A stretch of DNA of 64,000 nt from Candidatus Iainarchaeum sp. (GTDB lineage: Archaea > Iainarchaeota > Iainarchaeia > Iainarchaeales > UBA10219), in NCBI GenBank assembly GCA_018304425.1, contig JAGVWE010000002.1, positions 32,001 to 96,000 on the forward strand. The letters run 5' to 3'. Below, one piece after another: positions 1 to 64,000 of the stretch. Each line of letters opens with the position of its first letter. Within the stretch, counting starts at the first letter, position 1. Both the position numbers and the translations under genes were made by a program. Under the pieces are notes generated by a model. That model saw only the letters and a program-made list of their open reading frames with translations. It had not been told where the DNA came from and searched no databases.

Positions 1-2
1 TC

Positions 3-476
3 CTCCTCAAGGCCTGCGAGGCCGGCTACCGCGTGGAACGCCCGATGAAGCTCGCCGCGGCAGTGCACAGAAACCACTCGAAGACCCGGCCCCGGCTGGC
101 CGCCAACGACGTCGTGATACGGAATAGAGAGCAAACCCAGGCCATCCGGTTCACCGTGAAAGTAAACGGCAAGGACCTGGATGGAACCCTGATTGGAGAC
201 GGAGTAGTCATTGCCACGCCGTTCGGCAGCCAGGCCTACTACCAGGCGATCACGGGAAAGGGCTTCCGGAAAGGGATGGGCATCGCGTTCAACAACGTGG
301 CCGGCAAGCGCAAGGGCTTGGTCGTCCGGGAGACCACGGAAATCACGGTCATTCTCCGGCGCGGCCGCGCCCTGGTCTCCTTCGACAACGACCCCGCCAT
401 GGTAGCCCTCGCCCCCGGCGACCGGGTAACCGTGAAGAAGGCCAGGGAACGGGCGAGCATCCTGCGGCTGGCCTAA
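3..476 (+). CDS. nadK: NAD(+) kinase family protein, C-terminal part (5' truncated by window edge)
   Basis: NDV and GDGVVIATPFGSQAY motifs match the NAD kinase NE/GDG..STP.GSTAY signature. The frame is open to the window start. Confidence 0.85.
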   Translation, partial: LLKACEAGYRVERPMKLAAAVHRNHSKTRPRLAANDVVIRNREQTQAIRFTVKVNGKDLDGTLIGDGVVIATPFGSQAYYQAITGKGFRKGMGIAFNNVAGKRKGLVVRETTEITVILRRGRALVSFDNDPAMVALAPGDRVTVKKARERASILRLA

Positions 477-542
477 GGCAAGGGATTCAACGCTCCAAGC
501 ACGCCCCCAACCTTTAAATACCTTGAAGCCCTAATTTATGGG

Positions 543-1355
543 ATGAAGGCAAAAATCGACTTGCTGCGCAGGAAACTCATTCACAAGGCGCGGGAACGGG
601 TGACCGAGAAGTTCACGGGCCGCGACCAGCACGTCATCAAGGCGATCGGCGTGTTGGGGGACTTGGACAACGTGTTCAACTTGTTGTTCGAGCAGGTCAG
701 GGAATGGTATGGCATGCACTTCCCGGAACTCGAGCGAATGTGCAACGACAACGCGGTGTACCTGAAGCTGGCCTACCACCTCGGCGACCGCAAGAATTTT
801 TTGTTCGAGAAAATCTGCGAGCACTACGAGAACCAACTGGCCGCCAAGCAAATCGAGGAAAAGGCCGGGCAGAGCCTGGGCTCGCCCGTCGAAGAAGAAG
901 ACCTCGCGGAAATCCGGTTGCTGGCCTTGAACGCCTTGAACCTCCGCGAGGAACGCGAGTTTTTGGTGAAGTACCTGGAGAAGGCCATGAAACAGGTGTG
1001 CCCCAATGTCTTGGCCGTGGCCGGTGCCCTCGTGGGCGGAAAGCTGTTGGCCACGGCGGGGAGCCTCAAGCGGATGGCCATGATGCCGGGGAGTACTTTG
1101 CAGGTATTGGGCGCGGAAAAGGCCTTGTTCTCGCACCTCCGCAAGGGCACCTTGAGCCCCAAGCACGGCCACGTGTACCAGCATCCCCTGGTGCGCGGCG
1201 TGGCGAAGAACAAGAAGGGCCGGATGGCGCGCACCCTGGGAGCGAAAATCGCGTTGGCCGCGAAGAAAGACTTTTTCGGCAAAAAAGAGGACTGCCAGGC
1301 GGAACTCCAGGCGCTCAACCGGCGCGCGGAACAACTCGGGGGCGCGCGCAAGTGA
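543..1355 (+). CDS. nop5: Box C/D sRNP protein Nop5 (Nop56/58)
   Basis: REWYGMHFPEL, QVLGAEKALF and PKHG motifs. TATA-like TTTAAATA at ~513. Confidence 0.95.
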   Translation: MKAKIDLLRRKLIHKARERVTEKFTGRDQHVIKAIGVLGDLDNVFNLLFEQVREWYGMHFPELERMCNDNAVYLKLAYHLGDRKNFLFEKICEHYENQLAAKQIEEKAGQSLGSPVEEEDLAEIRLLALNALNLREEREFLVKYLEKAMKQVCPNVLAVAGALVGGKLLATAGSLKRMAMMPGSTLQVLGAEKALFSHLRKGTLSPKHGHVYQHPLVRGVAKNKKGRMARTLGAKIALAAKKDFFGKKEDCQAELQALNRRAEQLGGARK

Positions 1356-1882
1356 CGCTCTCCCTGCAGGAGGCCGTGAACCTCTTGTTCGAGTTCCGGT
1401 TCAAGCAGATGACTTCCGCCGACGCGACCATGGACGAAAAAGCGTTCAACGACGCCCGCGAAGTCGTGAAAATCCATTTTGTGACGACCGGCAACGCGGA
1501 GGCCGCCGGCGAGTGGGCGTTGCAGGGCATCGTGCACGACCTGGATGCCCTGAAAAAGCAGGGCCTGTTGTCGGCGGAGCAGGTGGCGCGGCTGGAGGAC
1601 AAGCCCGTGAAACGCTATGCCAGCGTCCGGAAGCTCTTGCGGCTGCCGAGCATCGCGCCGAAGGTGCGCGAGTTGCTGGCGCGGCTGGACGCGCCGAAGC
1701 TCAAGGGCATTTACTCGAAGGAATTCGAGCGCGAGCAAGGCGAGGTGGCCAAGGAATTGATGCGCGAGCAGACCCTGAAAACCCTCAAACAACAGTTTGC
1801 CAAGGCCTCGGAAAAAGACGTGCAAATCGTGGAAGAGTATCTCATGGCGTACGAGCTCGACAAGCAGGAGCAGGGCTCGTGA
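1352..1882 (+). CDS. Hypothetical helical protein between nop5 and fibrillarin
   Basis: The GTG start overlaps the nop5 stop (GTGA). Codon usage resembles neighbouring genes. Corresponds to the 3' part of ORF 704..1882. Confidence 0.7.
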   Translation: MTLSLQEAVNLLFEFRFKQMTSADATMDEKAFNDAREVVKIHFVTTGNAEAAGEWALQGIVHDLDALKKQGLLSAEQVARLEDKPVKRYASVRKLLRLPSIAPKVRELLARLDAPKLKGIYSKEFEREQGEVAKELMREQTLKTLKQQFAKASEKDVQIVEEYLMAYELDKQEQGS

Positions 1883-1924
1883 GCCAGCAACCCCTTAAAA
1901 ACAGTTCAGCCCCTCTTTTCCTTG

Positions 1925-2593
1925 ATGCCGCTAAAGAAGCTGTTTGAAGGGGTTTACCGGGGAGAGGGCCGGCTTTGGACCGAGAACCTGGTGCCTGGCA
2001 AGCCCGTGTACGGCGAGGACTTGCGCGACTTCAATGGCCGGGAATTCCGGGCCTGGAACCCGTTCCGCAGCAAGCTGGCTTCCGCCATCGAAAAGGGGTT
2101 GAAGGAGTTCCCGGTGCGGGCGGGCGGCAGGGTGCTGTACCTTGGGAGCAGTGAGGGAACGACTGCCAGCCACTTGTCGGACGTCATCGGGGGAACGGGC
2201 CTGCTGGTGGGAGTGGATGTGAGCGAGCGCAGCATGAAGAAGTTCCTCGAGTTGTGCGAGCAACGCGAGAACATGGTGCCCGTGCTCGCGGACGCGAACC
2301 AGCCGGAGGGCTATGCCGATGCCTTGGAGGACGTGAAGGTCGACTTGCTGTACCAGGACGTCTCGCAGAAAAACCAGGCCGAAATCTTTTTGAAGAACGC
2401 GCGCGCGTTCCTCGGCAAAGGCAAACCAGCCATGCTGTGCGTGAAAGCGCGCTCCATTGACTCCGCGAAGAAGGCCTCGAGGATCATCGGCGACGAAGTG
2501 CGGTTGCTGGAAAAGGAATTCGAAGTGCGGCAGGTACTGGAACTCTCGCCGTTCGAGAAAGACCATGCCCTGGTGTACGGCAGGAAGAAGTGA
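1925..2593 (+). CDS. flpA: Fibrillarin-like rRNA/tRNA 2'-O-methyltransferase
   Basis: VYGE, WNPFRSKLAS, VLYLG..GTT.SH.SD and YQDVSQ.NQ motifs. Confidence 0.97.
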   Translation: MPLKKLFEGVYRGEGRLWTENLVPGKPVYGEDLRDFNGREFRAWNPFRSKLASAIEKGLKEFPVRAGGRVLYLGSSEGTTASHLSDVIGGTGLLVGVDVSERSMKKFLELCEQRENMVPVLADANQPEGYADALEDVKVDLLYQDVSQKNQAEIFLKNARAFLGKGKPAMLCVKARSIDSAKKASRIIGDEVRLLEKEFEVRQVLELSPFEKDHALVYGRKK

Positions 2594-2597
2594 GAGC

Positions 2598-3440
2598 ATG
2601 CAGGCGCGCGCCTATGGCCCAAGCCACGTCACGGGTTTCTTCAAGATTTACGCGAACGGCTCGACGGGAGCCGGCTTCAATCTGGAGGAAGGCATGCGGA
2701 CGAGGGTGGAAACCGGGAAAGGCGGGGGAGAAACGGTGTTGATTAATGGTAAAACCGACGCTGCCCCGGTGTCGCGGAACGTCATCCGGAAGTTCAGGGC
2801 CTTGACCGGGTTCAGGGGTCGGGTCCGGGTGGGACATGAAACCAGGGTCCCCATTGGCTTTGGCTTGGGCATGAGCGGCGCGGGAGCGTACTCGCTGGCG
2901 TTGGCGTTGAACCAGGCGCTGAGGGCGGGCCTGGACGCGCGGGGCGTGCTGCGCCAGGCGTTTGACGCGGAAATCGAGGAAGGCACCGGGCTGGGCACGG
3001 TCATCGCCGACCAGGGCAGGGGCTTGTTGCTGGGCCTTCCCCCATACCCTTCAAGGAAGGCACGGGAACTGAAAAGCGGGTGGCGGCACGCCGTGGTGGG
3101 GTTCTTCCACCCCATCCGGACAAAGTCCATCATCCGCAGCCGGCAGTGGAAGGAAAAAATCAACGAGGCCGGGGAGCGCGCGCTCAAGAAGTTCAGGCGC
3201 GAGCCGACCGCGAAGCGATTCGTGGAGTGTGCGAGGCGGTTCACGTTTGAAACCGGCCTTGCCAGCCGGCAAGTCGAGCGCGTGATGGAAGAAGTTCCTG
3301 GCACGAGCATGGCCATGCTGGGGGAAACCGTGTTCGGGTTGACCAGCCGGCCGGCGGAACTGCGGAAGCAGTTGCAAGCGTACACGGAAAGAGTGCTGGT
3401 GTCGGGGTTCAACCGCTGGCCCGCGAGGGTGGTGAAGTGA
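2598..3440 (+). CDS. Pantoate kinase (GHMP family)
   Basis: PSHVTGFF, PIGFGLGMSGAGA, GTGLG and SMAMLGETVF motifs. Adjacent to PPS. Confidence 0.9.
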   Translation: MQARAYGPSHVTGFFKIYANGSTGAGFNLEEGMRTRVETGKGGGETVLINGKTDAAPVSRNVIRKFRALTGFRGRVRVGHETRVPIGFGLGMSGAGAYSLALALNQALRAGLDARGVLRQAFDAEIEEGTGLGTVIADQGRGLLLGLPPYPSRKARELKSGWRHAVVGFFHPIRTKSIIRSRQWKEKINEAGERALKKFRREPTAKRFVECARRFTFETGLASRQVERVMEEVPGTSMAMLGETVFGLTSRPAELRKQLQAYTERVLVSGFNRWPARVVK

Positions 3441-4195
3441 AAACCGAAAACCTGCCCAAAAACCATCCCCGGTATCGCTCCCTGCTGGAACGGCACCGAC
3501 TCGAAGAAGGGGTGCGGAAGGGGTTGACGTCCCTGCAGGGGCTCCTCGCACATGGAAGGGGAGAGGCCTTTGACTACTTGTTTGGCGAGAGGACCCGGTC
3601 GTGGGCGCGGAAGGCCGAACGGGCGGCCGCGGCGGAGTTGTTGTTGGCCCGGCATCCCGTCCTTTCGGTGAACGGGAACACCGCGGCGTTGTGCCCCCTG
3701 GAAATGATTGCGTTGGCGCGGGCGCTGGGCTGCCGGCTCGAAGTCAACTTGTTTTATGGGCCGGCCGGGCGTCGGAAGAAAATCGCGGCCCATTTCAAGG
3801 AACTGGGAGAGGAACTCCTGGGAGCCAAGCCGGACGCGGTGTTGAAGGGCTTGAAATCCAACCGTGCCCGGGTGGACCGTCGGGGCATCTTCAAAGCCGA
3901 CGTGGTGCTGGTGCCGTTGGAGGACGGGGACCGGACCGAGGCCCTGCGGAAGGCCGGGAAGAAGGTCATCGCCATCGACTTAAACCCCTTGTCAAGGACC
4001 GCGCGGAAAGCCGACTTGACGGTGGTCGACCATGTCGCGCGCGCCGTGCCCGCGATAACCCGGGAAGTCAAGCGGTTCAAGCTGACGCCAACGGCCAAGC
4101 TGCGGAAAATCGCGCTGGCCTTTGACAACCGCGCCGGCCTCCGGCAAGCGATAGGGTTTTTAAGCCCAAAAACCAAGGGGGGTGGGAAAGCATGA
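3437..4195 (+). CDS. 4-phosphopantoate--beta-alanine ligase (archaeal phosphopantothenate synthetase)
   Basis: HPRYRSL, AHGRGEAFDYL, SVNGN, VPLEDGDR and IDLNPLSRTA motifs. Confidence 0.95.
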   Translation: MKTENLPKNHPRYRSLLERHRLEEGVRKGLTSLQGLLAHGRGEAFDYLFGERTRSWARKAERAAAAELLLARHPVLSVNGNTAALCPLEMIALARALGCRLEVNLFYGPAGRRKKIAAHFKELGEELLGAKPDAVLKGLKSNRARVDRRGIFKADVVLVPLEDGDRTEALRKAGKKVIAIDLNPLSRTARKADLTVVDHVARAVPAITREVKRFKLTPTAKLRKIALAFDNRAGLRQAIGFLSPKTKGGGKA

Positions 4196-4758
4196 AGTTG
4201 GAAGTCGAACGACAGTTGTTTCACCTGGTGATGGGAACTGCCTTCGTTTTGGTCGTCCACTTTTTTGGCGTGCAGGAGACCCTTTACTTTTCCCTGGCCT
4301 TGCTGGCGTTGGGCACGGGAGTGGCTTGGCTGCTGGGAAAGGGCGTGCGTTTGCCGTTCGTCTATGACGCGTTGCGGTTGGCGGAGCGGGAGCACGAGAA
4401 GGGCATCCCTGGTTTTGGCGCCTTCAAGTTCGTGTCCGCGGTCTCGCTGCTCACCCTCTTGTTCCAATCGGAGCGCGTGGTGTTGGGCGCGTTGCTGGTG
4501 CTCGCGTACGGGGACAGTTTTTCGACGTGGGTGGGAAAAAACTTTGGCCGGATTAAGACGGCCGGGAACCGGACCCTGGAGGGAACCGTGGCCGGCGTGT
4601 TGTCGAGTTTCCTGATATTGGGCTTGTTCTTCGAGCCCTTCACGGCCTTTGCCACGGCCTTGGCCGGGATGCTGGCGGAATACCTGCCGGTGGACGACAA
4701 CTACTCGATTCCTCTGGTTTCGGCCGCGGCCCTGACGCTCTTGAAGGGCGGGGCCTAA
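4192..4758 (+). CDS. Dolichol/phytol kinase-like membrane protein (SEC59/DGK1/VTE5 family)
   Basis: RQLFH, GDSFSTWVG, RTLEGT and DDNYSIP motifs. Multiple TM helices. Confidence 0.85.
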   Translation: MKLEVERQLFHLVMGTAFVLVVHFFGVQETLYFSLALLALGTGVAWLLGKGVRLPFVYDALRLAEREHEKGIPGFGAFKFVSAVSLLTLLFQSERVVLGALLVLAYGDSFSTWVGKNFGRIKTAGNRTLEGTVAGVLSSFLILGLFFEPFTAFATALAGMLAEYLPVDDNYSIPLVSAAALTLLKGGA

Positions 4759-4809
4759 CCGGCTGCAGGGGCAGGAATAAAAAGGCTTTTGCGCCCAAAG
4801 CCGTAGAGC

Positions 4810-5013
4810 GGCCAGTTGGATTGAGTGAAGCCTACCGCCCCGTCGAGCCACTTCGGGCGAAGACGGGGCACGCCTGCGATGTCAACGGCCCTGGAGGTGG
4901 CCGCCTAATCGGCTGGCGCCTCGGCAGCTGTGCGAGGCCGAAAGGCCGAGCCAGCCCGGTCGAGCCCCGCAGGGGGCGAAGACCGTGCACAGATGTCAAC
5001 TGGCTGGGCAGTT
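4810..5013 (+). ncRNA. Putative structured RNA / tRNA 5' leader (~200 nt) with tandemly duplicated hairpin units
   Basis: Terminal stem 4810-4819/4996-5005. Two copies of gccc-GTCGAGCC-loop-GGCGAAGAC-gcac..GATGTCAAC with a compensatory change. GAAA-loop hairpin. Abuts tRNA-Arg. Confidence 0.5.
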
Positions 5014-5088
5014 GAGCGGGTCGTCTAGCCTGGATAGGACAGATGCCTCCTAAGCATCAGATCGAGGGTTCAAATCCCTTCCCGCTCG
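5014..5088 (+). tRNA. tRNA-Arg(CCT)
   Basis: Acceptor GAGCGGG/CCCGCTC, anticodon arm GATGC-CTCCTAA-GCATC, T arm GAGGG-TTCAAAT-CCCTT. CCA is not encoded. Confidence 0.95.
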
Positions 5089-5090
5089 CT

Positions 5091-5160
5091 ACGCCTTTTT
5101 ACAAAAGGTGTGCGAAAACGTCCCATGCCATGCATGGGACTGGCTGGGCCGGCCCTAGCA
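5091..5160 (-). repeat. Dispersed hairpin repeat, copy A (immediately 3' of tRNA-Arg, inverted)
   Basis: 5094-5145 matches the reverse complement of the 43.2-kb copy at 48/52 nt. Confidence 0.85.
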
Positions 5161-5222
5161 AACCTTTATTAATTTTAGATTCACTTATTATAGTCAATTA
5201 GTAGGGGTATTAGAGGGGAAGG

Positions 5223-8200
5223 GTGGGTAAAATCAGGGCACGGGCGTTACTGGTTTTTGTCACGTTGTTGGCGCTGGCTTGGATGGCTCAGGGAGCCTTG
5301 GCCGAGGAGGCCTCGTTGGCTGAAAGGCTGGGGTTCACGGCAACCGGTTTCGATTTCGCGAAAGTGGACCTGGTGCTCGCGGCCGGAATCCTCATCGTCT
5401 TGTGCGTGGTGTTGTATGCCGTGCTGGCCGTGTTCTTGAAGCCCCAGCAAGGCCAGTCCTATGAGGCGCCCCAGGAGTTGACCGTGGAAGGAATCACGGG
5501 AGGAGAGACAACGCCGCCCAGGGACGAGTCGAATCCCGTCATGAAATTCTATTATTCGTTGGAGGACGGCTGGTATAATTTCTTGGACGGCTTGAACCAG
5601 GTCATCCCCGTCTACAAAATCATCGACCCCATTGACCAGGTCATCCCGTCCTTTGCCTTGTTCTTGTTGCTCTTGTTGTTGCTGCTGGTTGGTGGCCTCT
5701 ACTGGGGCGGCGCCTTCAATGCTCCGGGCCCGGATGGAACCGGGGGCGGAGTGCTGTGGCCGGTCGTGGACTGGATGGGTTCTCTCCTGGGCTGGAAGAA
5801 GGCGGATGCCGCAGGCGTGCAGTTCCTGGTGAGCGACGAGCAGGCCAATCCCGTGGCGGGCGCGCAGGTCGCCGTGGCCTACGGCGAGCAGGCCGAGAGC
5901 TATTCCACCAACGAGTTCGGCGAGTTCTCCATGCCTGTTTACCAGGCTGAAATCTTTTTGGACGTCCAGGCCGAGGGCTTCGAGCGGTTCTCGGAAAACT
6001 ATTCGGTGAACCGGGAGGGCGTGAACCGGGTTTCCTTGAAGCGCGCGCCGCTCTACTTCGCGGAGAACCGCGTGCTGGAACTCGTCGACGAATTCGGGGC
6101 CAGGGTAACGGAGGCCGTGTTCGTGAGCTTTTCCTGCAGTGGCAGCTATAACGCGCCGGCCAGCCAGTCCACGACCACGGGCGAGGTCAGTGTCACGTAC
6201 ACCGGCAACTGCGGCACCCTGATGGCCAGCATCCGGGCGCAGGGCTTTGAAGACCAGACGGTGCTCATGAGCGGCTCGCGGACCGTGGCCGTGTTGAAGA
6301 AGAAGTCGGCCGACCGCTTGAATGGAAAGCTGAACGTCAAGCTGCTCGGCCCCCAAAGCGAGTCCATGACCGGCATGGAAATCCGGCTGTTTGACAACGA
6401 CAACATCTGGAAGAACACCGGGAAATCGGATGCTGCCGGCAGTTACTCGTTCACGGTCACGCCCGGCACCTATTACGTGCTGGTGCAGGACCTTGCAGGC
6501 AAATTTACGTCCACGCAAAGCAATAAGGTGCCGGTGGACGCAGGCGAAGAAGTCCTGGTGGAAGTCCGGATGAGCAAGGCCGGCACCGATGGAAGCGGAG
6601 GAGACGGGGGCGGAACCACGTGCGCCCCGGGCAAGACATTGTGCGCCAATGGGCAGTGTCAAACGAGTTGCGGGCCCGGGGTGTTGCCGGCCTGTCCAGC
6701 CGGGCAAAACCGGTGCGCGGACCGCACGTGCCAGGCGAGTTGCGGGCCTGGACCCATCAACTGCCCCACCGGCACCAACCTCTGCCAAAACGGGACCTGC
6801 AACGCCACCTGCCCCGTAAACCGGCCAAAACCGATGCGCAGACTACTCCTGCCAGGCCGATTGCGGTTCGGGTCCAGGGGATGGCGGGGAGCCCCGGAAA
6901 GTGGAGTTGAAGCTCGTGGACTCGGGTTCGAGGGCGGGAATACAGGGCGTGAACGTGGACTTGTACTTGGAGGGCATCCAGTTGGTTTCGAACGCGCGCA
7001 CGAACTCGGAAGGCGGGGTCGTGTTCGCGAACGCGGACCGCGTGAAACCGTATTCCATCGTGGCAAGCGGGCACCCCAGTTACGTGATGAAGATCGTCAG
7101 CGGCATCCAATCGCAGTTGCTGAACGCCAATCCCATCGTCATCGAGTTGGAGAAGTTGACTCCCACCAATTCGGGGGAAGTCGCGGTCAAGGTGACGGAG
7201 TTGGGGGCGGGCAACGTCAAGCAAGCCGAAGTGTTCTTGTACAACAAGCTCTTGGCGGTGCCCATCGTGAGGGGCTTGACGGCGGACGACGGCAGCGCCT
7301 CGTTTCCGGGGTTGCCGGCGGGGACGTATTCTGCGATGGCGTCCAAGGGGTTGACGCAGGGAAGGAGCGCGGAAGGCACGTTGGCGGCCGGGAGCCGGCT
7401 GGAGTTGGCCGTGCAATTGGTGTTGATGGAGGGCGGCCTCAAGGCCCGGGTCAAGGACGCGCAAGGCAACGGGGTGCAGGCCGCGAAAGTCGAGTACTAT
7501 AACTTGTTGGACAACCGGAAGGTCGGCGAAGCCATCACGGATGTTACCGGCTTGACTCCTGAAGTCAAGCTGAAGATAAACGTCGTGCCCTATCTCGCGG
7601 TTTCAAAGACCGGCTTCTACACCAAGCGCACGGCGGAAACCGAGTTGACGCCGAATGTGACGAAAACCGTTGACGTGACCCTGTCCAGGGAGCAAGCCAT
7701 GGGCCCTTGTTCGCCGGGACAGGCCTTGTGTGCGAACGGCCAGTGCGCGAACAGTTGCGGGCCCGGGTCGAATCCATGTCAGGCCCCAAACAACCTGTGC
7801 TCGAATGGAACGTGTAGTTCGGCTTGCCCCGTGCCCCTCGACTGTCCAGTAGGGCAAAACCGGTGCGCGGACTTTTCGTGCCAGGCCAGCTGCGGGCCCG
7901 GCATCCATCCGGGGTGTCCTACGGGGCAAAGCATTTGCTTGGATGGTTCTTGCCAGGCCAATTGTGGGCCGGGGCCGTTGCCTTCCTGTCCAGTCGGGCA
8001 GGTCCGATGCAATGACCGCACGTGCCAGGCGAGTTGCGGGCCTGGACCCATCAACTGCCCCACCGGCACCAACCTCTGCCAAAACGGGACCTGCAACGCC
8101 ACCTGCCCCGTACTACTCCTGCCAAACCAACTGCGGACCCGGCAACCTCCCAACCTGCCCAACCGGCCAAAACCGATGCGCAGACTACTCCTGCCAGGCG

Positions 8201-11200
8201 AGCTGCGGCGTGGGGCCGTTGCCGCAGCCGGCCGGGGAAATCTCGGTCCGGTTGCAGGAAATCCTGGCAGAGGACTTGAAGTCCCAGGCCAGGGTGTTTG
8301 CGAAGAACACGGCGTACTGGTTGCGGTTCAGCGAAATCATTCCGAACGAGGACAACAAGCAGGTGCAGTCCGTGGTGCGGACTGGCCTGGAGAGCCAGGC
8401 GGACGCGGTTTCTTCGTTGATGGTGGTGCGGGATGCAAAGGCACCGGGCGTGAGCGTGGTGAAGTCGTCTTCGTTTGACCCCGCCAACAATTATGCGGAC
8501 AAGTCTGTGACGGCCGAGGACGCGAAGCAGGCCCGGTTCGGTTTTGGCGATGCCGGCAAGGGCGAGTACGAAGTCATGGTCAAGTCGTTCATTAAGAACA
8601 CTTCGGAGGCCAATGCCCCGGTCGAGATACGGTTTGGGACGAAGGCGGAAGTGAACGGTGTGCCGGTGGAAAAACCGGCGCCGGGCCAGTTGTACACGCG
8701 TTCCTACCGGCTGGGGGAACTCATTTCATGTGACCCCAATGACGTCGGCTGCACGAACTTCGTGTACGCGTTTTACTTGAGTGACCTGACCGGAAAGCAT
8801 TTTTCGGGGAAAATCCCCGTTTTGCCGGGGAAGAGCGTGGAAGTGTGGCAGGGCCTCACCTATTCCTTGGAGTACCGGATATTCAATGCCCACAAGCAGG
8901 GGAAGAGCCTGAGCAACTCCGTGTTGTCGTTCACGAACGCGGACCATGCCTTGGACGTGGTGCCGCCCTCCATTCCCCTGGCTTCCTTCGAGGTGGGCAC
9001 GAGTGTGAGCGGCAGCGTCAACTTCACGCCCAGGTCCGAGGCCGCCGTGACGAGCCTGGCCGTGTCCCTGAATTCAAGCGAGCCCGATTCAAGGGCTACT
9101 CTTTCGTTCAGCGTGCCGGGCAAGAAACAGTTTGCCGCCGTGCTTTACCCCAAGAAGCTGGTGGAAAACGTTCCGGCCAACGTCGTGCTGGAGGTAAGCG
9201 ATGCCGCGACCCGGGAGCGGGCGGCGAATGCCCTGGTCAAGGTTTCAACGGCCGAGGACTTGTCGAATCCCCTGGCGGCGGCCTTGACGGAAGCCGATGG
9301 CGTGGCCGTGTTCTCGGTGCCGGGCCTGCCGACGGGAAGCCGGTTGTTTGCCTCCGTTGAAAAGGAGTTTTACGCGAAAAAAACCGGTCTCGTGTGGGAA
9401 GTGCTGTCCGCGACCACCAGCTTTGTCCCGGATCCCTCCCTTAATTGCCTGAGTATCTCGCCCGCGAAGCTCTCGGTTCACCGCACGTTTGGCGGGGAGT
9501 TCTCGGTGAGTGCGAGGAACTGCGACGAGGAAGCCGAGTTGTTCGTGTATGAGACCGTGGCAGGAACCCCCTTGAAGCTCGTGAACAAGTCGGAGAGCGG
9601 GGCCCGGCTTTCCCTGACCACCGCGCCCAATGCGAGGCTGCCGAAGAATGGTTCCCTGTCCATTGGAGTCATGACCGAGGGCTCGACCTACCAGGGCGAC
9701 TACCTGGTGAACGTGCGCGCGCGGTTCGCCGGGCAGCAGGAGTTCCGGAACCTGGGACGCGTGGAGGTAACGGTGGGCACGAGCCAGGCCAGCGAGAGCT
9801 GTTATGGGTTGAGCAAGGCGTCCTTCGACATCTTCCACCGGCCGGATGACGCGGTCATCACGAACCGGTGCTTCCAGGCGGTGAACGATGCGTTCACGCC
9901 GAGGCTCACCCTATCGAGCCTCAAGGCCCTGTTGCAGCATGCCGGCCTCTCGAGCCTGGGCAAAATCGAGTTTTATTGGTCGGTGTCAAGGGCCAACCCG
10001 GATGGCTCCAGGGAAGTCATCGTGCCTGCCACGTATGCCGCGATTTCGCCGAAGGAAAACCGCCGCGTGGAGTTGGCGGACATCGAAAGCGAGTTGGACA
10101 GCCTGGTCATCGTGGACGTGGACGAAGGCGTGGACGTGGGAGAGGAAGCGGAAGACGAGGGGGGCGGGGAGGAAATGGAGCTCGAGGTCTTCAATACTTC
10201 GGGGGGTCTGGTGAGCACCGACCTGGAGGGCACCATCGTGGTGGCCGAGTACATTGGCGAAGACACGCAGCAGGACCCCTTGATTGAAGTGCAGGCGCTC
10301 AACAACGACTTGCGGGGCCTGGAGCCCGCCTTGTTGACGGTCACGGATTACGTGAAGGTCGCTGACCTCAAGCCCTTCACTGAGATGGGCTTCAAGTACA
10401 CGGTGACGGCGAGGGGCGAGGGCATCGACGTTGCGAAGATTTTCCTTGGAACCATTTCTGCGGACGGTGAGCGCCATGACCTGGGCGGCTTCAACGTGGA
10501 TGCCTTGGCGGGGTTGCAGGGCGTGACTTACACGGTTTCCAACGACCATGCCTGGGTGCAGACCTTGTTTGCGGGCACGCTGACGAACCAGACCACGAAC
10601 CCGGATGACCGGGTCATCGCGCGTTCGGCGGTGGACGTCTTGAAGAAGCGGGACGTGAGCGTGGCTCTTATTTATGACCCGACTTGGGGGCGGAAGTACC
10701 TGCGGCAGGTGTGCGACAACCTGGGGTCGGTTGGCAATGCGTTCGCGCAGGCCGGCTTCAACGTGGACGCCAAGTTGTATGCCATGGGCCGGAAAAGCAA
10801 GTACGTGAAGTGCGACCACGAACTGCTGACCTGGGCGGATGCCTCGAACACCGCGTATGACCGGGTGAGGGATGACGTGCGGGAGGCCTGGGGGGCTGCG
10901 GTGCAGGATTACTTGAAGCGGTTGGCGCCCTCGGATGACCGCCTGATATACGTATTCGTTTTGGCCAACAATGACCCGACCGGCACCGGTTTGGGGGCGA
11001 GGCTGCCGAAAATCACCGGCGTTTCGGCTCCGGAGAGAAAACGGTCGGACAACTGCCTTGCCAACCTGCGGCAGTATGCCGAGCAGGCCCAGCAACGGCA
11101 GCATTGTGCGGCGAACTGCAGCCAGTATAACCAGGATGGGGGAAGCAAGAGCAATGAGGGCAGCGGCTATGACCCCTGCCTGCAGTGCCGGTATGCCAAC

Positions 11201-13003
11201 TTCCAGTCCCAGGACCCGACTTGTACGAACCTCAGCTTGTCGCGCTGGAGGAAGGGAGGCGAGGAGGTGGTGGCGGAGAACGCCGCCAAGGCCGCCGCGG
11301 AAAAGGGGGCCCAGCTTTACTTCTTTTACCCACGCAAACTCGAACAGCGGTCGAGGAGGGCGTATGGGAGCCGGAAGGCGTTGGACGCCGTGGAAGTCAT
11401 GCAGTTGGCGGCTGACTTGTCCAAGGGCAAGGCCACGAGCATCAAGAACCTGGGCAACATCTCGGTCGACTTGGTGGACACGATCCGGGTCATCCAGAAG
11501 TCGTTGAACCCCACGGCCACGGAGACGTTCCACGTGCTGCTCAGGGCAGGGGACACGGACGTGTGCTATGGGCCCAACGACATCGAGGGCTTGACCGGCG
11601 AGAACGCGTTCCCGCGCGCCTTGTTTTCCTGGAATGCCGCGAAAATCCAGGCCGACACGTGCAGCAAGTCCAGCAACAAGGTTGCCTTCTGTGACGCGAG
11701 CCAGTTCAGCTTGTCGCTTATCAAGCGGTTGCTGCTGGTCCAGCAGTTGTACAAGGAAAAGAAGTACGATGACGTGGAAAACCTCTTGCACGACGAAGTG
11801 TACTTGAAGCCGGATGGTTACACGGCGGACCTGCTGTCCGACCTCGATGAGTACTTGCGGTCGCAGGCGTTCTTTGAGACGCCGAGCGGTTACCTGCAGT
11901 GGCTCAAGGAATACTTTTCGAGCCCGGGCAGGCTCGAGTTCGTTTCCGACAACCATTCCCTTACGCCGCTGCCCTCGGCTGGATTGTACCGCATGGACAT
12001 TTCCATTGAGTTCCCGCCGGGAAAACTGGGGCAGTTCATGGAATCGGATGAGCCGGTTGCGTTCATCACCGTGAAACTCAATGAAGTGGTGGGCATGCCG
12101 ACTTCGAACCTCTTCGAGCGGCTGCCCTTGGACGGCGCCATCGTTGAAACGAGCCGGGAAGGCTATGGGGTGAGCTATACGGGCGACCGGGTGCCCATCC
12201 GCTCGGATGAGGGAGTGGAGGCAAGACCCATTCCCGGCAGCGATAACCTGGCATTGGTGAGGGTAGCGCATCGGACGGACTTCGAGTACCTGAACAACGA
12301 GGCGCGGTCGTTCGTCTTCCACGCGAAGGACAACCTGGATGGAACCGTGGACTGGGTGTTCAGCCCGAGCCATGCCGCGCCCGCCTTGTTGAAGGTCGAG
12401 GGCCGGCCCGAGCGCGCGGAAGCATACTACAAGGTGGTGGACGCGCAGGGGGCAAGCGTGGACGTGGGCGCGTTTGGCTCGCTGTGGACGGGAATCGCGA
12501 GCAGCCTCTTCAATTGCGCTGACTTTTCGGGGAAGCGGGTGTTTTACAAGCGCGCGGACGCCCGGAACGCGGGTTGTGCCAAGGAGAAGAGTGGTTACAA
12601 TTACGGGTTCAGCTGGCTGCCAACGGGCGGGCAAGCGGTCTTGGATGCTGGCGCGGTTTACCTGCGCACGATTTTCTACACGCCGGTGGACCAGGTGTAC
12701 AGCGTCAAGAACGTGTGCGCGTCGGGTGAGCCCCTGATTGTTTCGACGGCGCAGACCCTGGACAACTTCGACGAATTCATTGGCTTGAAGCACAACCTGG
12801 AGGCAACCACGTTGAGCGACATGTTCGAGAAGGTGAAGGCGCGGAAGATGTGCTTGAAGGCGAGCGACAACGAGGTAAGGCTTTGGTGGAACGAGGACGA
12901 GTTGTACAAGGAACTGGCAGCGAATTACAACGATCACTTCGATTCCCTGGCCGAGGGCAACGCGGACTTCCAGGCGTGTGGCCCGGAAGCCGCGCAAAAG
13001 TAG
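5223..13003 (+). CDS. Giant cell-surface protein: signal peptide/TM anchor, carboxypeptidase-regulatory-like beta domains, Cys-rich repeats, Ig-like and vWA-like regions. Reading frame broken at ~6818 and ~8112.
   Basis: ORFs 5223.., 6901.. and 7943..13003 join into one protein if +1 shifts are assumed directly after two identical 99-bp repeats. The CPxGQNRCADxSCQASCGPG units continue across both breaks. Confidence 0.8.
6720..6818 (+). repeat. 99-bp exact repeat, copy 1 (Cys-rich array)
   Basis: Identical to 8014-8112. Confidence 0.95.
8014..8112 (+). repeat. 99-bp exact repeat, copy 2 (Cys-rich array)
   Basis: Identical to 6720-6818. In addition, 8161-8199 equals 6819-6857. Confidence 0.95.
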
Positions 13004-13085
13004 GGTGCTGCGATTTCGACAGTAGTTTAAACCTGGCAGGACAGTTGACGAAACGCTTTTAAAGGGTAAAGCCCTATATTTGGCT

Positions 13086-13796
13086 ATGGCTGAAAAGCTG
13101 GACACCATTATTGCCGGAGAAATAGCCCTTTCCAAGGATCCTGGCGGGTCCATGAAGAAGTGGCGGGAAATCTTTGGCATCAGCCAAACCGAGTTGGCCG
13201 AGTACCTGGATGTTTCGAGTTCCACCATTAGCGATTACGAGGGCGGAAGGCGCAAAAGCCCGGGAATTGCTGTGGTAGCGCGTTTGGTGCAGTCATTGCT
13301 GTCACTCGACGAGAAACGAGGCGGCAAGATAAGAAAACAGTTGGAAAAGGACTTTAAACCGAAGGAAGACGTGTTTGACACGCATGAATTCACGGCCTCC
13401 CTTAACGGAAAAGTGTTTGCCGAGAAGATTGGGGCCACTTGTGTCGCCAACCCGGGCCGGCTCAAGGAAACCAGCGTCTACGGTTATACAGTCATCGACA
13501 GCCTCAAAGTCATCCTGGACGTTCCCGTGCACGAGTACATGCAGTTGTATGGGAAGACCCCGGAACGGGCCCTGGTGTTCCAGCACGTGGAAACCGGGCG
13601 AAGCCCCCTCATCGCCGTGAAAATCGGGCGCTTTTCTACGGACATGCGGCCCAACATCGTGGTCCTGCACGGGCTCGCCCACGACAAGGTGGATCCCATC
13701 GCGGTGAAAATCGCGGAGTCGGAGAAAATCCCGTTGCTGACCACGGAAATGCCAATAGAAGAAGTCGTGAAGGGCCTGAAACGGTTCGAGCCTTGA
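13086..13796 (+). CDS. Archaeal XRE-type HTH transcriptional regulator with DRTGG-like C-terminal domain
   Basis: IAGEI..S..PG..MKKWRE.F..SQ.ELA..L.VS.S.ISDYE.GRRKSPG. C-terminal GRSP.IA motif. Confidence 0.85.
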   Translation: MAEKLDTIIAGEIALSKDPGGSMKKWREIFGISQTELAEYLDVSSSTISDYEGGRRKSPGIAVVARLVQSLLSLDEKRGGKIRKQLEKDFKPKEDVFDTHEFTASLNGKVFAEKIGATCVANPGRLKETSVYGYTVIDSLKVILDVPVHEYMQLYGKTPERALVFQHVETGRSPLIAVKIGRFSTDMRPNIVVLHGLAHDKVDPIAVKIAESEKIPLLTTEMPIEEVVKGLKRFEP

Positions 13797-13806
13797 ATTG
13801 ATTCCA

Positions 13807-14232
13807 ATGAATGGGGAATTCTTCCGGCCCACTAAAAGAAAAATCTTGCTGGGGCTCGCCCTCGCCGCGTTCTTCTGGTTCTTTCCCATCGCGAGCAAAA
13901 GCGTAGTGGCCTTCCCCTTTTTCAGCCTCACTTCCGCGGAACTCTCTGTTGCGCTGAATGTCCTCGCCGCTTACGTCTTTGGATGCGCCCTCGCCGCCAA
14001 TTTTGGAAACAGAAAGCGGTTGATCATCGTTGCCCTCGCACTCGTCCTCATCTACCTCGCAGTGCCAAAGATAGCGTCCTACTCGGTTGGGGACATCGGT
14101 GGGAGGACGGAAACCTACTGCGATTGCGTTGGGGTTCAGGTTCCCATCAGCCAATGCTGTGGTTCCGGCGTCGACTACTGCATTGGAGTCTGCCAGCGGG
14201 ACGAGAAGATTGAGCGGTGGCCCATTGGATGA
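13807..14232 (+). CDS. Hypothetical membrane protein with Cys-rich C-terminus
   Basis: Three hydrophobic segments and a CDC..CC..C...C tail. Confidence 0.6.
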   Translation: MNGEFFRPTKRKILLGLALAAFFWFFPIASKSVVAFPFFSLTSAELSVALNVLAAYVFGCALAANFGNRKRLIIVALALVLIYLAVPKIASYSVGDIGGRTETYCDCVGVQVPISQCCGSGVDYCIGVCQRDEKIERWPIG

Positions 14233-14241
14233 ACCGCCGGC

Positions 14242-14946
14242 TCACTTGACGCGCACGCAGAACGTGTAGCGCTTTTTTTCCTTGCCTGACTTGTTCACGC
14301 CCATCAGCTTGAAGGAGCGCGTGATTTTCCCGTGGGTTTTCCGCGCCAGCAACAGGGACAATTTCTTGCCCGCGTGCTTGGAGCCGATGAAGAAATCCAG
14401 CCCTTTCGGGACGACAAAGGAGTCGATGAGGCCCGACAACGGGTCTTCTTCCCGCATGCGGTCGAGCTCGGCCTTCACCAACGACCGGTAACCGTGCACC
14501 TCGTCGTTTTCCAGGTCCTTCGGGAACCGCAACTGCACGATGGACTCATGGTAGTAGGAGGAGAGCTTCATGCAGGAATCACAGGTGCCGCTCAGGGGCT
14601 TGATGAGCGTGAGCCGCTGGACGGCGACTTCGGCGCCGTCCATTTTTCCGCGCACGGTGACCAGCGCCTGCGTGGTCCCATTCTCCTGGGGCGAAAGCTC
14701 CACGGAGAACCTGGGTGAGGCCAGTTCCCGGACCCTGGCCTTGGAGACGAGGATGGCCTGGAGGTCGGCTTCCGACTGCCCGACCCATTTCTCGCGGAAC
14801 CGCACCTTGTTGCAGTGCGGGCAGTGGGGCAGTTCCACCACGGGCGGCAGTTCCAGCAGCTGCCGCGCCTGCGTGAAGCACTTCACGCAAAAATTCTTCA
14901 CGAACGGCCCCTGTTCGGAACCGCATTGGGGGCAAAAATTCTTCAC
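14242..14946 (-). CDS. NMD3 family ribosome-associated protein
   Basis: FCPQCG, FCVKC, CPHC and CDSC zinc motifs plus YHESIVQLR. GTG start. Confidence 0.9.
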   Translation of the reverse strand: MKNFCPQCGSEQGPFVKNFCVKCFTQARQLLELPPVVELPHCPHCNKVRFREKWVGQSEADLQAILVSKARVRELASPRFSVELSPQENGTTQALVTVRGKMDGAEVAVQRLTLIKPLSGTCDSCMKLSSYYHESIVQLRFPKDLENDEVHGYRSLVKAELDRMREEDPLSGLIDSFVVPKGLDFFIGSKHAGKKLSLLLARKTHGKITRSFKLMGVNKSGKEKKRYTFCVRVK

Positions 14947-14957
14947 GGCCAGGCCCT

Positions 14958-16229
14958 CTACAACTCCAGGACGTCGCCGAGGCGCGGGGCAACGGTATTG
15001 AAGCCCTCCCTCTTCAGGTCGGCCATGAACTGTTCCTCGATTTTTTCGTCGCCGTGCACCAGGACGATGTTGTCTGGGTCCCACTTCTTTATGGCGTGCA
15101 GGAGCTCGGACTTGCCCGCATGCGCGGAGAAGTCGAATTTCTCGACTTCCATGCGGACGTCGACCTCGTGCTTGTCGATGACCAGTTTCCCGGTTTCCAG
15201 GAGCCTCCGGCCGGGCGTGTCCGCAACCTGGTAACCGGTCAGGAAAATCTTGGAGTTCGCGTCCTTGTAGAGCTTGGGCAGGTAATAATAGATGGGACCG
15301 CCCTGCAGCATGCCCGAAGTGGTCACAATGACGCTGGGCCGCTTCAAGGCTTCCTTGCGGTTCTTTTCCTTCAACACCCAGTTGGCGCGGTCCAGCGCGC
15401 GCTTGAGGGCCTGCGGTTTCTTGATGTAGTTGGCATACTTGAGGTAAATGCGCGCCGCCTTCAACGCCATGCCATCCAGGTAGACGTCCGCGCCCACCTT
15501 GTACTCGTTCAAGACGTCAATGATTTCCGCGCTCCGGCCCACGGCGAACGCCGCGACCACCGCGTGCCCGCCGCGGTCAATCGTGTTCTGGACTTCCTCG
15601 CAGAACAGCCGCTCCGACTCCTTTCGCGGGGGATGGTCGCGGTCCCCATAACAGCTTTCGATGATGAGGTCATCCACTTTTCCGACGTTGAGGTTGGCCC
15701 CGGTGTGGAGCCTGGTTTCGTTGGGCTTGAAGTCGCCGGTGTACATGAGTTTCCTGCCGCCGAAGTCGAGCTTGGTCAGGGCCGCGCCCAGGATGTGGCC
15801 GGCGTCAAAGAACTCCATCGACGAACGCTGCGAGATGTCCATCTTCTTGCCGAAGTTGATGGGAAAGGTATAGCGTTCCGTGCGCACGATTTCGTCCTCG
15901 GAGAACGGCGCGTCCAAGCCATCCATGTCCGCGATTTTCAGGGTGTCGGCCCACAAGAGCTTGGAGATGTCCAGGGTGGGCGGGGTCATGTAGGTCAGGG
16001 TGTTCGAGGAACTGAACAGGTGCGGCAAATGCCCGGAGTGGTCGAGGTGCGCGTGAGAGATGATGGCCGCGTCCAGGTTGCCCTTGACGGGCAGGGGATA
16101 TTCGACTCCTTTGGGGTGGAGTTTGACACCGCAGTCCAGCATGACCCGGTCGCCGGCCTCCACCACGAAACAACTCCGCCCGACCTCGCGGGCCGCGCCA
16201 TGGAAGGAGATTTTCAGTTTATGGTGCAT
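14958..16229 (-). CDS. MBL-fold beta-CASP ribonuclease (aCPSF2-like)
   Basis: GAAREVGRSC, SHAHLDHSG, AGHILG, YTGD, GYQ and FSAH motifs. Confidence 0.93.
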   Translation of the reverse strand: MHHKLKISFHGAAREVGRSCFVVEAGDRVMLDCGVKLHPKGVEYPLPVKGNLDAAIISHAHLDHSGHLPHLFSSSNTLTYMTPPTLDISKLLWADTLKIADMDGLDAPFSEDEIVRTERYTFPINFGKKMDISQRSSMEFFDAGHILGAALTKLDFGGRKLMYTGDFKPNETRLHTGANLNVGKVDDLIIESCYGDRDHPPRKESERLFCEEVQNTIDRGGHAVVAAFAVGRSAEIIDVLNEYKVGADVYLDGMALKAARIYLKYANYIKKPQALKRALDRANWVLKEKNRKEALKRPSVIVTTSGMLQGGPIYYYLPKLYKDANSKIFLTGYQVADTPGRRLLETGKLVIDKHEVDVRMEVEKFDFSAHAGKSELLHAIKKWDPDNIVLVHGDEKIEEQFMADLKREGFNTVAPRLGDVLEL

Positions 16230-16298
16230 GCAATCAATCCAACGTAATTAGAGTTACAAGGACTTATAAATAGTTAACCGGCCCATCCAAGAAGCGAA

Positions 16299-16775
16299 TC
16301 ACTGTTTTCGCACTAATTTCCCGTCCTTTAAAGCTACCAGCAACGCCTTCGACGTCTGTTTCAGGGCAGGGTGCACGAAGTCCGGCGCGAGTTCGGCGAG
16401 GGGTTCCAAGACGAACCGCCGCTTGTGCAGTTCTGGGTGCGGGATTTTCAGGCCGGGTTCGTCAATGATTTCGTTGCCGTAAAACAGGAGGTCCAGGTCG
16501 ATGGCGCGCGGCCCCCAACGGGTGGAACGCGTCCGGCCCAGGGCGGCCTCAACGGATAGGAGGAAGTCCAGCAGCTGGCGGGGGACAAGGCCGGTTTCGA
16601 GTTCGGCGACGGCGTTCAAGAACCAGGGCTGATCTTCAAAGCCAACCGGCTCGGTCTCGTAAAAGCCGGAAACCCGCTGCACCCGGGCCTTGGCGGCAAG
16701 CAATTGCAGGGCCTGGTGGAGGTTCTTCTCTTTGTCGCCGCGGTTGGAGCCCAAGCCGATGAACACCCGGGTCAT
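16299..16775 (-). CDS. folK: 2-amino-4-hydroxy-6-hydroxymethyldihydropteridine diphosphokinase (HPPK)
   Basis: IGLGSN, YETEP, FLNAV, RWGPRAIDLDLL, IPHP..HKRRFVLEPL. Confidence 0.97.
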   Translation of the reverse strand: MTRVFIGLGSNRGDKEKNLHQALQLLAAKARVQRVSGFYETEPVGFEDQPWFLNAVAELETGLVPRQLLDFLLSVEAALGRTRSTRWGPRAIDLDLLFYGNEIIDEPGLKIPHPELHKRRFVLEPLAELAPDFVHPALKQTSKALLVALKDGKLVRKQ

Positions 16776-17143
16776 TCGCCCCGCTTCCTGTAGATTTCCA
16801 CGGTCACGTCCCGCAAACTGTACCTGGGCTTGGGCAACTGCTTGACCACGCGCACCATGACCGCGTCAACCCTAGGATGCCCTAACACGAGGTCGGTTAC
16901 CGTCTCGGCAACCGCTTCAATCAGGTTGAATTCCTTGCCTTCCACCCGGGCCTGGATCTCCTTGTACAAGTCCGCGTAGTTTATGGTGCGCGAGAGGTCG
17001 TCGGCCGCGCCCGCATTCCGCAACTCCGCTTCCAAGCCCACCGTGATGGAAATCGTCTGCTTGGTCATGCGCTCGGTCTCCGTAGCCCCCACGTGGAGCT
17101 GGAACCGCATGTCATTCATGTACAGCCTGTCAGCCATGTTCAT
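16772..17143 (-). CDS. folB: Dihydroneopterin aldolase
   Basis: HVG..E.ER..Q, DDL..TINY and FNLIEAVAE motifs. Located in the fol operon. Confidence 0.93.
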   Translation of the reverse strand: MNMADRLYMNDMRFQLHVGATETERMTKQTISITVGLEAELRNAGAADDLSRTINYADLYKEIQARVEGKEFNLIEAVAETVTDLVLGHPRVDAVMVRVVKQLPKPRYSLRDVTVEIYRKRGE

Positions 17144-17943
17144 GCCTCCTTGATTGCTTGCACCAGGTCAATGACTCTCCGGGCGTCCCGCACGTCGTGC
17201 ACGCGCACCAGGTCCGCTCCGTTCCACACCGAGACCGCGACCGCGGCCAGCGTTCCTTCGAGGCGGTTGTTCACGTCGAGGCCCAAGACGTTGCCGATAA
17301 AGGACTTGCGCGAGGGCCCCACGCAGAGGGGTTTCCCGAGTTCCTTGAACTCGGCTAGGCGCTTCAGCAACTGCAGGTTGTGTGCCGTGGTCTTGCCAAA
17401 ACCGATGCCCGGGTCGAGGATGACTTGCCGGAGCCCCGCTTCCTTGGCGGCTGCCAGGCGGTCCCGGAAGTAAGCCAGGAGATCCATGACGACATCTACA
17501 TAAACTGGTTTTTCCTGCATGTTCTTGGGGTTGCCCAGCATGTGCATGCAGACCACGGGCACCTGGTAATCGGCCGCCAATTCGAGGATGGCGGGGTTGC
17601 GGAGGCCCGTGACGTCGTTGAGGAGGTTGGCGCCCATTTCCAGGCAGGCCCTCGCGACTTCGGGCTTGTAGGTGTCGATGGAGAGGGGAATTGAGATTTT
17701 GTCCACGAGTTGTTCGAGCACGGGCTGGAGGCGGCGGAGTTCTTCCTGCACCGAAACCGGGTCGCTGCCTGGGCGCGTGCTTTCTCCTCCAAGGTCCAAA
17801 ACGTCGGCCCCTTGCGCGACCATTTCGTGGGCGCGCGCGACCGCGGCCTGCGTGGAGGGAAAGTGGCCGCCGTCCGAGAACGAGTCGGGAGTCACATTCA
17901 GTATGCCCATGATGCGTGGCTTCGAAAAATCGAGGGGTTTCAT
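17140..17943 (-). CDS. folP: Dihydropteroate synthase
   Basis: IMGILNVTPDSFSDGG, GGESTRPG, DPGIGFGK, SRKSF and RVHDV motifs. Confidence 0.98.
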   Translation of the reverse strand: MKPLDFSKPRIMGILNVTPDSFSDGGHFPSTQAAVARAHEMVAQGADVLDLGGESTRPGSDPVSVQEELRRLQPVLEQLVDKISIPLSIDTYKPEVARACLEMGANLLNDVTGLRNPAILELAADYQVPVVCMHMLGNPKNMQEKPVYVDVVMDLLAYFRDRLAAAKEAGLRQVILDPGIGFGKTTAHNLQLLKRLAEFKELGKPLCVGPSRKSFIGNVLGLDVNNRLEGTLAAVAVSVWNGADLVRVHDVRDARRVIDLVQAIKEA

Positions 17944-17944
17944 G

Positions 17945-18502
17945 TCATCCCTTGATGAGTGAGAGTGCTTCGGCGCGCGTGGCCTGGTTTTTCTCGAAGA
18001 TGCCGCGCACCGCCGAGGTAATCGTCTTGGCGCCGGGTTTTTTGGCCCCGATCATTTCGAGGCAGAGGTGCCTTCCCTCCACGATGACGAGCGCGCCGCG
18101 GGGTTTCAGTTTTTTCATGAGGAGGTCGGCGAGTTCGGTGACGAGTTTTTCCTGGAGCGTGGGCTTCTTGGCGAGGGCGTCGACGGCTTTGGCGAGGGCG
18201 CTGAACCCGGCGACGCGGTCGTCTTTGGGGATGTATGCGATGCTGGCCTTGCCGAAGAAGGGCAGCAGGTGGTGTTCGCACACGCCGTACAAGGGGATGT
18301 CTTTGACCAACACCATTTCTTCGTGCCTGAGCTCGTGGGTGGTTTCCAGGAGTTTTTCGGGGTCGGCGTCGAGGCCGGAAAAGATTTCGGCGTACATGTC
18401 GGCCACGCGTTCCGGGGTCCTGGTCAGGCCGCTGCGTTTTGGGTCTTCGCCGATGGCTTCCAGCAGCAATTCAATGGCTTTCTTTACCCTGGCTTTGTCC
18501 AT
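17945..18502 (-). CDS. folE: GTP cyclohydrolase I (bacterial type IA)
   Basis: GEDP.R.GL..TP.RV, CEHHLLPF, LQE and H.C motifs. Confidence 0.97.
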   Translation of the reverse strand: MDKARVKKAIELLLEAIGEDPKRSGLTRTPERVADMYAEIFSGLDADPEKLLETTHELRHEEMVLVKDIPLYGVCEHHLLPFFGKASIAYIPKDDRVAGFSALAKAVDALAKKPTLQEKLVTELADLLMKKLKPRGALVIVEGRHLCLEMIGAKKPGAKTITSAVRGIFEKNQATRAEALSLIKG

Positions 18503-18589
18503 TTCTTCCCCAATAGGATTGGCTGGGAAAGGGTTTAAAAGGCTGGCTTTACGGCATTGCCAGGGCTTTCCGCAACCTATTCCGCGCGC

Positions 18590-18846
18590 AACTCGATTTT
18601 TTTGTTGGCGCCGACCTTGAGTTTGAGGGTGTTTCCTTTCTGGAGGCCCAAGGCCTGCTGGTCTTCGATGTGCACGTGGCCCAACTCGCCGGGCGGTTGC
18701 TCGCCGAGCTCAAATACCAGGGCCAGGCCATTGGGGACGCCGATACCCTCATCGCCGCGCTCGCCTTGCGCCACAACCGAACGCTGGTGACGCGGAATGT
18801 CAAACACTTCCAGCGGGTGCCCAACCTAAAAGTAGTTGAATGGTAA
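18590..18846 (+). pseudogene. PIN/VapC toxin remnant (N-terminus missing)
   Basis: Frame reads ...FDVHVAQLAGRLLAELKYQGQAIGDADTLIAALALRHNRTLVTRNVKHFQRVPNLKVVEW*. There is no start codon and no N-terminal LDT motif before the upstream stop. Confidence 0.75.
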
Positions 18847-18855
18847 CGCAGCCCC

Positions 18856-19857
18856 TCAGGCCGCGCGGGGGATGAACCAGAATGCGAACATGGCCAGCCA
18901 GAGGACGGTTGACATTGCGAGCAGGACGACCCCGAGGGCGCTGCCTGGCAAGCGCTTCCAGTCCTTTGCCCTGAGTTGGCTGGCCACGATCCAGCCACTG
19001 GCCAGGATGTCCAGCAGGGGAAACAGGAGGGGGCCAATGACGACGAAGGGCGCGAAGAGGGCGACGAGGGCCTCGGTCTTGAGGAACAGGAAAACCGTCC
19101 AGGGCAGGAAGGGCAGTGCGACCAGGAACAAGACTGCTTTGCTTTTGATGGTCACGGCTTCCCTGCTTTTCAGGAGGCCGAACTTGTACAAGCCGTAGAA
19201 GGCCGCGGAAGCGAGGGCGATGCCGGCCAGGTAAAATACGATGAGGCCCAAGGGGAAGTCGAGGACTGGTTCTGGGGCGGATGGGGTGAGCGGCTGTGCT
19301 GGGGCCGGGGTGCCGGAGTTGTCGACCGGGGTGTCGGAATATTCGGCGCCGGAATACCAGGTGGTGCGCTTGGCTGGAGGCGGGGCGCCGAAGTCGCGTT
19401 CCGTGAGGGCCACGAGGCAGCAGGTCGCTGGCTGGCTTGCGCAGTCGCAGTCGGCTGCCCACGCGCCTGCAACGTCCAAGAGTTTGGTTCCTTGGTCGCA
19501 GACGACTGAAAGGTTTTCGTCGCGGAACCCGGTTCCAACGAAGCGAATGATTTGGCCTGGCGGGTCTTCGACGAAGTCCTTGTCGTCCTCGAAGTCGCCC
19601 AGTGAAATGCAGGCCTTTGCCTCTCCTTGGATGCCCTGCGCCCTTTCGATGTTGTCAAGGTCGAGGGGAATCCATTCCCCGAAGGAGGTCTGAAGGGTGG
19701 CGAACGTGCCCGGGTAGTCCAGCATGTTTCGGACCAGGATTTTGGCCGCGCTCTGGGGGTCAGGCGGACTAATGGTGGCGAACGCGGCCGGCACCACGAG
19801 CAGGGACAGGAACAGGAAAGCGAGAACGGGGACGGGAAAGCCCTTGGCCGGCTGCAT
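18856..19857 (-). CDS. Hypothetical secreted/membrane protein (signal peptide, Cys-containing extracellular domain, Pro linker, 4 C-terminal TMs)
   Basis: Hydrophobic N-terminus ending AFA, a Pro-rich linker and a TM cluster. Confidence 0.75.
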   Translation of the reverse strand: MQPAKGFPVPVLAFLFLSLLVVPAAFATISPPDPQSAAKILVRNMLDYPGTFATLQTSFGEWIPLDLDNIERAQGIQGEAKACISLGDFEDDKDFVEDPPGQIIRFVGTGFRDENLSVVCDQGTKLLDVAGAWAADCDCASQPATCCLVALTERDFGAPPPAKRTTWYSGAEYSDTPVDNSGTPAPAQPLTPSAPEPVLDFPLGLIVFYLAGIALASAAFYGLYKFGLLKSREAVTIKSKAVLFLVALPFLPWTVFLFLKTEALVALFAPFVVIGPLLFPLLDILASGWIVASQLRAKDWKRLPGSALGVVLLAMSTVLWLAMFAFWFIPRAA

Positions 19858-19940
19858 GGGCCAAATTAGGGGTTAACTAATATTTAAGGCTGCGGGAGCA
19901 TTATTGCGGTTTTTAAAAAGAACTGCCTCTAGTGGGTTGC

Positions 19941-20561
19941 ATGGCGACCTTGGACCTGGTGCAGTCCCTGGCTTTGGCGAAGAAATACGGCGTGGCGCTC
20001 GCGCCCCACGTGCTCGTGAAGGAGGAAAGCGAAGCAGGCAAGGCCTGCCGGAAAATCGGGTTCCCCTTGGTGCTCAAGCTGGTTTCCTCGGAGGTTTCCC
20101 ACAAGACGGAAGTCAAGGGCGTGGTGTTGAATGTGGGGGACGAGGCAGCGGCGTTGAAGGAATTCCGGCGGATGAAAAAGCTGCCGGGCTTCAAAGGAGT
20201 GGTCGTGCAGCCCATGGTGAGGGGCCTTGAATTGATTGTGGGCGGGAAACGGGATGAACAGTTCGGCCCGACCGTGTTGTTTGGCTTGGGCGGGATTTTC
20301 GTGGAGGTGTTCAAGGACTTGAGCCTGCGGATTTGTCCCTTGACGCGGGCGGATGCCGAGGAAATGCTGGACGAAGTCAAGGCGGCCAAGCTGTTGAAGG
20401 GCTTCCGGGGCGCAAAACCCGTGAACCGGAAGCAGCTCGTTGACCTCATCCTGCACGCCGGCAGGCTCATGGAAAAAGAAGGCGTCCAGGAACTCGACTT
20501 GAACCCCGTCATCGCGAACGAGAAGAACGTGTGGGCGGTGGACGCGCGCGTAATTAAATGA
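19941..20561 (+). CDS. Acetate--CoA ligase (ADP-forming) beta-subunit-like ATP-grasp protein
   Basis: GFPLVLK..S..HKTE, ELIVGG.RD.QFGP..LFGLGGIFVEVFKD and ELDLNP motifs. Confidence 0.9.
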   Translation: MATLDLVQSLALAKKYGVALAPHVLVKEESEAGKACRKIGFPLVLKLVSSEVSHKTEVKGVVLNVGDEAAALKEFRRMKKLPGFKGVVVQPMVRGLELIVGGKRDEQFGPTVLFGLGGIFVEVFKDLSLRICPLTRADAEEMLDEVKAAKLLKGFRGAKPVNRKQLVDLILHAGRLMEKEGVQELDLNPVIANEKNVWAVDARVIK

Positions 20562-20579
20562 CGACCGGCCGGGTAACCG

Positions 20580-21455
20580 TCATTCGGCGGGCTCGGCGGG
20601 TTCTTCGGGTCTTGAAAGGCGCGCCATTTTTTCTTTGAGTGCTTTGGCCAGGTCCTTGTTTTGGTAAATGGTTACATCGAAATCGTAGGGGGCCTGGTAC
20701 TGGTTTTGGGCGTAGACGCGGAGCAGGTCTTGGAGGCTGGAAACCTGGCTGTAGAGGTGTTCCATGGCTTTCATGGTTTCGGGGCTTTTCCGGATTTCGA
20801 TGATGGAATTTCCTTGGACGATGAAGTCGTTTTCGAGGCCGTGGTCCACGCCGATGGAGACCGTTCGGCTGCCGGCCAGGCGGTAGAAGTGTGCGATGAG
20901 GGAGTCAAAGGAACTGGTTTTGCGGATGACGGCGCTGGCTTCGCCGACGCTGGCGACCATGTTTTTGAGCAGGGCGAAATCACGGAAAGCGAATTCCAGG
21001 GGCCAGAAAGCGTGGTCAAAGAAGCCGATGACGGCGGGTTTTTCTTTTCCTGCCAGGGTTTTGCGGCGCAGCAGGTCGACGAGGGAAGTGCACAGATGGC
21101 TGTAGTTGGTGAACTTGAAGTTGAGTGTCCCGGTGAAGCCCGGCACGATTTTGAGGGTGGAGCCGTTGCCGGAATAGGTTTGCTCGAGTTTGGAGCCGAA
21201 TTGCTTGACGTGCTGGATCCAGTGGCGGTTGAGGCGGTAGTCGTGACCCAGTCGTTCGAGGACGTGCTCGGTTTCGAGTTGGTTGAGGGTCTTGTGCACG
21301 GCCTGGTAGCTCACGTGGAAGAGTTTCCGGGAACGGATTTCAAAGTAGAGGCCTTTGGCGGTGAGCGGCCAGTTTTCGGCGAGGATGTTGATGATGGCTT
21401 CCTTGGTGGAAGATTCCCTTTCCCTGAGCAAACTGATGGCCCCATCCACAATCAT
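20580..21455 (-). CDS. Hypothetical protein with N-terminal winged-helix domain
   Basis: IINIL..NWPLTAK.L...VSYQAVHKTL..L pattern of a wHTH. Confidence 0.7.
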   Translation of the reverse strand: MIVDGAISLLRERESSTKEAIINILAENWPLTAKGLYFEIRSRKLFHVSYQAVHKTLNQLETEHVLERLGHDYRLNRHWIQHVKQFGSKLEQTYSGNGSTLKIVPGFTGTLNFKFTNYSHLCTSLVDLLRRKTLAGKEKPAVIGFFDHAFWPLEFAFRDFALLKNMVASVGEASAVIRKTSSFDSLIAHFYRLAGSRTVSIGVDHGLENDFIVQGNSIIEIRKSPETMKAMEHLYSQVSSLQDLLRVYAQNQYQAPYDFDVTIYQNKDLAKALKEKMARLSRPEEPAEPAE

Positions 21456-21646
21456 GCTTTGACCTCGAAAGTCTCGCACATTGGGCTGGTTTATCACGAA
21501 CCCTTATCAGGGTCAGAATTCGGCAGGCGAAAACGGGTTGGCGCTGGCAAGAGCCAAAAACGCGCGTCTATATTGGGGGGGCCACGATTAATATACTTAC
21601 CTCCCACGATTTATGGATTAAGTTAAATAATAGCAAAAATAACTGG

Positions 21647-21664
21647 AAAAAACGATGGTTTTTT
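21647..21664. promoter_or_regulatory. Inverted repeat AAAAAAC-gatg-GTTTTTT overlapping the TATA box of the Lrp gene
   Basis: 7-4-7 palindrome in an AT-rich divergent promoter region. Confidence 0.4.
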
Positions 21665-21691
21665 AAGATAAATGTAGATATTATCCATCTT

Positions 21692-22156
21692 ATGTCTAAA
21701 CCCTTGGATGAGGTGGACAAGCTAATCCTCAACCAATTGCTGACGGAAGCCAAAATACCCAATTACAAGGATTTGGGCAAAAAAATGGGCCTTGCGCCCC
21801 AAACCATTCACAACCGCCTCCAAAAACTACAGAAAACCGGTTATATTTTGGGCTTTATCCCACTTCTCGACTTAAAGAAACTAGGCTATGCCCTCACGGC
21901 CCTGGTCCAGGTATCGGCTGCAAAAGGCGACGTCGACACCCTGGCCCGAAAATACTCCAACCACAAGAACGTGGTGGGCATCTACGACATCCTCGGCCAA
22001 TACGACATGCTGCTCATCACCAAATTCCGTTCCCTGGAAGACCTCGACTTTTTCATCAAGGAATTCCAGGGCAAAAACCCCCAGGTGCGCAGCACCCACA
22101 CCATCAGCGTGCTCAACGTGCAAAAGGACACGGTTACCCCGTGCCCCCTCGAATGA
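21692..22156 (+). CDS. Lrp/AsnC family transcriptional regulator
   Basis: LDEVDK.IL..L, TIHNR..KL...G.I.G, LGY and GQYD motifs. Confidence 0.92.
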   Translation: MSKPLDEVDKLILNQLLTEAKIPNYKDLGKKMGLAPQTIHNRLQKLQKTGYILGFIPLLDLKKLGYALTALVQVSAAKGDVDTLARKYSNHKNVVGIYDILGQYDMLLITKFRSLEDLDFFIKEFQGKNPQVRSTHTISVLNVQKDTVTPCPLE

Positions 22157-22173
22157 AATGGAGCAGCCAAGGA

Positions 22174-22193
22174 AATCAACCAATTGGTTGATT
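22174..22193. promoter_or_regulatory. Perfect 20-bp palindrome AATCAACCAATTGGTTGATT, candidate TF operator
   Basis: Lies ~18 bp upstream of the TATA-like ATATTAAT (22211-22218). Confidence 0.55.
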
Positions 22194-22247
22194 GTCGTTA
22201 AACCGCAACCATATTAATGGCTTGAACAGAAGGCTATGGGCAATAAG

Positions 22248-22325
22248 GTCCAGCTGGAAGCTGGACTGGTGAGCCAGCCCGGCGTGCCCTTCCCGCTTCG
22301 CGCGGGGAGGCGCACGCTGTAAAAC
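22248..22325 (+). repeat. Divergent member of the hairpin-GAGCCAG-hairpin-TGTAAAA family in a 5' leader
   Basis: Hairpin GTCCAGC/GCTGGAC, then GAGCCAGCCCGG (identical to 4948-4959), then a long hairpin with G-U pairs on the + strand, then TGTAAAA. Confidence 0.5.
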
Positions 22326-22355
22326 TAGTTCTCCCAATACCTGGAAGGTGAGTGT

Positions 22356-22679
22356 ATGCGAATAGAGGCCAAACTATGGGAGCACACGCTTTACAAACTC
22401 GTGCTTGCGGGAACCCTTCACCTGAACGAGGCGAGGATCCTGAAATGCCTCTGGGAACACGGCAAACTGGATTTGTGGCAGGCCAGCCAGTTCACGGGCC
22501 TGGAAGCCATCGAAACCGCGGAAGCCTGCAGGGGCCTGCACGAAAAAGGAGTCATCCGCGTGACCCCGGAAGGCTATGAAGTCGAAGCAATGGAAGCCGT
22601 GCTGGACCGGCTCATCGAGCAAACTAGTCCGGACAAGCGCGGCATCCTGCAAATAGAGGTGCAGGCCACAGCGAATTAA
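22356..22679 (+). CDS. Small winged-helix (TrmB-like) hypothetical protein
   Basis: L..NEARIL..L..HG and L.EKGVI pattern. SD-like GAAGGTGA. Confidence 0.7.
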   Translation: MRIEAKLWEHTLYKLVLAGTLHLNEARILKCLWEHGKLDLWQASQFTGLEAIETAEACRGLHEKGVIRVTPEGYEVEAMEAVLDRLIEQTSPDKRGILQIEVQATAN

Positions 22680-22700
22680 GTGCCTGAAAAGCAGCGGCGC

Positions 22701-22737
22701 AAAAAAAAGAAAAAAAGGCGGCGGCCAACGGCCGCCC
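22701..22737 (-). terminator. Hairpin + long oligo-T terminator
   Basis: GGCGGCC-GTT-GGCCGCC followed by a T-rich tract on the minus strand, right after the stop at 22738. Confidence 0.6.
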
Positions 22738-23010
22738 CTACTTGAACGTGTCCGCGTTGATGCCCGTGTCGTCGAACTCCGCTGAGTCAAGATCCGCCAG
22801 CAAGGCGTCCACTTCCTTCAGCGAATCATCCACTGCCTGGACGTCGGCCTCCATGGCCTCTACCACAGGAGCCTCGGGTGGGGTGACGGCGGACGGCATT
22901 TCCGCTGACGGGGTTTGCACGACGGGTTGCGCTGGCGGAGCCGCTTTCTGGGCGGTGCAGCCAAGCAACAACAACAGGGAAAGAACCGCGACCACAGAAA
23001 AGGCCTTCAT
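22738..23010 (-). CDS. Small lipoprotein
   Basis: Lipobox-like LLLGC and an acidic helical C-terminus. Confidence 0.8.
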   Translation of the reverse strand: MKAFSVVAVLSLLLLLGCTAQKAAPPAQPVVQTPSAEMPSAVTPPEAPVVEAMEADVQAVDDSLKEVDALLADLDSAEFDDTGINADTFK

Positions 23011-24287
23011 GCGGATTCCTCCCCAGCCGCTTCAGCTTCCACCTGGGCGTCAGCATCTGCCTCAGCTTCCGCTTCGGCTTCAACCTCGGCTTCAACCTCG
23101 GCTTCAACCTCGGCTTCCTCCTCGACTTCAACCTCGTGTTCCGGGGTTTCGACTTCCACCTCGGACTCGGTTGAAGCGCTCAGGTCGGCCGAGACATCGA
23201 TGTCTGACTTCGCCTTGCCTGCCTGCAAGGCCTTTATCTCGCGGACGATGCTTTTCACAGCCTTAAAAGCGGCTTTCAGCTTATGCTGCGCGTCCTTGAG
23301 CAGCCGCTTGCCCTCCTGGAAAACCGCTTTCGCGTCCTCCTTGGACTCGGCGGCCTTCCACTTGGCCTCCAGCTGCACCTTCAACTCGGCAACGGCCTTG
23401 AATTCGGCGTCGAGCCGGACCAAAGCCGCTTCGAGCTTGGTCGTGTCCTTGCCGCTGGCTTTCAGCTTTTCAACCAGGACTCCAAGCCGCTCGTGGAACC
23501 CCTTCGCGTGCCGCAACACCGCTTCCAAGCGGTTGTTCAAGGCCCTGGCGAGGTGGAGTTGCCAGCGCTTCAAGGAAGCCTTGGCCGTTGAATCAACGGT
23601 TCCCGCGACCTCGACCAGCTGCGCCTCGGAAATCTCCCCGCCGGCGCTTAACGTGGCCTCGGCTTCCGCCATGGCCCCGGCTTCAGCCGCAGAACCGGCC
23701 TCGGCTTCCGCGCCTTCCTCAATGGCTGCCTGCCGCCGCTCCTTCCAGGCCCGGATTTTCGCGAGCAAGGCGGCCTTCGCCTCGGCCTTCACCCCGGCCT
23801 TCTCCTCGGCAGTCAGTTCCTTCCACTTGCCCCGCACTTCCCTGAGGCGCGCGGCAAGTCTGAGGTTCTTTTCCACGAACTCCTTTCGGCGTTCCTGGAA
23901 CTTTTCCACGCGCGCCTTCACTTTTTCGGCGCGTTCCAGCACGCGTTCCCGGACGTCCTCGGCCCGGTCACGCACGTCCTCGCGCTTGTCCAAGACGTCC
24001 TCGACCTTGTCGCGCACGCCGCCCTGCACGCGCGCGTCCAGGATGTCCTCCGCCTTGTCCCGGACGTCTTCACGCCGATCCCGGACATCTTCCCTTTTGT
24101 CCAGCCGGTTCTCCCGCTTGTCCAAGAGGTCTTCGCGGACGTCTGCCTTGATGCGGGCCTTCACGCTCACACCGGCCTTGGCCCTGACCCCAGCACCGGA
24201 GTCAGAAGACCCTTCCGCGAACACCAGGGGCAAAACGGATGCCAGCAAGAGCAGGGAAAAAAACACTGCTCCCATTTTTTGCTTCAT
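23007..24287 (-). CDS. Secreted coiled-coil protein with DKREDVR-type heptad repeats and acidic EVEA tail
   Basis: Signal peptide, SD GGAGG, and DKRENRL/DKREDVR/DRREDVR repeats. Confidence 0.85.
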   Translation of the reverse strand: MKQKMGAVFFSLLLLASVLPLVFAEGSSDSGAGVRAKAGVSVKARIKADVREDLLDKRENRLDKREDVRDRREDVRDKAEDILDARVQGGVRDKVEDVLDKREDVRDRAEDVRERVLERAEKVKARVEKFQERRKEFVEKNLRLAARLREVRGKWKELTAEEKAGVKAEAKAALLAKIRAWKERRQAAIEEGAEAEAGSAAEAGAMAEAEATLSAGGEISEAQLVEVAGTVDSTAKASLKRWQLHLARALNNRLEAVLRHAKGFHERLGVLVEKLKASGKDTTKLEAALVRLDAEFKAVAELKVQLEAKWKAAESKEDAKAVFQEGKRLLKDAQHKLKAAFKAVKSIVREIKALQAGKAKSDIDVSADLSASTESEVEVETPEHEVEVEEEAEVEAEVEAEVEAEAEAEADADAQVEAEAAGEESA

Positions 24288-24750
24288 GGCTTTACCTCCT
24301 CCCTTTGATTGAAGTACTTGAAAGACGAACCAAAAATACTTAAACGAATCCTCCCCGGCCCCGCCGGCCCCAATGACTCCGAAAGGACTTCCGGTGGTTG
24401 GAGACGTGGGCAACGACCTCCACTGGACGGTCGCTCACCCAAAGCCCGCCACACGCCTCCACGAATTCAAACGGGTTTTCTTTCACGGGATTCACTTCCA
24501 TTCCTTTTTTCCTGGACTCCATGATGCTGCCCATGCCTTAATAAAAGAGGAAACCGGCGGGGTTCAGGCAACGGTTTCCCTGCACGATTGTCGCCGAGGT
24601 AGTTTAAATGCATGCTTTCCAGGCCGGGACCCGGCCACGACATTTAATCCTTTACGAAACTTTATGCGGGCCTCTCACGCGAAAAAAAGCTTTACCCTGC
24701 CTTGGAGGCCCAAAAGAAGGGTTAAAAGCATTTGGCCGCAAGAGGAATGC

Positions 24751-25590
24751 ATGCGGGGAGCAATCAGCGCAGGCACCCTGGCCCTGGTGTTCCTGCTGGC
24801 GGCAGAGGCTTCCGCGGCCACCATCCACGGCAACGTCTTCGAATGGCATTCCCTGGAACCCCTCAACAACGTGGTCATCGACGTCAACTCCACGCCCCCC
24901 CAACGCGTGGTGTCAAGGGACGGCGCCTACTCCTTTGAGTTGCCGCCGGGAACCTATTCCCTTCGCGCCGAATTCTATGAAAACGGGGAACTCAAGTACG
25001 TCTCGGAAGACCGCCTGCGCATCCAAGGCGAGGGCCGGTTCATCTACGACCTCATCCTGTTGCCGCCCCTGGAAGGCCTGGACGGAACGCTGGACGCAAC
25101 CGAGCTCGAGCCCACCCTGGAAGCCAATGACTTCGCCGCACCCCAGCCGGCCACTACCTGGACGCCCGAAAAATTCAGGGAATTCCTTTTCTGGGCCGTG
25201 CTCGCCATCCTGGTGCTGTCCGCCTTCGTCGAACAAGCCGCGCTCCTCAAGTTCCTGGCCGAAGAAAAAGAGAAATTCTTGCGGTGGCAACGCCAACGCG
25301 CCGAGTTAATCGAACAAGAACACGCTAAACCCGTGGTCTCCCCAGCGGAACGGCAAGCCATTGCCTCCGAGGCTGGCCAGTCACCGGCTTTGGACGCCTA
25401 TGCCCGGGAAGTCCTGGACACCCTCCGAAGGTGCGGCAACCGCTTGACGCAAAAAGAGCTGCGCGACAAACTGCCCAGCGTGAGCGAAGCCAAGATTTCC
25501 CTGATCGTATCGGAACTCGAGTCCATGGGCAGGGTCAAGAAAATCAAGCAAGGCAGGGGCAACATCGTGGTGCTGCGCGAAGGCAACTAG
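24751..25590 (+). CDS. Membrane-anchored regulator: signal peptide + extracellular beta domain + TM + C-terminal wHTH (COG2512-like)
   Basis: TQKELR..L..SEAKISLI.SELE..G..KKIK.GRGN C-terminal HTH. Confidence 0.85.
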   Translation: MRGAISAGTLALVFLLAAEASAATIHGNVFEWHSLEPLNNVVIDVNSTPPQRVVSRDGAYSFELPPGTYSLRAEFYENGELKYVSEDRLRIQGEGRFIYDLILLPPLEGLDGTLDATELEPTLEANDFAAPQPATTWTPEKFREFLFWAVLAILVLSAFVEQAALLKFLAEEKEKFLRWQRQRAELIEQEHAKPVVSPAERQAIASEAGQSPALDAYAREVLDTLRRCGNRLTQKELRDKLPSVSEAKISLIVSELESMGRVKKIKQGRGNIVVLREGN

Positions 25591-25895
25591 GCCTTTGGCC
25601 GCCAAAGCTCGGGATCCGAGCGGATGAAATACAGCGTGGCTGCCGCAAACACCAGCACGGCCACGATGCTCAACGTGAACGACGAGAACAGCGGGTCCAA
25701 CAACCCCGGCTTTTCAAGGGATGCCGCGGCCTGGCCTGGTGGCAGTGATTGATTCGCGTCAGCGGGCGGCGAAACCGCGAGCGCATTGGAGTCCACCGCA
25801 ACCGGTGCGGGCACGGCTTCCTCCCCACCCTCCTCCTGCGAGAAAAAACCCGGCAGCCACAAGACAAAAAACACGAGCAACGCCAGCCAACGCAT
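25587..25895 (-). CDS. Small membrane protein
   Basis: Signal peptide, Pro/Ala linker and C-terminal TM. Confidence 0.6.
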   Translation of the reverse strand: MRWLALLVFFVLWLPGFFSQEEGGEEAVPAPVAVDSNALAVSPPADANQSLPPGQAAASLEKPGLLDPLFSSFTLSIVAVLVFAAATLYFIRSDPELWRPKA

Positions 25896-25941
25896 GCAAG
25901 GAAATAGGCACAACGGAATTAATAAGGGTTTTCCTGGCCCT

Positions 25942-27147
25942 TCAGAGCAGGTGCCCCATCTTGTCGCGCTTGGTGTTCAGGTAACGCGCGTTGAAGGGGT
26001 TGGGTTCGGCTTTGATGGGCACGCGGTCAACGATGGACAAGCCATAGCCTTCGAGGGCATGCAGTTTCTTGGGGTTGTTGGTCAGCAGGCGGATGGAGGT
26101 CAGGCCCAGCGCGGCCAGGACCTGTGCGCCCAAACCGTATTCCCGCACGTCCATGGCAAAGCCGAGCCTTTCATTGGCTTCCACGGTGTCCAGGCCCTGG
26201 TCCTGCAAGGCATAGGCTTCGAGCTTGTGCAGCAAGCCAATGCCTCTCCCCTCCTGGTGGCGGATGTACAAGAGCACGCCGCTGCCCTCCCGCTCGATGG
26301 CGCGGAGCGCACCGGCCAGTTGGGCGTTGCAGTCACAGCGCCGGCTGTGGAAGATGTCTCCCGTCACGCAGCCGGAGTGCACGCGCACCAGGACGCTGGG
26401 CTTGCCGGAGACCTCGCCCTTGACCAGGGCCAGGTATTCCTCGCCATAGATTTTGTCGCGGAATCCAATGGCCTTGAACTCGCCGAAGTCGGTGGGCAGC
26501 CGCGCCTCCGCCACTTTCTCGATGAGCGTGTCCGCCTTCATGCGGTAACGGATGAGGTCGGCAATGGAGACCAGTTTCAGGCCATGCACCCGGCAGAACT
26601 CCGCGAGGTCTGGGAGGCGCGCCATGCTGCCATCGTCTTTCATGACTTCGCAGATGACCGCGGAAGACGCGAGGCCCGCGAGCCGGCACAAGTCCAGCGA
26701 GGCCTCGGTGTGGCCCGCCCGCCGCAGCACGCCCCCGGGTTTCGCGATGAGGGGAAAGACGTGGCCGGGCTGCCGGAAATCGTTTTTCGTGGACTTGGAG
26801 TCGGCGAGGAGCTTGATGGTCTCACAGCGGTCAAAGGCCGAGATGCCGGTAGTGGTGTGGTGGCGGGCGTCCACGGAAACCGTGAAGGCGGTGCCAAAGG
26901 CGTCCTCCATGTCCGTCATGAGGTTCAAGCCGAGTTCCCTGGCGCGTTCTTCGGCGAGCGGCACGCAGATGAGGCCGCGGCCAAACGAGGCCATGAAGGC
27001 AATGGCTTCGGGCGTGCACTTTTCGGCGGCAATGACCAAGTCCCCCTCGTTCTCCCGTTTTTCGTCGTCCACGAGGACAATCAATTGGCCCTGCTGGAGG
27101 GCTTCCAAGGCCTCCGGGATGGGCGCAAAACCCCTGAAATCAGGCAT
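25942..27147 (-). CDS. ribBA: Bifunctional DHBP synthase / GTP cyclohydrolase II
   Basis: DDEKRENEGD, TTGISA.DR, GHTEAS, RVHSGC.TGD, CDC, QEGRGIGL and LLTNNP motifs. Confidence 0.97.
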   Translation of the reverse strand: MPDFRGFAPIPEALEALQQGQLIVLVDDEKRENEGDLVIAAEKCTPEAIAFMASFGRGLICVPLAEERARELGLNLMTDMEDAFGTAFTVSVDARHHTTTGISAFDRCETIKLLADSKSTKNDFRQPGHVFPLIAKPGGVLRRAGHTEASLDLCRLAGLASSAVICEVMKDDGSMARLPDLAEFCRVHGLKLVSIADLIRYRMKADTLIEKVAEARLPTDFGEFKAIGFRDKIYGEEYLALVKGEVSGKPSVLVRVHSGCVTGDIFHSRRCDCNAQLAGALRAIEREGSGVLLYIRHQEGRGIGLLHKLEAYALQDQGLDTVEANERLGFAMDVREYGLGAQVLAALGLTSIRLLTNNPKKLHALEGYGLSIVDRVPIKAEPNPFNARYLNTKRDKMGHLL

Positions 27148-27206
27148 ACCAAAGGAATAAGCCAGGGGATTACTTAAAAAGGTTATGATTAACGAAAACG
27201 AGTAAG

Positions 27207-27321
27207 GGCTTTTTACAACCATCCCCTGTTGGGGGTGACGTCGTCCTGCGAAGCAGGACAACGAAACCCTGCGAAAACGTCCCGTGCCACGCACGGGACT
27301 GGCTCGGCCTTTCGGCCTCGC
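27207..27321 (-). repeat. Dispersed hairpin repeat, copy B, with extra hairpins, upstream of ribBA
   Basis: Core 27270-27321 matches copies A and C with compensatory stem changes. An extra hairpin has a G-U pair only on the minus strand, followed by TGTAAAA. Confidence 0.85.
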
Positions 27322-27373
27322 TTTGGGTTGGCGAGGGCCGGTCTTAAAAGCTTGTCCAGGAATTGTGTAGTTC

Positions 27374-27781
27374 ATGCGTTATCCGGTGTACCCTTTCACG
27401 CGGCCCGAGAGCGTGCCGGCGGACGCGGACAGCATCCACCTGGTGCGGCCCGTGCACCACGCCGTGCTTGCCCGCATCGTGGAAAAAACCGGGTTGAAGG
27501 AAATCTACTTGGCGGAGTCCTGTGCCCGGCGGTTGAGCCGCAAGACGCGCAGGTTCCTGGAGGAACGGGGCGTGCAACTGGTGGCCAAGAAAAAACGCGG
27601 CCGCGTCCTCTCGCTGTCCCTCGAAAAAATCAGGCAAATCATCGGCCTCCACCAGGACGACAAGACCCTCCGCGAAATCCAGGCCCAGACAGGGGTGCCG
27701 AAGAGCACGGTCCACTACCTCATCAAGTACGCGGACCGCAGCAAGATCCGCTTCCAGGGCAAGACCGTGCACCTGGAATAA
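27374..27781 (+). CDS. DUF1699-like protein with C-terminal HTH
   Basis: IHLVRP and KRGR motifs plus TLREI...TGVPKSTVHYL HTH. Confidence 0.7.
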   Translation: MRYPVYPFTRPESVPADADSIHLVRPVHHAVLARIVEKTGLKEIYLAESCARRLSRKTRRFLEERGVQLVAKKKRGRVLSLSLEKIRQIIGLHQDDKTLREIQAQTGVPKSTVHYLIKYADRSKIRFQGKTVHLE

Positions 27782-27840
27782 GCCTCGTCGTTCGGAGTGG
27801 CCGACGAGGGGGCGTTAACTTAATTAAGCTGGACAGCGCA

Positions 27841-28056
27841 ATGGTAGTGGCTTCCATGACCTTAATCGGGCATTTGCCGGGGCCCTCAGAGGAACTGAGG
27901 CAGAAACTCATCGAAGAAGAGCTGCGGTTGCGTTCGAAGCAGCCCCAGCACTGGGCGAAAACCAAGTACCGCAAGTACGCGAAGCCCTCGCCCGCCGAAC
28001 TCGAGCGGCTGGAAAAGGCGAGGAAGCGGAAAAAAAAGCGGAAGAAAAAAAAGTAG
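27841..28056 (+). CDS. Small basic hypothetical protein with Lys/Arg tail
   Basis: Own TATA (TTAATTAAG ~27819). Ends RKRKKKRKKKK. Confidence 0.55.
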   Translation: MVVASMTLIGHLPGPSEELRQKLIEEELRLRSKQPQHWAKTKYRKYAKPSPAELERLEKARKRKKKRKKKK

Positions 28057-28227
28057 TCACCGGTTCCGGTTGAATGATTCCACGGTTTTCACGCGCCGGG
28101 CGGCAGCCGTCTTCAGGTCGCGTTCCAGGGAGGCCCGCAACGACTTGACTTCGCCGGCAATCTTCCGCGAGGCCCGCTCCAACGAGGCCAGTTCGCGGTC
28201 AACGGTGAGTTGCTTTAGTTGTGCCAT
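28057..28227 (-). CDS. Small coiled-coil protein (56 aa) downstream of minD
   Basis: MAQLKQLTVDRELASLERASRKIAGEVKSLRASLERDLKTAARRVKTVESFNRNR. ATG is 10 nt after the minD stop, with GAGG upstream. Confidence 0.55.
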   Translation of the reverse strand: MAQLKQLTVDRELASLERASRKIAGEVKSLRASLERDLKTAAARRVKTVESFNRNR

Positions 28228-28237
28228 CTGGGTGCCC

Positions 28238-29005
28238 TCAATAGTTTTTCAGGAACAGGTTGATTTTGTCGGCCAACGAGAGCCGTTCCACATATTTCTT
28301 GCCCAACAGACGATATGCCAGGCGCTTATAGGCCCGGGCCGCGGGGCTCAGGGGATGGCCGAAAACAACGGGGACGCCTTCCGCGATGCTCGTGGGAACG
28401 GTCGGGTCCTCCGGGATTTTGCCGAGAATCGGCAGGTCGTTGATGGTGGAACTGACTTGCGCGTCCTTCATCTCGGCCTTGAAGTGCCCGGAGCGGTTGA
28501 CGACAATGCCCTTCACGTCCACGCCGAGGTCCCTGGCGATCTGCACCGACTTGGCGGTGTCGGCCACGCTTGGAAGCTCGGGGGTGGTCACGACCACCAT
28601 CATTTCGCCGCCCTTGAAAGTGTTCACGACCTCGTTGCCCAGCCCCGGCGCGCAGTCGAACAGGATGACGTCGAACTTCTTGTTAATCTGCTTCATGACG
28701 TTCCGGTAGGCGTCGGGGTCAAAGCCCTCCAGGGAATCGATGAAGATTCCTGACGGAATGACCTTGAGGCGGTTCGCGTAGAGGAAGACCGCCTGCTCCA
28801 GGGAGGCCTTGCCGCGCACCACGTCGTTCAAGGTCACAGCATCGCTGGGGATGTCCAGGTGGAAGCCCACGTTCGGGGTCGGGATGTCGACGTCCACGAT
28901 GACGACGTCGCGGCCCATCAAGGTGAGCGCCATGCCCAGGTTGATGGTCACGGTCGTCTTGCCCACGCCGCCTTTACCCGAACCGACCAGAATGGAGTTT
29001 GGCAT
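28238..29005 (-). CDS. minD: MinD/ParA family ATPase
   Basis: SGKGGVGKTT, DCAPG, TTPE and IPED motifs. Confidence 0.9.
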   Translation of the reverse strand: MPNSILVGSGKGGVGKTTVTINLGMALTLMGRDVVIVDVDIPTPNVGFHLDIPSDAVTLNDVVRGKASLEQAVFLYANRLKVIPSGIFIDSLEGFDPDAYRNVMKQINKKFDVILFDCAPGLGNEVVNTFKGGEMMVVVTTPELPSVADTAKSVQIARDLGVDVKGIVVNRSGHFKAEMKDAQVSSTINDLPILGKIPEDPTVPTSIAEGVPVVFGHPLSPAARAYKRLAYRLLGKKYVERLSLADKINLFLKNY

Positions 29006-29105
29006 GCATTCGCCTCAAAAACAATCCCATAGTATTCCTTTAAATTAGCTTAAATAAACTATCGCCTGAAGCTCGGCTGCAGCCTTGGACGAGGCCCTGG
29101 AACGG

Positions 29106-30161
29106 CTATGGGTACTCAATTAACTGGCTTCCCAGACCCCTGCTTTTTTCCTTGAAGTAGGCGTGCGTCAACTGGATGCACCGCTCCAAGACCTTCTCGA
29201 TGGTTTTGCCGTCCGGGCTGCCTGCGACCGACAGGTTGCCCGCGACCGACAGGTTGTAGCCGGCTGCCGCGGGGTGGCCGCCGCCATAGCCCCCGAATTC
29301 CTGCGCAATCCCCTTGAAGACGTGCTGGTCCAAGTCAAAGCCGGTTTTCACGACCAAGTGGTTGTTGGCCCTGCCCGACACCATGAGGTGGCCCTTGCTT
29401 TCGCCGCCGGCAAAGGCCACGTCCGCTCCCAGCCGTATCATGGAAGAGGCCGCGCTGGCCTCGAAGGCCCCCACGTCCGTTGAAACCAGGATGCGCTCGT
29501 CTGACTTGTAGATGCGGGCCCTACGCGCGGCCTTGAGCACCGCGATTTTCTCGCTGACGTCCGCCTTGACCTTGAAGAGGGAAACGATTTCTGGCAGGGT
29601 CTTGCCGGACTTTTCGAGGACGCGGGACATGATGGTGAAGGTCTCGGGGCTCGCCACGGTGAAGCCCGCCGAGTCCACGATGATGCCTGCCGCGAGGAGG
29701 ACGGCCACTTCCGCATTCAGGTGCTTGTGTTTCCTGGACAGCAGCCGGTACACGAGCTCGCAGGTGCTCACGCAGGCCGGGTCGATGACGCGGAGGGCCT
29801 TGACCGAAATCCGTTCCCTGCCATCCGAGTGGTGGTCGATGACGAGGATGGGCTTTTTGAAGGCTTTTAAGGCCGGCGCCATCCCGCCCAGCATGTCAAA
29901 GGAATTGAAGTCCACGGCAATGGCGCGGTCGAATTCGTCCAGGTTCTCCGGCGAGAGAATGAATGGGATGCCCAGGTTCCTCGCAAGCGCCTTTGCGGAG
30001 AGGTTGATGTGCTCGGGCACGCCAATGGTCAAATCGGCGTGGAAACGGAAGGCAAAATAGAGCGCGGCCGCCGAGCAAAAAGAGTCGACGTCGGCGCCGG
30101 CATGCGTGAGAAGCAGGACTTTTTTTCCGCCGAGCGTGGAAAGGAACGCGGATGGATTCAA
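29106..30161 (-). CDS. DHH family phosphoesterase
   Basis: TH..AD.D, IDHH and GGGHPAAAG motifs. Confidence 0.9.
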   Translation of the reverse strand: MNPSAFLSTLGGKKVLLLTHAGADVDSFCSAAALYFAFRFHADLTIGVPEHINLSAKALARNLGIPFILSPENLDEFDRAIAVDFNSFDMLGGMAPALKAFKKPILVIDHHSDGRERISVKALRVIDPACVSTCELVYRLLSRKHKHLNAEVAVLLAAGIIVDSAGFTVASPETFTIMSRVLEKSGKTLPEIVSLFKVKADVSEKIAVLKAARRARIYKSDERILVSTDVGAFEASAASSMIRLGADVAFAGGESKGHLMVSGRANNHLVVKTGFDLDQHVFKGIAQEFGGYGGGHPAAAGYNLSVAGNLSVAGSPDGKTIEKVLERCIQLTHAYFKEKSRGLGSQLIEYP

Positions 30162-30536
30162 TTACATCCCTTCCGCTTTTTTCTCCCTGCCTGTCTCGCC
30201 GGCACCCGTTGCACCCGATCTCTCGATGAGCGACTTGAGTTTGGTCAGCTTGTCAACCAAAGCCGCTTCCTGTTTCTGCAGGGACTTCACGCGGACCTCG
30301 GCGGACTCCTTTTGTTCCCCGATTTCCTTCTCGACTTTCTTGGCGTCGGAGAGGATGAGGATGTTGCCCACTGCCTTGTAGACCTTTTTTTCCTTCGAGT
30401 TCTTCAACTCGCTGAGCGCCGCGTTCAAGGCGTTCGCCTGCAACTGCAGCTGCTGTTTCTGGTTGGTAATGCCCATGAGCTGGGCCCGGTTCCGCTCGAA
30501 CTCGGTCACGTTCTGCTGGATGTTCTGTTCAGCCAT
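30162..30536 (-). CDS. pfdB: Prefoldin beta subunit
   Basis: VYKAVGNILI hairpin between coiled coils. Superoperon position. Confidence 0.92.
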   Translation of the reverse strand: MAEQNIQQNVTEFERNRAQLMGITNQKQQLQLQANALNAALSELKNSKEKKVYKAVGNILILSDAKKVEKEIGEQKESAEVRVKSLQKQEAALVDKLTKLKSLIERSGATGAGETGREKKAEGM

Positions 30537-30792
30537 CGAAATTTCCTCCTTGCAATGCAATCCTCGAAACCAATTCAATGGATTTAAGGTAAGAGTTGGC
30601 GGACGCCTTTAAAGCCGTCGCATCCCCTGCTGTAACTCTCAATGACAGAATGTTCTTATTAACCTTAACGTCCGTCCGCGACCGCTTCTCATGGCTTGCC
30701 CCAATCTCTGGTTTCAAGGCCTTAAAAGCCGTTTCCGCGAGTTCCCGAGAAGGGAACTCTAAGGCCAGTTCAAGCCGGAATTCATCCTTCAA
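30529..30792 (-). CDS. pcc1: KEOPS complex subunit Pcc1
   Basis: AL.PE, RS, A.D..AL.AS.NSYL pattern and synteny. Confidence 0.85.
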   Translation of the reverse strand: MKDEFRLELALEFPSRELAETAFKALKPEIGASHEKRSRTDVKVNKNILSLRVTAGDATALKASANSYLKSIELVSRIALQGGNFDG

Positions 30793-31264
30793 ACGAGACA
30801 CGCTCCACGCAAAACGAGGGCCCCAGTTCGGCTTCGCCCCTCCGAAACGAGACCGTCTTCCCCTTTTCCGTCCAAGCGAATTCGGCCTCGCTGCAAACGA
30901 GTTCAGGGTCAAGCAGCCGGCCAAGCAGGTCAGCGGCCTTCTTCCCGCGCACGTCCATGCTCACTTCCCCGACCACGAGCTTCTTCCACGACGCCTCCTT
31001 CACCACCGAGACCTCGGCTGAAAACGACTCCAGCCAGCCGCCCTCGGAGACCGCGATGCCGCGCCACTCGAACCGGTTTCCCTCCAGCGGCGAAACGATG
31101 ACTAGGACTTCAAGCCCCTGGTACCGCGCAAAGGAAACCAGCCAGTCAACGGATTTCCCCGCCCGCGACACAAAGAGCGAGCCGGGGAAAACGGCGGCAA
31201 GGGCTTTTGCCAGCCGCCTTGCCTTCCCCGAAGACTGCTTCGAACAGGAAAACAAGGCAGGCAT
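30782..31264 (-). CDS. Archaeal Brix-domain (Imp4-like) protein
   Basis: S...RRLAKAL and RAGKS motifs, between rpoP and pcc1. Confidence 0.7.
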   Translation of the reverse strand: MPALFSCSKQSSGKARRLAKALAAVFPGSLFVSRAGKSVDWLVSFARYQGLEVLVIVSPLEGNRFEWRGIAVSEGGWLESFSAEVSVVKEASWKKLVVGEVSMDVRGKKAADLLGRLLDPELVCSEAEFAWTEKGKTVSFRRGEAELGPSFCVERVSFEG

Positions 31265-31280
31265 GCTCGCGCTCCCCACG

Positions 31281-31412
31281 CTACCTCGCCTTGACTTCCT
31301 TGGTTAACGGGTCGCGCACCCTGAACAAGACCTTGTGGGCGCAGACCGGGCACCGGATGACTCCCTTGGGGAGCTCCGGAAACGTTTCCCCGCATTTGCC
31401 GCATTTGTACAT
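31281..31412 (-). CDS. rpoP: DNA-directed RNA polymerase subunit P (Rpo12)
   Basis: MYKCGKCG...IRCPVCAHKVLFRVR....KEVKAR. Too short for the ORF track. Confidence 0.93.
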   Translation of the reverse strand: MYKCGKCGETFPELPKGVIRCPVCAHKVLFRVRDPLTKEVKAR

Positions 31413-31429
31413 GTTTTCAACCTCGCTGT

Positions 31430-31936
31430 TCACTTGCCTTCAGGCGCCTCGGCCCCTTCGGGTGCCTCGGCTTTGTCCCCGGCCTGGGCTTCGGCCTGGG
31501 TCTCGGCTTCTGCCCCGGCCTTCTTCTTCCGGGCTCGCTTGGGTTTCGCGGGCGCGGCTGCCTCGGCGGCCTTGCCGGTTTCCTTTTCCTGTTCGAGTTC
31601 TTCCAGGATTTCCCGGGCCATACCCGTTCCCTTGGTCTCCTCGGTGGCTGCCGTCAGCGCGGAAACCATGGGCATGAAGCTCTTCTGGGAAACCATCTTG
31701 CGGATGATTTTTCCCGCCTGGGTCTCCGGAAGGTAGGTGCCGCCCGAAAACTTCAACTCGCATTTCCTGCAAAAAAAGATGCCCCGCTGCAGGCGCTTGA
31801 CCTTGGCATACCCGCAGTTCGGGCAGGCGTGCTTCTTTTTCTGCTCGGCTTCCACTTTCAGCAACCGCTTCCGGATGCCTATCCCGTACCTTGCACCGTA
31901 CCGGCCGGCACTCAAAACCTTCTGCGTCGAACCCAT
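31430..31936 (-). CDS. rpl37ae: 50S ribosomal protein L37Ae (eL43) with long C-terminal extension
   Basis: GRYGARYG..IRK, CPNC, GIF.CRKC and F.GG.Y motifs. Confidence 0.95.
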   Translation of the reverse strand: MGSTQKVLSAGRYGARYGIGIRKRLLKVEAEQKKKHACPNCGYAKVKRLQRGIFFCRKCELKFSGGTYLPETQAGKIIRKMVSQKSFMPMVSALTAATEETKGTGMAREILEELEQEKETGKAAEAAAPAKPKRARKKKAGAEAETQAEAQAGDKAEAPEGAEAPEGK

Positions 31937-31946
31937 GCATTCTCAC

Positions 31947-32735
31947 CTATTCACAGTACTGCTTCCGCAACTCCTTGCCCTTCTTGAAGGCAAGCGCCAC
32001 GCACTTGTTGATTTCCTCCGGCGAAAACGCGCCCTCGCCTCCCTTCTGGAAAGCCGAGATGAAGTCGTCCTCGGTGGTGGTCACGGAAAACCGCGCGTCC
32101 AACGCCTTTTCCTCGGCCAGGCTGGGGTCCACGACCACGCTGTTCCCCACCTTGACGAATGTGCACATGACCGGCTTGCGCGCCAGCTTGAGCTTGCCCG
32201 CGAACTCTCCCTTCACCGGCTTGTCCTTGTCGTCCAGCTTCGGGATTTTCGTGTCCTGCAAGGCAATCAACGCGGCCAAGGCACAGGCGTCGAAGAGGTT
32301 GCCGTCGAAGTTCAAGACATAGATGTCGATGAACACGACCCAAACCAGCTCGCCCTCGCGGATGCAGAGGCTCTTGAAATCCAGGCAATTGGACTCGCGG
32401 ATGCCGCGGTCCACGACCCTGGAAAGCTCGATGGAGCCCTCCCGGGGCGGCCCGGCCTCGAAAGTCGGGTCAGCCAACGCCAAGAGCTCCGCACCCACGC
32501 TGATGGTGCCCGCGTCCGGCGTGTCCGGGAACGGTTCCCCGGGAATCATCTTGATGCCGGCGACGACATCCGTCTGGCCGAGCTTGATGCGGCAAATCCC
32601 GTCCGCGTTCTCGCTCACGTTCTTGATGACCTGCACAGGCCGGTATTCATCGAACTTCCGGCCATCGCTTCGCTTGCCCTCCCGGAGGGTGGCAAGCACC
32701 TTGTCCGCACTCAAATTCCACAAAATCTGGCTCAT
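31947..32735 (-). CDS. rrp42: Exosome subunit Rrp42
   Basis: R.DGR..DEYR, PFPDTP, ELSRVVDRGIRES and DGNLFDA motifs. Confidence 0.97.
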   Translation of the reverse strand: MSQILWNLSADKVLATLREGKRSDGRKFDEYRPVQVIKNVSENADGICRIKLGQTDVVAGIKMIPGEPFPDTPDAGTISVGAELLALADPTFEAGPPREGSIELSRVVDRGIRESNCLDFKSLCIREGELVWVVFIDIYVLNFDGNLFDACALAALIALQDTKIPKLDDKDKPVKGEFAGKLKLARKPVMCTFVKVGNSVVVDPSLAEEKALDARFSVTTTEDDFISAFQKGGEGAFSPEEINKCVALAFKKGKELRKQYCE

Positions 32736-33526
32736 TCCACAACACCTTCTTCCGCCGCCCGGGCACCGGCTTCCATGTCGCCGCTATTGCCTTCCACGGC
32801 ATACTTTTTCTTCAACGCTTCCTTCTGCAACTCGTACACTTTTTTCACGTGCTGGAACGCGAGTTTCTGGGATTCCTCCCACTCCTTCTGCGTCATCAAG
32901 CCATCCAACTGCAGCAAGACCACCTCGCCGAGGTTGGGCAGGATGGCCATGGGGATGTCCACCGCGTCCGGGGCGTCCTCTTCGGCCTTGTTGAGGTCCA
33001 CCAGCAGATGGCCTCCCGCCTTGCCGACGCCGATGCCCGCGACCAAGTCCCTCATCGGGATGCCCGCGTCCGCCAGCGCCACGGATGCAGCCGTCAAGGC
33101 CGCGACCCGCGTGCCCGCGTTGCTGTCCAGGATTTCCACGTCCACGTCGATGGCCGTGTTCGGAAACCGCTCCAGGAAAATCGCACGCGCCAAAGCCTCT
33201 CCCGAGACCTTCGAAATCTCGATCTCGCGGCGGCCCGGCTTCGGGTTCTTCCGGTCAGGCACCGAAAAGGCAGCCATCCTGTAGGTGTAGCGCACGATGG
33301 CCTTATAGGGGTTAGCCAGGTGCTTGGGCAGGCACTCCCTTGGCCCGTAAACGCTGGCCAAGACCTTGTTCTGCCCCCACTCCACGTACGCGGAACCGTC
33401 CGCACGCGGGATGACTCCCACTTCGACCTTTATCTTCCGCAACTCGTCCGCCTTGCGGCCGTCAAGCCGCTTGCCTGACTTGTCCACATAGGTCACTGTT
33501 TCTTCGCTTCCAGTTTTTTTCGCCAT
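32732..33526 (-). CDS. rrp41: Exosome subunit Rrp41
   Basis: RLDGR..DELR, ADGSAY, RREIEISKV and AGTR motifs. Confidence 0.97.
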   Translation of the reverse strand: MAKKTGSEETVTYVDKSGKRLDGRKADELRKIKVEVGVIPRADGSAYVEWGQNKVLASVYGPRECLPKHLANPYKAIVRYTYRMAAFSVPDRKNPKPGRREIEISKVSGEALARAIFLERFPNTAIDVDVEILDSNAGTRVAALTAASVALADAGIPMRDLVAGIGVGKAGGHLLVDLNKAEEDAPDAVDIPMAILPNLGEVVLLQLDGLMTQKEWEESQKLAFQHVKKVYELQKEALKKKYAVEGNSGDMEAGARAAEEGVVE

Positions 33527-33551
33527 AAACCATTCACATCCTTTTCAAGCA

Positions 33552-34217
33552 TCACGCGTACTTCGCGGCCTCGGCCTTCCTGCCCTCTTCGCGCAGGAAA
33601 GAAGTCACGCGGTCCGTCAGGTTATCCAAATGGGCTTCGCGTTCAATGATTTCAACGGCCTTGATGGCCAGGCCCACGTTCGAGCCCTTCAACCAGATCC
33701 GGCCGTTCCTGCCCACGAGCATCGAGCAACCCGTGCCCCGCTTCAACACTTCCAGCATCGAGCCGTTCCGGCCGATGACGCGCGGGATCTTCACCGGGCT
33801 CACCGAAATGAGGTCGCCCCCGTAAAACACGCGGGACTGCTCGAGTTCGAGCTCGTTCATTTCGTTGACGTGCGCCACCTTCGCCGAGACGATGGTGCCC
33901 GGTTTCAGGTTCTCCGGCAGCTCCTTCTTGGAGACGAAGGCCGGGTAAAAGTGGTTGACGTCCGTGGTATAGCCCGCGAACTTCTCCGAAATCAACACCC
34001 CGACAACCAGGTCCCCCGCCTGCGCGACGTACTTGCCTTCCAGGGGAACCACGCTTGCCGAGTCGCCGTCGATGCGGGCCATGCCCAGGCAATCCGAGTA
34101 AATCCTTCCCTGGTGGAGGTATACGTGCTGTCCGAGCTTCTTCCTCTCCTCGGTCACGACTTCCCCGGGGACCACGACTATTTTCGCATTGTTTTCATTC
34201 AATCCAATCACTTCCAC
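33552..34217 (-). CDS. rrp4: Exosome RNA-binding protein Rrp4
   Basis: VVPGE, PLEGKY....GD.V.G, KIPRVIG..GSM and GRNGRIW (S1+KH). Confidence 0.95.
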   Translation of the reverse strand: MEVIGLNENNAKIVVVPGEVVTEERKKLGQHVYLHQGRIYSDCLGMARIDGDSASVVPLEGKYVAQAGDLVVGVLISEKFAGYTTDVNHFYPAFVSKKELPENLKPGTIVSAKVAHVNEMNELELEQSRVFYGGDLISVSPVKIPRVIGRNGSMLEVLKRGTGCSMLVGRNGRIWLKGSNVGLAIKAVEIIEREAHLDNLTDRVTSFLREEGRKAEAAKYA

Positions 34218-34915
34218 TACTTGGTTTCAACCAGTTTCGATTCGACGCTTCCATGCGTCAAATGATTCAATTCATTGAAGAGGTCCTGCTTCAATCCAGC
34301 GGGAACCTCCACCAATGCAATCAAAGAACCGTCATTCTGCCATTCCTCTTTCTTCAAATCATACTTGTGGAGCACGGCCGTGGCCTTCCCCGCGTACAGG
34401 GCGGGAACCCTGACCGCGACCCGCAACTGTTCCATGGAAATCGGGATGAGCCTCCGGATTTCCTTGAGGATGCCCGGAACCTGTTCCTGGGAGGACTTGT
34501 TCAAGTCCACCTGGATCCTGGCCTCCTCCATGGCCAACGCGATGCGCTGCGGGGGATGCGGGGCCTGCGTCTGCGGGTTCACCGCGTTCCGGGCGATGAA
34601 CTGGATGACTTCCGCCTTCCGCTTTTCCAGCATTTCCCTGCGTTGCTGCGTCGTTAACTGTACTTCTCCCTCCCGGACAATGCGCTCCACGACCGTTTTG
34701 AGGTCGCTGGTGCCGAAGACCGCCTTGATGCGTTCCTCGCTTTTCACGTCCCCCTTGTGGGCGTCCTTGAACACCGAGTCGATGACAAGCAAGTCCTCGA
34801 TGGCGACTTTCCCGCCATGCTTCAATTCCATGGCCAGGTTCGGGTCCACTAACAACTCGAACCGCTCGCCCGCGTGCTCATACCTTGCGATTACCGCGTC
34901 TTCCAATTTAACCAT
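34217..34915 (-). CDS. Ribosome maturation factor SBDS/Sdo1
   Basis: GERFE.LVDP, GEVQLT..QR, PHPPQRI and EEW..DGS motifs. Confidence 0.96.
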   Translation of the reverse strand: MVKLEDAVIARYEHAGERFELLVDPNLAMELKHGGKVAIEDLLVIDSVFKDAHKGDVKSEERIKAVFGTSDLKTVVERIVREGEVQLTTQQRREMLEKRKAEVIQFIARNAVNPQTQAPHPPQRIALAMEEARIQVDLNKSSQEQVPGILKEIRRLIPISMEQLRVAVRVPALYAGKATAVLHKYDLKKEEWQNDGSLIALVEVPAGLKQDLFNELNHLTHGSVESKLVETK

Positions 34916-34945
34916 GCAAATGCCTTGGGCTCGAACCCAATCAAT

Positions 34946-35674
34946 TCACTTTGCCGAAGTCCCCAAATAAGACTTGAGCTTGTCATTGGGTATCCGCGTG
35001 AACACCCGCTTCGAGTCAATGAAAGCGAACTCGACGCGTTTCAGGTCGAGCTTCTCCTTCTCGCCGAGGCTGCCCTCGATGGCCTTCAACAACAACTTCA
35101 TGCCGTCCTCCAAGGAAATGTCTTCCTTGTACTCCTTTTCCAGGATTTCCATGGCCTTGGCCTTGCCCTTCCCGATGGCAATGGCCTGGTACTCGGCCAG
35201 GGCACCGGATGGCTCGGTCTCGAACAACCGCTTGCCCGAATTGTCCACGCCCCCCACGATGAACGAGATGCCAAAGGGCCGCATGCCCCCGTACTGGGTG
35301 AACAACTGCATGATGTTGGAAATGTCTTTCACCAGGGTCTCGAGCTGAATGGATTCCTCGTAGTACATCTGGTTTTCCTGGGCCTTTCCCCGGGCAATGC
35401 CCACCAGCCTCCGCGCGTCCCCCACGAGGCCCGCGGAAACCACGGCAATGTGCTTGTCCACGACGAACATCTTCTCAATGCTGTCCGGGAGGAGCAGCCT
35501 GCTGGGCACCTTCTTCTCGGCCCCGAACAAGACGCCGTCCTTGTACTTCAAGGCCACGCCAATGGTGCCCTGGCTCACGATCTTGGACGCGTACTCCACC
35601 TGGTAGAGCCTACCGTCCGGACTGAACATCGTGGCCACGCGGTCATACTGACTGGACTGTGAAACCGGATACAA
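34946..35674 (-). CDS. psmA: Proteasome alpha subunit
   Basis: YDR..T.FSPDGRLYQVEYA, SAGLVGDAR and RPFG motifs. TTG start inferred. Confidence 0.97.
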   Translation of the reverse strand: MYPVSQSSQYDRVATMFSPDGRLYQVEYASKIVSQGTIGVALKYKDGVLFGAEKKVPSRLLLPDSIEKMFVVDKHIAVVSAGLVGDARRLVGIARGKAQENQMYYEESIQLETLVKDISNIMQLFTQYGGMRPFGISFIVGGVDNSGKRLFETEPSGALAEYQAIAIGKGKAKAMEILEKEYKEDISLEDGMKLLLKAIEGSLGEKEKLDLKRVEFAFIDSKRVFTRIPNDKLKSYLGTSAK

Positions 35675-35798
35675 GCAAAAACACCTCTCAAAAAGGCTCC
35701 CAATTACCCTTAAACTATCTATTATAACTGTGATAGGTTTTAAATGGTTTCCATGGCCTGCGCCAAGAGAATGGCGCAATCAAGGCAATGGACGGCTT

Positions 35799-36209
35799 TT
35801 AACACGCGTTGACGCTGGGCTCGCAGTAGGCGTCCTGGCAGGCAAACAACTGGCACGATGTGTTGAGGCTCGCGCAGTCCCTGTCCGCGGAACAGGACTT
35901 CCGGTAACCGGTTGCCAGGCCAGCGGCCGGCAAGCCAAAGCCCTCCCCCAAGGGGTTGTCCGACAAGATGTAGGGGCTGTTCTCGTTCATGGGCCCCAGG
36001 GGAACCCGTTGCTGCACGTCACCCGATGGAACCGGGCTTGGCCCTGGCCCCTGCACCTGCTGGGGCGCCTGCGGCGGCTGGGCTTGGGGGGACGCCGGCA
36101 CCGGCTTGCCCCCCACAGGGGGCTTGGGGGCATCCTGTTGGAGTTGCACGCAACCTGCCAAGGACGCCAAGACCAGCAACGAAACCACGAGGAAACCAGT
36201 CACGCGCAT
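35799..36209 (-). CDS. Pro/Gln-rich lipoprotein with C-terminal Cys knot
   Basis: LAGC lipobox and CSADRDC......C....C....C.....C tail. Confidence 0.75.
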   Translation of the reverse strand: MRVTGFLVVSLLVLASLAGCVQLQQDAPKPPVGGKPVPASPQAQPPQAPQQVQGPGPSPVPSGDVQQRVPLGPMNENSPYILSDNPLGEGFGLPAAGLATGYRKSCSADRDCASLNTSCQLFACQDAYCEPSVNAC

Positions 36210-36294
36210 GCATAGAATAGGGGCCGAGGAGTTATTTAAGGGTTTGGGAATGGCACGGAAAAGGTTAATTAAGGTGGGCGGCAACAATTCTGGT

Positions 36295-37005
36295 ATGGCC
36301 TACACGCACCTCGACCGCGCCGTCAAGCGCGTGCGACGGGGAAAGAACCCGGCCACGCCGCGGCTGGCGCGAAGAGCCGTGTTTGCCTTGGGCAAGCGGG
36401 GCCGCCAGGCCGAAGCCAAGTGGCACCGGCGCGTGGCCTGGTACGCGGACCAATCCATTCAAAGACTGCAGAGCGCCCGAGCGGACATTATCGCTGGCAG
36501 GTATTTACCGAGACTGTTGTCGACCGTCTTGTCTCCCCGCCACCACCGCAAGCCGCATGCCAAGCAGTTCGTGGCGCGCATGGCCGGCACGGTGGCAGCC
36601 TCAACCGGCAGCGTGGCAGGCGGCTATGCCACGGGCTCGGTCTGGGGTTTGCTGGCGGGAATTGGGGTCGGCTTCGCCTTGGGAGCGACCGGCATCCGGC
36701 GTGCAACCAACCGCAGGCTGCCCCGGGACGCTCGACTGGTGCAGGCAGTCGATGAATTCCTGCTGGAAGGAGGCTTCTGGTGCCATGGCAGGGGAGACAC
36801 GTGGGTCAACGCCAGCAAAAACGGGGAATACTCCGTGGAATCAACGGGCAAACGATTTGTAAGCGAAGTCAAGGCAAGCAACCGACAGCGGGTGGAGGAA
36901 TTGCTGGCCCTGCTCAGAAAAGTCCGAAAAGCCCATTACGACGCGATGCTCGGCGCCGAAGCAAGGCTGGCCGAAAAAAACCCGGAAGTCCCTGACGGCA
37001 CGTAG
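36295..37005 (+). CDS. Arg-rich hypothetical protein with glycine-zipper TM hairpin
   Basis: TATA TTAATTAAG ~27 nt upstream. G-x3-G hydrophobic pair. Confidence 0.65.
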   Translation: MAYTHLDRAVKRVRRGKNPATPRLARRAVFALGKRGRQAEAKWHRRVAWYADQSIQRLQSARADIIAGRYLPRLLSTVLSPRHHRKPHAKQFVARMAGTVAASTGSVAGGYATGSVWGLLAGIGVGFALGATGIRRATNRRLPRDARLVQAVDEFLLEGGFWCHGRGDTWVNASKNGEYSVESTGKRFVSEVKASNRQRVEELLALLRKVRKAHYDAMLGAEARLAEKNPEVPDGT

Positions 37006-37072
37006 TCAGGGCTTGACTTCCTGGTTCTCCAAAACCCAATAATTAAATACAACAAATGCACAAGGCATATTC

Positions 37073-37723
37073 ATGGGAGCCCTCAGACGCGCAATCGAAA
37101 GGGTGGAGAAAAAGAAGCCCATCCAAGGGCGGCCCAAATTCGACAAGGCCACGCGGTTCCGCATCTGGCGGACGGGAAAGTGGCTCCGCAAGCGGAGGAA
37201 ACTCGCCGAGGACTGCCGCATCGCCTTGCAACTCTTGAAGGAAAACGACGGGAACCTGGCCAGGGGCCAGCGCAGGCGGAAGGAAGGCAAACCCACGCTC
37301 AAGAAAAGGGTTCTATCCGAACGCCTCGGGTGGGCCGCCCTCGGCACAGTGGTCGGCGGTTTTGTCGGCGTGCTAACCAGCACGGTAGCAATGGGCAATG
37401 CGGTTATTCCCTATAACTCTGCGCCTTCCTGGGGCATTGCAGGCGGGATGGCGGCCGCGGGCGCGGCGGCCTCCCCATTGTTCAGGCCCCGAGAAACCAA
37501 GGTGATGGTCGACCTGCACAATCTCTTGAGGAGCAAACGCTTGAATGTTACGACGTACGGAGAACGGCTGCCGGCGGACCAGGTAGAAGCTAACAGGCGG
37601 GTAATCAGTGAAGTAAGAAGGAAAATCGAGGCCCTGCAGCAACTGAATGCCCACGAAATCGAGACCCTGGACAACTACCTGAGCACGGCACGCACAACCG
37701 GGCGGATTGGAGTCAAGGCTTGA
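37073..37723 (+). CDS. Arg/Lys-rich hypothetical protein with glycine-zipper TM hairpin
   Basis: TATA AATTAAATA upstream. GTVVGGFVG and GIAGGMAAAG helices. Confidence 0.7.
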   Translation: MGALRRAIERVEKKKPIQGRPKFDKATRFRIWRTGKWLRKRRKLAEDCRIALQLLKENDGNLARGQRRRKEGKPTLKKRVLSERLGWAALGTVVGGFVGVLTSTVAMGNAVIPYNSAPSWGIAGGMAAAGAAASPLFRPRETKVMVDLHNLLRSKRLNVTTYGERLPADQVEANRRVISEVRRKIEALQQLNAHEIETLDNYLSTARTTGRIGVKA

Positions 37724-38057
37724 CCTTTCCGATGCTGCCGCTCACGCCCAAGAGCTTGGGGATGACGGGTTTGCCGTCCACTTGCTTGACGAACAACAAC
37801 CCGGCCTTGACTTCGTCGAGGTGTTCGAGCGCACAGCGCACCACGCCCACGCTTTTCTTCGAGTCAAAGCCCATGAGCCACAGCTTTTGGCGCGCGGTGC
37901 CGACCTCGCCATAGAGGTGGAGGAAGGTCTCCCACACCGCGTGGCCGACGTCGGGCTCGGAAAGCCGTTCCTTGGCCGAGAGGCTGAAGGAAACATAGCG
38001 CTTCTTTCCCCGGTAGGAAGCCGGAATCGGGTTCATGGACTGCTTGGCGTTCTTCAT
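37713..38057 (-). CDS. rnp2: Ribonuclease P protein component 2 (Pop5/Rpp14)
   Basis: R.KKRY..F, YGE.G, GVVRC and VSGSI.K motifs. Confidence 0.92.
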   Translation of the reverse strand: MKNAKQSMNPIPASYRGKKRYVSFSLSAKERLSEPDVGHAVWETFLHLYGEVGTARQKLWLMGFDSKKSVGVVRCALEHLDEVKAGLLFVKQVDGKPVIPKLLGVSGSIGKVKP

Positions 38058-38155
38058 TGCACCAAGCTAGCGCCAATAGGGCTAAAAACCGTGTGATTGC
38101 CAGTGAAGGCATGGAAGCCCGGCGTGTTATGGTTGACAGGGCATTCCCGCAGGGC

Positions 38156-38711
38156 CTAGTGGAGTTTGCCATAGACCGGGTTCCCGAAGCGGCCGTCCTC
38201 GACTTGTCGCTTGAGGAATTGCAAAAAAAGCCCGTGGAAAAATTCGTAGTGGGCTCTTTCGGGCTTGTTTAGGCAGCCCTTTCGCACAAATTCCAAAAAA
38301 TAGGGCGCGATTGCGTCCCGCTTTTCCCCGCTGGCAGCGACGGCTTGTCCGAAGGTGAATTGCCTGGAGTCAATTTTCGCGGCCAACTTCAGCAATACGG
38401 ACTTGGCCTTGGGTGAAAGGGGGTGGAACATGGGATAGAAGAAATCCTTGTCCAACTCCTTTGCAATTTTGAATGTTGTTCTCGTAATTCGACATCCTGA
38501 AAACTAGGCAACCATGATTTTTCGCAATCTGCTCCATTTTTACCAGCAAGGATGTTTTCCCCATTCCACGATTGCCCGTGATGCTCATGTTCATTGGCGA
38601 GCCATTCGTCGTCTGAAGCAGCCAACGCTCGAATTGATCCAGTTCCGCTTCTCTTCCGACAAAGAATTGGGGTCGAGCAGGGATTTGCGGATTAAAGGGA
38701 TTGATGCGCAT
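38156..38711 (-). pseudogene. Archaeal AAA ATPase remnant (internal deletion and frameshift)
   Basis: NPF...F.GREAEL and G.RGMGKTSLL (Walker A) join out of frame, near 38460, to a C-terminal wHTH-like segment. Walker B region absent. Lower GC. Confidence 0.75.
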
Positions 38712-38765
38712 ATATGTTTATAATTTTAGTAATGTTTATATTTTTTACTAACTTCATAAACTTCC

Positions 38766-39326
38766 TTACTTCTCGGCCTCCAGTGCCTTCAATTCCGGGG
38801 ATTCCCCAATCAAGTCAAAGATTTCGCGCTCGAGGGCCTTGACGAGGGGCAGGCAGGCCCGGATTTTGGCGGCCTCATGCGGGTTTCCGGCGCCATAGCG
38901 GGCGGCAAGGTCTTCGAGGCGTTCCTCGACCGAGACCAGTTGGTCGTGCTGGACGCGCTTGTCCGCGTAGAAGACGAGCTTCTCCTCCCAGCCGCGGTCT
39001 GGAAAGGGCTCCAAGATGGAATACAGGCCGTGGCGCGCACAGATGCGGCCGAGGACGGGAAACCCGCACTCGGAGAGCACGCGCTCGACCTGCGCGTACT
39101 CGTCGCCCCCGGCCTGGATGGCGTGCACCTTCATGAGGTCGTGGAGCAACGCGGCACAGCGCACGACCTGGGGCTGGACCTGAATGCCCTTAGCACGCAG
39201 TTTTTCGGCGAGGAACCCCGCCACCCTCGAAACCAACCTGCAGTGGGCGCGCACGTTCGCCGGCAACGCGTACTCGTCCCAGAGCTTCACGCACTCGGCC
39301 TCGGATAAGCGCTTGATGCCGGTCAT
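38766..39326 (-). CDS. HD domain phosphohydrolase
   Basis: H...V, AALLHD, EEKLVFYADKRV and R.EDL..RYG motifs. Confidence 0.9.
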   Translation of the reverse strand: MTGIKRLSEAECVKLWDEYALPANVRAHCRLVSRVAGFLAEKLRAKGIQVQPQVVRCAALLHDLMKVHAIQAGGDEYAQVERVLSECGFPVLGRICARHGLYSILEPFPDRGWEEKLVFYADKRVQHDQLVSVEERLEDLAARYGAGNPHEAAKIRACLPLVKALEREIFDLIGESPELKALEAEK

Positions 39327-39964
39327 GCCTCCAACAACACCTCGATGCGCTCCTTTTCCTTTCCCTTGCTCTCGCGCTTGAGGTAGATGCCCCCAACCTC
39401 GGAGGCGTTGCGGACGTGCGTGCCACAGCATTCCATGGTCTTGAGGCCCTGGCACTCCCACACGAAGCGCGTGGGGTTAGCGGGGTCGCGGTAGACGCGG
39501 ATGGGCCGCGCCGCCTTGACGACCTGGTTTGCCTTGGCCTCGAACTCGGCGAGGTACGGGCGCACGTTTTCCGGCCAAAGGATGTCGAGCCGCGCCTTGT
39601 CCACGGAGACGTTGGAGCCAAAGTATTCGGGGTTGTTGAGCTTTTCTTCCATGATGACGCCGACGATGTGGCCAGCCGAATGCATGCGCATGATGCGGTA
39701 ACGCTTGGCCCAGTCGAGGACGCACTGGACTTCCTGGCCGGGCTGCAAGCCATGGTTGCCTTCGAGCGTGTGGGCAATGTCCGGGCCGTCGACGGCGACG
39801 TCGATGACGGCCTTCCCATTGATGGTGCCGCTGTCGGATTGCTGGCCGCCGGCAAAGCCGAAGAACACGGTGCGGTCCAGCCACACGCGGGGGCCCTCTA
39901 CCTTGACGACTTTCGCCGTGCACTCCTTCAGATAGGCGTCCTGCTCGAACAACTTCTCGGTCAT
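39323..39964 (-). CDS. alaXM: Alanyl-tRNA editing protein AlaX-M
   Basis: DAYL, T.F...GGQ.SD.G, MRMHSAGH and CCGTHV motifs. Confidence 0.92.
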   Translation of the reverse strand: MTEKLFEQDAYLKECTAKVVKVEGPRVWLDRTVFFGFAGGQQSDSGTINGKAVIDVAVDGPDIAHTLEGNHGLQPGQEVQCVLDWAKRYRIMRMHSAGHIVGVIMEEKLNNPEYFGSNVSVDKARLDILWPENVRPYLAEFEAKANQVVKAARPIRVYRDPANPTRFVWECQGLKTMECCGTHVRNASEVGGIYLKRESKGKEKERIEVLLEA

Positions 39965-39985
39965 GGTTTCACTCCCCAAAAAAAC

Positions 39986-40594
39986 TCATTCCCCTAAAAA
40001 GAACGGCTGGAACCGCTCCACCAACCGCTTGCCCTGCGCCCGGGAGAAGCCGAGCAGGACGGCGAAGGCGGCCAGGTCCTTGACGGCGCGGAGTTCCTCG
40101 GGCTTCGAGGCCCCGCTGAAGAACAAGGCGTTGGCCTGGAACTTCTTCAACAGCTTGACGACCATGAAATAGTTTTTGAGGAGAAGGCTCCGCTTCCGCC
40201 CGTTGCAGCGCAGGAAGTCCGCGAAGGAAACCGCGACCGGCACGTTGTTCTCGGCCGAGAGGCGCGCGATGGCCGTGTCAAAGCTGAGCTTGCCGCTGTC
40301 ACAGGGCATGAACAGGAAGTCCACGCCCTTCGTCGAGACCGCGAACTTGTTGGCTTCAACAGAGCCGCCGCGCACCGCCAGGAAGTCGACCTTGCCCCGG
40401 AAGCGTTGCACGACGCGCTGGTCAGGCTGGTCGAGTACGAGGCAGAGCCTGGCCCTTGGATGGGCCTTGCGGAGGGCCTGGAAGCCGGCGTCGTCCTTGC
40501 AGGACGCGGCCAAGAGCACGCGGTCGTTGCCGAGCTCGCCAGCCAGGGAATCGAATTCCTTGCCAGCGGCGAAGACGAGGTCCACGAAGGGCAT
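39986..40594 (-). CDS. rnp3: Ribonuclease P protein component 3 (Rpp30)
   Basis: V.GG....N..A....VD.L, SGA....ELR and LG.S motifs. Synteny with rpl15e. Confidence 0.85.
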   Translation of the reverse strand: MPFVDLVFAAGKEFDSLAGELGNDRVLLAASCKDDAGFQALRKAHPRARLCLVLDQPDQRVVQRFRGKVDFLAVRGGSVEANKFAVSTKGVDFLFMPCDSGKLSFDTAIARLSAENNVPVAVSFADFLRCNGRKRSLLLKNYFMVVKLLKKFQANALFFSGASKPEELRAVKDLAAFAVLLGFSRAQGKRLVERFQPFFLGE

Positions 40595-40644
40595 GACAAG
40601 AGTAGGTAATCAACGAATTAAATAAGGTATGCCGGGTTCGGCCG

Positions 40645-41253
40645 TTAGTTGCCTTGCCGGTGGTGGGCTCTCAGGCTGGGCCGGTTCTTTTCGTAGCCAA
40701 TGCCTTTGCCGTGCAAGCCCCTGCTCCGCTTCTGGGCCGAGGTCAGGCCGCGTTCGGCGCGGTCCTTGTGTTGCTTGGCGCACACCCAGTTAAGTTCCTT
40801 GTCGGCTTTCACGGTGGGCGCAAAGGGGTCCACCAGGATGGCCTCGAAGTAAAAGTGCTGGCCGTCCTCGCCAATGTAGTAAGAGTTCAGGACTTCGCAG
40901 TTGGGGAACCGCTTGCCGGCCCGCTGCTCGGCAATGCCTTGAATGCTTTGCTTGCGCGTCAGCTTCTCGATGCCCATGCGCTTGGGCTTCCTACCCCGCT
41001 TGGGCCTGAAGTGGAGGCCGCCGCCCTTGCGGATGCGCACGCGGGCCGCGAAAACGCCTTGCTTGGCCTTGTAGCCGAGTTCGCGGGCGCGGGGGATGTT
41101 CGTAGGCTTGTCCAGGCGGACAATGGCTTCCACTGGCCTGCGAAACGAAATCAAGCGCTCGCGGTTCAGCTTCTTGTAATCGTAGGACTCATCCAGCTGT
41201 ACGCCCTTGAACTCCTTTTGGAAGGTCTCCTTCACGTGCTGCGCCAACGACAT
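40645..41253 (-). CDS. rpl15e: 50S ribosomal protein L15e (eL15)
   Basis: PT...RAR.LGYKAKQG, EVLNSY..GEDG....FE.ILVDP and RGLTS motifs. Confidence 0.97.
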   Translation of the reverse strand: MSLAQHVKETFQKEFKGVQLDESYDYKKLNRERLISFRRPVEAIVRLDKPTNIPRARELGYKAKQGVFAARVRIRKGGGLHFRPKRGRKPKRMGIEKLTRKQSIQGIAEQRAGKRFPNCEVLNSYYIGEDGQHFYFEAILVDPFAPTVKADKELNWVCAKQHKDRAERGLTSAQKRSRGLHGKGIGYEKNRPSLRAHHRQGN

Positions 41254-41359
41254 AAACAATCCACTAACAAAATCCGGCCAAAAGCAGGACTGGAATACAC
41301 CTAAACTGCTGGAGAAGGCTTTAAAAGGTTTGGGTGGCCGCCTCCGGCGGGCCAGGGGG

Positions 41360-42100
41360 CTAGCCTTTCAGCTTCCCCTCGGCTTCCGCTTCCTCGATGC
41401 CTTCCGCCACGGCTTCGCCGGTGTAGAGGCCGACCAGGCGACCGATGAGGATGGTGATGTAAAGGATGCCGCAGATGACCTCCACGATGGCCAGGGAGCG
41501 GCCGAAGTAGGTCACCGGCAGGACGTCGGCGAAGCCCACCGAGGTCAGGGCCGTGAAGCTGAAGTACACCAGGTCCGCCCAATGGGCCGGCTGGCCGGTG
41601 CCCGGACCCACCAGGATCTCGAAAGAGCCCGGGATGAAGAACTCCAGCAGGGAGAACACCCAGCCCCAGGCGATAGCGATGAGGAGATACACGGCGACCG
41701 CGCCGTAGAGCACCTCGTTCGTCACCTTCTTGACGTGCAGGATGACGTACAGCAGGGACTTGATGATGAAGGCGTAGAAGAGGATCGCGAAGACGTGGTT
41801 CAAGAAGATTATTTCCGGCAGCGGCCAGGCGAAGCGCAGCCAGTTAGACACGAAAGCGGGGACCCCGAGGGCGAGGCCCAACAGGAAGTCTTTCCTGCGG
41901 TGGCTCACCGTGTAGATCCCGGTGATGAGCACCACGGAGAAGACGAGGGCCAGGGCCAGGTAACCGAGCGCGTCGCCTTCCACGAAGGGATAGATCAGGA
42001 TGGAGGCGACGAGGGCAACCAGCAGGAACCGCATGCGCTTGTGCGGGAAGTGGACGATCCCTTCCTTACGGTGGGTGTGGTGGGGCGCGTGCTCGGCCAT
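41360..42100 (-). CDS. Potassium/ion channel family protein (Ion_trans_2)
   Basis: YFSF..LTSVGFAD..P pore helix/filter and 6 TMs. Confidence 0.85.
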   Translation of the reverse strand: MAEHAPHHTHRKEGIVHFPHKRMRFLLVALVASILIYPFVEGDALGYLALALVFSVVLITGIYTVSHRRKDFLLGLALGVPAFVSNWLRFAWPLPEIIFLNHVFAILFYAFIIKSLLYVILHVKKVTNEVLYGAVAVYLLIAIAWGWVFSLLEFFIPGSFEILVGPGTGQPAHWADLVYFSFTALTSVGFADVLPVTYFGRSLAIVEVICGILYITILIGRLVGLYTGEAVAEGIEEAEAEGKLKG

Positions 42101-42151
42101 GGCAATAATGGGGCGGAAGGGTTCTTATACGTTTCAGGGCGCAAGGTAAAT

Positions 42152-43180
42152 ATGCCCAAATGCAACCGGAGGTGTGCGGCAGAGGCCAAGATAACGCTTG
42201 CCTACGGGCCGCACCACTATTGCGCCGAGCATTTCACGGACTTCTTCGAGCACCGTGTCACCAAGACCGTGCGGAAGTTCAAGCTGCTGAAACGCGGGGA
42301 GAAGGTCGGGATCGGGGTGAGCGGGGGCAAGGATTCGCTGGCCCTCGCCTACCTGTTGGGGAAATACTACGCGAAGTCCAACGAGCTGCTGGCGCTGATG
42401 ATTGACGAGGGCATCGAAGGCTACCGGGATGTGGCCCTGCGGGTGGCGAAGAAATACTGCGACGAGTGGAAGATCCCCTACCAGGTCGTGAAACTCAAGG
42501 ACCGCTTCGGCTACTCGACCACCGAAGTCGTGCACAAGATAAACGCCCAGCCAAGCCTGGGCACGAGCTGCGCGTTCTGCGGGAGCTTCCGCCGCACCGT
42601 CATGAACGAGTGGGCGCGCGAGCAGGGCTGCGACAAGTTTGCCACCGGCCACAACCTGGACGACGAAGCGCAAAGCGTGTTGATGAACGTTTTCTCGAAC
42701 AACCTGCCCAAGATGGCGTGGCTCGGGCCCATGACGGGCGCGGAGGGCTTTGACGGCAACGGCTTGTTCGTCAAGCGCGTCAAGCCCCTCTACGAGTGCC
42801 CCGAAAAAGAGATCATCGCCTTCGACGCGTTCAAGGGAATCGAGCACTACTCGGAGGAATGCTGTCCCTTCAGTTGGATGGCGAAGAGAAACCACGTCCG
42901 CGAGATGCTGAACCACTTCGAGGACCAGTTCCCGGGCACCAAGTTCACGGTCGTCAAGTGGTTGCAGGACCTCAAACCCCACTTAGAGGACGTCAAGCCA
43001 GCGGGCCGGCTCCAGGCATGCACGGCGTGCGGGAGCCCCTCGAACAGCCCCCTGTGCCGGCCCTGCAGCATGGTGAAGCTGCTGGACGCCGTCAAGGCCG
43101 CGCCCCGGAAAGCCGTTGCGGCCAAGGGGGGCCCCACCTGCGCCGAAACCAAGGGCCTCCACGACAGGGAATTCGTTTAA
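42152..43180 (+). CDS. tRNA 2-thiolation protein (TtcA/Ncs6/TIGR00269 family)
   Basis: SGGKDS PP-loop, CAFCG..RR, ATGHNLDDEAQS, and N- and C-terminal Zn fingers. Confidence 0.92.
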   Translation: MPKCNRRCAAEAKITLAYGPHHYCAEHFTDFFEHRVTKTVRKFKLLKRGEKVGIGVSGGKDSLALAYLLGKYYAKSNELLALMIDEGIEGYRDVALRVAKKYCDEWKIPYQVVKLKDRFGYSTTEVVHKINAQPSLGTSCAFCGSFRRTVMNEWAREQGCDKFATGHNLDDEAQSVLMNVFSNNLPKMAWLGPMTGAEGFDGNGLFVKRVKPLYECPEKEIIAFDAFKGIEHYSEECCPFSWMAKRNHVREMLNHFEDQFPGTKFTVVKWLQDLKPHLEDVKPAGRLQACTACGSPSNSPLCRPCSMVKLLDAVKAAPRKAVAAKGGPTCAETKGLHDREFV

Positions 43181-43207
43181 AAGCGTTAGCAAATAGATTG
43201 AATAGCG

Positions 43208-43281
43208 TGCGAGCCCGAAAGGGCGAGCCAGTCCCATGCCGCGCATGGGACGTTTTCGCAAACCTTTTGTAAAAAGGTTTT
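43208..43281 (+). repeat. Dispersed hairpin repeat, copy C, forming the 5' leader of tRNA-Val
   Basis: GC-GA-GCCC-GAAA-GGGC-GA-GC, CA, GTCCCATGC-cgc-GCATGGGAC, GTTTTCGCA, AACCTTTT-GT-AAAAAGGTT. TATA TTTAAAAG at 43176. Confidence 0.85.
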
Positions 43282-43353
43282 GGGCCTGTAGTCTATCGGC
43301 TAGGACGGCTGCTTGACGTGCAGTAGAGCCTGGTTCAACTCCGGGCAGGCCCA
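43282..43353 (+). tRNA. tRNA-Val(GAC)
   Basis: Acceptor GGGCCTG/CAGGCCC, anticodon loop TTGACGT, T loop TTCAACT. Confidence 0.93.
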
Positions 43354-43458
43354 CTTAAACCGATTTAATTGGCGTATACGAGGGTTTTAGGCGATTCCGA
43401 CGGGTTTATAAATTTTTAGAATGCATACTCGTTGTAGGATTTTCAGGAGGTCACTGGA

Positions 43459-43587
43459 ATGGCATTCGAGGAAGAAATCCTGTTCGACGACGAAGACGAC
43501 GGCGGGGACGACGACGACTTCGACGGCGATGACGACGATGACGGCGGCGACGGTGACGACGATTTCGATTACCCTGAAAACAACTAA
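43459..43587 (+). CDS. 42-aa hyper-acidic microprotein
   Basis: SD AGGAGGT 7 nt before ATG and TATA TTTATAAA ~43405. Sequence MAFEEEILFDDEDDGGDDDDFDGDDDDDGGDGDDDFDYPENN. Confidence 0.7.
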   Translation: MAFEEEILFDDEDDGGDDDDFDGDDDDDGGDGDDDFDYPENN

Positions 43588-43608
43588 ACGATTGTTTTCT
43601 CTTTCAAC

Positions 43609-44856
43609 CTATTTTTGAGCCTTCTTGAGTTCGGCCAGTGAGGCGTCCACTTCGTCGAGTTTTTCCTTGACCTGCTTGTTGTACTGGTTTATTCTTGCCT
43701 TGTAAATGGAGTCGAAGTCGCGTTCCACGTCCTTCCGGAGGCTCTCCCGGAAGTCCGCCAGGTCCTTGAGCTTTTTTTCGACGGCATCGAGGGCGGCAAC
43801 GGCCTGGGACTGGTCGAGTTCCCGCATTTTCTTCTTGAGCAACTGGTCGAGTTCGGCTGACTTGCCTGACACCATGTCGTCCACCCTCAGTTTTACGTCG
43901 TTCATGAAGCCCTCCGAGATGTGGCCCTCCACTTCCAGGGTCTTGCTGATGCGCGCCTCCAACTGGTTCAGCCGTTGTTCCGCGGTTTTCAGGAACTCGT
44001 TGAACCGGAGTTCCGCGCGCTGCAACTCGTTGTTGGTTTCCGCGAACCACTTGGCCTTGGATTCCTCCAGCAACCGGATGTTGGCGGCCAGGTCCTTGGA
44101 CAACTGCTCGCTCAACTGCCTCTGCGCCTGGATGCGGGAAACGTTTTCCTGCGTCAACTCGTTGGTTTTCCGGATTTCGAGGAGCTTCTGGTCCAGGATT
44201 TCCTGCAACTGCCTGCGGTTGGACTCGAACTCGGCCTGGACCTTGGAGAGCATGAGGGTGCGCTGGCTCTCCAAGAGCACGGAGACCTTGGTGGACTCCC
44301 TTTTGAGGGCTTCCGCGATTTTCGCGTCAAGGACCGCGTCGAGCTCCTGCTTCAAGCGCTTCATTTCGTCGAGGCGCGCGTCCACGGCCGTGAGAATGCC
44401 GGAATCCCACAAATGCTCCCGGTCAGGCTTGCGCTCCGGTTGCCCGGAGGCTGCAACGGGTTGCTGGGGAGAGGGCTCGACCCTCGCCTTCTTGCCGAAA
44501 AACCCGAACGCCTTCTGCATGGACACGGGCTCCCTGACTGGCGGCGCTTCAACGGGCTTGGCCTTGGGTTCGGGCGCTTCCTCTTTCTCGTCCTCCCAAC
44601 CCCCGGCCACCTCGCCGAACACGCCCTCGGACTCGGTGACATCCTCTTCCAGGGGCTCGGCGACCGGCCTTGCAGCAAGCGGTTCCCTGGCAACGGGTTT
44701 TCCTCCCCTCGCCTCGGCCAGCAACGCACGGGCATCCTGTTCCGAGACATTGACCTGGCGGAGGTTGGCCACGATTTCCTGGTCGGAAATGCCCAACCCC
44801 ACCAGCTTCTTGACCGAGTCCAGGAGAATCGCGTGCTTGGAGTCCATGCCACTCAA
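43609..44856 (-). CDS. Long coiled-coil protein with N-terminal small helical domain and disordered linker
   Basis: Heptad E/K/L-rich C-terminal two thirds. Confidence 0.8.
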   Translation of the reverse strand: MSGMDSKHAILLDSVKKLVGLGISDQEIVANLRQVNVSEQDARALLAEARGGKPVAREPLAARPVAEPLEEDVTESEGVFGEVAGGWEDEKEEAPEPKAKPVEAPPVREPVSMQKAFGFFGKKARVEPSPQQPVAASGQPERKPDREHLWDSGILTAVDARLDEMKRLKQELDAVLDAKIAEALKRESTKVSVLLESQRTLMLSKVQAEFESNRRQLQEILDQKLLEIRKTNELTQENVSRIQAQRQLSEQLSKDLAANIRLLEESKAKWFAETNNELQRAELRFNEFLKTAEQRLNQLEARISKTLEVEGHISEGFMNDVKLRVDDMVSGKSAELDQLLKKKMRELDQSQAVAALDAVEKKLKDLADFRESLRKDVERDFDSIYKARINQYNKQVKEKLDEVDASLAELKKAQK

Positions 44857-44932
44857 TAGGAATTACCTGAATTTAAGGATAACGAACTGCCTGCGCGCAG
44901 GGCTTTTATTCAGGAAAGCCCTATTGCCTGGC

Positions 44933-45856
44933 ATGCCAGATGCAAGCAGCGCCTTTGAAGCCAATTCCGGGACCCTGGAAATCATTGGGTTCATGGCTCT
45001 TACCATCGTGGTCCTGCTGGTCCTTGGTTTCATCGTGTGGTACCTCCTCCGAATCACGAAAATCTTTCCCCTCAAAGCCTCCAACCCCTTTTCCAGCCAA
45101 GCCCCCGAACTCCCGGCGGAATACCTTCACTCGCCGGAGACCCGCAAAAAGGTCATCCACGCACTGGGCTGGGACCCCACCCCCTTCGCGCCCCGAGAAC
45201 TCCTCCACCTTGTCTTGGCCGACCCCAGCAGTTGGACCCTCATTGCCTCCAACCTGGTGGCCCTGGGCTTGGCCTGGCAGGAGAACGCGGGCCTCGCCAC
45301 GCTCTTGGCCGTGTACTGGTTTCAAAGCGTCATCATCGGTTTCTTCAACGCCTTCAAGATGCTGCTGGCCGAGGGAAGCGAGTTCAAGGCCGTCCTGGGA
45401 GACAGCGTGCTGGGAAAAGGCATCCAGTGGATTGGCCGCCTCTTCTTCACCGGGTTCTTCGCCTTCCACTATGGCTTGTTCCACTTCGTCTACGCCGCGT
45501 TCCTCGGCCTCGAAGGCCTCCTCGCACCCGCGGGCAACTCGGAGTGGCTTGGTTTTCCGGGCTTGTTCGGGCCGCCAAACCTGGAGGTCGTGCTGCCGGC
45601 CGCCGCCCTGTTCTTCTCCAACCACGGGTACTCGTTCATCCACAACCGCGGCACCGACAAACTCAAGTCCCCAGCCCAGCTCATGGCCGCGCCCTACGCG
45701 AGAATCATCCCCATGCACTTGACCCTCATCTTCGGGGCGCTCCTCTACGTCCTGGGCGGCCCGCTGCTGGCGCTCGGGTTGTTCGGCTTGCTCAAGACCG
45801 CGGCCGACGTCACCATGCACGTCCAAGAACACGCCCAGGCAACGGCCACGCAGTGA
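44933..45856 (+). CDS. DUF6498-like membrane protein
   Basis: YWFQSVIIG.FN..K, FF.FHYG.F and PY.RIIPMH motifs. Confidence 0.75.
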   Translation: MPDASSAFEANSGTLEIIGFMALTIVVLLVLGFIVWYLLRITKIFPLKASNPFSSQAPELPAEYLHSPETRKKVIHALGWDPTPFAPRELLHLVLADPSSWTLIASNLVALGLAWQENAGLATLLAVYWFQSVIIGFFNAFKMLLAEGSEFKAVLGDSVLGKGIQWIGRLFFTGFFAFHYGLFHFVYAAFLGLEGLLAPAGNSEWLGFPGLFGPPNLEVVLPAAALFFSNHGYSFIHNRGTDKLKSPAQLMAAPYARIIPMHLTLIFGALLYVLGGPLLALGLFGLLKTAADVTMHVQEHAQATATQ

Positions 45857-45891
45857 AAAAAGGCGGAAAGCAGAAAATGGGTTGCGGGCAG

Positions 45892-45963
45892 TGGACTGGC
45901 CGGGAATCGAACCCGGAGTCTCCACAATGCCAATGTGGCGTCTTACCACTCGACTACCAGCCC
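45892..45963 (-). tRNA. tRNA-Ala(GGC)
   Basis: Acceptor GGGCTGG/CCAGTCC with G3-U70, anticodon loop TTGGCAT, T loop TTCGATT. Confidence 0.95.
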
Positions 45964-46022
45964 AACTAAACAATATTGGCCAGAAGAAGGTAATTAAAGC
46001 TATGGGGTGGGCCGTCGGTTCG

Positions 46023-46736
46023 TTAATTGTAGGCCATGGCCCGTATCGTCCCCTTGCAGACCACGTCAAACGACTTGGGCTTAATCATGCCGTCTTCTTT
46101 CATGGTGTAATGGATGGTGATGACCCCGTTCGATAGCTTGGTTCCGGCCGGTGGCGTTGGAAAGCTCTCCACGACACCCCATTCCCCTCCCAGGGAATCG
46201 GCCCAGGTCTTCACTTCGGCCGTGCCAGCGAAGTCCCCGGAAAGGTCCGCATAGAAATCGGCAGCAGAATGAGGAATATCGAATTGCCCGGTAATCCGGT
46301 TCTCCCAGACTTCGAGGGTGAGTGCCACGCCATCCTGCCCGATGTGGATGTATTCGTCGCCTCCCCTGCAGGACGCGGTCGTTCTCTCCTGCACCTTCGC
46401 ATCTATCCTGGAGAACATGTCCTCGGGAGCGCAGGCATAGTTGCATTCGATTACCTTTACCGGGTAAAGGGACATGCTGTTCCCTGCGAGGTAGTCGATG
46501 GAGCGGAGACCCCGTGCATGGCAGTAGGCTTCTGAATCCAGGCAGTCGTCAAAGGTCTGGCAATCCTTGCAGACATAGCCAAACTTTGGAATCGATTCGC
46601 CGTCGGCGAAGAAGAAACCCGTTTGCCCAGGCGCCGTCTGCACCGCCGGTTTTTGTCCTGGAAAAGACAGGCAACCCACAAGAAGCAGGAAAACGAAGAG
46701 TGCGAGGCCCGGCAGCAATCCTTTGGTGGCCTTCAT
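46023..46736 (-). CDS. Cys-containing lipoprotein
   Basis: LLVGC lipobox-like sequence and several Cys. Confidence 0.7.
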   Translation of the reverse strand: MKATKGLLPGLALFVFLLLVGCLSFPGQKPAVQTAPGQTGFFFADGESIPKFGYVCKDCQTFDDCLDSEAYCHARGLRSIDYLAGNSMSLYPVKVIECNYACAPEDMFSRIDAKVQERTTASCRGGDEYIHIGQDGVALTLEVWENRITGQFDIPHSAADFYADLSGDFAGTAEVKTWADSLGGEWGVVESFPTPPAGTKLSNGVITIHYTMKEDGMIKPKSFDVVCKGTIRAMAYN

Positions 46737-46746
46737 GGTCTCAGGC

Positions 46747-55995: not shown

Positions 55996-56620
55996 CCTCG
56001 TCCGTGAACGCATTCGCACCGCGTGCCAGCGGCGAAACCGCGACCCCGCCGGGGTGCGGTTGGTGGCCGTGACCAAGGAGCGGAGCGTCGAAGAAGCACA
56101 GGCACTGGCCGCGTTGGGCGTCAAGGACTTCGGCGAGAACCGCTTGGAGGGCCTCGAAGAGAAAAAGGGAAAGGTGCCCGGCGCGGTGTGGCACTTCATC
56201 GGCAACCTGCAAAGCAACAAGGCCAAGCGCGTGGCCGAGTTGGCTGACTACGCACATTCCATTGAGTCGTTGAAGGTCGCGGAAAGGGTTTCAGGGCGGT
56301 GCATGGAGCTGGGGAAAAAGTTGCCGGTCTTCCTGGAAGTCAACGTCGCCGGCGAGGCCAGCAAGCACGGCGTGCCCAAAGAGGAGTTGCCGGTCCTGCT
56401 GAACGGGGCGCGGATGCTGCCCGGCATCAAAGTCATTGGCTTGATGACGATGGCGCCGCTCGTGGAGCCCGAGAAGACCAGGAGCCCATTCCACATGCTG
56501 GCCGAGTTCGCGCGCCACAACGGGTTGCCGGAGCTGTCCATGGGCATGAGCAACGACTTCGAGGTCGCGGTCGAAGAAGGAGCGACGTTCGTACGGATTG
56601 GGTCGGCGCTGTTCGAGTAA
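55970..56620 (+). CDS. yggS: PLP homeostasis protein (YggS/PipY)
   Basis: LVAVTK, FGENR, WHFIGNLQSNK, LSMGMSND and VRIGS motifs. Confidence 0.95.
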   Translation: MKTLQKNLDLVRERIRTACQRRNRDPAGVRLVAVTKERSVEEAQALAALGVKDFGENRLEGLEEKKGKVPGAVWHFIGNLQSNKAKRVAELADYAHSIESLKVAERVSGRCMELGKKLPVFLEVNVAGEASKHGVPKEELPVLLNGARMLPGIKVIGLMTMAPLVEPEKTRSPFHMLAEFARHNGLPELSMGMSNDFEVAVEEGATFVRIGSALFE

Positions 56621-56667
56621 TCCGAAAGGTTTAAATCAACATTATAATATATTATAATGGTGGTCTG

Positions 56668-56889
56668 ATGAGCCAAATGTTCAAAGCCAAGATAAGGCGG
56701 GTGGGCACCTCACTGGGGCTATTAATTCCAAAGGATGTTGTGGTCGAAGAAGACATCCAAGAGGGCGAACAGGTAGATGTAGGTCTCCTCAAGGCCAAAC
56801 GGCTCGAATCCATCAACAAATTGTTTGGCATCGCCAAAGGCGCCAGGTCGTTCAAGCGGGATAAATCCAATCGTGTGGACCGGTACTGA
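56668..56889 (+). CDS. AbrB/MazE-type antitoxin (VapB)
   Basis: KIRRVGTSLGLLIPK swapped-hairpin motif. Coupled to the PIN gene. Confidence 0.85.
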   Translation: MSQMFKAKIRRVGTSLGLLIPKDVVVEEDIQEGEQVDVGLLKAKRLESINKLFGIAKGARSFKRDKSNRVDRY

Positions 56890-57263
56890 TGTATTTGCTG
56901 GACACCTCGGCCTGGATCGAACTCTTTCAGGGAACCAAAAAGGGGGAAAGGGTCAAGAACTTGATGAAGGAAGAAAGGCCCTGCATGAGCATGGTCTCGA
57001 TAGCCGAAATAGCCGCTTGGGTCAAACGAGAGAACGTTGAACGCGAAACTCTATGGACCCACATTCTGAACACCTGCACGGTGTTGGACCTCAGCCCAGT
57101 AGTCTCATTCCTTGCAGGCGAAATAAGCATTGAACGCCGAAAGTCGGTCGGGAAATGGGGCCTGATGGACTCCTTCATCCTGGCGACAGCCCGCGCTTTT
57201 AGCCTCGTCATCATGACGGCAGACAACGATTTCAGGGGCCTTGATTACGTGGAACTCGTTTAG
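56889..57263 (+). CDS. PIN domain toxin (VapC)
   Basis: LLDTSAWIE, SIAE, DSFILATA and T.D.DF motifs. Confidence 0.92.
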   Translation: MYLLDTSAWIELFQGTKKGERVKNLMKEERPCMSMVSIAEIAAWVKRENVERETLWTHILNTCTVLDLSPVVSFLAGEISIERRKSVGKWGLMDSFILATARAFSLVIMTADNDFRGLDYVELV

Positions 57264-57331
57264 CGTTTTTCCTATTTAAACGAGTTTTGCCGCCCGCCAG
57301 GCTTTTAATGGCTTTGGTGGGGTATGAGGGT

Positions 57332-58039
57332 ATGGCCGCTGGCAAGCCCGTGCTCGTCGAACTCGACGTCTTCCACGAGAACTGCTTTGCCATCCCCGTG
57401 ACCGAACGCATGGACGGCGTGAGCATGGTGTCCGTGCCCGCCAACAAGCGCACCCCGGACCGCATCACCTTCTACGCGCGCATCAGCGGACCGGGAGCGC
57501 CTCAGGCCGTGGAGCGCATGCGGAAGCAGGCCGGGATCCGGCGCATCGACCTGCTCTGCAGGGGAAAGGAGCACGTGTTCGTCTACGCCGAAGCAGACCC
57601 CGTCTGCTCCTCCCTTTACTCTTGCCTCGAAGCCGGCGCGTTGTTGAACGAGCCCGCCCTCACGATAGGCACTCATGATACCCTGTCCCTCATCTTCCCT
57701 GACCAGGACGCGCTCAAGCGGTTCGACAGCGAGCGCCCGGGCTTCGACTTCCGCCTCCGCTCCAAGAAACCCTTCGACGAGGAGAGCCTCTCCGGGCTCG
57801 CGACCTTCTCCAAGCAGGGGTTCACCCAGTTGAAAACCGTTTCCTCCTCGCTCTCGCCCGCGCAACGGGAGGCCTTCGACCTCGCCGTGCAACGCGGTTA
57901 CTACCACGAGCCCCAGAAGATAACGGTCACCGAACTCGCCTTCGAGACGGGGGTTTCGGCCAGCACCTGCGCCGAGCACCTGCGAAAAGCAGAGGCCAAG
58001 CTCATGCCCGTGCTCGGGCAACTCATGAAATACCTGTGA
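57332..58039 (+). CDS. Bat/HTH_10-type transcriptional regulator, paralog 1
   Basis: LS.AQ...F.LA..RGYY..P.....ELA........EHLRKAE.KL. Confidence 0.88.
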   Translation: MAAGKPVLVELDVFHENCFAIPVTERMDGVSMVSVPANKRTPDRITFYARISGPGAPQAVERMRKQAGIRRIDLLCRGKEHVFVYAEADPVCSSLYSCLEAGALLNEPALTIGTHDTLSLIFPDQDALKRFDSERPGFDFRLRSKKPFDEESLSGLATFSKQGFTQLKTVSSSLSPAQREAFDLAVQRGYYHEPQKITVTELAFETGVSASTCAEHLRKAEAKLMPVLGQLMKYL

Positions 58040-58114
58040 ACCGGTAATCACCGGGCCAAGACTTATATAGCCGAGCGGGAACGATTATTGCAGGGTAAAT
58101 GGAGGGGTCCTTGG

Positions 58115-59260
58115 ATGAAGTCGAGTTACTGGATTGTGTTAGTCGTTTTGGCGGTTGTTTTGGCGGGTTGCACCCTGCCGGGTGCAGGCACGCAGGCAGG
58201 CACCGGCCCACGGGACGGCGCAACCGCGCCACAGGAGTCCATCAAAATCGGTTCCCTCCAGCCCATGACCGGAGAAGCGGCGAGCTGGGGCCAGAACGGG
58301 GTCGCAGGAGCCCGTATGGCGGTCGAAGAAATCAATGCCGCGGGCGGCGTCCTCGGACGCAGGCTTGAATTGGTTGCGGAAGACGACAAGTGCAGTTCGG
58401 AAGGGGTTACGGCGATAACCAAGTTAATCAACGTGGACCAAGTCGATGCCATCATTGGCCCGGACTGCTCGGCGTCGGGGGCGGCGGCTTTGCCGGTGGC
58501 GCAGAAAGCCGGGGTTCCAGTCGTCATCATCTCGGCCTCCAATCCCACGCTCACCAGGTTGGGGGACTACATTTTCCGGATTTATCCCTCCAGCGCGGTG
58601 GAAGGGGCTACCGGTGCGGAGTTCACGGTGAACAAGCTGGGAAAACGAAAGGCCGCCGTCATCTTCGTGGAAGACGTTTGGAGCAAAGGAGTCAAGGACG
58701 CGTTCATCGCGCGCTTCAAGGAACTCGGCGGGCAAATCGCGTACGAAGACAGTGTTACGCCGGAAGCGCGGGACCTGAAAACCCAGTTGACGAAGGCCAA
58801 GAACTCGGGGGCCGACGTGCTGTATTCTCCTTTGCGGCCGGCCGGCGGCGTGGCCTTGTTCCAGCAGGCGCAGGAAATAGGCCTGGGCATGCCCATCGTG
58901 GGCGGCGACTTCTACGACAGTGAGGAAGTCGTCAAGCATCCCGCCTCGGAGGGAGTCTATTACACGGTGCCCCACGTGACGACGCCGGACGCGTTCGCGG
59001 CCAAGGTGAAAGCCATGCCTGGCAACGAGAACCTGGCCGTGTTCCTCACCGCGCCCATCGGCTATGACGCAGTGAAAATCCTCGTCGACGCCATGCATCG
59101 GGCGGGAAGCACGGACAAGCTGGCCGTCATGCAGGCGCTCAAGCTGACGAAGTATTCGGGGGTTTCCAACCCCGACATCGACTTCGACGAGGCCGGCGAC
59201 CTCAAGAACGCCCTGATGGACGTCAAGGTCGTCCGCGGCGGGAAAGGCGTGCTGCCCTAA
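58115..59260 (+). CDS. Branched-chain amino-acid ABC-type substrate-binding lipoprotein (LivK-like), paralog 1
   Basis: LAGC, IKIG...P.TG, EEIN..GG..GR, EDD.C, YIFR and FDE.GD motifs. Confidence 0.93.
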   Translation: MKSSYWIVLVVLAVVLAGCTLPGAGTQAGTGPRDGATAPQESIKIGSLQPMTGEAASWGQNGVAGARMAVEEINAAGGVLGRRLELVAEDDKCSSEGVTAITKLINVDQVDAIIGPDCSASGAAALPVAQKAGVPVVIISASNPTLTRLGDYIFRIYPSSAVEGATGAEFTVNKLGKRKAAVIFVEDVWSKGVKDAFIARFKELGGQIAYEDSVTPEARDLKTQLTKAKNSGADVLYSPLRPAGGVALFQQAQEIGLGMPIVGGDFYDSEEVVKHPASEGVYYTVPHVTTPDAFAAKVKAMPGNENLAVFLTAPIGYDAVKILVDAMHRAGSTDKLAVMQALKLTKYSGVSNPDIDFDEAGDLKNALMDVKVVRGGKGVLP

Positions 59261-59317
59261 CGCCGAATTTAAAGCCCGCCGGTAACGCTTTTAAGGCCTG
59301 CCAGGCGTAAATAAGGT

Positions 59318-60022
59318 ATGCAGAAGCCCTTGCTGGTGGAACTCGAGGCCTTTCACGACGACTGCTATGCCATCAACGCCCAGGAACGGTTCAAGGACGT
59401 GCGCATGCTGACCATGCCCGGCATGGCGGTGAACGCCCGGACCATGACGTTCTACTCGAAGGTCAGCGGCCCGGAGACCCTGAAAGCCATCGAGTTCATC
59501 CGCCGCGAGCCACATGTCAAGCACCTGCAGGTCATTTACAAGGACCGGGACCGCGCGTTCCTCGAATTGCAGTTCGACAAAAAGCATTCCTCGATTTACT
59601 CGTGCATGGAGGCCGGCGCGCTGTTGGACAAGCCAGCGCTCACCCAGGGCCGGCTCGACTTCCTGCCCCTTATCTTCAGGAACGGCAAGGACTTCAAGGA
59701 GTTCGCTGGCAAGGTCAGGGACAAGTTCGACTTCAAGTTGAAGTCCAAAATCGTGGTGGACGCCAAGGCGGTGGACGGCTTGGGCAGCCTCTCAGCCTGC
59801 GGGGCCGCGGAACTCAAGACGGTGTCGGCCTCGCTGTCGGACGCGCAACGGACGGCCTTCGACTTGGCCGTGCAGCGCGGCTACTACGACCACCCCCAGC
59901 GAACGACCGTGGCCGAGTTGTCGGCGCGGGCCGGGCTCGCGCCCAGCACCTACGGCGAACACCTCCGCAAGGCCGAGTCCAAGTTGTTGCCCGTGGTCGG
60001 GCAGCTAATCAAATACCTTTAA
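59318..60022 (+). CDS. Bat/HTH_10-type transcriptional regulator, paralog 2
   Basis: Aligns end to end with 57332..58039. Confidence 0.88.
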   Translation: MQKPLLVELEAFHDDCYAINAQERFKDVRMLTMPGMAVNARTMTFYSKVSGPETLKAIEFIRREPHVKHLQVIYKDRDRAFLELQFDKKHSSIYSCMEAGALLDKPALTQGRLDFLPLIFRNGKDFKEFAGKVRDKFDFKLKSKIVVDAKAVDGLGSLSACGAAELKTVSASLSDAQRTAFDLAVQRGYYDHPQRTTVAELSARAGLAPSTYGEHLRKAESKLLPVVGQLIKYL

Positions 60023-60071
60023 CTTCAGCCGGTGACAAGGCTTTTAATGAGTTCAGGGCGGAGTAATCCCT

Positions 60072-60395
60072 GTGGCAAACTACAAAGTCTTTTTGACGGC
60101 GGCGTTCGAGAAAAAACTGGCAAAAATGGATGGCACGTTCAAAGGCTGGTTCGAAAAAATGCTTGACCAATTGGCGGAAAATCCGTTCACAGGAAAACCG
60201 TTGGGCGTTGACTGGTTCAGGGAAAAGAAGCATGGCAAGCACCGGGTGTACTATCTTGTTTACGAGAACGTGAAAAGCATGTACGTTGTCAACTTGAGCG
60301 AAAAGAAGGACCAGGAAGTAATCATTAATTCCATCAAGCTGCTGTTTGACATGTACAAAAAGGAATTAGACGAATTGCTTGGCGGAACAAATTAG
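60072..60395 (+). CDS. RelE/ParE-like toxin
   Basis: YKV.....F.K, L.ENP..GKPL...FREKK....RVYY and KKDQ motifs. Confidence 0.75.
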   Translation: MANYKVFLTAAFEKKLAKMDGTFKGWFEKMLDQLAENPFTGKPLGVDWFREKKHGKHRVYYLVYENVKSMYVVNLSEKKDQEVIINSIKLLFDMYKKELDELLGGTN

Positions 60396-60532
60396 CGCAC
60401 TTGCCGCACTCGTCCGGCCTTGATGTCGGCGAGGCTCGACACAAGGTCCTTGACGAATTCCAGGTCAATTTTTGCCTGCTTCTTCAACGCGAGATATTCG
60501 TCTCTTGGAATCGTAACCATTTGCTGTGTCAT
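60392..60532 (-). CDS. Putative 46-aa antitoxin, convergent with the RelE-like gene
   Basis: MTQQMVTIPRDEYLALKKQAKIDLEFVKDLVSSLADIKAGRVRQVR. TATA TTTATA ~25 nt upstream. Below the ORF-track length cut-off. Confidence 0.7.
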   Translation of the reverse strand: MTQQMVTIPRDEYLALKKQAKIDLEFVKDLVSSLADIKAGRVRQVR

Positions 60533-60695
60533 GCATATAATGCGAGCAAAGCTCAATATAAACGTTTAGTTTTCAGCCCTGAAACGGTATTGCTCAAATA
60601 CCTTTAACTTCAGCCGCTGGACAGCGGGAAAACCGTTAAATAGGGGTTTGCCTTCATATAATGCGGGTTTTAACCTGTTTAGGGGAGGTACGGAG

Positions 60696-61844
60696 ATGAA
60701 CGGAAAGTACGTGATTGCGTTACTCGTGTTGGGCGTGCTGTTGGCTGGTTGCACGAACCAGCCGCCGGCGGCGGGGCCTGCACCCGGTCCGGTACCGGTT
60801 GAACCGCCCGCGACCAAGGAGCCCATCAAGCTCGGGTTCATTGGACCGCTTTCCGGGGACGTTGCCGCCATCGGAATCGGCAGCAAGGAAGGCGTCGAGA
60901 TGGCGGTCGAAGAAATCAACCAGGCCGGTGGCATCAACGACCGAAAAGTCGAGGTAATCTACGAGGACGGAAAGTGCTCGGGCGCGGCCGCGGCCTCGGC
61001 GGGAAACAAGCTCATCAACCTTGACAAGGTTTCGGCCATCATCGGCGGGCTCTGCTCGGGCGAGACCCTGGCCGTGGCGCCGGTCGCGGAAAAAGCAGGC
61101 GTCCTGATGTTATCGAGCTGTTCTTCTTCGCCGAAGGTAACGGAGGCCGGCGACTACATCTTCCGGGACTATCCCAGCGACGAGTTCCAGGGCGCGTTCG
61201 GGGCCGAGTATGCCTTCAACGAGTTGAAGGCGCGAAAAGTGGCCATCATTTATTCCCTGAGCGACTGGGGCGTTCCCATCAAGGACCGGTTCAAGGCCCG
61301 GTTCACGGAATTGGGTGGAACCATTGTCGCGGAGGAAGGCGTTGACGACAAAATCCAGGACACGCGGACCCAGTTGATGAAGCTCAAGTCCGCGAACCCG
61401 GACGCCGTGTACATGCCGCAGTACTCGGGCGCGACCGCCATCATCCTCAAGCAGGCAAAGGAACTCGGTTTAACCGTGCCCTTGCTGGGAGGCGACGCGG
61501 GCAACGACCCCAAGGTCATCGAAGTGGGTGGCAGCGCGGCGGAGGGCTTCCTCTCCACGGTGCCGTTCTCCGAGCCCCCCAAAGAATGGGAGGCTGCCTA
61601 CACCCAGCGGACCGGCCACGAAGTCAGGCTCTGCGGGGTGCACGCCTATGACGCGGCGAAGATAATGGCGAAGGCCTTGGCAGTGGTGGGGGACGACGCC
61701 TCCAAACTCAGGGACTACCTCTACGCCATGCCGCCCTATAAGGGCATGTCGGGAGAGGTCAGCTTTGACCGGAATGGCGACCTCAAGGGAGCCAGGTACT
61801 CGGTGCTGCAGGTCAAGAACGCCAAGTTCGAGAAAGTGTATTAA
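60696..61844 (+). CDS. LivK-like substrate-binding lipoprotein, paralog 2
   Basis: LAGC, GPLSGD, EDGKC, GG.CSG, YIFR and FD.NGD motifs. SD GGAGG. Confidence 0.93.
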   Translation: MNGKYVIALLVLGVLLAGCTNQPPAAGPAPGPVPVEPPATKEPIKLGFIGPLSGDVAAIGIGSKEGVEMAVEEINQAGGINDRKVEVIYEDGKCSGAAAASAGNKLINLDKVSAIIGGLCSGETLAVAPVAEKAGVLMLSSCSSSPKVTEAGDYIFRDYPSDEFQGAFGAEYAFNELKARKVAIIYSLSDWGVPIKDRFKARFTELGGTIVAEEGVDDKIQDTRTQLMKLKSANPDAVYMPQYSGATAIILKQAKELGLTVPLLGGDAGNDPKVIEVGGSAAEGFLSTVPFSEPPKEWEAAYTQRTGHEVRLCGVHAYDAAKIMAKALAVVGDDASKLRDYLYAMPPYKGMSGEVSFDRNGDLKGARYSVLQVKNAKFEKVY

Positions 61845-61850
61845 GAGCGG

Positions 61851-61934
61851 CCGGCGGCTGAAAGGCCCCGGTTCTTTTTTCTTTTATTTTTTCGGGCTAG
61901 CCGGCCGGCTGGAGTGGGTGAAAAAAGAAAAAAA
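61851..61934. terminator. Bidirectional terminator region
   Basis: GC hairpin + T tract on +, and an A tract (T tract on -) between convergent genes. Confidence 0.55.
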
Positions 61935-61945
61935 GCCGGGGTGGC

Positions 61946-62275
61946 TTAGTCTTTTGCCATGCCCCAGAGTGCTTTGACTGCCACGACCAAGGCTGCTGGT
62001 GCTGCCATGGTGGCTATGCCGCCGAGAATGCCCGCCAAGTACATTCCAATCATGGGAATGGCCTGGGTTCCAGCCGTGTTGGCTGCCAGCAAGGCAACCG
62101 TGGCCAGTAAGAAGTTGTGGGTCTCGTGGGCCGTGACGTTCAGGAATCCAACGACTAACCCGATTACGACCAGGATTAGCCCGACTTGGGGGATTGCGTT
62201 GGGCATGAACCCGTTCACCAAGGCGACTAATATGCCCAAGAGGAACAGGTACTGGCCCATCTTGCTCATTTCCAT
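61946..62275 (-). CDS. Small 4-TM membrane protein
   Basis: GLVVGFLNVT..E...FL pattern. SD GGAGG. Confidence 0.8.
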   Translation of the reverse strand: MEMSKMGQYLFLLGILVALVNGFMPNAIPQVGLILVVIGLVVGFLNVTAHETHNFLLATVALLAANTAGTQAIPMIGMYLAGILGGIATMAAPAALVVAVKALWGMAKD

Positions 62276-62384
62276 CTTGTTTCGACCTCCAAACAAAGTT
62301 AAAAGTAGGAATTGATGGGCTTAAGAGGTATTTAAGGATAAGGTTTTCAACGAATGGAATTACGGCGGAAGACGAAGTAAACGG

Positions 62385-63377
62385 TTATTCGGGGTAGTAT
62401 TTGATGTCGTAGAGCTTGTAGTAAATGAAGTGGCTGTAGTCGGCCAGGGTGTCGCCTGCAACCGTCAACACCTCGCGTTGGATGGCCTTGAACTCGTCAT
62501 AGCTTTGGACCAGCATCTCGACTTCGAAGTCATAGTAGCCGATGGCGTCGTTCCAGAAGACGATGTGGGGGCAGATGCGCGCGTATTCGAGGAGGCTCGC
62601 GTACTTGGAGCGGTTTTTGAGGCGAAGGTGCAGCTTGTACATTAAGTAACCCAGCTTGGAGGAATTGAGTTGGGCGCGGTAGGCGAGGATGATGCCCGAG
62701 GCCTCCATCTTCTTCAAGGAGTAGCGCACGACGACGGGAGAGAGGGAAATCCGTTGCGCGATGGAAACGATGGGTTCCCGGGCATTGCTTGAAACAAAGG
62801 CGAGCACCTTTTTGTCCGAATTGGAGAGCTCCACGTTCGAAAAGGCCTGGCCCATGGCCTGGAAGGGCCGGTCGCGCACTTCATGGGGCAGGATGCAGGC
62901 GCAGGCAAAGGTGGTCAAGCCATTGTACACGCAGACCACCGTGTTCTGGATGTGTTCCTGGAACATGGAGAGGAACTTTATCCAGAAGTCCCTGAACTCG
63001 TAGGTGTTCTTCACCCAGACCAGGAAGCCGAAGTCGAATTCGCCGTCGATGTTGCCGCTCCACCAGACATGCTTGTGGCCGGAAATGAAGTCGAAGACCT
63101 CCTGCCGCTTGGCCTCGTCGAGGATGCTGAACTTCAAGTACACCCGGAAGGTCTGGAAGCCCAGCTTCGGCGAGTCCACGACCGCGTAAAACCGGTCGAT
63201 GAAACCGTTCTCCAAGAGCTTGCCGATGCGGTAGTTGACCACGTTTTTGTTCACGCGCAGCTTCTTCCCGATGGCCGCATTCGACTGCCTGCAATTGCAG
63301 TCCAGCTCGTACAGGATTTTGCAGTCGAGCTCGTCCAAGCCCTTGGCGGCAAATGCAGACTTATCCCAAAAATGCAT
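62385..63377 (-). CDS. Tandem double Lrp/AsnC regulator
   Basis: Two AsnC HTH + RAM repeats (LD..D.KIL.EL..N.R.S; L...D..VL..V..NAR). Confidence 0.88.
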   Translation of the reverse strand: MHFWDKSAFAAKGLDELDCKILYELDCNCRQSNAAIGKKLRVNKNVVNYRIGKLLENGFIDRFYAVVDSPKLGFQTFRVYLKFSILDEAKRQEVFDFISGHKHVWWSGNIDGEFDFGFLVWVKNTYEFRDFWIKFLSMFQEHIQNTVVCVYNGLTTFACACILPHEVRDRPFQAMGQAFSNVELSNSDKKVLAFVSSNAREPIVSIAQRISLSPVVVRYSLKKMEASGIILAYRAQLNSSKLGYLMYKLHLRLKNRSKYASLLEYARICPHIVFWNDAIGYYDFEVEMLVQSYDEFKAIQREVLTVAGDTLADYSHFIYYKLYDIKYYPE

Positions 63378-63502
63378 TTTAGGTCAAAATAAGTATTTAA
63401 AGCAACAATTTATATATTTGACTAAAAAATGGCCACATATTCTTATTAAGTGGGTAGACCGAAGGTATGTTAGGTCCCCCACGGGGACCGGGAAGGGGTT
63501 GG

Positions 63503-64000
63503 ATGAAGGTTTCCATTGTTCTATGGGTCGCCGTACTGCTCGCATTGGCTGGGTGCGTCCAAGGGACGCAAGGCACGCAGGGCACCCAAGGCGGCTCCCA
63601 GGCCCAGCCGGGTGGGGCGGCAGACGCGAGCGGTGAAATCGTCCTCGGGTTTGCGGACGCCCTGACTGGCGACGCGGCCACCTACGGCGCGGTCTCCAGG
63701 AACGCCATCGAGATGGCCGTGGACGAAATCAACACCGAAGGCGGCATCAACGGGAAAAGGTTGCGCGTCATCTATGAAGACAACAAGTGCAATGGCAAGG
63801 ACGCTGCAACCGTTGCGCAAAAACTGGTTAACGTCGACAAGGTCAAGGTCATCGTGGGATGGAGCTGCAGCGGCGCGGTGCTGGGCGCGGCGCCCGTGAC
63901 CGAGAAAGCTAGGGTCATCATCCTGGACGGCTACGCCAGCAACCCCGACATCACCTATGCCGGCGACTACGTTTTCCGCACGAGCTACTCGGACACCCTC
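63503..64000 (+). CDS. LivK-like substrate-binding lipoprotein, paralog 3 (3' truncated by window edge)
   Basis: LAGC, LTGDAA.YG, EIN..GGING, EDNKC and YVFR motifs. Confidence 0.9.
   Translation, partial: MKVSIVLWVAVLLALAGCVQGTQGTQGTQGGSQAQPGGAADASGEIVLGFADALTGDAATYGAVSRNAIEMAVDEINTEGGINGKRLRVIYEDNKCNGKDAATVAQKLVNVDKVKVIVGWSCSGAVLGAAPVTEKARVIILDGYASNPDITYAGDYVFRTSYSDTL

Follow-up and report, generated by a model that had tools for sequence, protein, structure and literature searches.

A dispersed family of structured hairpin repeats at tRNA genes of a small DPANN archaeon

Introduction

Short, modular hairpin sequences recur beside tRNA genes in a 1.48-Mb Iainarchaeota-like MAG, that of a small DPANN archaeon (labelled G000), and raise the question of what kind of element they are. 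They were noticed in a 64,000-nucleotide stretch of this genome, hereafter the window. The original prediction described a dispersed, covarying modular hairpin family at tRNA genes and promoters, and offered two readings: a non-coding RNA or leader motif, or a REP/PATE-like single-stranded DNA element mobilised by an HUH enzyme encoded elsewhere. Here, we report the architecture, genomic position and phylum-wide distribution of the family, and weigh these and other explanations.

Results

The modules follow a common order: an optional GNRA hairpin, GAGCCAG, a 9-bp GC hairpin, the linker YTTTTCGCM, optional extra hairpin pairs and an A/T-rich clamp hairpin. The forward (leader) copy ahead of tRNA-Val(GAC) (43282..43354, + strand) begins with the optional module hp1 (43209..43228, +), a GNRA-loop hairpin with tandem G.A, followed by hp2 (43231..43251, +), a GC-rich hairpin of 9 bp with a 3-nt loop. 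The linker L, GTTTTCGCA (43252..43260, +), is the most conserved stretch between genomes, and the A/T-rich clamp hairpin hpT (43261..43280, +) ends 1 nt short of the tRNA +1. Kink-turns, the sites of L7Ae, are defined by tandem G.A beside a 3-nt bulge; the tandem G.A of hp1 is symmetric and has no bulge. A TATA-like box, TTTAAAA (43175..43181, +), shares bases with the stop codon of the PP-loop gene upstream, 27 nt before hp1, and judging from the sequence is likely the promoter of the leader and tRNA-Val unit; it corresponds to the sole TATA-like 8-mer ahead of the element, at -107, and the match at -16 is hpT itself. Downstream of the orthologue of the PP-loop gene in two relatives, neither a tRNA nor an element was found.

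The other flanked tRNA of the window, tRNA-Arg(CCT) (5014..5089, +), is followed directly 3' by a reversed (trailer) copy (5092..5155, -), composed of hpT (5092-5110), linker (5111-5119), hp2 (5120-5140), CTGGCT and a GC palindrome (5146-5155). Read in the sense of tRNA-Arg, this copy opens with a T5 run at 5096-5100. A lone hp1+linker module (4932..4954, +) lies within the long structured leader of the same tRNA, where other hairpins follow and hp2 is missing. The expected location in immediate tRNA flanks holds for tRNA-Arg and tRNA-Val, while the third tRNA, Ala (45891-45963), has no copy. The long copy (27206..27321, -) consists of hp1 (27302-27321), hp2 (27279-27299), linker (27270-27278), an extra hairpin pair (27221-27269) and a degenerate hpT (27206-27220); it adjoins no tRNA and sits between two divergent TATA-like boxes, at 27342-27350 (ORF 27374+) and 27173-27182 (ribBA, probable ATG 27147-).

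Every copy claimed for the window was located, with two qualifications. Most copies had been said to start about 25 nt after a TATA-like box, and a box is indeed seen, but its assignment is equivocal for at least two of them (27321, 5160): the box next to 27321 (27342-27350) is only 23 nt away from the start codon (ATG) of the divergent ORF 27374 and better fits that ORF's promoter, and the box beside 5160 also suits the + strand gene at 5223. The divergent copy at 22248..22325 (+), upstream of ORF 22356, does contain hairpin, GAGCCAG linker, second hairpin and TGTAAAA tail, but it is a distant relative at module level only, which covariance model R1 fails to detect even at E<=1.

Pattern searches of the window returned three hp2 sites (5120-5140, 27279-27299, 43231-43251) versus 0.00 expected from 100 shuffles, and three hp1+linker sites (4932-4954 +, 27299-27321 -, 43209-43231 +) versus 0.01 expected. 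The five element stretches of the window gave folding z-scores of -4.2, -2.2, -5.2, -4.7 and -2.7. Searching the whole assembly for further copies with R1 yielded 33 matches at E<=0.002, so that the window's copies belong to a dispersed, multi-copy family larger than had been claimed, the ends of which are discrete. Rfam matched only the three tRNAs of the window at gathering scores, with no match to the element; at E<=1, the hits of five element-rich loci covered tRNA genes and were to tRNA or tRNA-like models, apart from two weak rows at chance level. A literature search found no description of this repeat family, a genome feature that is real and apparently undescribed.

In G000, the copies lie overwhelmingly in the cut-away parts of stable-RNA transcription units. 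As many as 25 of the 33 matches are within 135 nt of one of the 48 tRNAs or inside its intron, against a chance expectation of about 0.4, tRNA neighbourhoods making up about 1.2% of the genome. The occupied spacers run from the TATA box or start site to the tRNA +1, lie directly behind tRNA and 23S 3' ends, or form the 5' end of tRNA introns, and the gap between element and mature RNA end is 0-5 nt, the A/T hairpin being the module next to the mature RNA. Introns account for three R1 matches (tRNA Gly-UCC, Asp and Ser-GGA), the other 30 lying outside introns, and partial intron copies were recognised by eye in Leu-CAA, Pro-UGG and Gln-UUG. The polarity is strict: in 22 of the 25 tRNA-linked matches the A/T-rich terminal hairpin faces the tRNA, copies being forward in 5' leaders, as predicted, and reversed in 3' trailers and introns. 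Of the 25, 12 lie upstream of the tRNA and on its strand; on the other strand, 7 are downstream, 3 are intronic and none is upstream; the remaining 3 are exceptions. All 16 matches of G012 abut tRNAs, 15 of them upstream on the same strand, and the rule is kept by all eight tRNA-linked copies of genus g51.

ARAGORN and Rfam show the flanked tRNAs to be complete, few tRNAs are missing from the set even if trans-splicing is not invoked, and folds of the leader and trailer junctions contained no bulge-helix-bulge. RNase P RNA is also present in G000 (107 bits). One copy adjoins the 23S processing stem; we considered and rejected it as half of that stem, the true stems being inverted repeats I1 and I2, with the element pair, I10, outside them. 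Other leader families of G000 likewise end in a hairpin abutting the +1.

The position of the linker raises the possibility, which we regard as very unlikely, that the linker and A/T hairpin form a core promoter, with the T-rich linker at about -26 and the start at the tRNA +1 or a leaderless ATG. The linker does lie at -30 to -22 from the tRNA +1 in the core copies of G000, one copy ends 1 nt ahead of an ATG (C1:191969), and several g51 copies end 1-30 nt before the ATG of a putative gene. However, the linker is unlike the TATA boxes clearly used in G000, its distance to the +1 shifts to about -34 (G012, g51) and about -80 (copies with extra modules), and reversed copies would fire antisense into tRNAs. 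A TATA-like 8-mer lies at -32 to -48 in 22 element-free tRNAs and at -107 to -155 in tRNAs with a forward copy, with none between element and tRNA except hpT itself.

Archaeal transcription terminators are oligo-T, and in the reversed copies a T5-T6 run follows the tRNA at a distance of a few bases: all seven trailer matches open with such a run, the U5 lying 4-11 nt behind the tRNA, a place where plain T runs are common in element-free tRNAs of G000. Unlike the element, such terminators need no covarying hairpin array of 50-120 nt, and the same T runs also occur in introns. We also rejected the idea that the A/T hairpin terminates protein genes in general, in both directions, since few such hairpins exist outside the family: a scan of first arms on the + strand of G000 gave 19 T/A palindromes of hpT type, of which 9 lie within 150 nt of a tRNA.

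Pairing is kept while sequence changes. In G000, 98.9% of 270 cells of the two stems are paired and 11 of 18 pairs show compensatory changes, which confirms the proposed compensatory differences between copies; between genomes, pairing holds in 98.0% of 883 cells, with 15 of 18 pairs compensatory. Among 567 stem cells of 33 leader copies, G.U pairs (7) are as rare as A.C (6), so both strands are constrained, which argues against a one-strand ncRNA. A trailer copy and a leader copy, in opposite orientations and with unrelated flanks, are identical at 50 of 53 bases. A strand-specific ncRNA or ribozyme, as originally envisaged, finds no support in this symmetry, and no Rfam ribozyme was matched. 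The near-identical pair suggests that the element was recently copied between loci.

Such symmetry would also fit a site that acts in DNA rather than RNA, which we consider unlikely: cruciform-extruding palindromes, or a duplex motif for a chromatin, boundary or recombination protein, at the edges of highly transcribed RNA genes, or else an att-like arm of small tRNA-using integrating elements. The stems are perfect Watson-Crick on both strands, copies are arranged as mirror images around tRNAs, and one element stands at a synteny breakpoint. G000 has three integrase-like genes, and there are forward copies that stand immediately before repeated tRNA 3' ends, of 21 nt (Leu-CAG) and 12 nt (Leu-UAG) in G000 and of a tRNA-Gln in three copies in G013. 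In G000, however, these two copies alone are followed by such a repeat, which most copies lack; moreover, the stems change freely in sequence without losing their pairing, which a duplex-binding protein would not require, and a boundary function hardly explains intron copies.

The proposed mobilisation by an HUH enzyme encoded elsewhere, that is, a REP/PATE-type single-stranded DNA element moved by a Y1 transposase or an IS200/IS605 relative, is largely refuted and now highly improbable. No Y1, TnpB or integrase match falls within the window, in agreement with the absence of a transposase noted originally. The reading could draw on the presence in G000 of one gene each for Y1_Tnp (C1:81-437, 102 bits) and TnpB, and on the conservation of hairpin structure rather than sequence. 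But no R1 match lies beside either gene, and presence of copies does not follow either candidate partner among relatives: Y1_Tnp occurs in 6 of 20 element-positive versus 5 of 20 element-negative genomes, and TnpB in 6 of 20 of each. G016 (99% complete, 22 matches), G014 and G019 lack both genes, TnpB is undetected in the high-copy genomes G012, G014, G016 and G019, and G025 has four Y1 genes and no element. Nor was a parent TnpA/TnpB with matching ends found, such as an IS200/IS605-derived PATE would have.

Matches were found in 21 of 41 relatives, and a phylum sample revealed related copies in 49 of 151 genomes, patchily by family (f21 12/13, f3 0/15, f27 0/12), with per-genome numbers ranging from none detected to more than 50 (maximum 56). 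Genomes of genus g51 have 46, 56 and 23 matches, and 17 of 29 inspected g51 loci have no tRNA within 1.5 kb; likewise, 19 of the 22 matches in G016 are far from listed tRNAs. Within g51, no clean insertion, empty site or target-site duplication was found: three cross-species pairs could be aligned from the 29 loci, two with the element at the same site, and the sole presence/absence case between two species is a synteny break. Reads of four sequencing runs, aligned to a 19.5-kb element-rich stretch, gave only short contigs identical to the reference, and joints arose from tRNA cross-matches of other organisms; no presence/absence allele emerged. Viral carriage was also considered and set aside, one IMG/VR pattern scan having returned three stretches on two contigs, with no tRNA nearby, that we judged unrelated or due to chance.

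The core of linker plus A/T hairpin is common to relatives over 30-58% GC. G000 shares it at orthologous flanks with G010 (Ser-GCU leader) and G018 (Gln-CUG trailer), and even within orthologous introns with G031 (tRNA-Gly-UCC) and G040 (tRNA-Ser-GGA), a pattern more suggestive of purifying selection for a role in the host than of a tolerated passenger. An explanation that we rate as possible, if doubtful, is a host cis-element of stable-RNA maturation, evolving in concert and not selfish. A conserved factor would bind the two hairpins and the short U-rich (reversed: purine-rich) single strand between them, and would label the ends of precursors and the 5' ends of introns for processing or quality control. 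An Sm-like protein might be this factor: an Sm site is a U-rich strand between two stem-loops, and archaeal Sm proteins are reportedly linked to RNase P RNA. Besides the conserved core, the strict polarity and narrow gap to the mature end, the copy abutting the 23S processing stem, the rarity of T/A palindromes elsewhere in G000 and the hairpin-ended leaders of other families all speak for such a role. Conversely, the two orientations yield complementary, not identical, linkers and both are kept, the transcribed strand has no G.U excess, about half of G000 tRNAs do without the element, whole families (f3 and f27) have no match, and most copies in g51 and G016 are away from tRNAs.

Discussion

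The evidence supports an undescribed, structured and dispersed repeat family tied to tRNA genes. We tentatively favour, at somewhat below an even chance, the view that its copies are the local form of phylum-wide, REP/BIME-like, non-autonomous modular palindromic repeats that occupy later-discarded stable-RNA spacers and are partly co-opted, in that an element may serve as a leader or terminator module. Copies would arise and be homogenised in DNA, whether through copy-and-paste or through gene conversion, by an enzyme that is probably neither an HUH nor a TnpB protein, and would persist where RNase P, tRNase Z or the splicing endonuclease cuts them away. In the precursor, the hairpins are expected to fold independently and to stack onto the acceptor stem or the processing helix, which would keep a long spacer from mispairing with the tRNA body. 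Reversed copies in trailers would probably act as terminators through their U5 run. Persistence in removed spacers, together with such a terminator role, would make the element a tolerated, partly co-opted spacer cassette and not a free-standing RNA gene. Several observations weigh against these proposals: the conservation of the core noted above is at odds with a passenger, intron copies in the same orientation carry T5-T6 runs inside pre-tRNAs, neither a clean empty site nor a target-site duplication came to light, no candidate enzyme for spread was found among those searched, and the polarity rule has no demonstrated cause.

The closest counterparts are bacterial REP/BIME elements, and the likeness to REP-type elements suggested at the outset stands: both are short extragenic palindromes in tens of copies with structure kept by compensatory changes, built of modules with set linkers, located at transcript ends and species-specific in sequence. 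REP elements carry a GTAG-type 5' motif. The hairpin family, by contrast, has no visible motif of this kind, is archaeal, does not co-occur with a RAYT/Y1 gene, and shows a fixed polarity to tRNA ends, tRNA-intron copies and a phylum-wide core. The family also resembles, in part, MITEs and tRNA-targeting mobile DNA such as integrases and casposons (PMC3293823), by its small, non-coding, dispersed copies linked to tRNA genes and, in a few cases, by repeats of tRNA 3' ends. It differs in that it lacks unit-spanning terminal inverted repeats, regular target duplication and an identified partner enzyme, and its copies abut both tRNA ends; the palindromes are internal hairpins, and the flanks of near-identical copies share nothing.

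Near-identical introns in different tRNA genes of Thermoproteales have been described as 'intron transposition' (Fujishima et al. 2010, as described in PMC4090602), with a spread presumed to take place at the DNA level. Similar sequence likewise occurs here in introns of unrelated tRNA genes, but the unit is a palindromic cassette and not a whole intron bounded by a bulge-helix-bulge, it belongs to a DPANN phylum, and it is also found in 5' leaders, 3' trailers, an rRNA flank and non-tRNA spacers. Complementary leader/trailer pairs are reported for the split tRNA genes of Nanoarchaeum equitans (PMC4090602). The trailer and leader forms of our element are exact complements too, and forward copies sometimes precede tRNA 3' fragments; unlike the separate halves described there, the tRNAs flanked by the element are whole, with junction folds free of a bulge-helix-bulge.

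A further proposal, which we consider improbable, is that one cassette colonises leader, trailer and intron with one polarity through insertion coupled to RNA-gene boundaries or RNA processing. Excised spacers might be ligated or reverse-spliced and copied back into DNA, or a recombinase might read helix ends. If true, the family would be a living example of tRNA introns and split-tRNA complementary flanks arising from mobile leader/trailer elements.

Across a DPANN phylum, tRNA genes are embedded in shared structured cassettes, with consequences for how tRNA ends, introns and promoters are annotated in such MAGs. The family is an archaeal counterpart of bacterial REP/BIME elements that lacks an HUH partner, which implies some other route of spread or some other cause of retention. 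It offers a concrete, testable system for the spread of similar sequences among archaeal tRNA introns and for the question of a common origin of leader, trailer and intron sequences, and its covariance models can be used to screen other archaea.

Structured copies in the window and across the genome

The element is modular and consists of an optional GNRA hairpin (hp1), a 9-bp GC hairpin (hp2), a 9-nt linker and an A/T hairpin. The original prediction placed three near-identical copies, an hp1-only piece and a looser copy in the window (C1:32001-96000 of the source genome), and all were found at their predicted positions; hp2 and hp1-linker patterns occur at 3 sites each, against 0.00 and 0.01 expected by chance, and folding of window stretches beats shuffles (z -2.2 to -5.2). 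Three tRNAs are called there by both ARAGORN and Rfam, namely Arg-CCU (5014-5089), Val-GAC (43282-43354) and Ala-GGC (45891-45963). tRNA-Val begins 1 nt past the end of the 43208 copy, the 5092-5155 copy begins 2-3 nt past the end of tRNA-Arg on the opposite strand, and the long leader of tRNA-Arg contains the hp1 piece at 4932. The 27206-27321 copy has no adjoining tRNA and sits between two divergent TATA-like boxes (27173-27182 and 27342-27350), each 23-25 nt from the ATG of ribBA (probable start 27147, reverse strand) or of an ORF starting at 27374 (forward strand); this spacing suggests leaderless mRNAs in this organism. The window also holds an MCM helicase gene (51808-55533) that is split by a LAGLIDADG-containing intein; this gene marks the organism as archaeal. 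An ORF of 1686 aa at 7943-13003 has no Pfam match.

Motif scans of the whole source genome (1.48 Mb, 7 contigs, 92.6% complete; one of its proteins has Candidatus Iainarchaeum andersonii as closest named relative, with 51% identity) detected seven hp1 sites and 20 A/T-hairpin cores. Aligned over hp2, linker and A/T hairpin, 15 copies are paired in 98.9% of 270 cells, a level reached by none of 500 shuffles, slid controls pairing at 35-57%; both-sided changes in 11 of 18 pairs confirm the proposed compensatory exchanges. A covariance model (R1) gave 56 matches at E ≤ 1, of which 33 have E ≤ 0.002, and the whole-assembly search that had been proposed revealed further copies. The predicted link to tRNA genes also held, with 25 of the 33 matches lying in a tRNA gene or no more than 135 nt away from it, against 48 tRNAs (57 ARAGORN calls minus six spanning > 250 nt and three implausible; Rfam alone, 43). 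A tRNA-Ile gene with anticodon TAT lies at C5:152593-152666. The family is real and extends far beyond the window.

Polarity and position relative to stable-RNA genes

The 33 matches comprise 12 upstream on the tRNA's own strand (at eight tRNAs), seven downstream on the opposite strand (at six tRNAs), three within introns on the opposite strand, three downstream on the tRNA's own strand, none upstream on the opposite strand and eight far from every tRNA. From these counts relative to the nearest tRNA, the A/T hairpin is oriented toward the tRNA in 22 of the 25 tRNA-linked matches. Behind two of the three exceptional matches, the 3' end of the adjacent upstream tRNA-Leu is repeated. At tRNA-Leu-CAG and Leu-UAG, the element is succeeded by a repeat of the tRNA's own 3' end, 21 and 12 nt long, respectively (loci L009:1100-1240, i.e. 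C3:228800-228940, and L016), and in the relative G013 the tRNA-Gln 3' end is present in three copies around an element (L023); such repeats may be scars left by integration or the result of partial duplication. One of the far copies begins directly past the 3' arm of the 23S processing stem, and the introns of tRNA-Leu-CAA, Pro-UGG and Gln-UUG start, by eye, with an A/T-type hairpin and a linker-like stretch.

In 22 element-free tRNAs, a TATA-like 8-mer starts at -32 to -48. For tRNAs with a forward copy, the nearest such box lies at -107 to -155, 20-32 nt before the first hairpin, and the interval from element to tRNA contains no TATA-like 8-mer apart from the A/T hairpin itself. Because a tRNA needs a promoter, and one is found only upstream of the element, promoter position predicts that the 5' leader necessarily includes the forward copies. 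The genome encodes an RNase P RNA (107 bits), and ordinary 5' maturation is therefore expected. Reversed copies place T5-T6 4-11 nt behind the tRNA, where plain T runs stand behind many element-free tRNAs. Archaeal transcription terminates at oligo-T, from which we infer that reversed copies act as terminators; intron copies in the same orientation contradict this role as a full explanation.

Other modules also flank tRNAs in this genome. A second family (L009, C3:227700-229600; L016; L014; C4:124417-124480) carries its own TATA-like box, located at -62 to -73 in forward copies upstream of tRNA-Leu-CAG, Leu-GAG, Ser-CGA and the intron-containing Ser-UGA; in reversed copies, downstream of tRNA-Ala-UGC, Leu-UAG, Ala-CGC and Gln-UUG, the box precedes the ATG of the following ORF by ~23-27 nt, as the promoter of a leaderless gene would. 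A third type, forming the tRNA-Arg-CCU leader (window 4850-5013) and common to the tRNA-Pro-CGG, Val-CAC and Cys leaders, terminates in a hairpin close to the tRNA +1, and some hairpin abuts +1 in at least 16 tRNAs.

Distribution among relatives

Of 41 genomes of the order, source genome included, 21 have an R1 match. Examples occupy similar types of site, in some cases at the very same tRNA, namely in the Ser-GCU leader (shared with G010), the Gln-CUG trailer (G018), the Gly-UCC intron (G031) and the Ser-GGA intron (G040). Proximity to tRNAs varies between genomes: all 16 matches of G012 lie within 5 nt of a tRNA (15 upstream on the same strand), and matches near a tRNA number at least 7/8 in G014, 3/7 in G019, 2/7 in G024 and 3/22 in G016, counted among the tRNAs listed, so that 'far' may be overcounted. 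From 30% to 58% GC, a common core is kept, consisting of a T-rich linker with CGC or CCC at its end, then a clamp hairpin with a T-run arm and an A-run arm.

A broader model (R2; E ≤ 1e-5, strict filters) matches 49 of 151 genomes from the phylum, all 151 belonging to one order. Presence is patchy by family, from f21 (12/13), f9 (4/4), f2 (6/7) and f30 (9/17) down to f11 (8/26), f24 (1/20), f3 (0/15) and f27 (0/12). In genus g51, three species yielded 46, 56 and 23 matches; among 29 loci inspected, eight lie at or in a tRNA, all obeying the polarity rule, four lie 62-257 nt from one and 17 have none within 1.5 kb. Several tRNA-distant copies of this genus end just before the ATG of putative genes. 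G015 (L063, L069, L072, L078, L080) and G029 (L056, L059, L062, L065), with few or no model matches, have other conserved two-hairpin modules directly 3' of tRNAs.

Constraint on the element and its mobility

The tRNA-Arg trailer copy and the tRNA-His leader copy are identical at 50 of 53 bases in unrelated flanks. In an alignment of 52 copies from the source and 11 other genomes, which is model-fitted and leans towards the model's structure, 98.0% of 883 cells are paired and compensatory changes affect 15 of 18 pairs. In a functional RNA read from one strand, G.U would be expected to be much better tolerated than A.C; in this alignment, 33 leader copies have seven G.U vs six A.C among 567 cells, and 13 trailer or intron copies have one of each. 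This near-equality speaks against a one-strand reading of the non-coding RNA originally proposed. Watson-Crick palindromes are maintained on both strands, as would suit a repeat acting at the DNA level or a family whose members have to function in either sense.

Mobilisation by an HUH enzyme, the other original proposal, is not favoured either, since the Y1 transposase domain is about equally spread (6/20 element-positive vs 5/20 element-negative relatives); TnpB exceeds the cut-off in 6/20 of each. Cross-species alignment in g51 places the element at the same site in two loci and, in a third, precisely where a block of homology ends, which is a rearrangement rather than a clean insertion; DNA sequencing runs yielded no alleles. 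A Y1 transposase and an integrase-like gene adjoin tRNA-Thr-CGU at the start of contig C1 (C1:81-877 and C1:1451-1524), with no element copy near them. A 43-kb IMG/VR viral contig, host unknown, carries two copies of a short T-rich motif ending in CGC, each followed by a T/A clamp hairpin (L086:8100-8200, L087:280-360), much resembling the element core.

Comparison with known systems and possible role

As the proposed Rfam scan established, no Rfam family matches the element; we found no description of the family in the literature, and it is apparently undescribed. Three known systems come nearest. REP/BIME elements share some features, but a defining one fails. Similar introns occur among Thermoproteales tRNA genes, and split tRNAs have complementary flanks (PMC4090602); both share features with the element, which again lacks a defining feature of each. 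The original prediction of an undescribed, dispersed, structured motif near tRNAs stands; a one-strand RNA and mobilisation by an HUH enzyme are not supported by the G.U/A.C and Y1 counts. That the element is a dispersed palindromic repeat, modular in build and fixed in its polarity against stable-RNA genes, is well supported; it would function as a tolerated spacer, partly used as leader and terminator.

Follow-up and report, generated by a model that had tools for sequence, protein, structure and literature searches.

The DNA upstream of the tRNA-Arg(CCT) gene is read here, with a probability of about 70%, as a series of insertions of a mobile structured repeat, stacked against the 5' end of the tRNA gene, carried in a leader that RNase P would remove and tolerated as a passenger. 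The element lies in the window, the whole stretch of 64,000 nucleotides that was analysed, and is a mosaic of repeat modules with about 30 occurrences in its own 1.48-Mb archaeal genome. What had appeared as a one-off odd tRNA leader becomes a family-level object, a hairpin-plus-pseudoknot repeat of about 70 nt that occurs in roughly one in three of the genomes sampled from an archaeal order with small genomes and is absent from Rfam. Among small prokaryotic repeats, it is unusual in its covarying pseudoknot, in the highly variable length of its flanking duplications and in its orientation-specific placement within 2 nt of tRNA termini. It is apparently a small mobile repeat undescribed so far; no such element was described in the literature searched, with supplements, which possibly hold repeat catalogues, lying outside the search.

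The block upstream of tRNA-Arg(CCT)

Much of what a first-pass annotation had read in this region was borne out. The tRNA-Arg(CCT) gene was confirmed at 5014-5089 on the + strand (ARAGORN; 58.8 bits with the Rfam tRNA model). The two duplicated units described upstream of it could be aligned (4831-4886 with 4951-5000, 39 of 58 columns invariant), the GA/GAA internal loop was present in both, and the C-G to G-C swap between them was recovered as C4841-G4865 and G4958-C4984, respectively. The closing helix that had been proposed to enclose the units is formed by 4810-4819 (GGCCAGTTGG) and 4996-5005 (TCAACTGGCT), 10 bp with a G-U pair at each end, and the minimum free energy (MFE) structure of 4800-5013 includes it in an extended form. 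The fold energy of 4800-5013 was -110.9 kcal/mol (z = -3.3); shuffles averaged -95.6 (sd 4.6), and none of 200 equalled the observed value. The 11-mer ACTGGCTGGGC, claimed on both sides of the tRNA, was found at 4999 and 5139; the chance expectation was 0.07, and 0 of 100 shuffles yielded two matches.

Reading along the + strand, the first feature is a TATA-like box (AATAAAAA, 4776-4783), the putative promoter of a leader-tRNA transcript with a predicted start at about 4805-4812. It was assigned this role because no A/T box lies closer to tRNA-Arg(CCT) and because other tRNAs of the genome carry TTTAAA or TTTATA boxes about 25-35 nt upstream. At 4806-4819 (+), GAGCGG, a repeat of tRNA nucleotides 1-6, is followed by GGCCAGTTGG, the 5' arm of the closing helix, and a similar GGCCAGTTGG is located upstream of the unit at C3:313.5k. 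Unit 1, a long form, occupies 4820-4930 (+), with a match to covariance model R1 at 4820-4901 (E 1.2e-5). It contains the 5' motif CCTACCG (4831-4837), hairpin P1 with the GA/GAA loop (4837-4869), a tail with the pseudoknot strand TGCG (4875-4878) and an inserted hairpin (4887-4902), and, in the computed fold, hairpin P2 (4910-4915/4925-4930) with CGC (4917-4919) in its loop. About 100 nt of this unit showed 79-80% identity to C3:130821, C3:164004 and C5:65235. The hairpin CGAGGCC-GAAA-GGCCGAG with tandem G·A (4933-4950, +) follows. A second repeat family has this hairpin as its 5' module, and copies with 89-97% identity were found at C4:155382, C1:59293, C1:191896 and C1:75207.

Unit 2, a short form, occupies 4951-5013 (+), with an R1 match at 4935-5016 (E 6.5e-12). 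Its P1 with the GA/GAA loop lies at 4955-4987 and its linker ATGT at 4993-4996, and its pseudoknot joins CACAG (4988-4992) to CTGGG (5004-5008) with four of five positions paired. P2 of this unit (4997-5002 with 5009-5014), the last pair of which involves G1 of the tRNA, is present in the MFE fold of 4951-5014. Downstream of the tRNA, a copy of the second family lies reversed on the - strand (5094-5150); it consists of the palindrome CCTTTTGTAAAAAGG and a hairpin and contains the second ACTGGCTGGGC. The + strand of this copy has a T5 run at 5096-5100, which is likely to be the terminator of the tRNA transcript, since archaeal RNA polymerase terminates at oligo-T.

An alternative helix had been claimed at 4996-5002/5009-5015, covering tRNA nucleotides 1-2. 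The helix is real, but it forms at 4997-5002/5009-5014 and covers nucleotide 1. It is P2, the helix that is conserved and covaries throughout the repeat family. Among the own-genome copies read, just one other, that at C3:313.5k, has an equivalent of the closing helix, and the 5' arm of the closing helix resembles a P2 3' strand, of which it may be a remnant. The closing helix cannot form together with P2, each of the two is thermodynamically plausible, and P2 extends to nucleotide 1 of the tRNA, as would suit a conformational switch controlling maturation of the AGG-decoding tRNA-Arg(CCT). Such a switch is nevertheless very improbable, given the near absence of the closing helix from the other own-genome copies read, the lack of ligand-type conservation and of any Rfam match, and the occurrence of the unit before tRNAs of many other identities in its own and other genomes. 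Altogether, the unit adjoins at least 12 tRNA identities, protein genes and 23S rRNA, in both orientations, which speaks against an element dedicated to one AGG-decoding tRNA. A riboswitch or dedicated tRNA-leader regulator was also rejected, as no consistent gene class or single tRNA identity was found.

In the reading that we prefer, 4812-5013 would be a pile-up of at least two unit insertions with the second-family hairpin module between them. The block would be co-transcribed with the tRNA from the A/T box at 4776-4783 and each unit would fold separately, P2 of unit 2 tying up leader positions -6 to -1 and vying for G1. Cleavage by RNase P at 5013/5014 would then yield a leader of about 205 nt ending in the pseudoknot, and the transcript would end at the T5 run. 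Release of the leader by RNase P can reasonably be inferred from the sequence because the RNase P RNA gene is present in the genome (107 bits versus a cut-off of 84); loss of RNase P was ruled out as an explanation by the same gene. For tRNA-Arg(CCT), the block is most likely a passenger that is tolerated and has at most a modulating effect on processing, and not a structure that evolved for AGG decoding.

Architecture and covariation of the repeat family

The family unit is about 70 nt long (about 100 nt in the long form) and is composed of a 5' motif, hairpin P1, a conserved linker and an H-type pseudoknot. P1 often has a tandem G·A; the pseudoknot arises where 3-6 linker nucleotides pair with the loop of P2, the terminal hairpin. 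All three helices of the unit covary. Compensatory changes were found in 8 of 14 pairs among 11 own-genome copies. In 32 distinct copies from other genomes, 95.2% of the cells were paired, versus 68.4% in shuffles and 29-47% in slid controls, and 15 of 18 pairs changed on both sides. The 5' strand of P2 covaries through CAGCUG, AAACGG, GAGCUG, CGGCUG and others. The 3-bp core of the pseudoknot, which the search model excluded, was paired in 97.6% of 42 distinct units; none of 2000 shuffles reached the observed value, and slides gave 8-56%. In alignment A2, pseudoknot pair 86-102 was CG, GC, UA and AU in 15, 11, 3 and 2 cases, respectively, and pair 87-101 was CG, AU, UA, GC and UG in 13, 9, 6, 1 and 1 cases, respectively. 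The unit thus contains an H-type RNA/DNA pseudoknot, a fold class and not a gene family, in which the P2 loop pairs with 5' sequence and covariation supports the pairing. The stems are nearly all Watson-Crick (833 of 871 cells), with 11 G-U pairs versus 9 A-C mismatches. A regular expression for the terminal hairpin was uninformative (219 matches versus 207-237 in shuffles), and the covariance model was used instead.

The structure was also kept between orthologous copies of the congeners G051 and G003, with compensatory changes in P2 and in the pseudoknot, and tRNA-Glu was preceded by a unit in all four congeners examined. This conservation among congeners argues that the fold is selected after insertion, and the word passenger may understate its function.

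The 5' motif raises the possibility that the unit is a portable promoter cassette, in which the motif would be a TATA box and the conserved CGACGTATG the initiator, with the 19-bp P1 palindrome filling the TATA-to-start spacer; the transcript driven by the unit would begin with the pseudoknot. In an archaeal promoter, an A/T-rich box is expected some 24-27 nt ahead of a pyrimidine-purine start. An 8-mer with at least 7 A/T was found at the 5' motif in 38 of 67 distinct units, typically ATATTTAT; in 21 of the 31 of these units in which the distance could be measured, 21-28 nt separated the end of the box from the A of the conserved GTAT. The motif resembles the TATA boxes of the genome's own tRNAs, and tRNA-Ser(CGA) has no other A/T box in the flank of about 26 nt upstream of its unit. 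However, both window units have CCTACCG and no A/T box, so that a promoter would leave the very region in question unexplained. In 10 of 31 cases the distance is 32-39 nt, as long variants of P1 do not keep the spacing. Copies that lie antisense in introns or at tRNA 3' ends would drive transcription into the antisense strands of tRNAs, and a spacer needs no covariation of P1. We regard a portable promoter cassette as an unlikely reading of the unit. The units that are candidates for a promoter type are those of the ATATTTATG type, with a putative start at GTAT.

Distribution, placement and gain of copies

In its own genome, the element gave 23 DNA matches, 19 P1 modules by iterated nhmmer and 29 R1 matches (E<=0.01). 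At the same threshold, R1 matched in 47 of 150 other genomes of the order, with a maximum of 14 copies per genome. The spread was patchy by family: all genomes of f2, f17 and f25 had matches (9/9, 6/6 and 4/4, respectively), and those of f3 and f27 had none (0/16 and 0/13, respectively). Two exact motif patterns gave 0 matches in viral contigs. Searched against Rfam, the whole window returned three tRNAs and nothing else at gathering thresholds, 4600-5300 returned the tRNA and two chance-level matches far under the cut-offs at E<=10, and 15 unit-bearing loci returned only tRNA-clan matches at E<=0.1. The RNA classes named as candidates in the first-pass annotation (HEARO/omega-type, K-turn and H/ACA) thus gave no match to the element. 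A K-turn was further rejected because the internal loop is a 2x2 or 2x3 tandem G·A in which no register gives a 3-nt bulge, and an H/ACA sRNA because P1 is followed by ACA in some copies and by UCA in others.

Units are placed with their P2 end no more than ±2 nt from a tRNA terminus, in sense at 5' ends and in antisense at 3' ends, and two tRNA introns contain a unit in antisense. Among the 30 best own-genome matches, 9 adjoin a tRNA, 7 of them at its 5' end in sense and 2 at its 3' end in antisense. Of 57 matches in other genomes, tRNA-finding tools place at least 16 next to a tRNA, or 20 when 4 read by eye are included; of these 20, 10 are at 5' ends and in sense, whereas the 8 at 3' ends and the 2 in introns are all in antisense. 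In its own genome the unit stands before tRNAs Cys, Leu (three isoacceptors), Ser and Pro, and elsewhere before tRNAs Val, Ala, Ile, Gln, Glu and others. Within the rRNA spacers of other genomes it was found between tRNA-Ala and 23S and also before tRNA-Ala, and the own rRNA spacer carries an antisense variant after tRNA-Ala. One operon-spacer unit separates two large ORFs on the same strand, which the translated gene end suggests to be genes for RNA polymerase B subunits, and a unit also lies between porD and porA. For a bulge-helix-bulge between leader and trailer, no conserved complement was seen by eye in the trailers of unit-linked tRNAs.

These positions may be taken to mean that the unit is a host-selected cis-acting RNA module marking or protecting transcript ends, a role compatible with mobility, to which we give a minor share of the probability. 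RNase P cleavage at an adjacent tRNA or antisense tRNA-like fold would leave the upstream RNA with a terminal pseudoknot that blocks 3' exonucleases, and units in operon and rRNA spacers would insulate or stabilise neighbouring RNAs. Such a module would fit the compensatory changes that keep the structure even at orthologous sites, the presence of the RNase P RNA gene, and the units in rRNA spacers (tRNA-Ala/23S) and operon spacers (porD-porA and the putative polymerase genes). It would also fit the own-genome units at tRNA 5' ends, 5 of 7 of which have a gene or tRNA on the same strand 20-162 nt upstream. On the other hand, G-U pairs are no commoner than A-C mismatches in the stems, and near-exclusive Watson-Crick pairing is unusual for an RNA selected on one strand. 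Judging from the placements, both orientations would be found in transcripts; one copy is translated within a protein; the distribution is patchy among families, and presence differs between congeners.

That copies were gained was shown by the comparison of a filled and an empty orthologous site. In G099, a 72-nt unit lies directly after tRNA-Ala(CGC), and the intron of this tRNA, 76 nt long, also holds a unit; in the congeneric G032, where tRNA and flank are the same, the 3' end is not followed by a unit and the intron measures about 19 nt. Direct repeats scoring >=15 flanked 10 of 78 units versus 0 of 312 controls, and the flanking duplications varied from about 10 to 34 bp or more. Most of the tRNA-adjoining copies have no flanking duplication. 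In G016 and G055, insertion into the porD-porA junction took place at two different points, and the gene ends are duplicated in both; no clean empty site was found for it, the operon of G040 being arranged differently and the locus of G085 not showing the junction. A 455-aa acyltransferase ORF reads in frame through one copy, which sits in a linker of the acyltransferase. The own tRNA-Arg locus has no close relative in the sample, where its family consists of this genome alone, and insertion at the window locus is therefore argued from the behaviour of the family.

Mobilisation and relation to known elements

Among Y1, RT and DDE_Tnp_1, no mobilising enzyme came to light. By hand tallies, these three families showed no or weak association with the presence of units, and none of them was needed for units. 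Y1_Tnp was matched in 16 of 47 unit-bearing genomes versus 26 of 103 others, a negative weakened by incomplete MAGs. The 31 of 47 unit-bearing genomes without a Y1 match include the closed G016 (99% complete, 5 units), G085 (13 units) and G099 (11 units). RVT_1 was found in 19 of 151 genomes and was absent from the own genome, G016, G040, G085 and G099. DDE_Tnp_1 was matched in 25 of 47 unit-bearing genomes versus 36 of 103 others, leaving 22 of the 47 without a match.

The first-pass annotation had offered tandem mobile-element relics as one reading, and this came closest: the window does hold two tandem copies of a repeat with insertion signatures. The family to which they had been assigned, IS200/IS605 or omega-RNA, was not supported. 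As IS200/IS605-type ends (REP- or PATE-like), the units would be moved in trans as single-stranded DNA by a Y1 transposase. The genome contains a multi-copy IS200-type element, the right end of which is a GC hairpin followed by AGGATGTCAA, and two IS200 copies diverge directly after TCAA. The GC hairpin with a short tail after it is shared by the units with IS200/IS605 right ends and TnpB omega-RNA, as is GATGTCAA, common to the IS200 right end and the window units, and stems with Watson-Crick pairs only suit a DNA structure. We still consider this origin improbable. In the units, TCAA falls in the linker and the freely covarying 5' strand of P2 and is not conserved in the family, and their hairpin sequences differ from those of the IS200 ends. 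They have flanking duplications of 10-34 bp, whereas IS200/IS605 insertion is not known to make a target-site duplication, and neither tnpA nor tnpB is adjacent to them; most unit-bearing genomes, including the closed G016, have no Y1 match. TnpB/IscB omega-RNA (HEARO, sotRNA) was rejected for want of an Rfam match and of a unit adjoining the sole tnpB of the genome (C6:132820-134022), which has a different downstream sequence and its nearest unit 660 nt off, past another ORF. In contrast to omega-RNA, the units have a conserved hairpin where the guide would begin.

Like REP/BIME and BOX elements, the units are short, GC-rich, hairpin-forming and multi-copy, occur in mosaics with other modules, lie mostly in intergenic regions or operon spacers and have stems that covary between copies. 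REPs are single hairpins of about 35 nt tied to a RAYT/Y1 transposase, whereas the units have a pseudoknot, variable flanking duplications, exact placement at tRNA termini and no clear link to Y1. Rickettsia palindromic elements (RPEs) are likewise small structured repeats that occur both between genes and in frame within protein genes. They are bacterial, 100-150 bp long and simple palindromes, and we know of no tRNA-end precision or pseudoknot described for them. MITEs such as the Correia elements are also small, non-autonomous repeats in many copies, with target duplications on either side and the capacity to carry promoters, but they have terminal inverted repeats and a fixed duplication length. 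A MITE was rejected on these grounds, since the units share no inverted ends at the termini defined by the flanking repeats and have duplications of 10-34 bp or more.

Long variable direct repeats, of 8-514 bp, are reported to arise on insertion of IS1549/IS1634 (PMC2266710), a family described in the same source as preferentially found in Euryarchaeota (PMC2266710). These elements share the long variable duplications with the units but are DDE elements of 1.5-2 kb with inverted ends. SINEs, Ty3 and TRE5 share with the units a fixed 3' end, a variable 5' end, variable duplications and association with tRNA genes; by comparison, the units have no 3' tail, their hosts are archaeal, and RT was not found in the own genome or in most unit-bearing genomes. 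A SINE-like retroposon was rejected on the lack of RT in the own genome and of G-U enrichment, although an RT on unbinned plasmids or viruses is conceivable.

We tentatively raise, as a rather unlikely possibility, that the unit is a new archaeal mobile element that joins its own 3' terminus, the P2 end, to natural pre-tRNA processing ends. With similarly little confidence, these ends would be the RNase P site for sense copies, and the tRNase Z site and the 3' end of the 5' exon for antisense copies. RNA-end priming or template switching, a retroposon-like route, would give such an end-joining pattern. If this were true, tRNA introns, expanded or new, would stem directly from the unit, and ready-made promoters would be spread by some subfamilies. 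The two unit-bearing tRNA introns consist largely of the unit, and in one case the intron of a congener at the same site is only about 19 nt long; they bear on the question of how archaeal tRNA introns arrive or grow. The arrival route of these introns is described as open in a recent preprint (10.64898/2026.10.13.758758).

Within the covered parts of 4300-5700, no insertion polymorphism was seen in DNA contigs from four runs, and the ends of these contigs fall inside the repeats. Repeats of this kind break assemblies, and the long structured leaders to which the units give rise could be mistaken by annotation pipelines for novel ncRNAs or riboswitches.

Modular composition of the element at tRNA-Arg(CCT)

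The genome was archaeal, 1.48 Mb in size with 58% G+C on seven contigs (C1-C7), and the window lay on C1 (32001-96000). One neighbouring gene was phosphopantothenate-synthetase-like, with archaeal relatives, and the translation of another ORF read as fibrillarin-like. tRNA-Arg(CCT) was located at 5014-5089 (+) by both ARAGORN and Rfam, and the tRNA alone was recognised at this locus when the window was scanned with Rfam. The folded element that the first-pass annotation had placed upstream of the tRNA was borne out: 4800-5013 folded stably (z = -3.3, 0/200 shuffles equally stable), the closing helix 4810-4819/4996-5005 was present with 10 bp including two G-U pairs, the duplicated units 4831-4886 and 4951-5000 were alike with a compensated C-G to G-C change between them, and the 11-mer at 4999 occurred again at 5139 (chance expectation 0.07).

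A DNA search of the own genome with 4800-5013 returned 23 matches, among them three copies of about 95 nt at 79-80% identity and several shorter module matches, and iterated nhmmer found the first hairpin module in 19 copies. The window element is built as a mosaic from repeats that recur across the genome. In the copies read, a unit began with the 5' motif CCTACCG or ATATTTATG, followed by hairpin P1, whose lower stem of about 7-8 bp often extended via tandem G·A to a short upper stem, then by a conserved linker and a terminal hairpin P2 of 6 bp. The window carried a long-form unit with an extra hairpin within the linker (unit 1, 4820-4930, +), a GA-flanked GAAA hairpin of a second repeat family (4933-4950, +), and a short-form unit (unit 2, 4951-5013, +); this stack, two units of the family plus a foreign hairpin module, abutted tRNA nucleotide 1. 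Both units had CCTACCG as the 5' motif and lacked an A/T octamer, and a separate A/T box lay upstream of both at 4776-4783 (+). Across the family, 38 of 67 distinct units had an A/T-rich octamer, typically ATATTTAT, as the 5' motif, and the distance from its end to the conserved linker GTAT was 21-28 nt in 21 of the 31 measurable units. Judged from sequence, this spacing is that expected of an archaeal promoter, so the A/T-octamer subfamilies may donate promoters, for example to the own-genome tRNA-Ser(CGA).

A covariance model built from 11 aligned own-genome units gave 29 matches in the own genome (E<=0.01). It also hit 47 of the 150 further genomes sampled from the order, and the hits there had G+C contents of 32% to 67%. 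Presence was patchy by family (9/9 genomes in f2, 0/16 in f3), and no units were found in the 11 genomes of five more families (f33-f37) that came from a phylum sample and were absent from the order-level sample; such absences are soft, as many sampled genomes were incomplete MAGs.

Conserved terminal pseudoknot of the unit

RNAalifold on the 11 own-genome units recovered P1 and P2, with double compensatory changes in 8 of 14 pairs. Outside the own genome, 32 distinct copies had paired bases in 95.2% of cells, compared with 68.4% in shuffles and 29-47% in slid controls, and both sides had changed in 15 of 18 pairs. Four nucleotides upstream of P2, 3-6 linker nucleotides were complementary to the P2 loop, and the two covaried (CCACAG/CUGUGG, UCCAG/CUGGG, CACUG/CAGUG, CACGG/CCGUG, UGCG/CGCA and UUUCG/CGAAA). 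Because the pseudoknot was absent from the search model, fitting to that model does not contribute to its support. Its 3-bp core was paired in 97.6% of cases in 42 distinct units (0/2000 partner shuffles reached the observed value; register slides 8-56%), and the two variable core pairs showed four to five pair types each. The unit end is a compact H-type pseudoknot with a first stem of 3-4 bp, a first loop of 4 nt, a second stem of 6 bp and a last loop of 2-3 nt.

Unit 2 contained both P2 (4997-5002/5009-5014, +) and the pseudoknot (4988-4992/5004-5008, +, 4/5 pairs formed). Two mutually exclusive folds had been proposed here as a switch controlling tRNA maturation, and the closing helix and P2 do compete; however, the supposedly alternative helix is the one conserved in the family, and the closing helix recurred in a single other own-genome copy among those read. 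We give little credence to a dedicated switch.

Unit stems were 95.6% Watson-Crick (833/871 cells), and G-U pairs were no commoner than A-C mismatches (11 and 9, respectively). Such near-pure stems are usually atypical of a one-strand RNA, and this composition fits a structure forced to form in DNA or in transcripts of both strands. Units fell in predicted transcripts in both orientations: leaders held sense copies, and the rRNA spacer, 3' flanks and introns held antisense ones. In orthologous copies of the congeners G051 and G003, compensatory changes had preserved P2 and the pseudoknot, which counts against a purely selfish view. An additional, selected role of the unit in RNA-end formation or processing is considered unlikely.

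Placement of units and signs of insertion

ARAGORN identified 39 tRNAs in the own genome, and P2 ended at -1 of six of them (Arg CCT, Cys, Leu CAG, Leu GAG, Ser CGA and Pro CGG); a seventh with a unit at its 5' end contained an intron. Nine of the best 30 own-genome matches to the covariance model touched a tRNA boundary, seven of them at the 5' end in sense orientation and two in antisense orientation, the P2 end of the latter adjoining the 3' end of the tRNA. In the own-genome rRNA spacer, tRNA-Ala(TGC) was followed by a diverged antisense unit. From other genomes, 57 matches were inspected, comprising the best match per genome (29 loci) and 20 loci from unit-rich or closed genomes; these were top-scoring matches taken without random sampling. 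At least 16 of the 57 adjoined a tRNA by ARAGORN or Rfam, and visual reading of the sequence added four more, for a total of 20. Of these, ten lay sense at a tRNA 5' end, eight lay antisense at a 3' end, and two lay antisense in introns at the canonical position. In all cases it was the P2 end that adjoined the tRNA, to within about ±2 nt. Two matches lay upstream of the 23S rRNA 5' end (downstream sequence read by eye), and further units lay a few nt upstream of start codons or between operon genes. An orthologous class-II tRNA held an antisense unit in an intron of 78 nt in G051 (L068 1465-1625) and 106 nt in G003 (L206 277-467); its anticodon by ARAGORN differed between the two (Cys gca against Ser gct), the splice point being uncertain. 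At tRNA-Glu, all four congeners examined carried a unit at the 5' boundary, and these units were of clearly distinct subfamilies beside a 96-100% identical tRNA, which suggests repeated hits or replacement.

A filled and an empty site could be compared at tRNA-Ala(CGC) of genus g33. In G099 an antisense unit made up most of the 76-nt intron of this tRNA, and another of 72 nt, also antisense, directly followed the discriminator base, while G032 had the same tRNA and downstream flank without the 3' unit and with an intron of about 19 nt. No close relative of the window's locus was found in the genome sample for an empty-site comparison. Flanking direct repeats scoring at least 15 accompanied 10 of 78 units and 0 of 312 spacing-matched controls. 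They were 14-34 bp long, and at least 31-43 bp in an own-genome C6 copy. They bounded the insert 0-6 nt beyond the last P2 base and 0-13 nt before the 5' motif, and the inserts so defined shared no inverted termini. At the porD-porA junction of a 2-oxoacid:ferredoxin oxidoreductase operon, G016 carried one unit with a 38-bp duplication over the porD stop, ribosome-binding site and porA start (L184 1300-1540), and G055 carried two (L185 1300-1540), where 26 bp of the porD end were duplicated and the second unit directly abutted the porA ATG; the insertion points differed between these two genera. A translated copy of about 100 nt lay in frame in a 455-aa lipoyl-domain acyltransferase (E2-type; C3:163060-164431, -), within the Ala/Pro-rich linker between the lipoyl and subunit-binding domains, and the ORF remained continuous. 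At C6:128815-128994 (+), a unit was flanked on either side by a duplicated 3' end of a 395-aa ORF whose translation looks like a geranylgeranyl-reductase-type flavoprotein. The two copies were identical over the central 25 nt, and the final four codons had 6-7 differences with L-R-G-stop unchanged; recombination with a foreign homologue and conversion between copies are possibilities.

The own genome also carried a multi-copy IS200-type element with a Y1 transposase of about 150 aa, found at three contig ends (C1:1-640, -; C4:1-100; C7:1-100). Its right end was a hairpin, CCCCACCC-TTTA-GGGTGGGG, followed by AGGATGTCAA, and the flanks of two copies diverged immediately after TCAA. This right end explains why IS605-end or omegaRNA-like relics had been suggested. 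However, the octamer shared with the window's units was not conserved in the unit family, units had duplications, and Y1 did not track with them, leaving little likelihood of an IS200-derived origin. By hand count, confounded by phylogeny, 16 genomes had both Y1 and unit, 31 the unit only, 26 Y1 only and 77 neither; the closed genome G016 had 5 units and no Y1 matches. In the same kind of tally, reverse transcriptase occurred in 19 of 151 genomes, and in neither the own genome nor those richest in units, and DDE_Tnp_1 was somewhat commoner with units (25/47 vs 36/103 genomes) and absent from 22 unit-bearing ones. IS1549 and IS1634, as described in PMC2266710, are a precedent for long, variable-length duplications, a feature that the units share. 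A single TnpB-like ORF of 400 aa (C6:132820-134022, +; Cas12f1-like_TNB, 93.9 bits) had no unit at its 3' end.

Proposed origin of the leader and a second repeat family

We consider it probable (about 0.7) that insertions of a mobile structured repeat piled up to form the window element, which is tolerated as a leader. GAGCGG at 4806-4811 repeats tRNA nucleotides 1-6 and may be a target-duplication remnant, weakly so for a 6-mer. Transcription of leader and tRNA would start at about 4805-4812, and the leader would fold unit by unit. An RNase P cut at 5013/5014 would free a leader of about 205 nt with the pseudoknot at its end, and the transcript would end at 5096-5100; a T5 run lay 3' of the tRNA. 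An RNase P RNA gene was present in the own genome. Its match (C4:131063-131277, +; 107 bits) covered 215 nt against the 288-position archaeal model and may represent a reduced form.

The second repeat family comprised a hairpin GCGAGGCCGAAAGGCCGAGCCAG, another hairpin, ACGTTTTCGC and a near-palindrome CCTTTTGTAAAAAGG. It occurred in the window at 5094-5150 (-), 27193-27471 (-) and 43057-43281 (+), and elsewhere in the own genome at C1:191881, C4:145180/145229, C5:170547, C7:53823/53892 and other sites. Its 15-mer had 11 plus-strand copies with up to 2 mismatches, compared with 1 in a shuffled genome. The family stopped 3-4 nt upstream of 7 of the 39 own-genome tRNAs and may serve as a bidirectional terminator or an A/T box. 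Downstream of tRNA-Arg(CCT), three long overlapping ORFs of 759, 525 and 1686 aa (5223-13003, +) encoded Cys-rich repeats such as PGPINCPTGTNLCQNGTCNATCP, near-verbatim at about 6.7 kb and 8.1 kb; the region resembles a single giant surface-protein gene that has undergone frameshifting or internal duplication.
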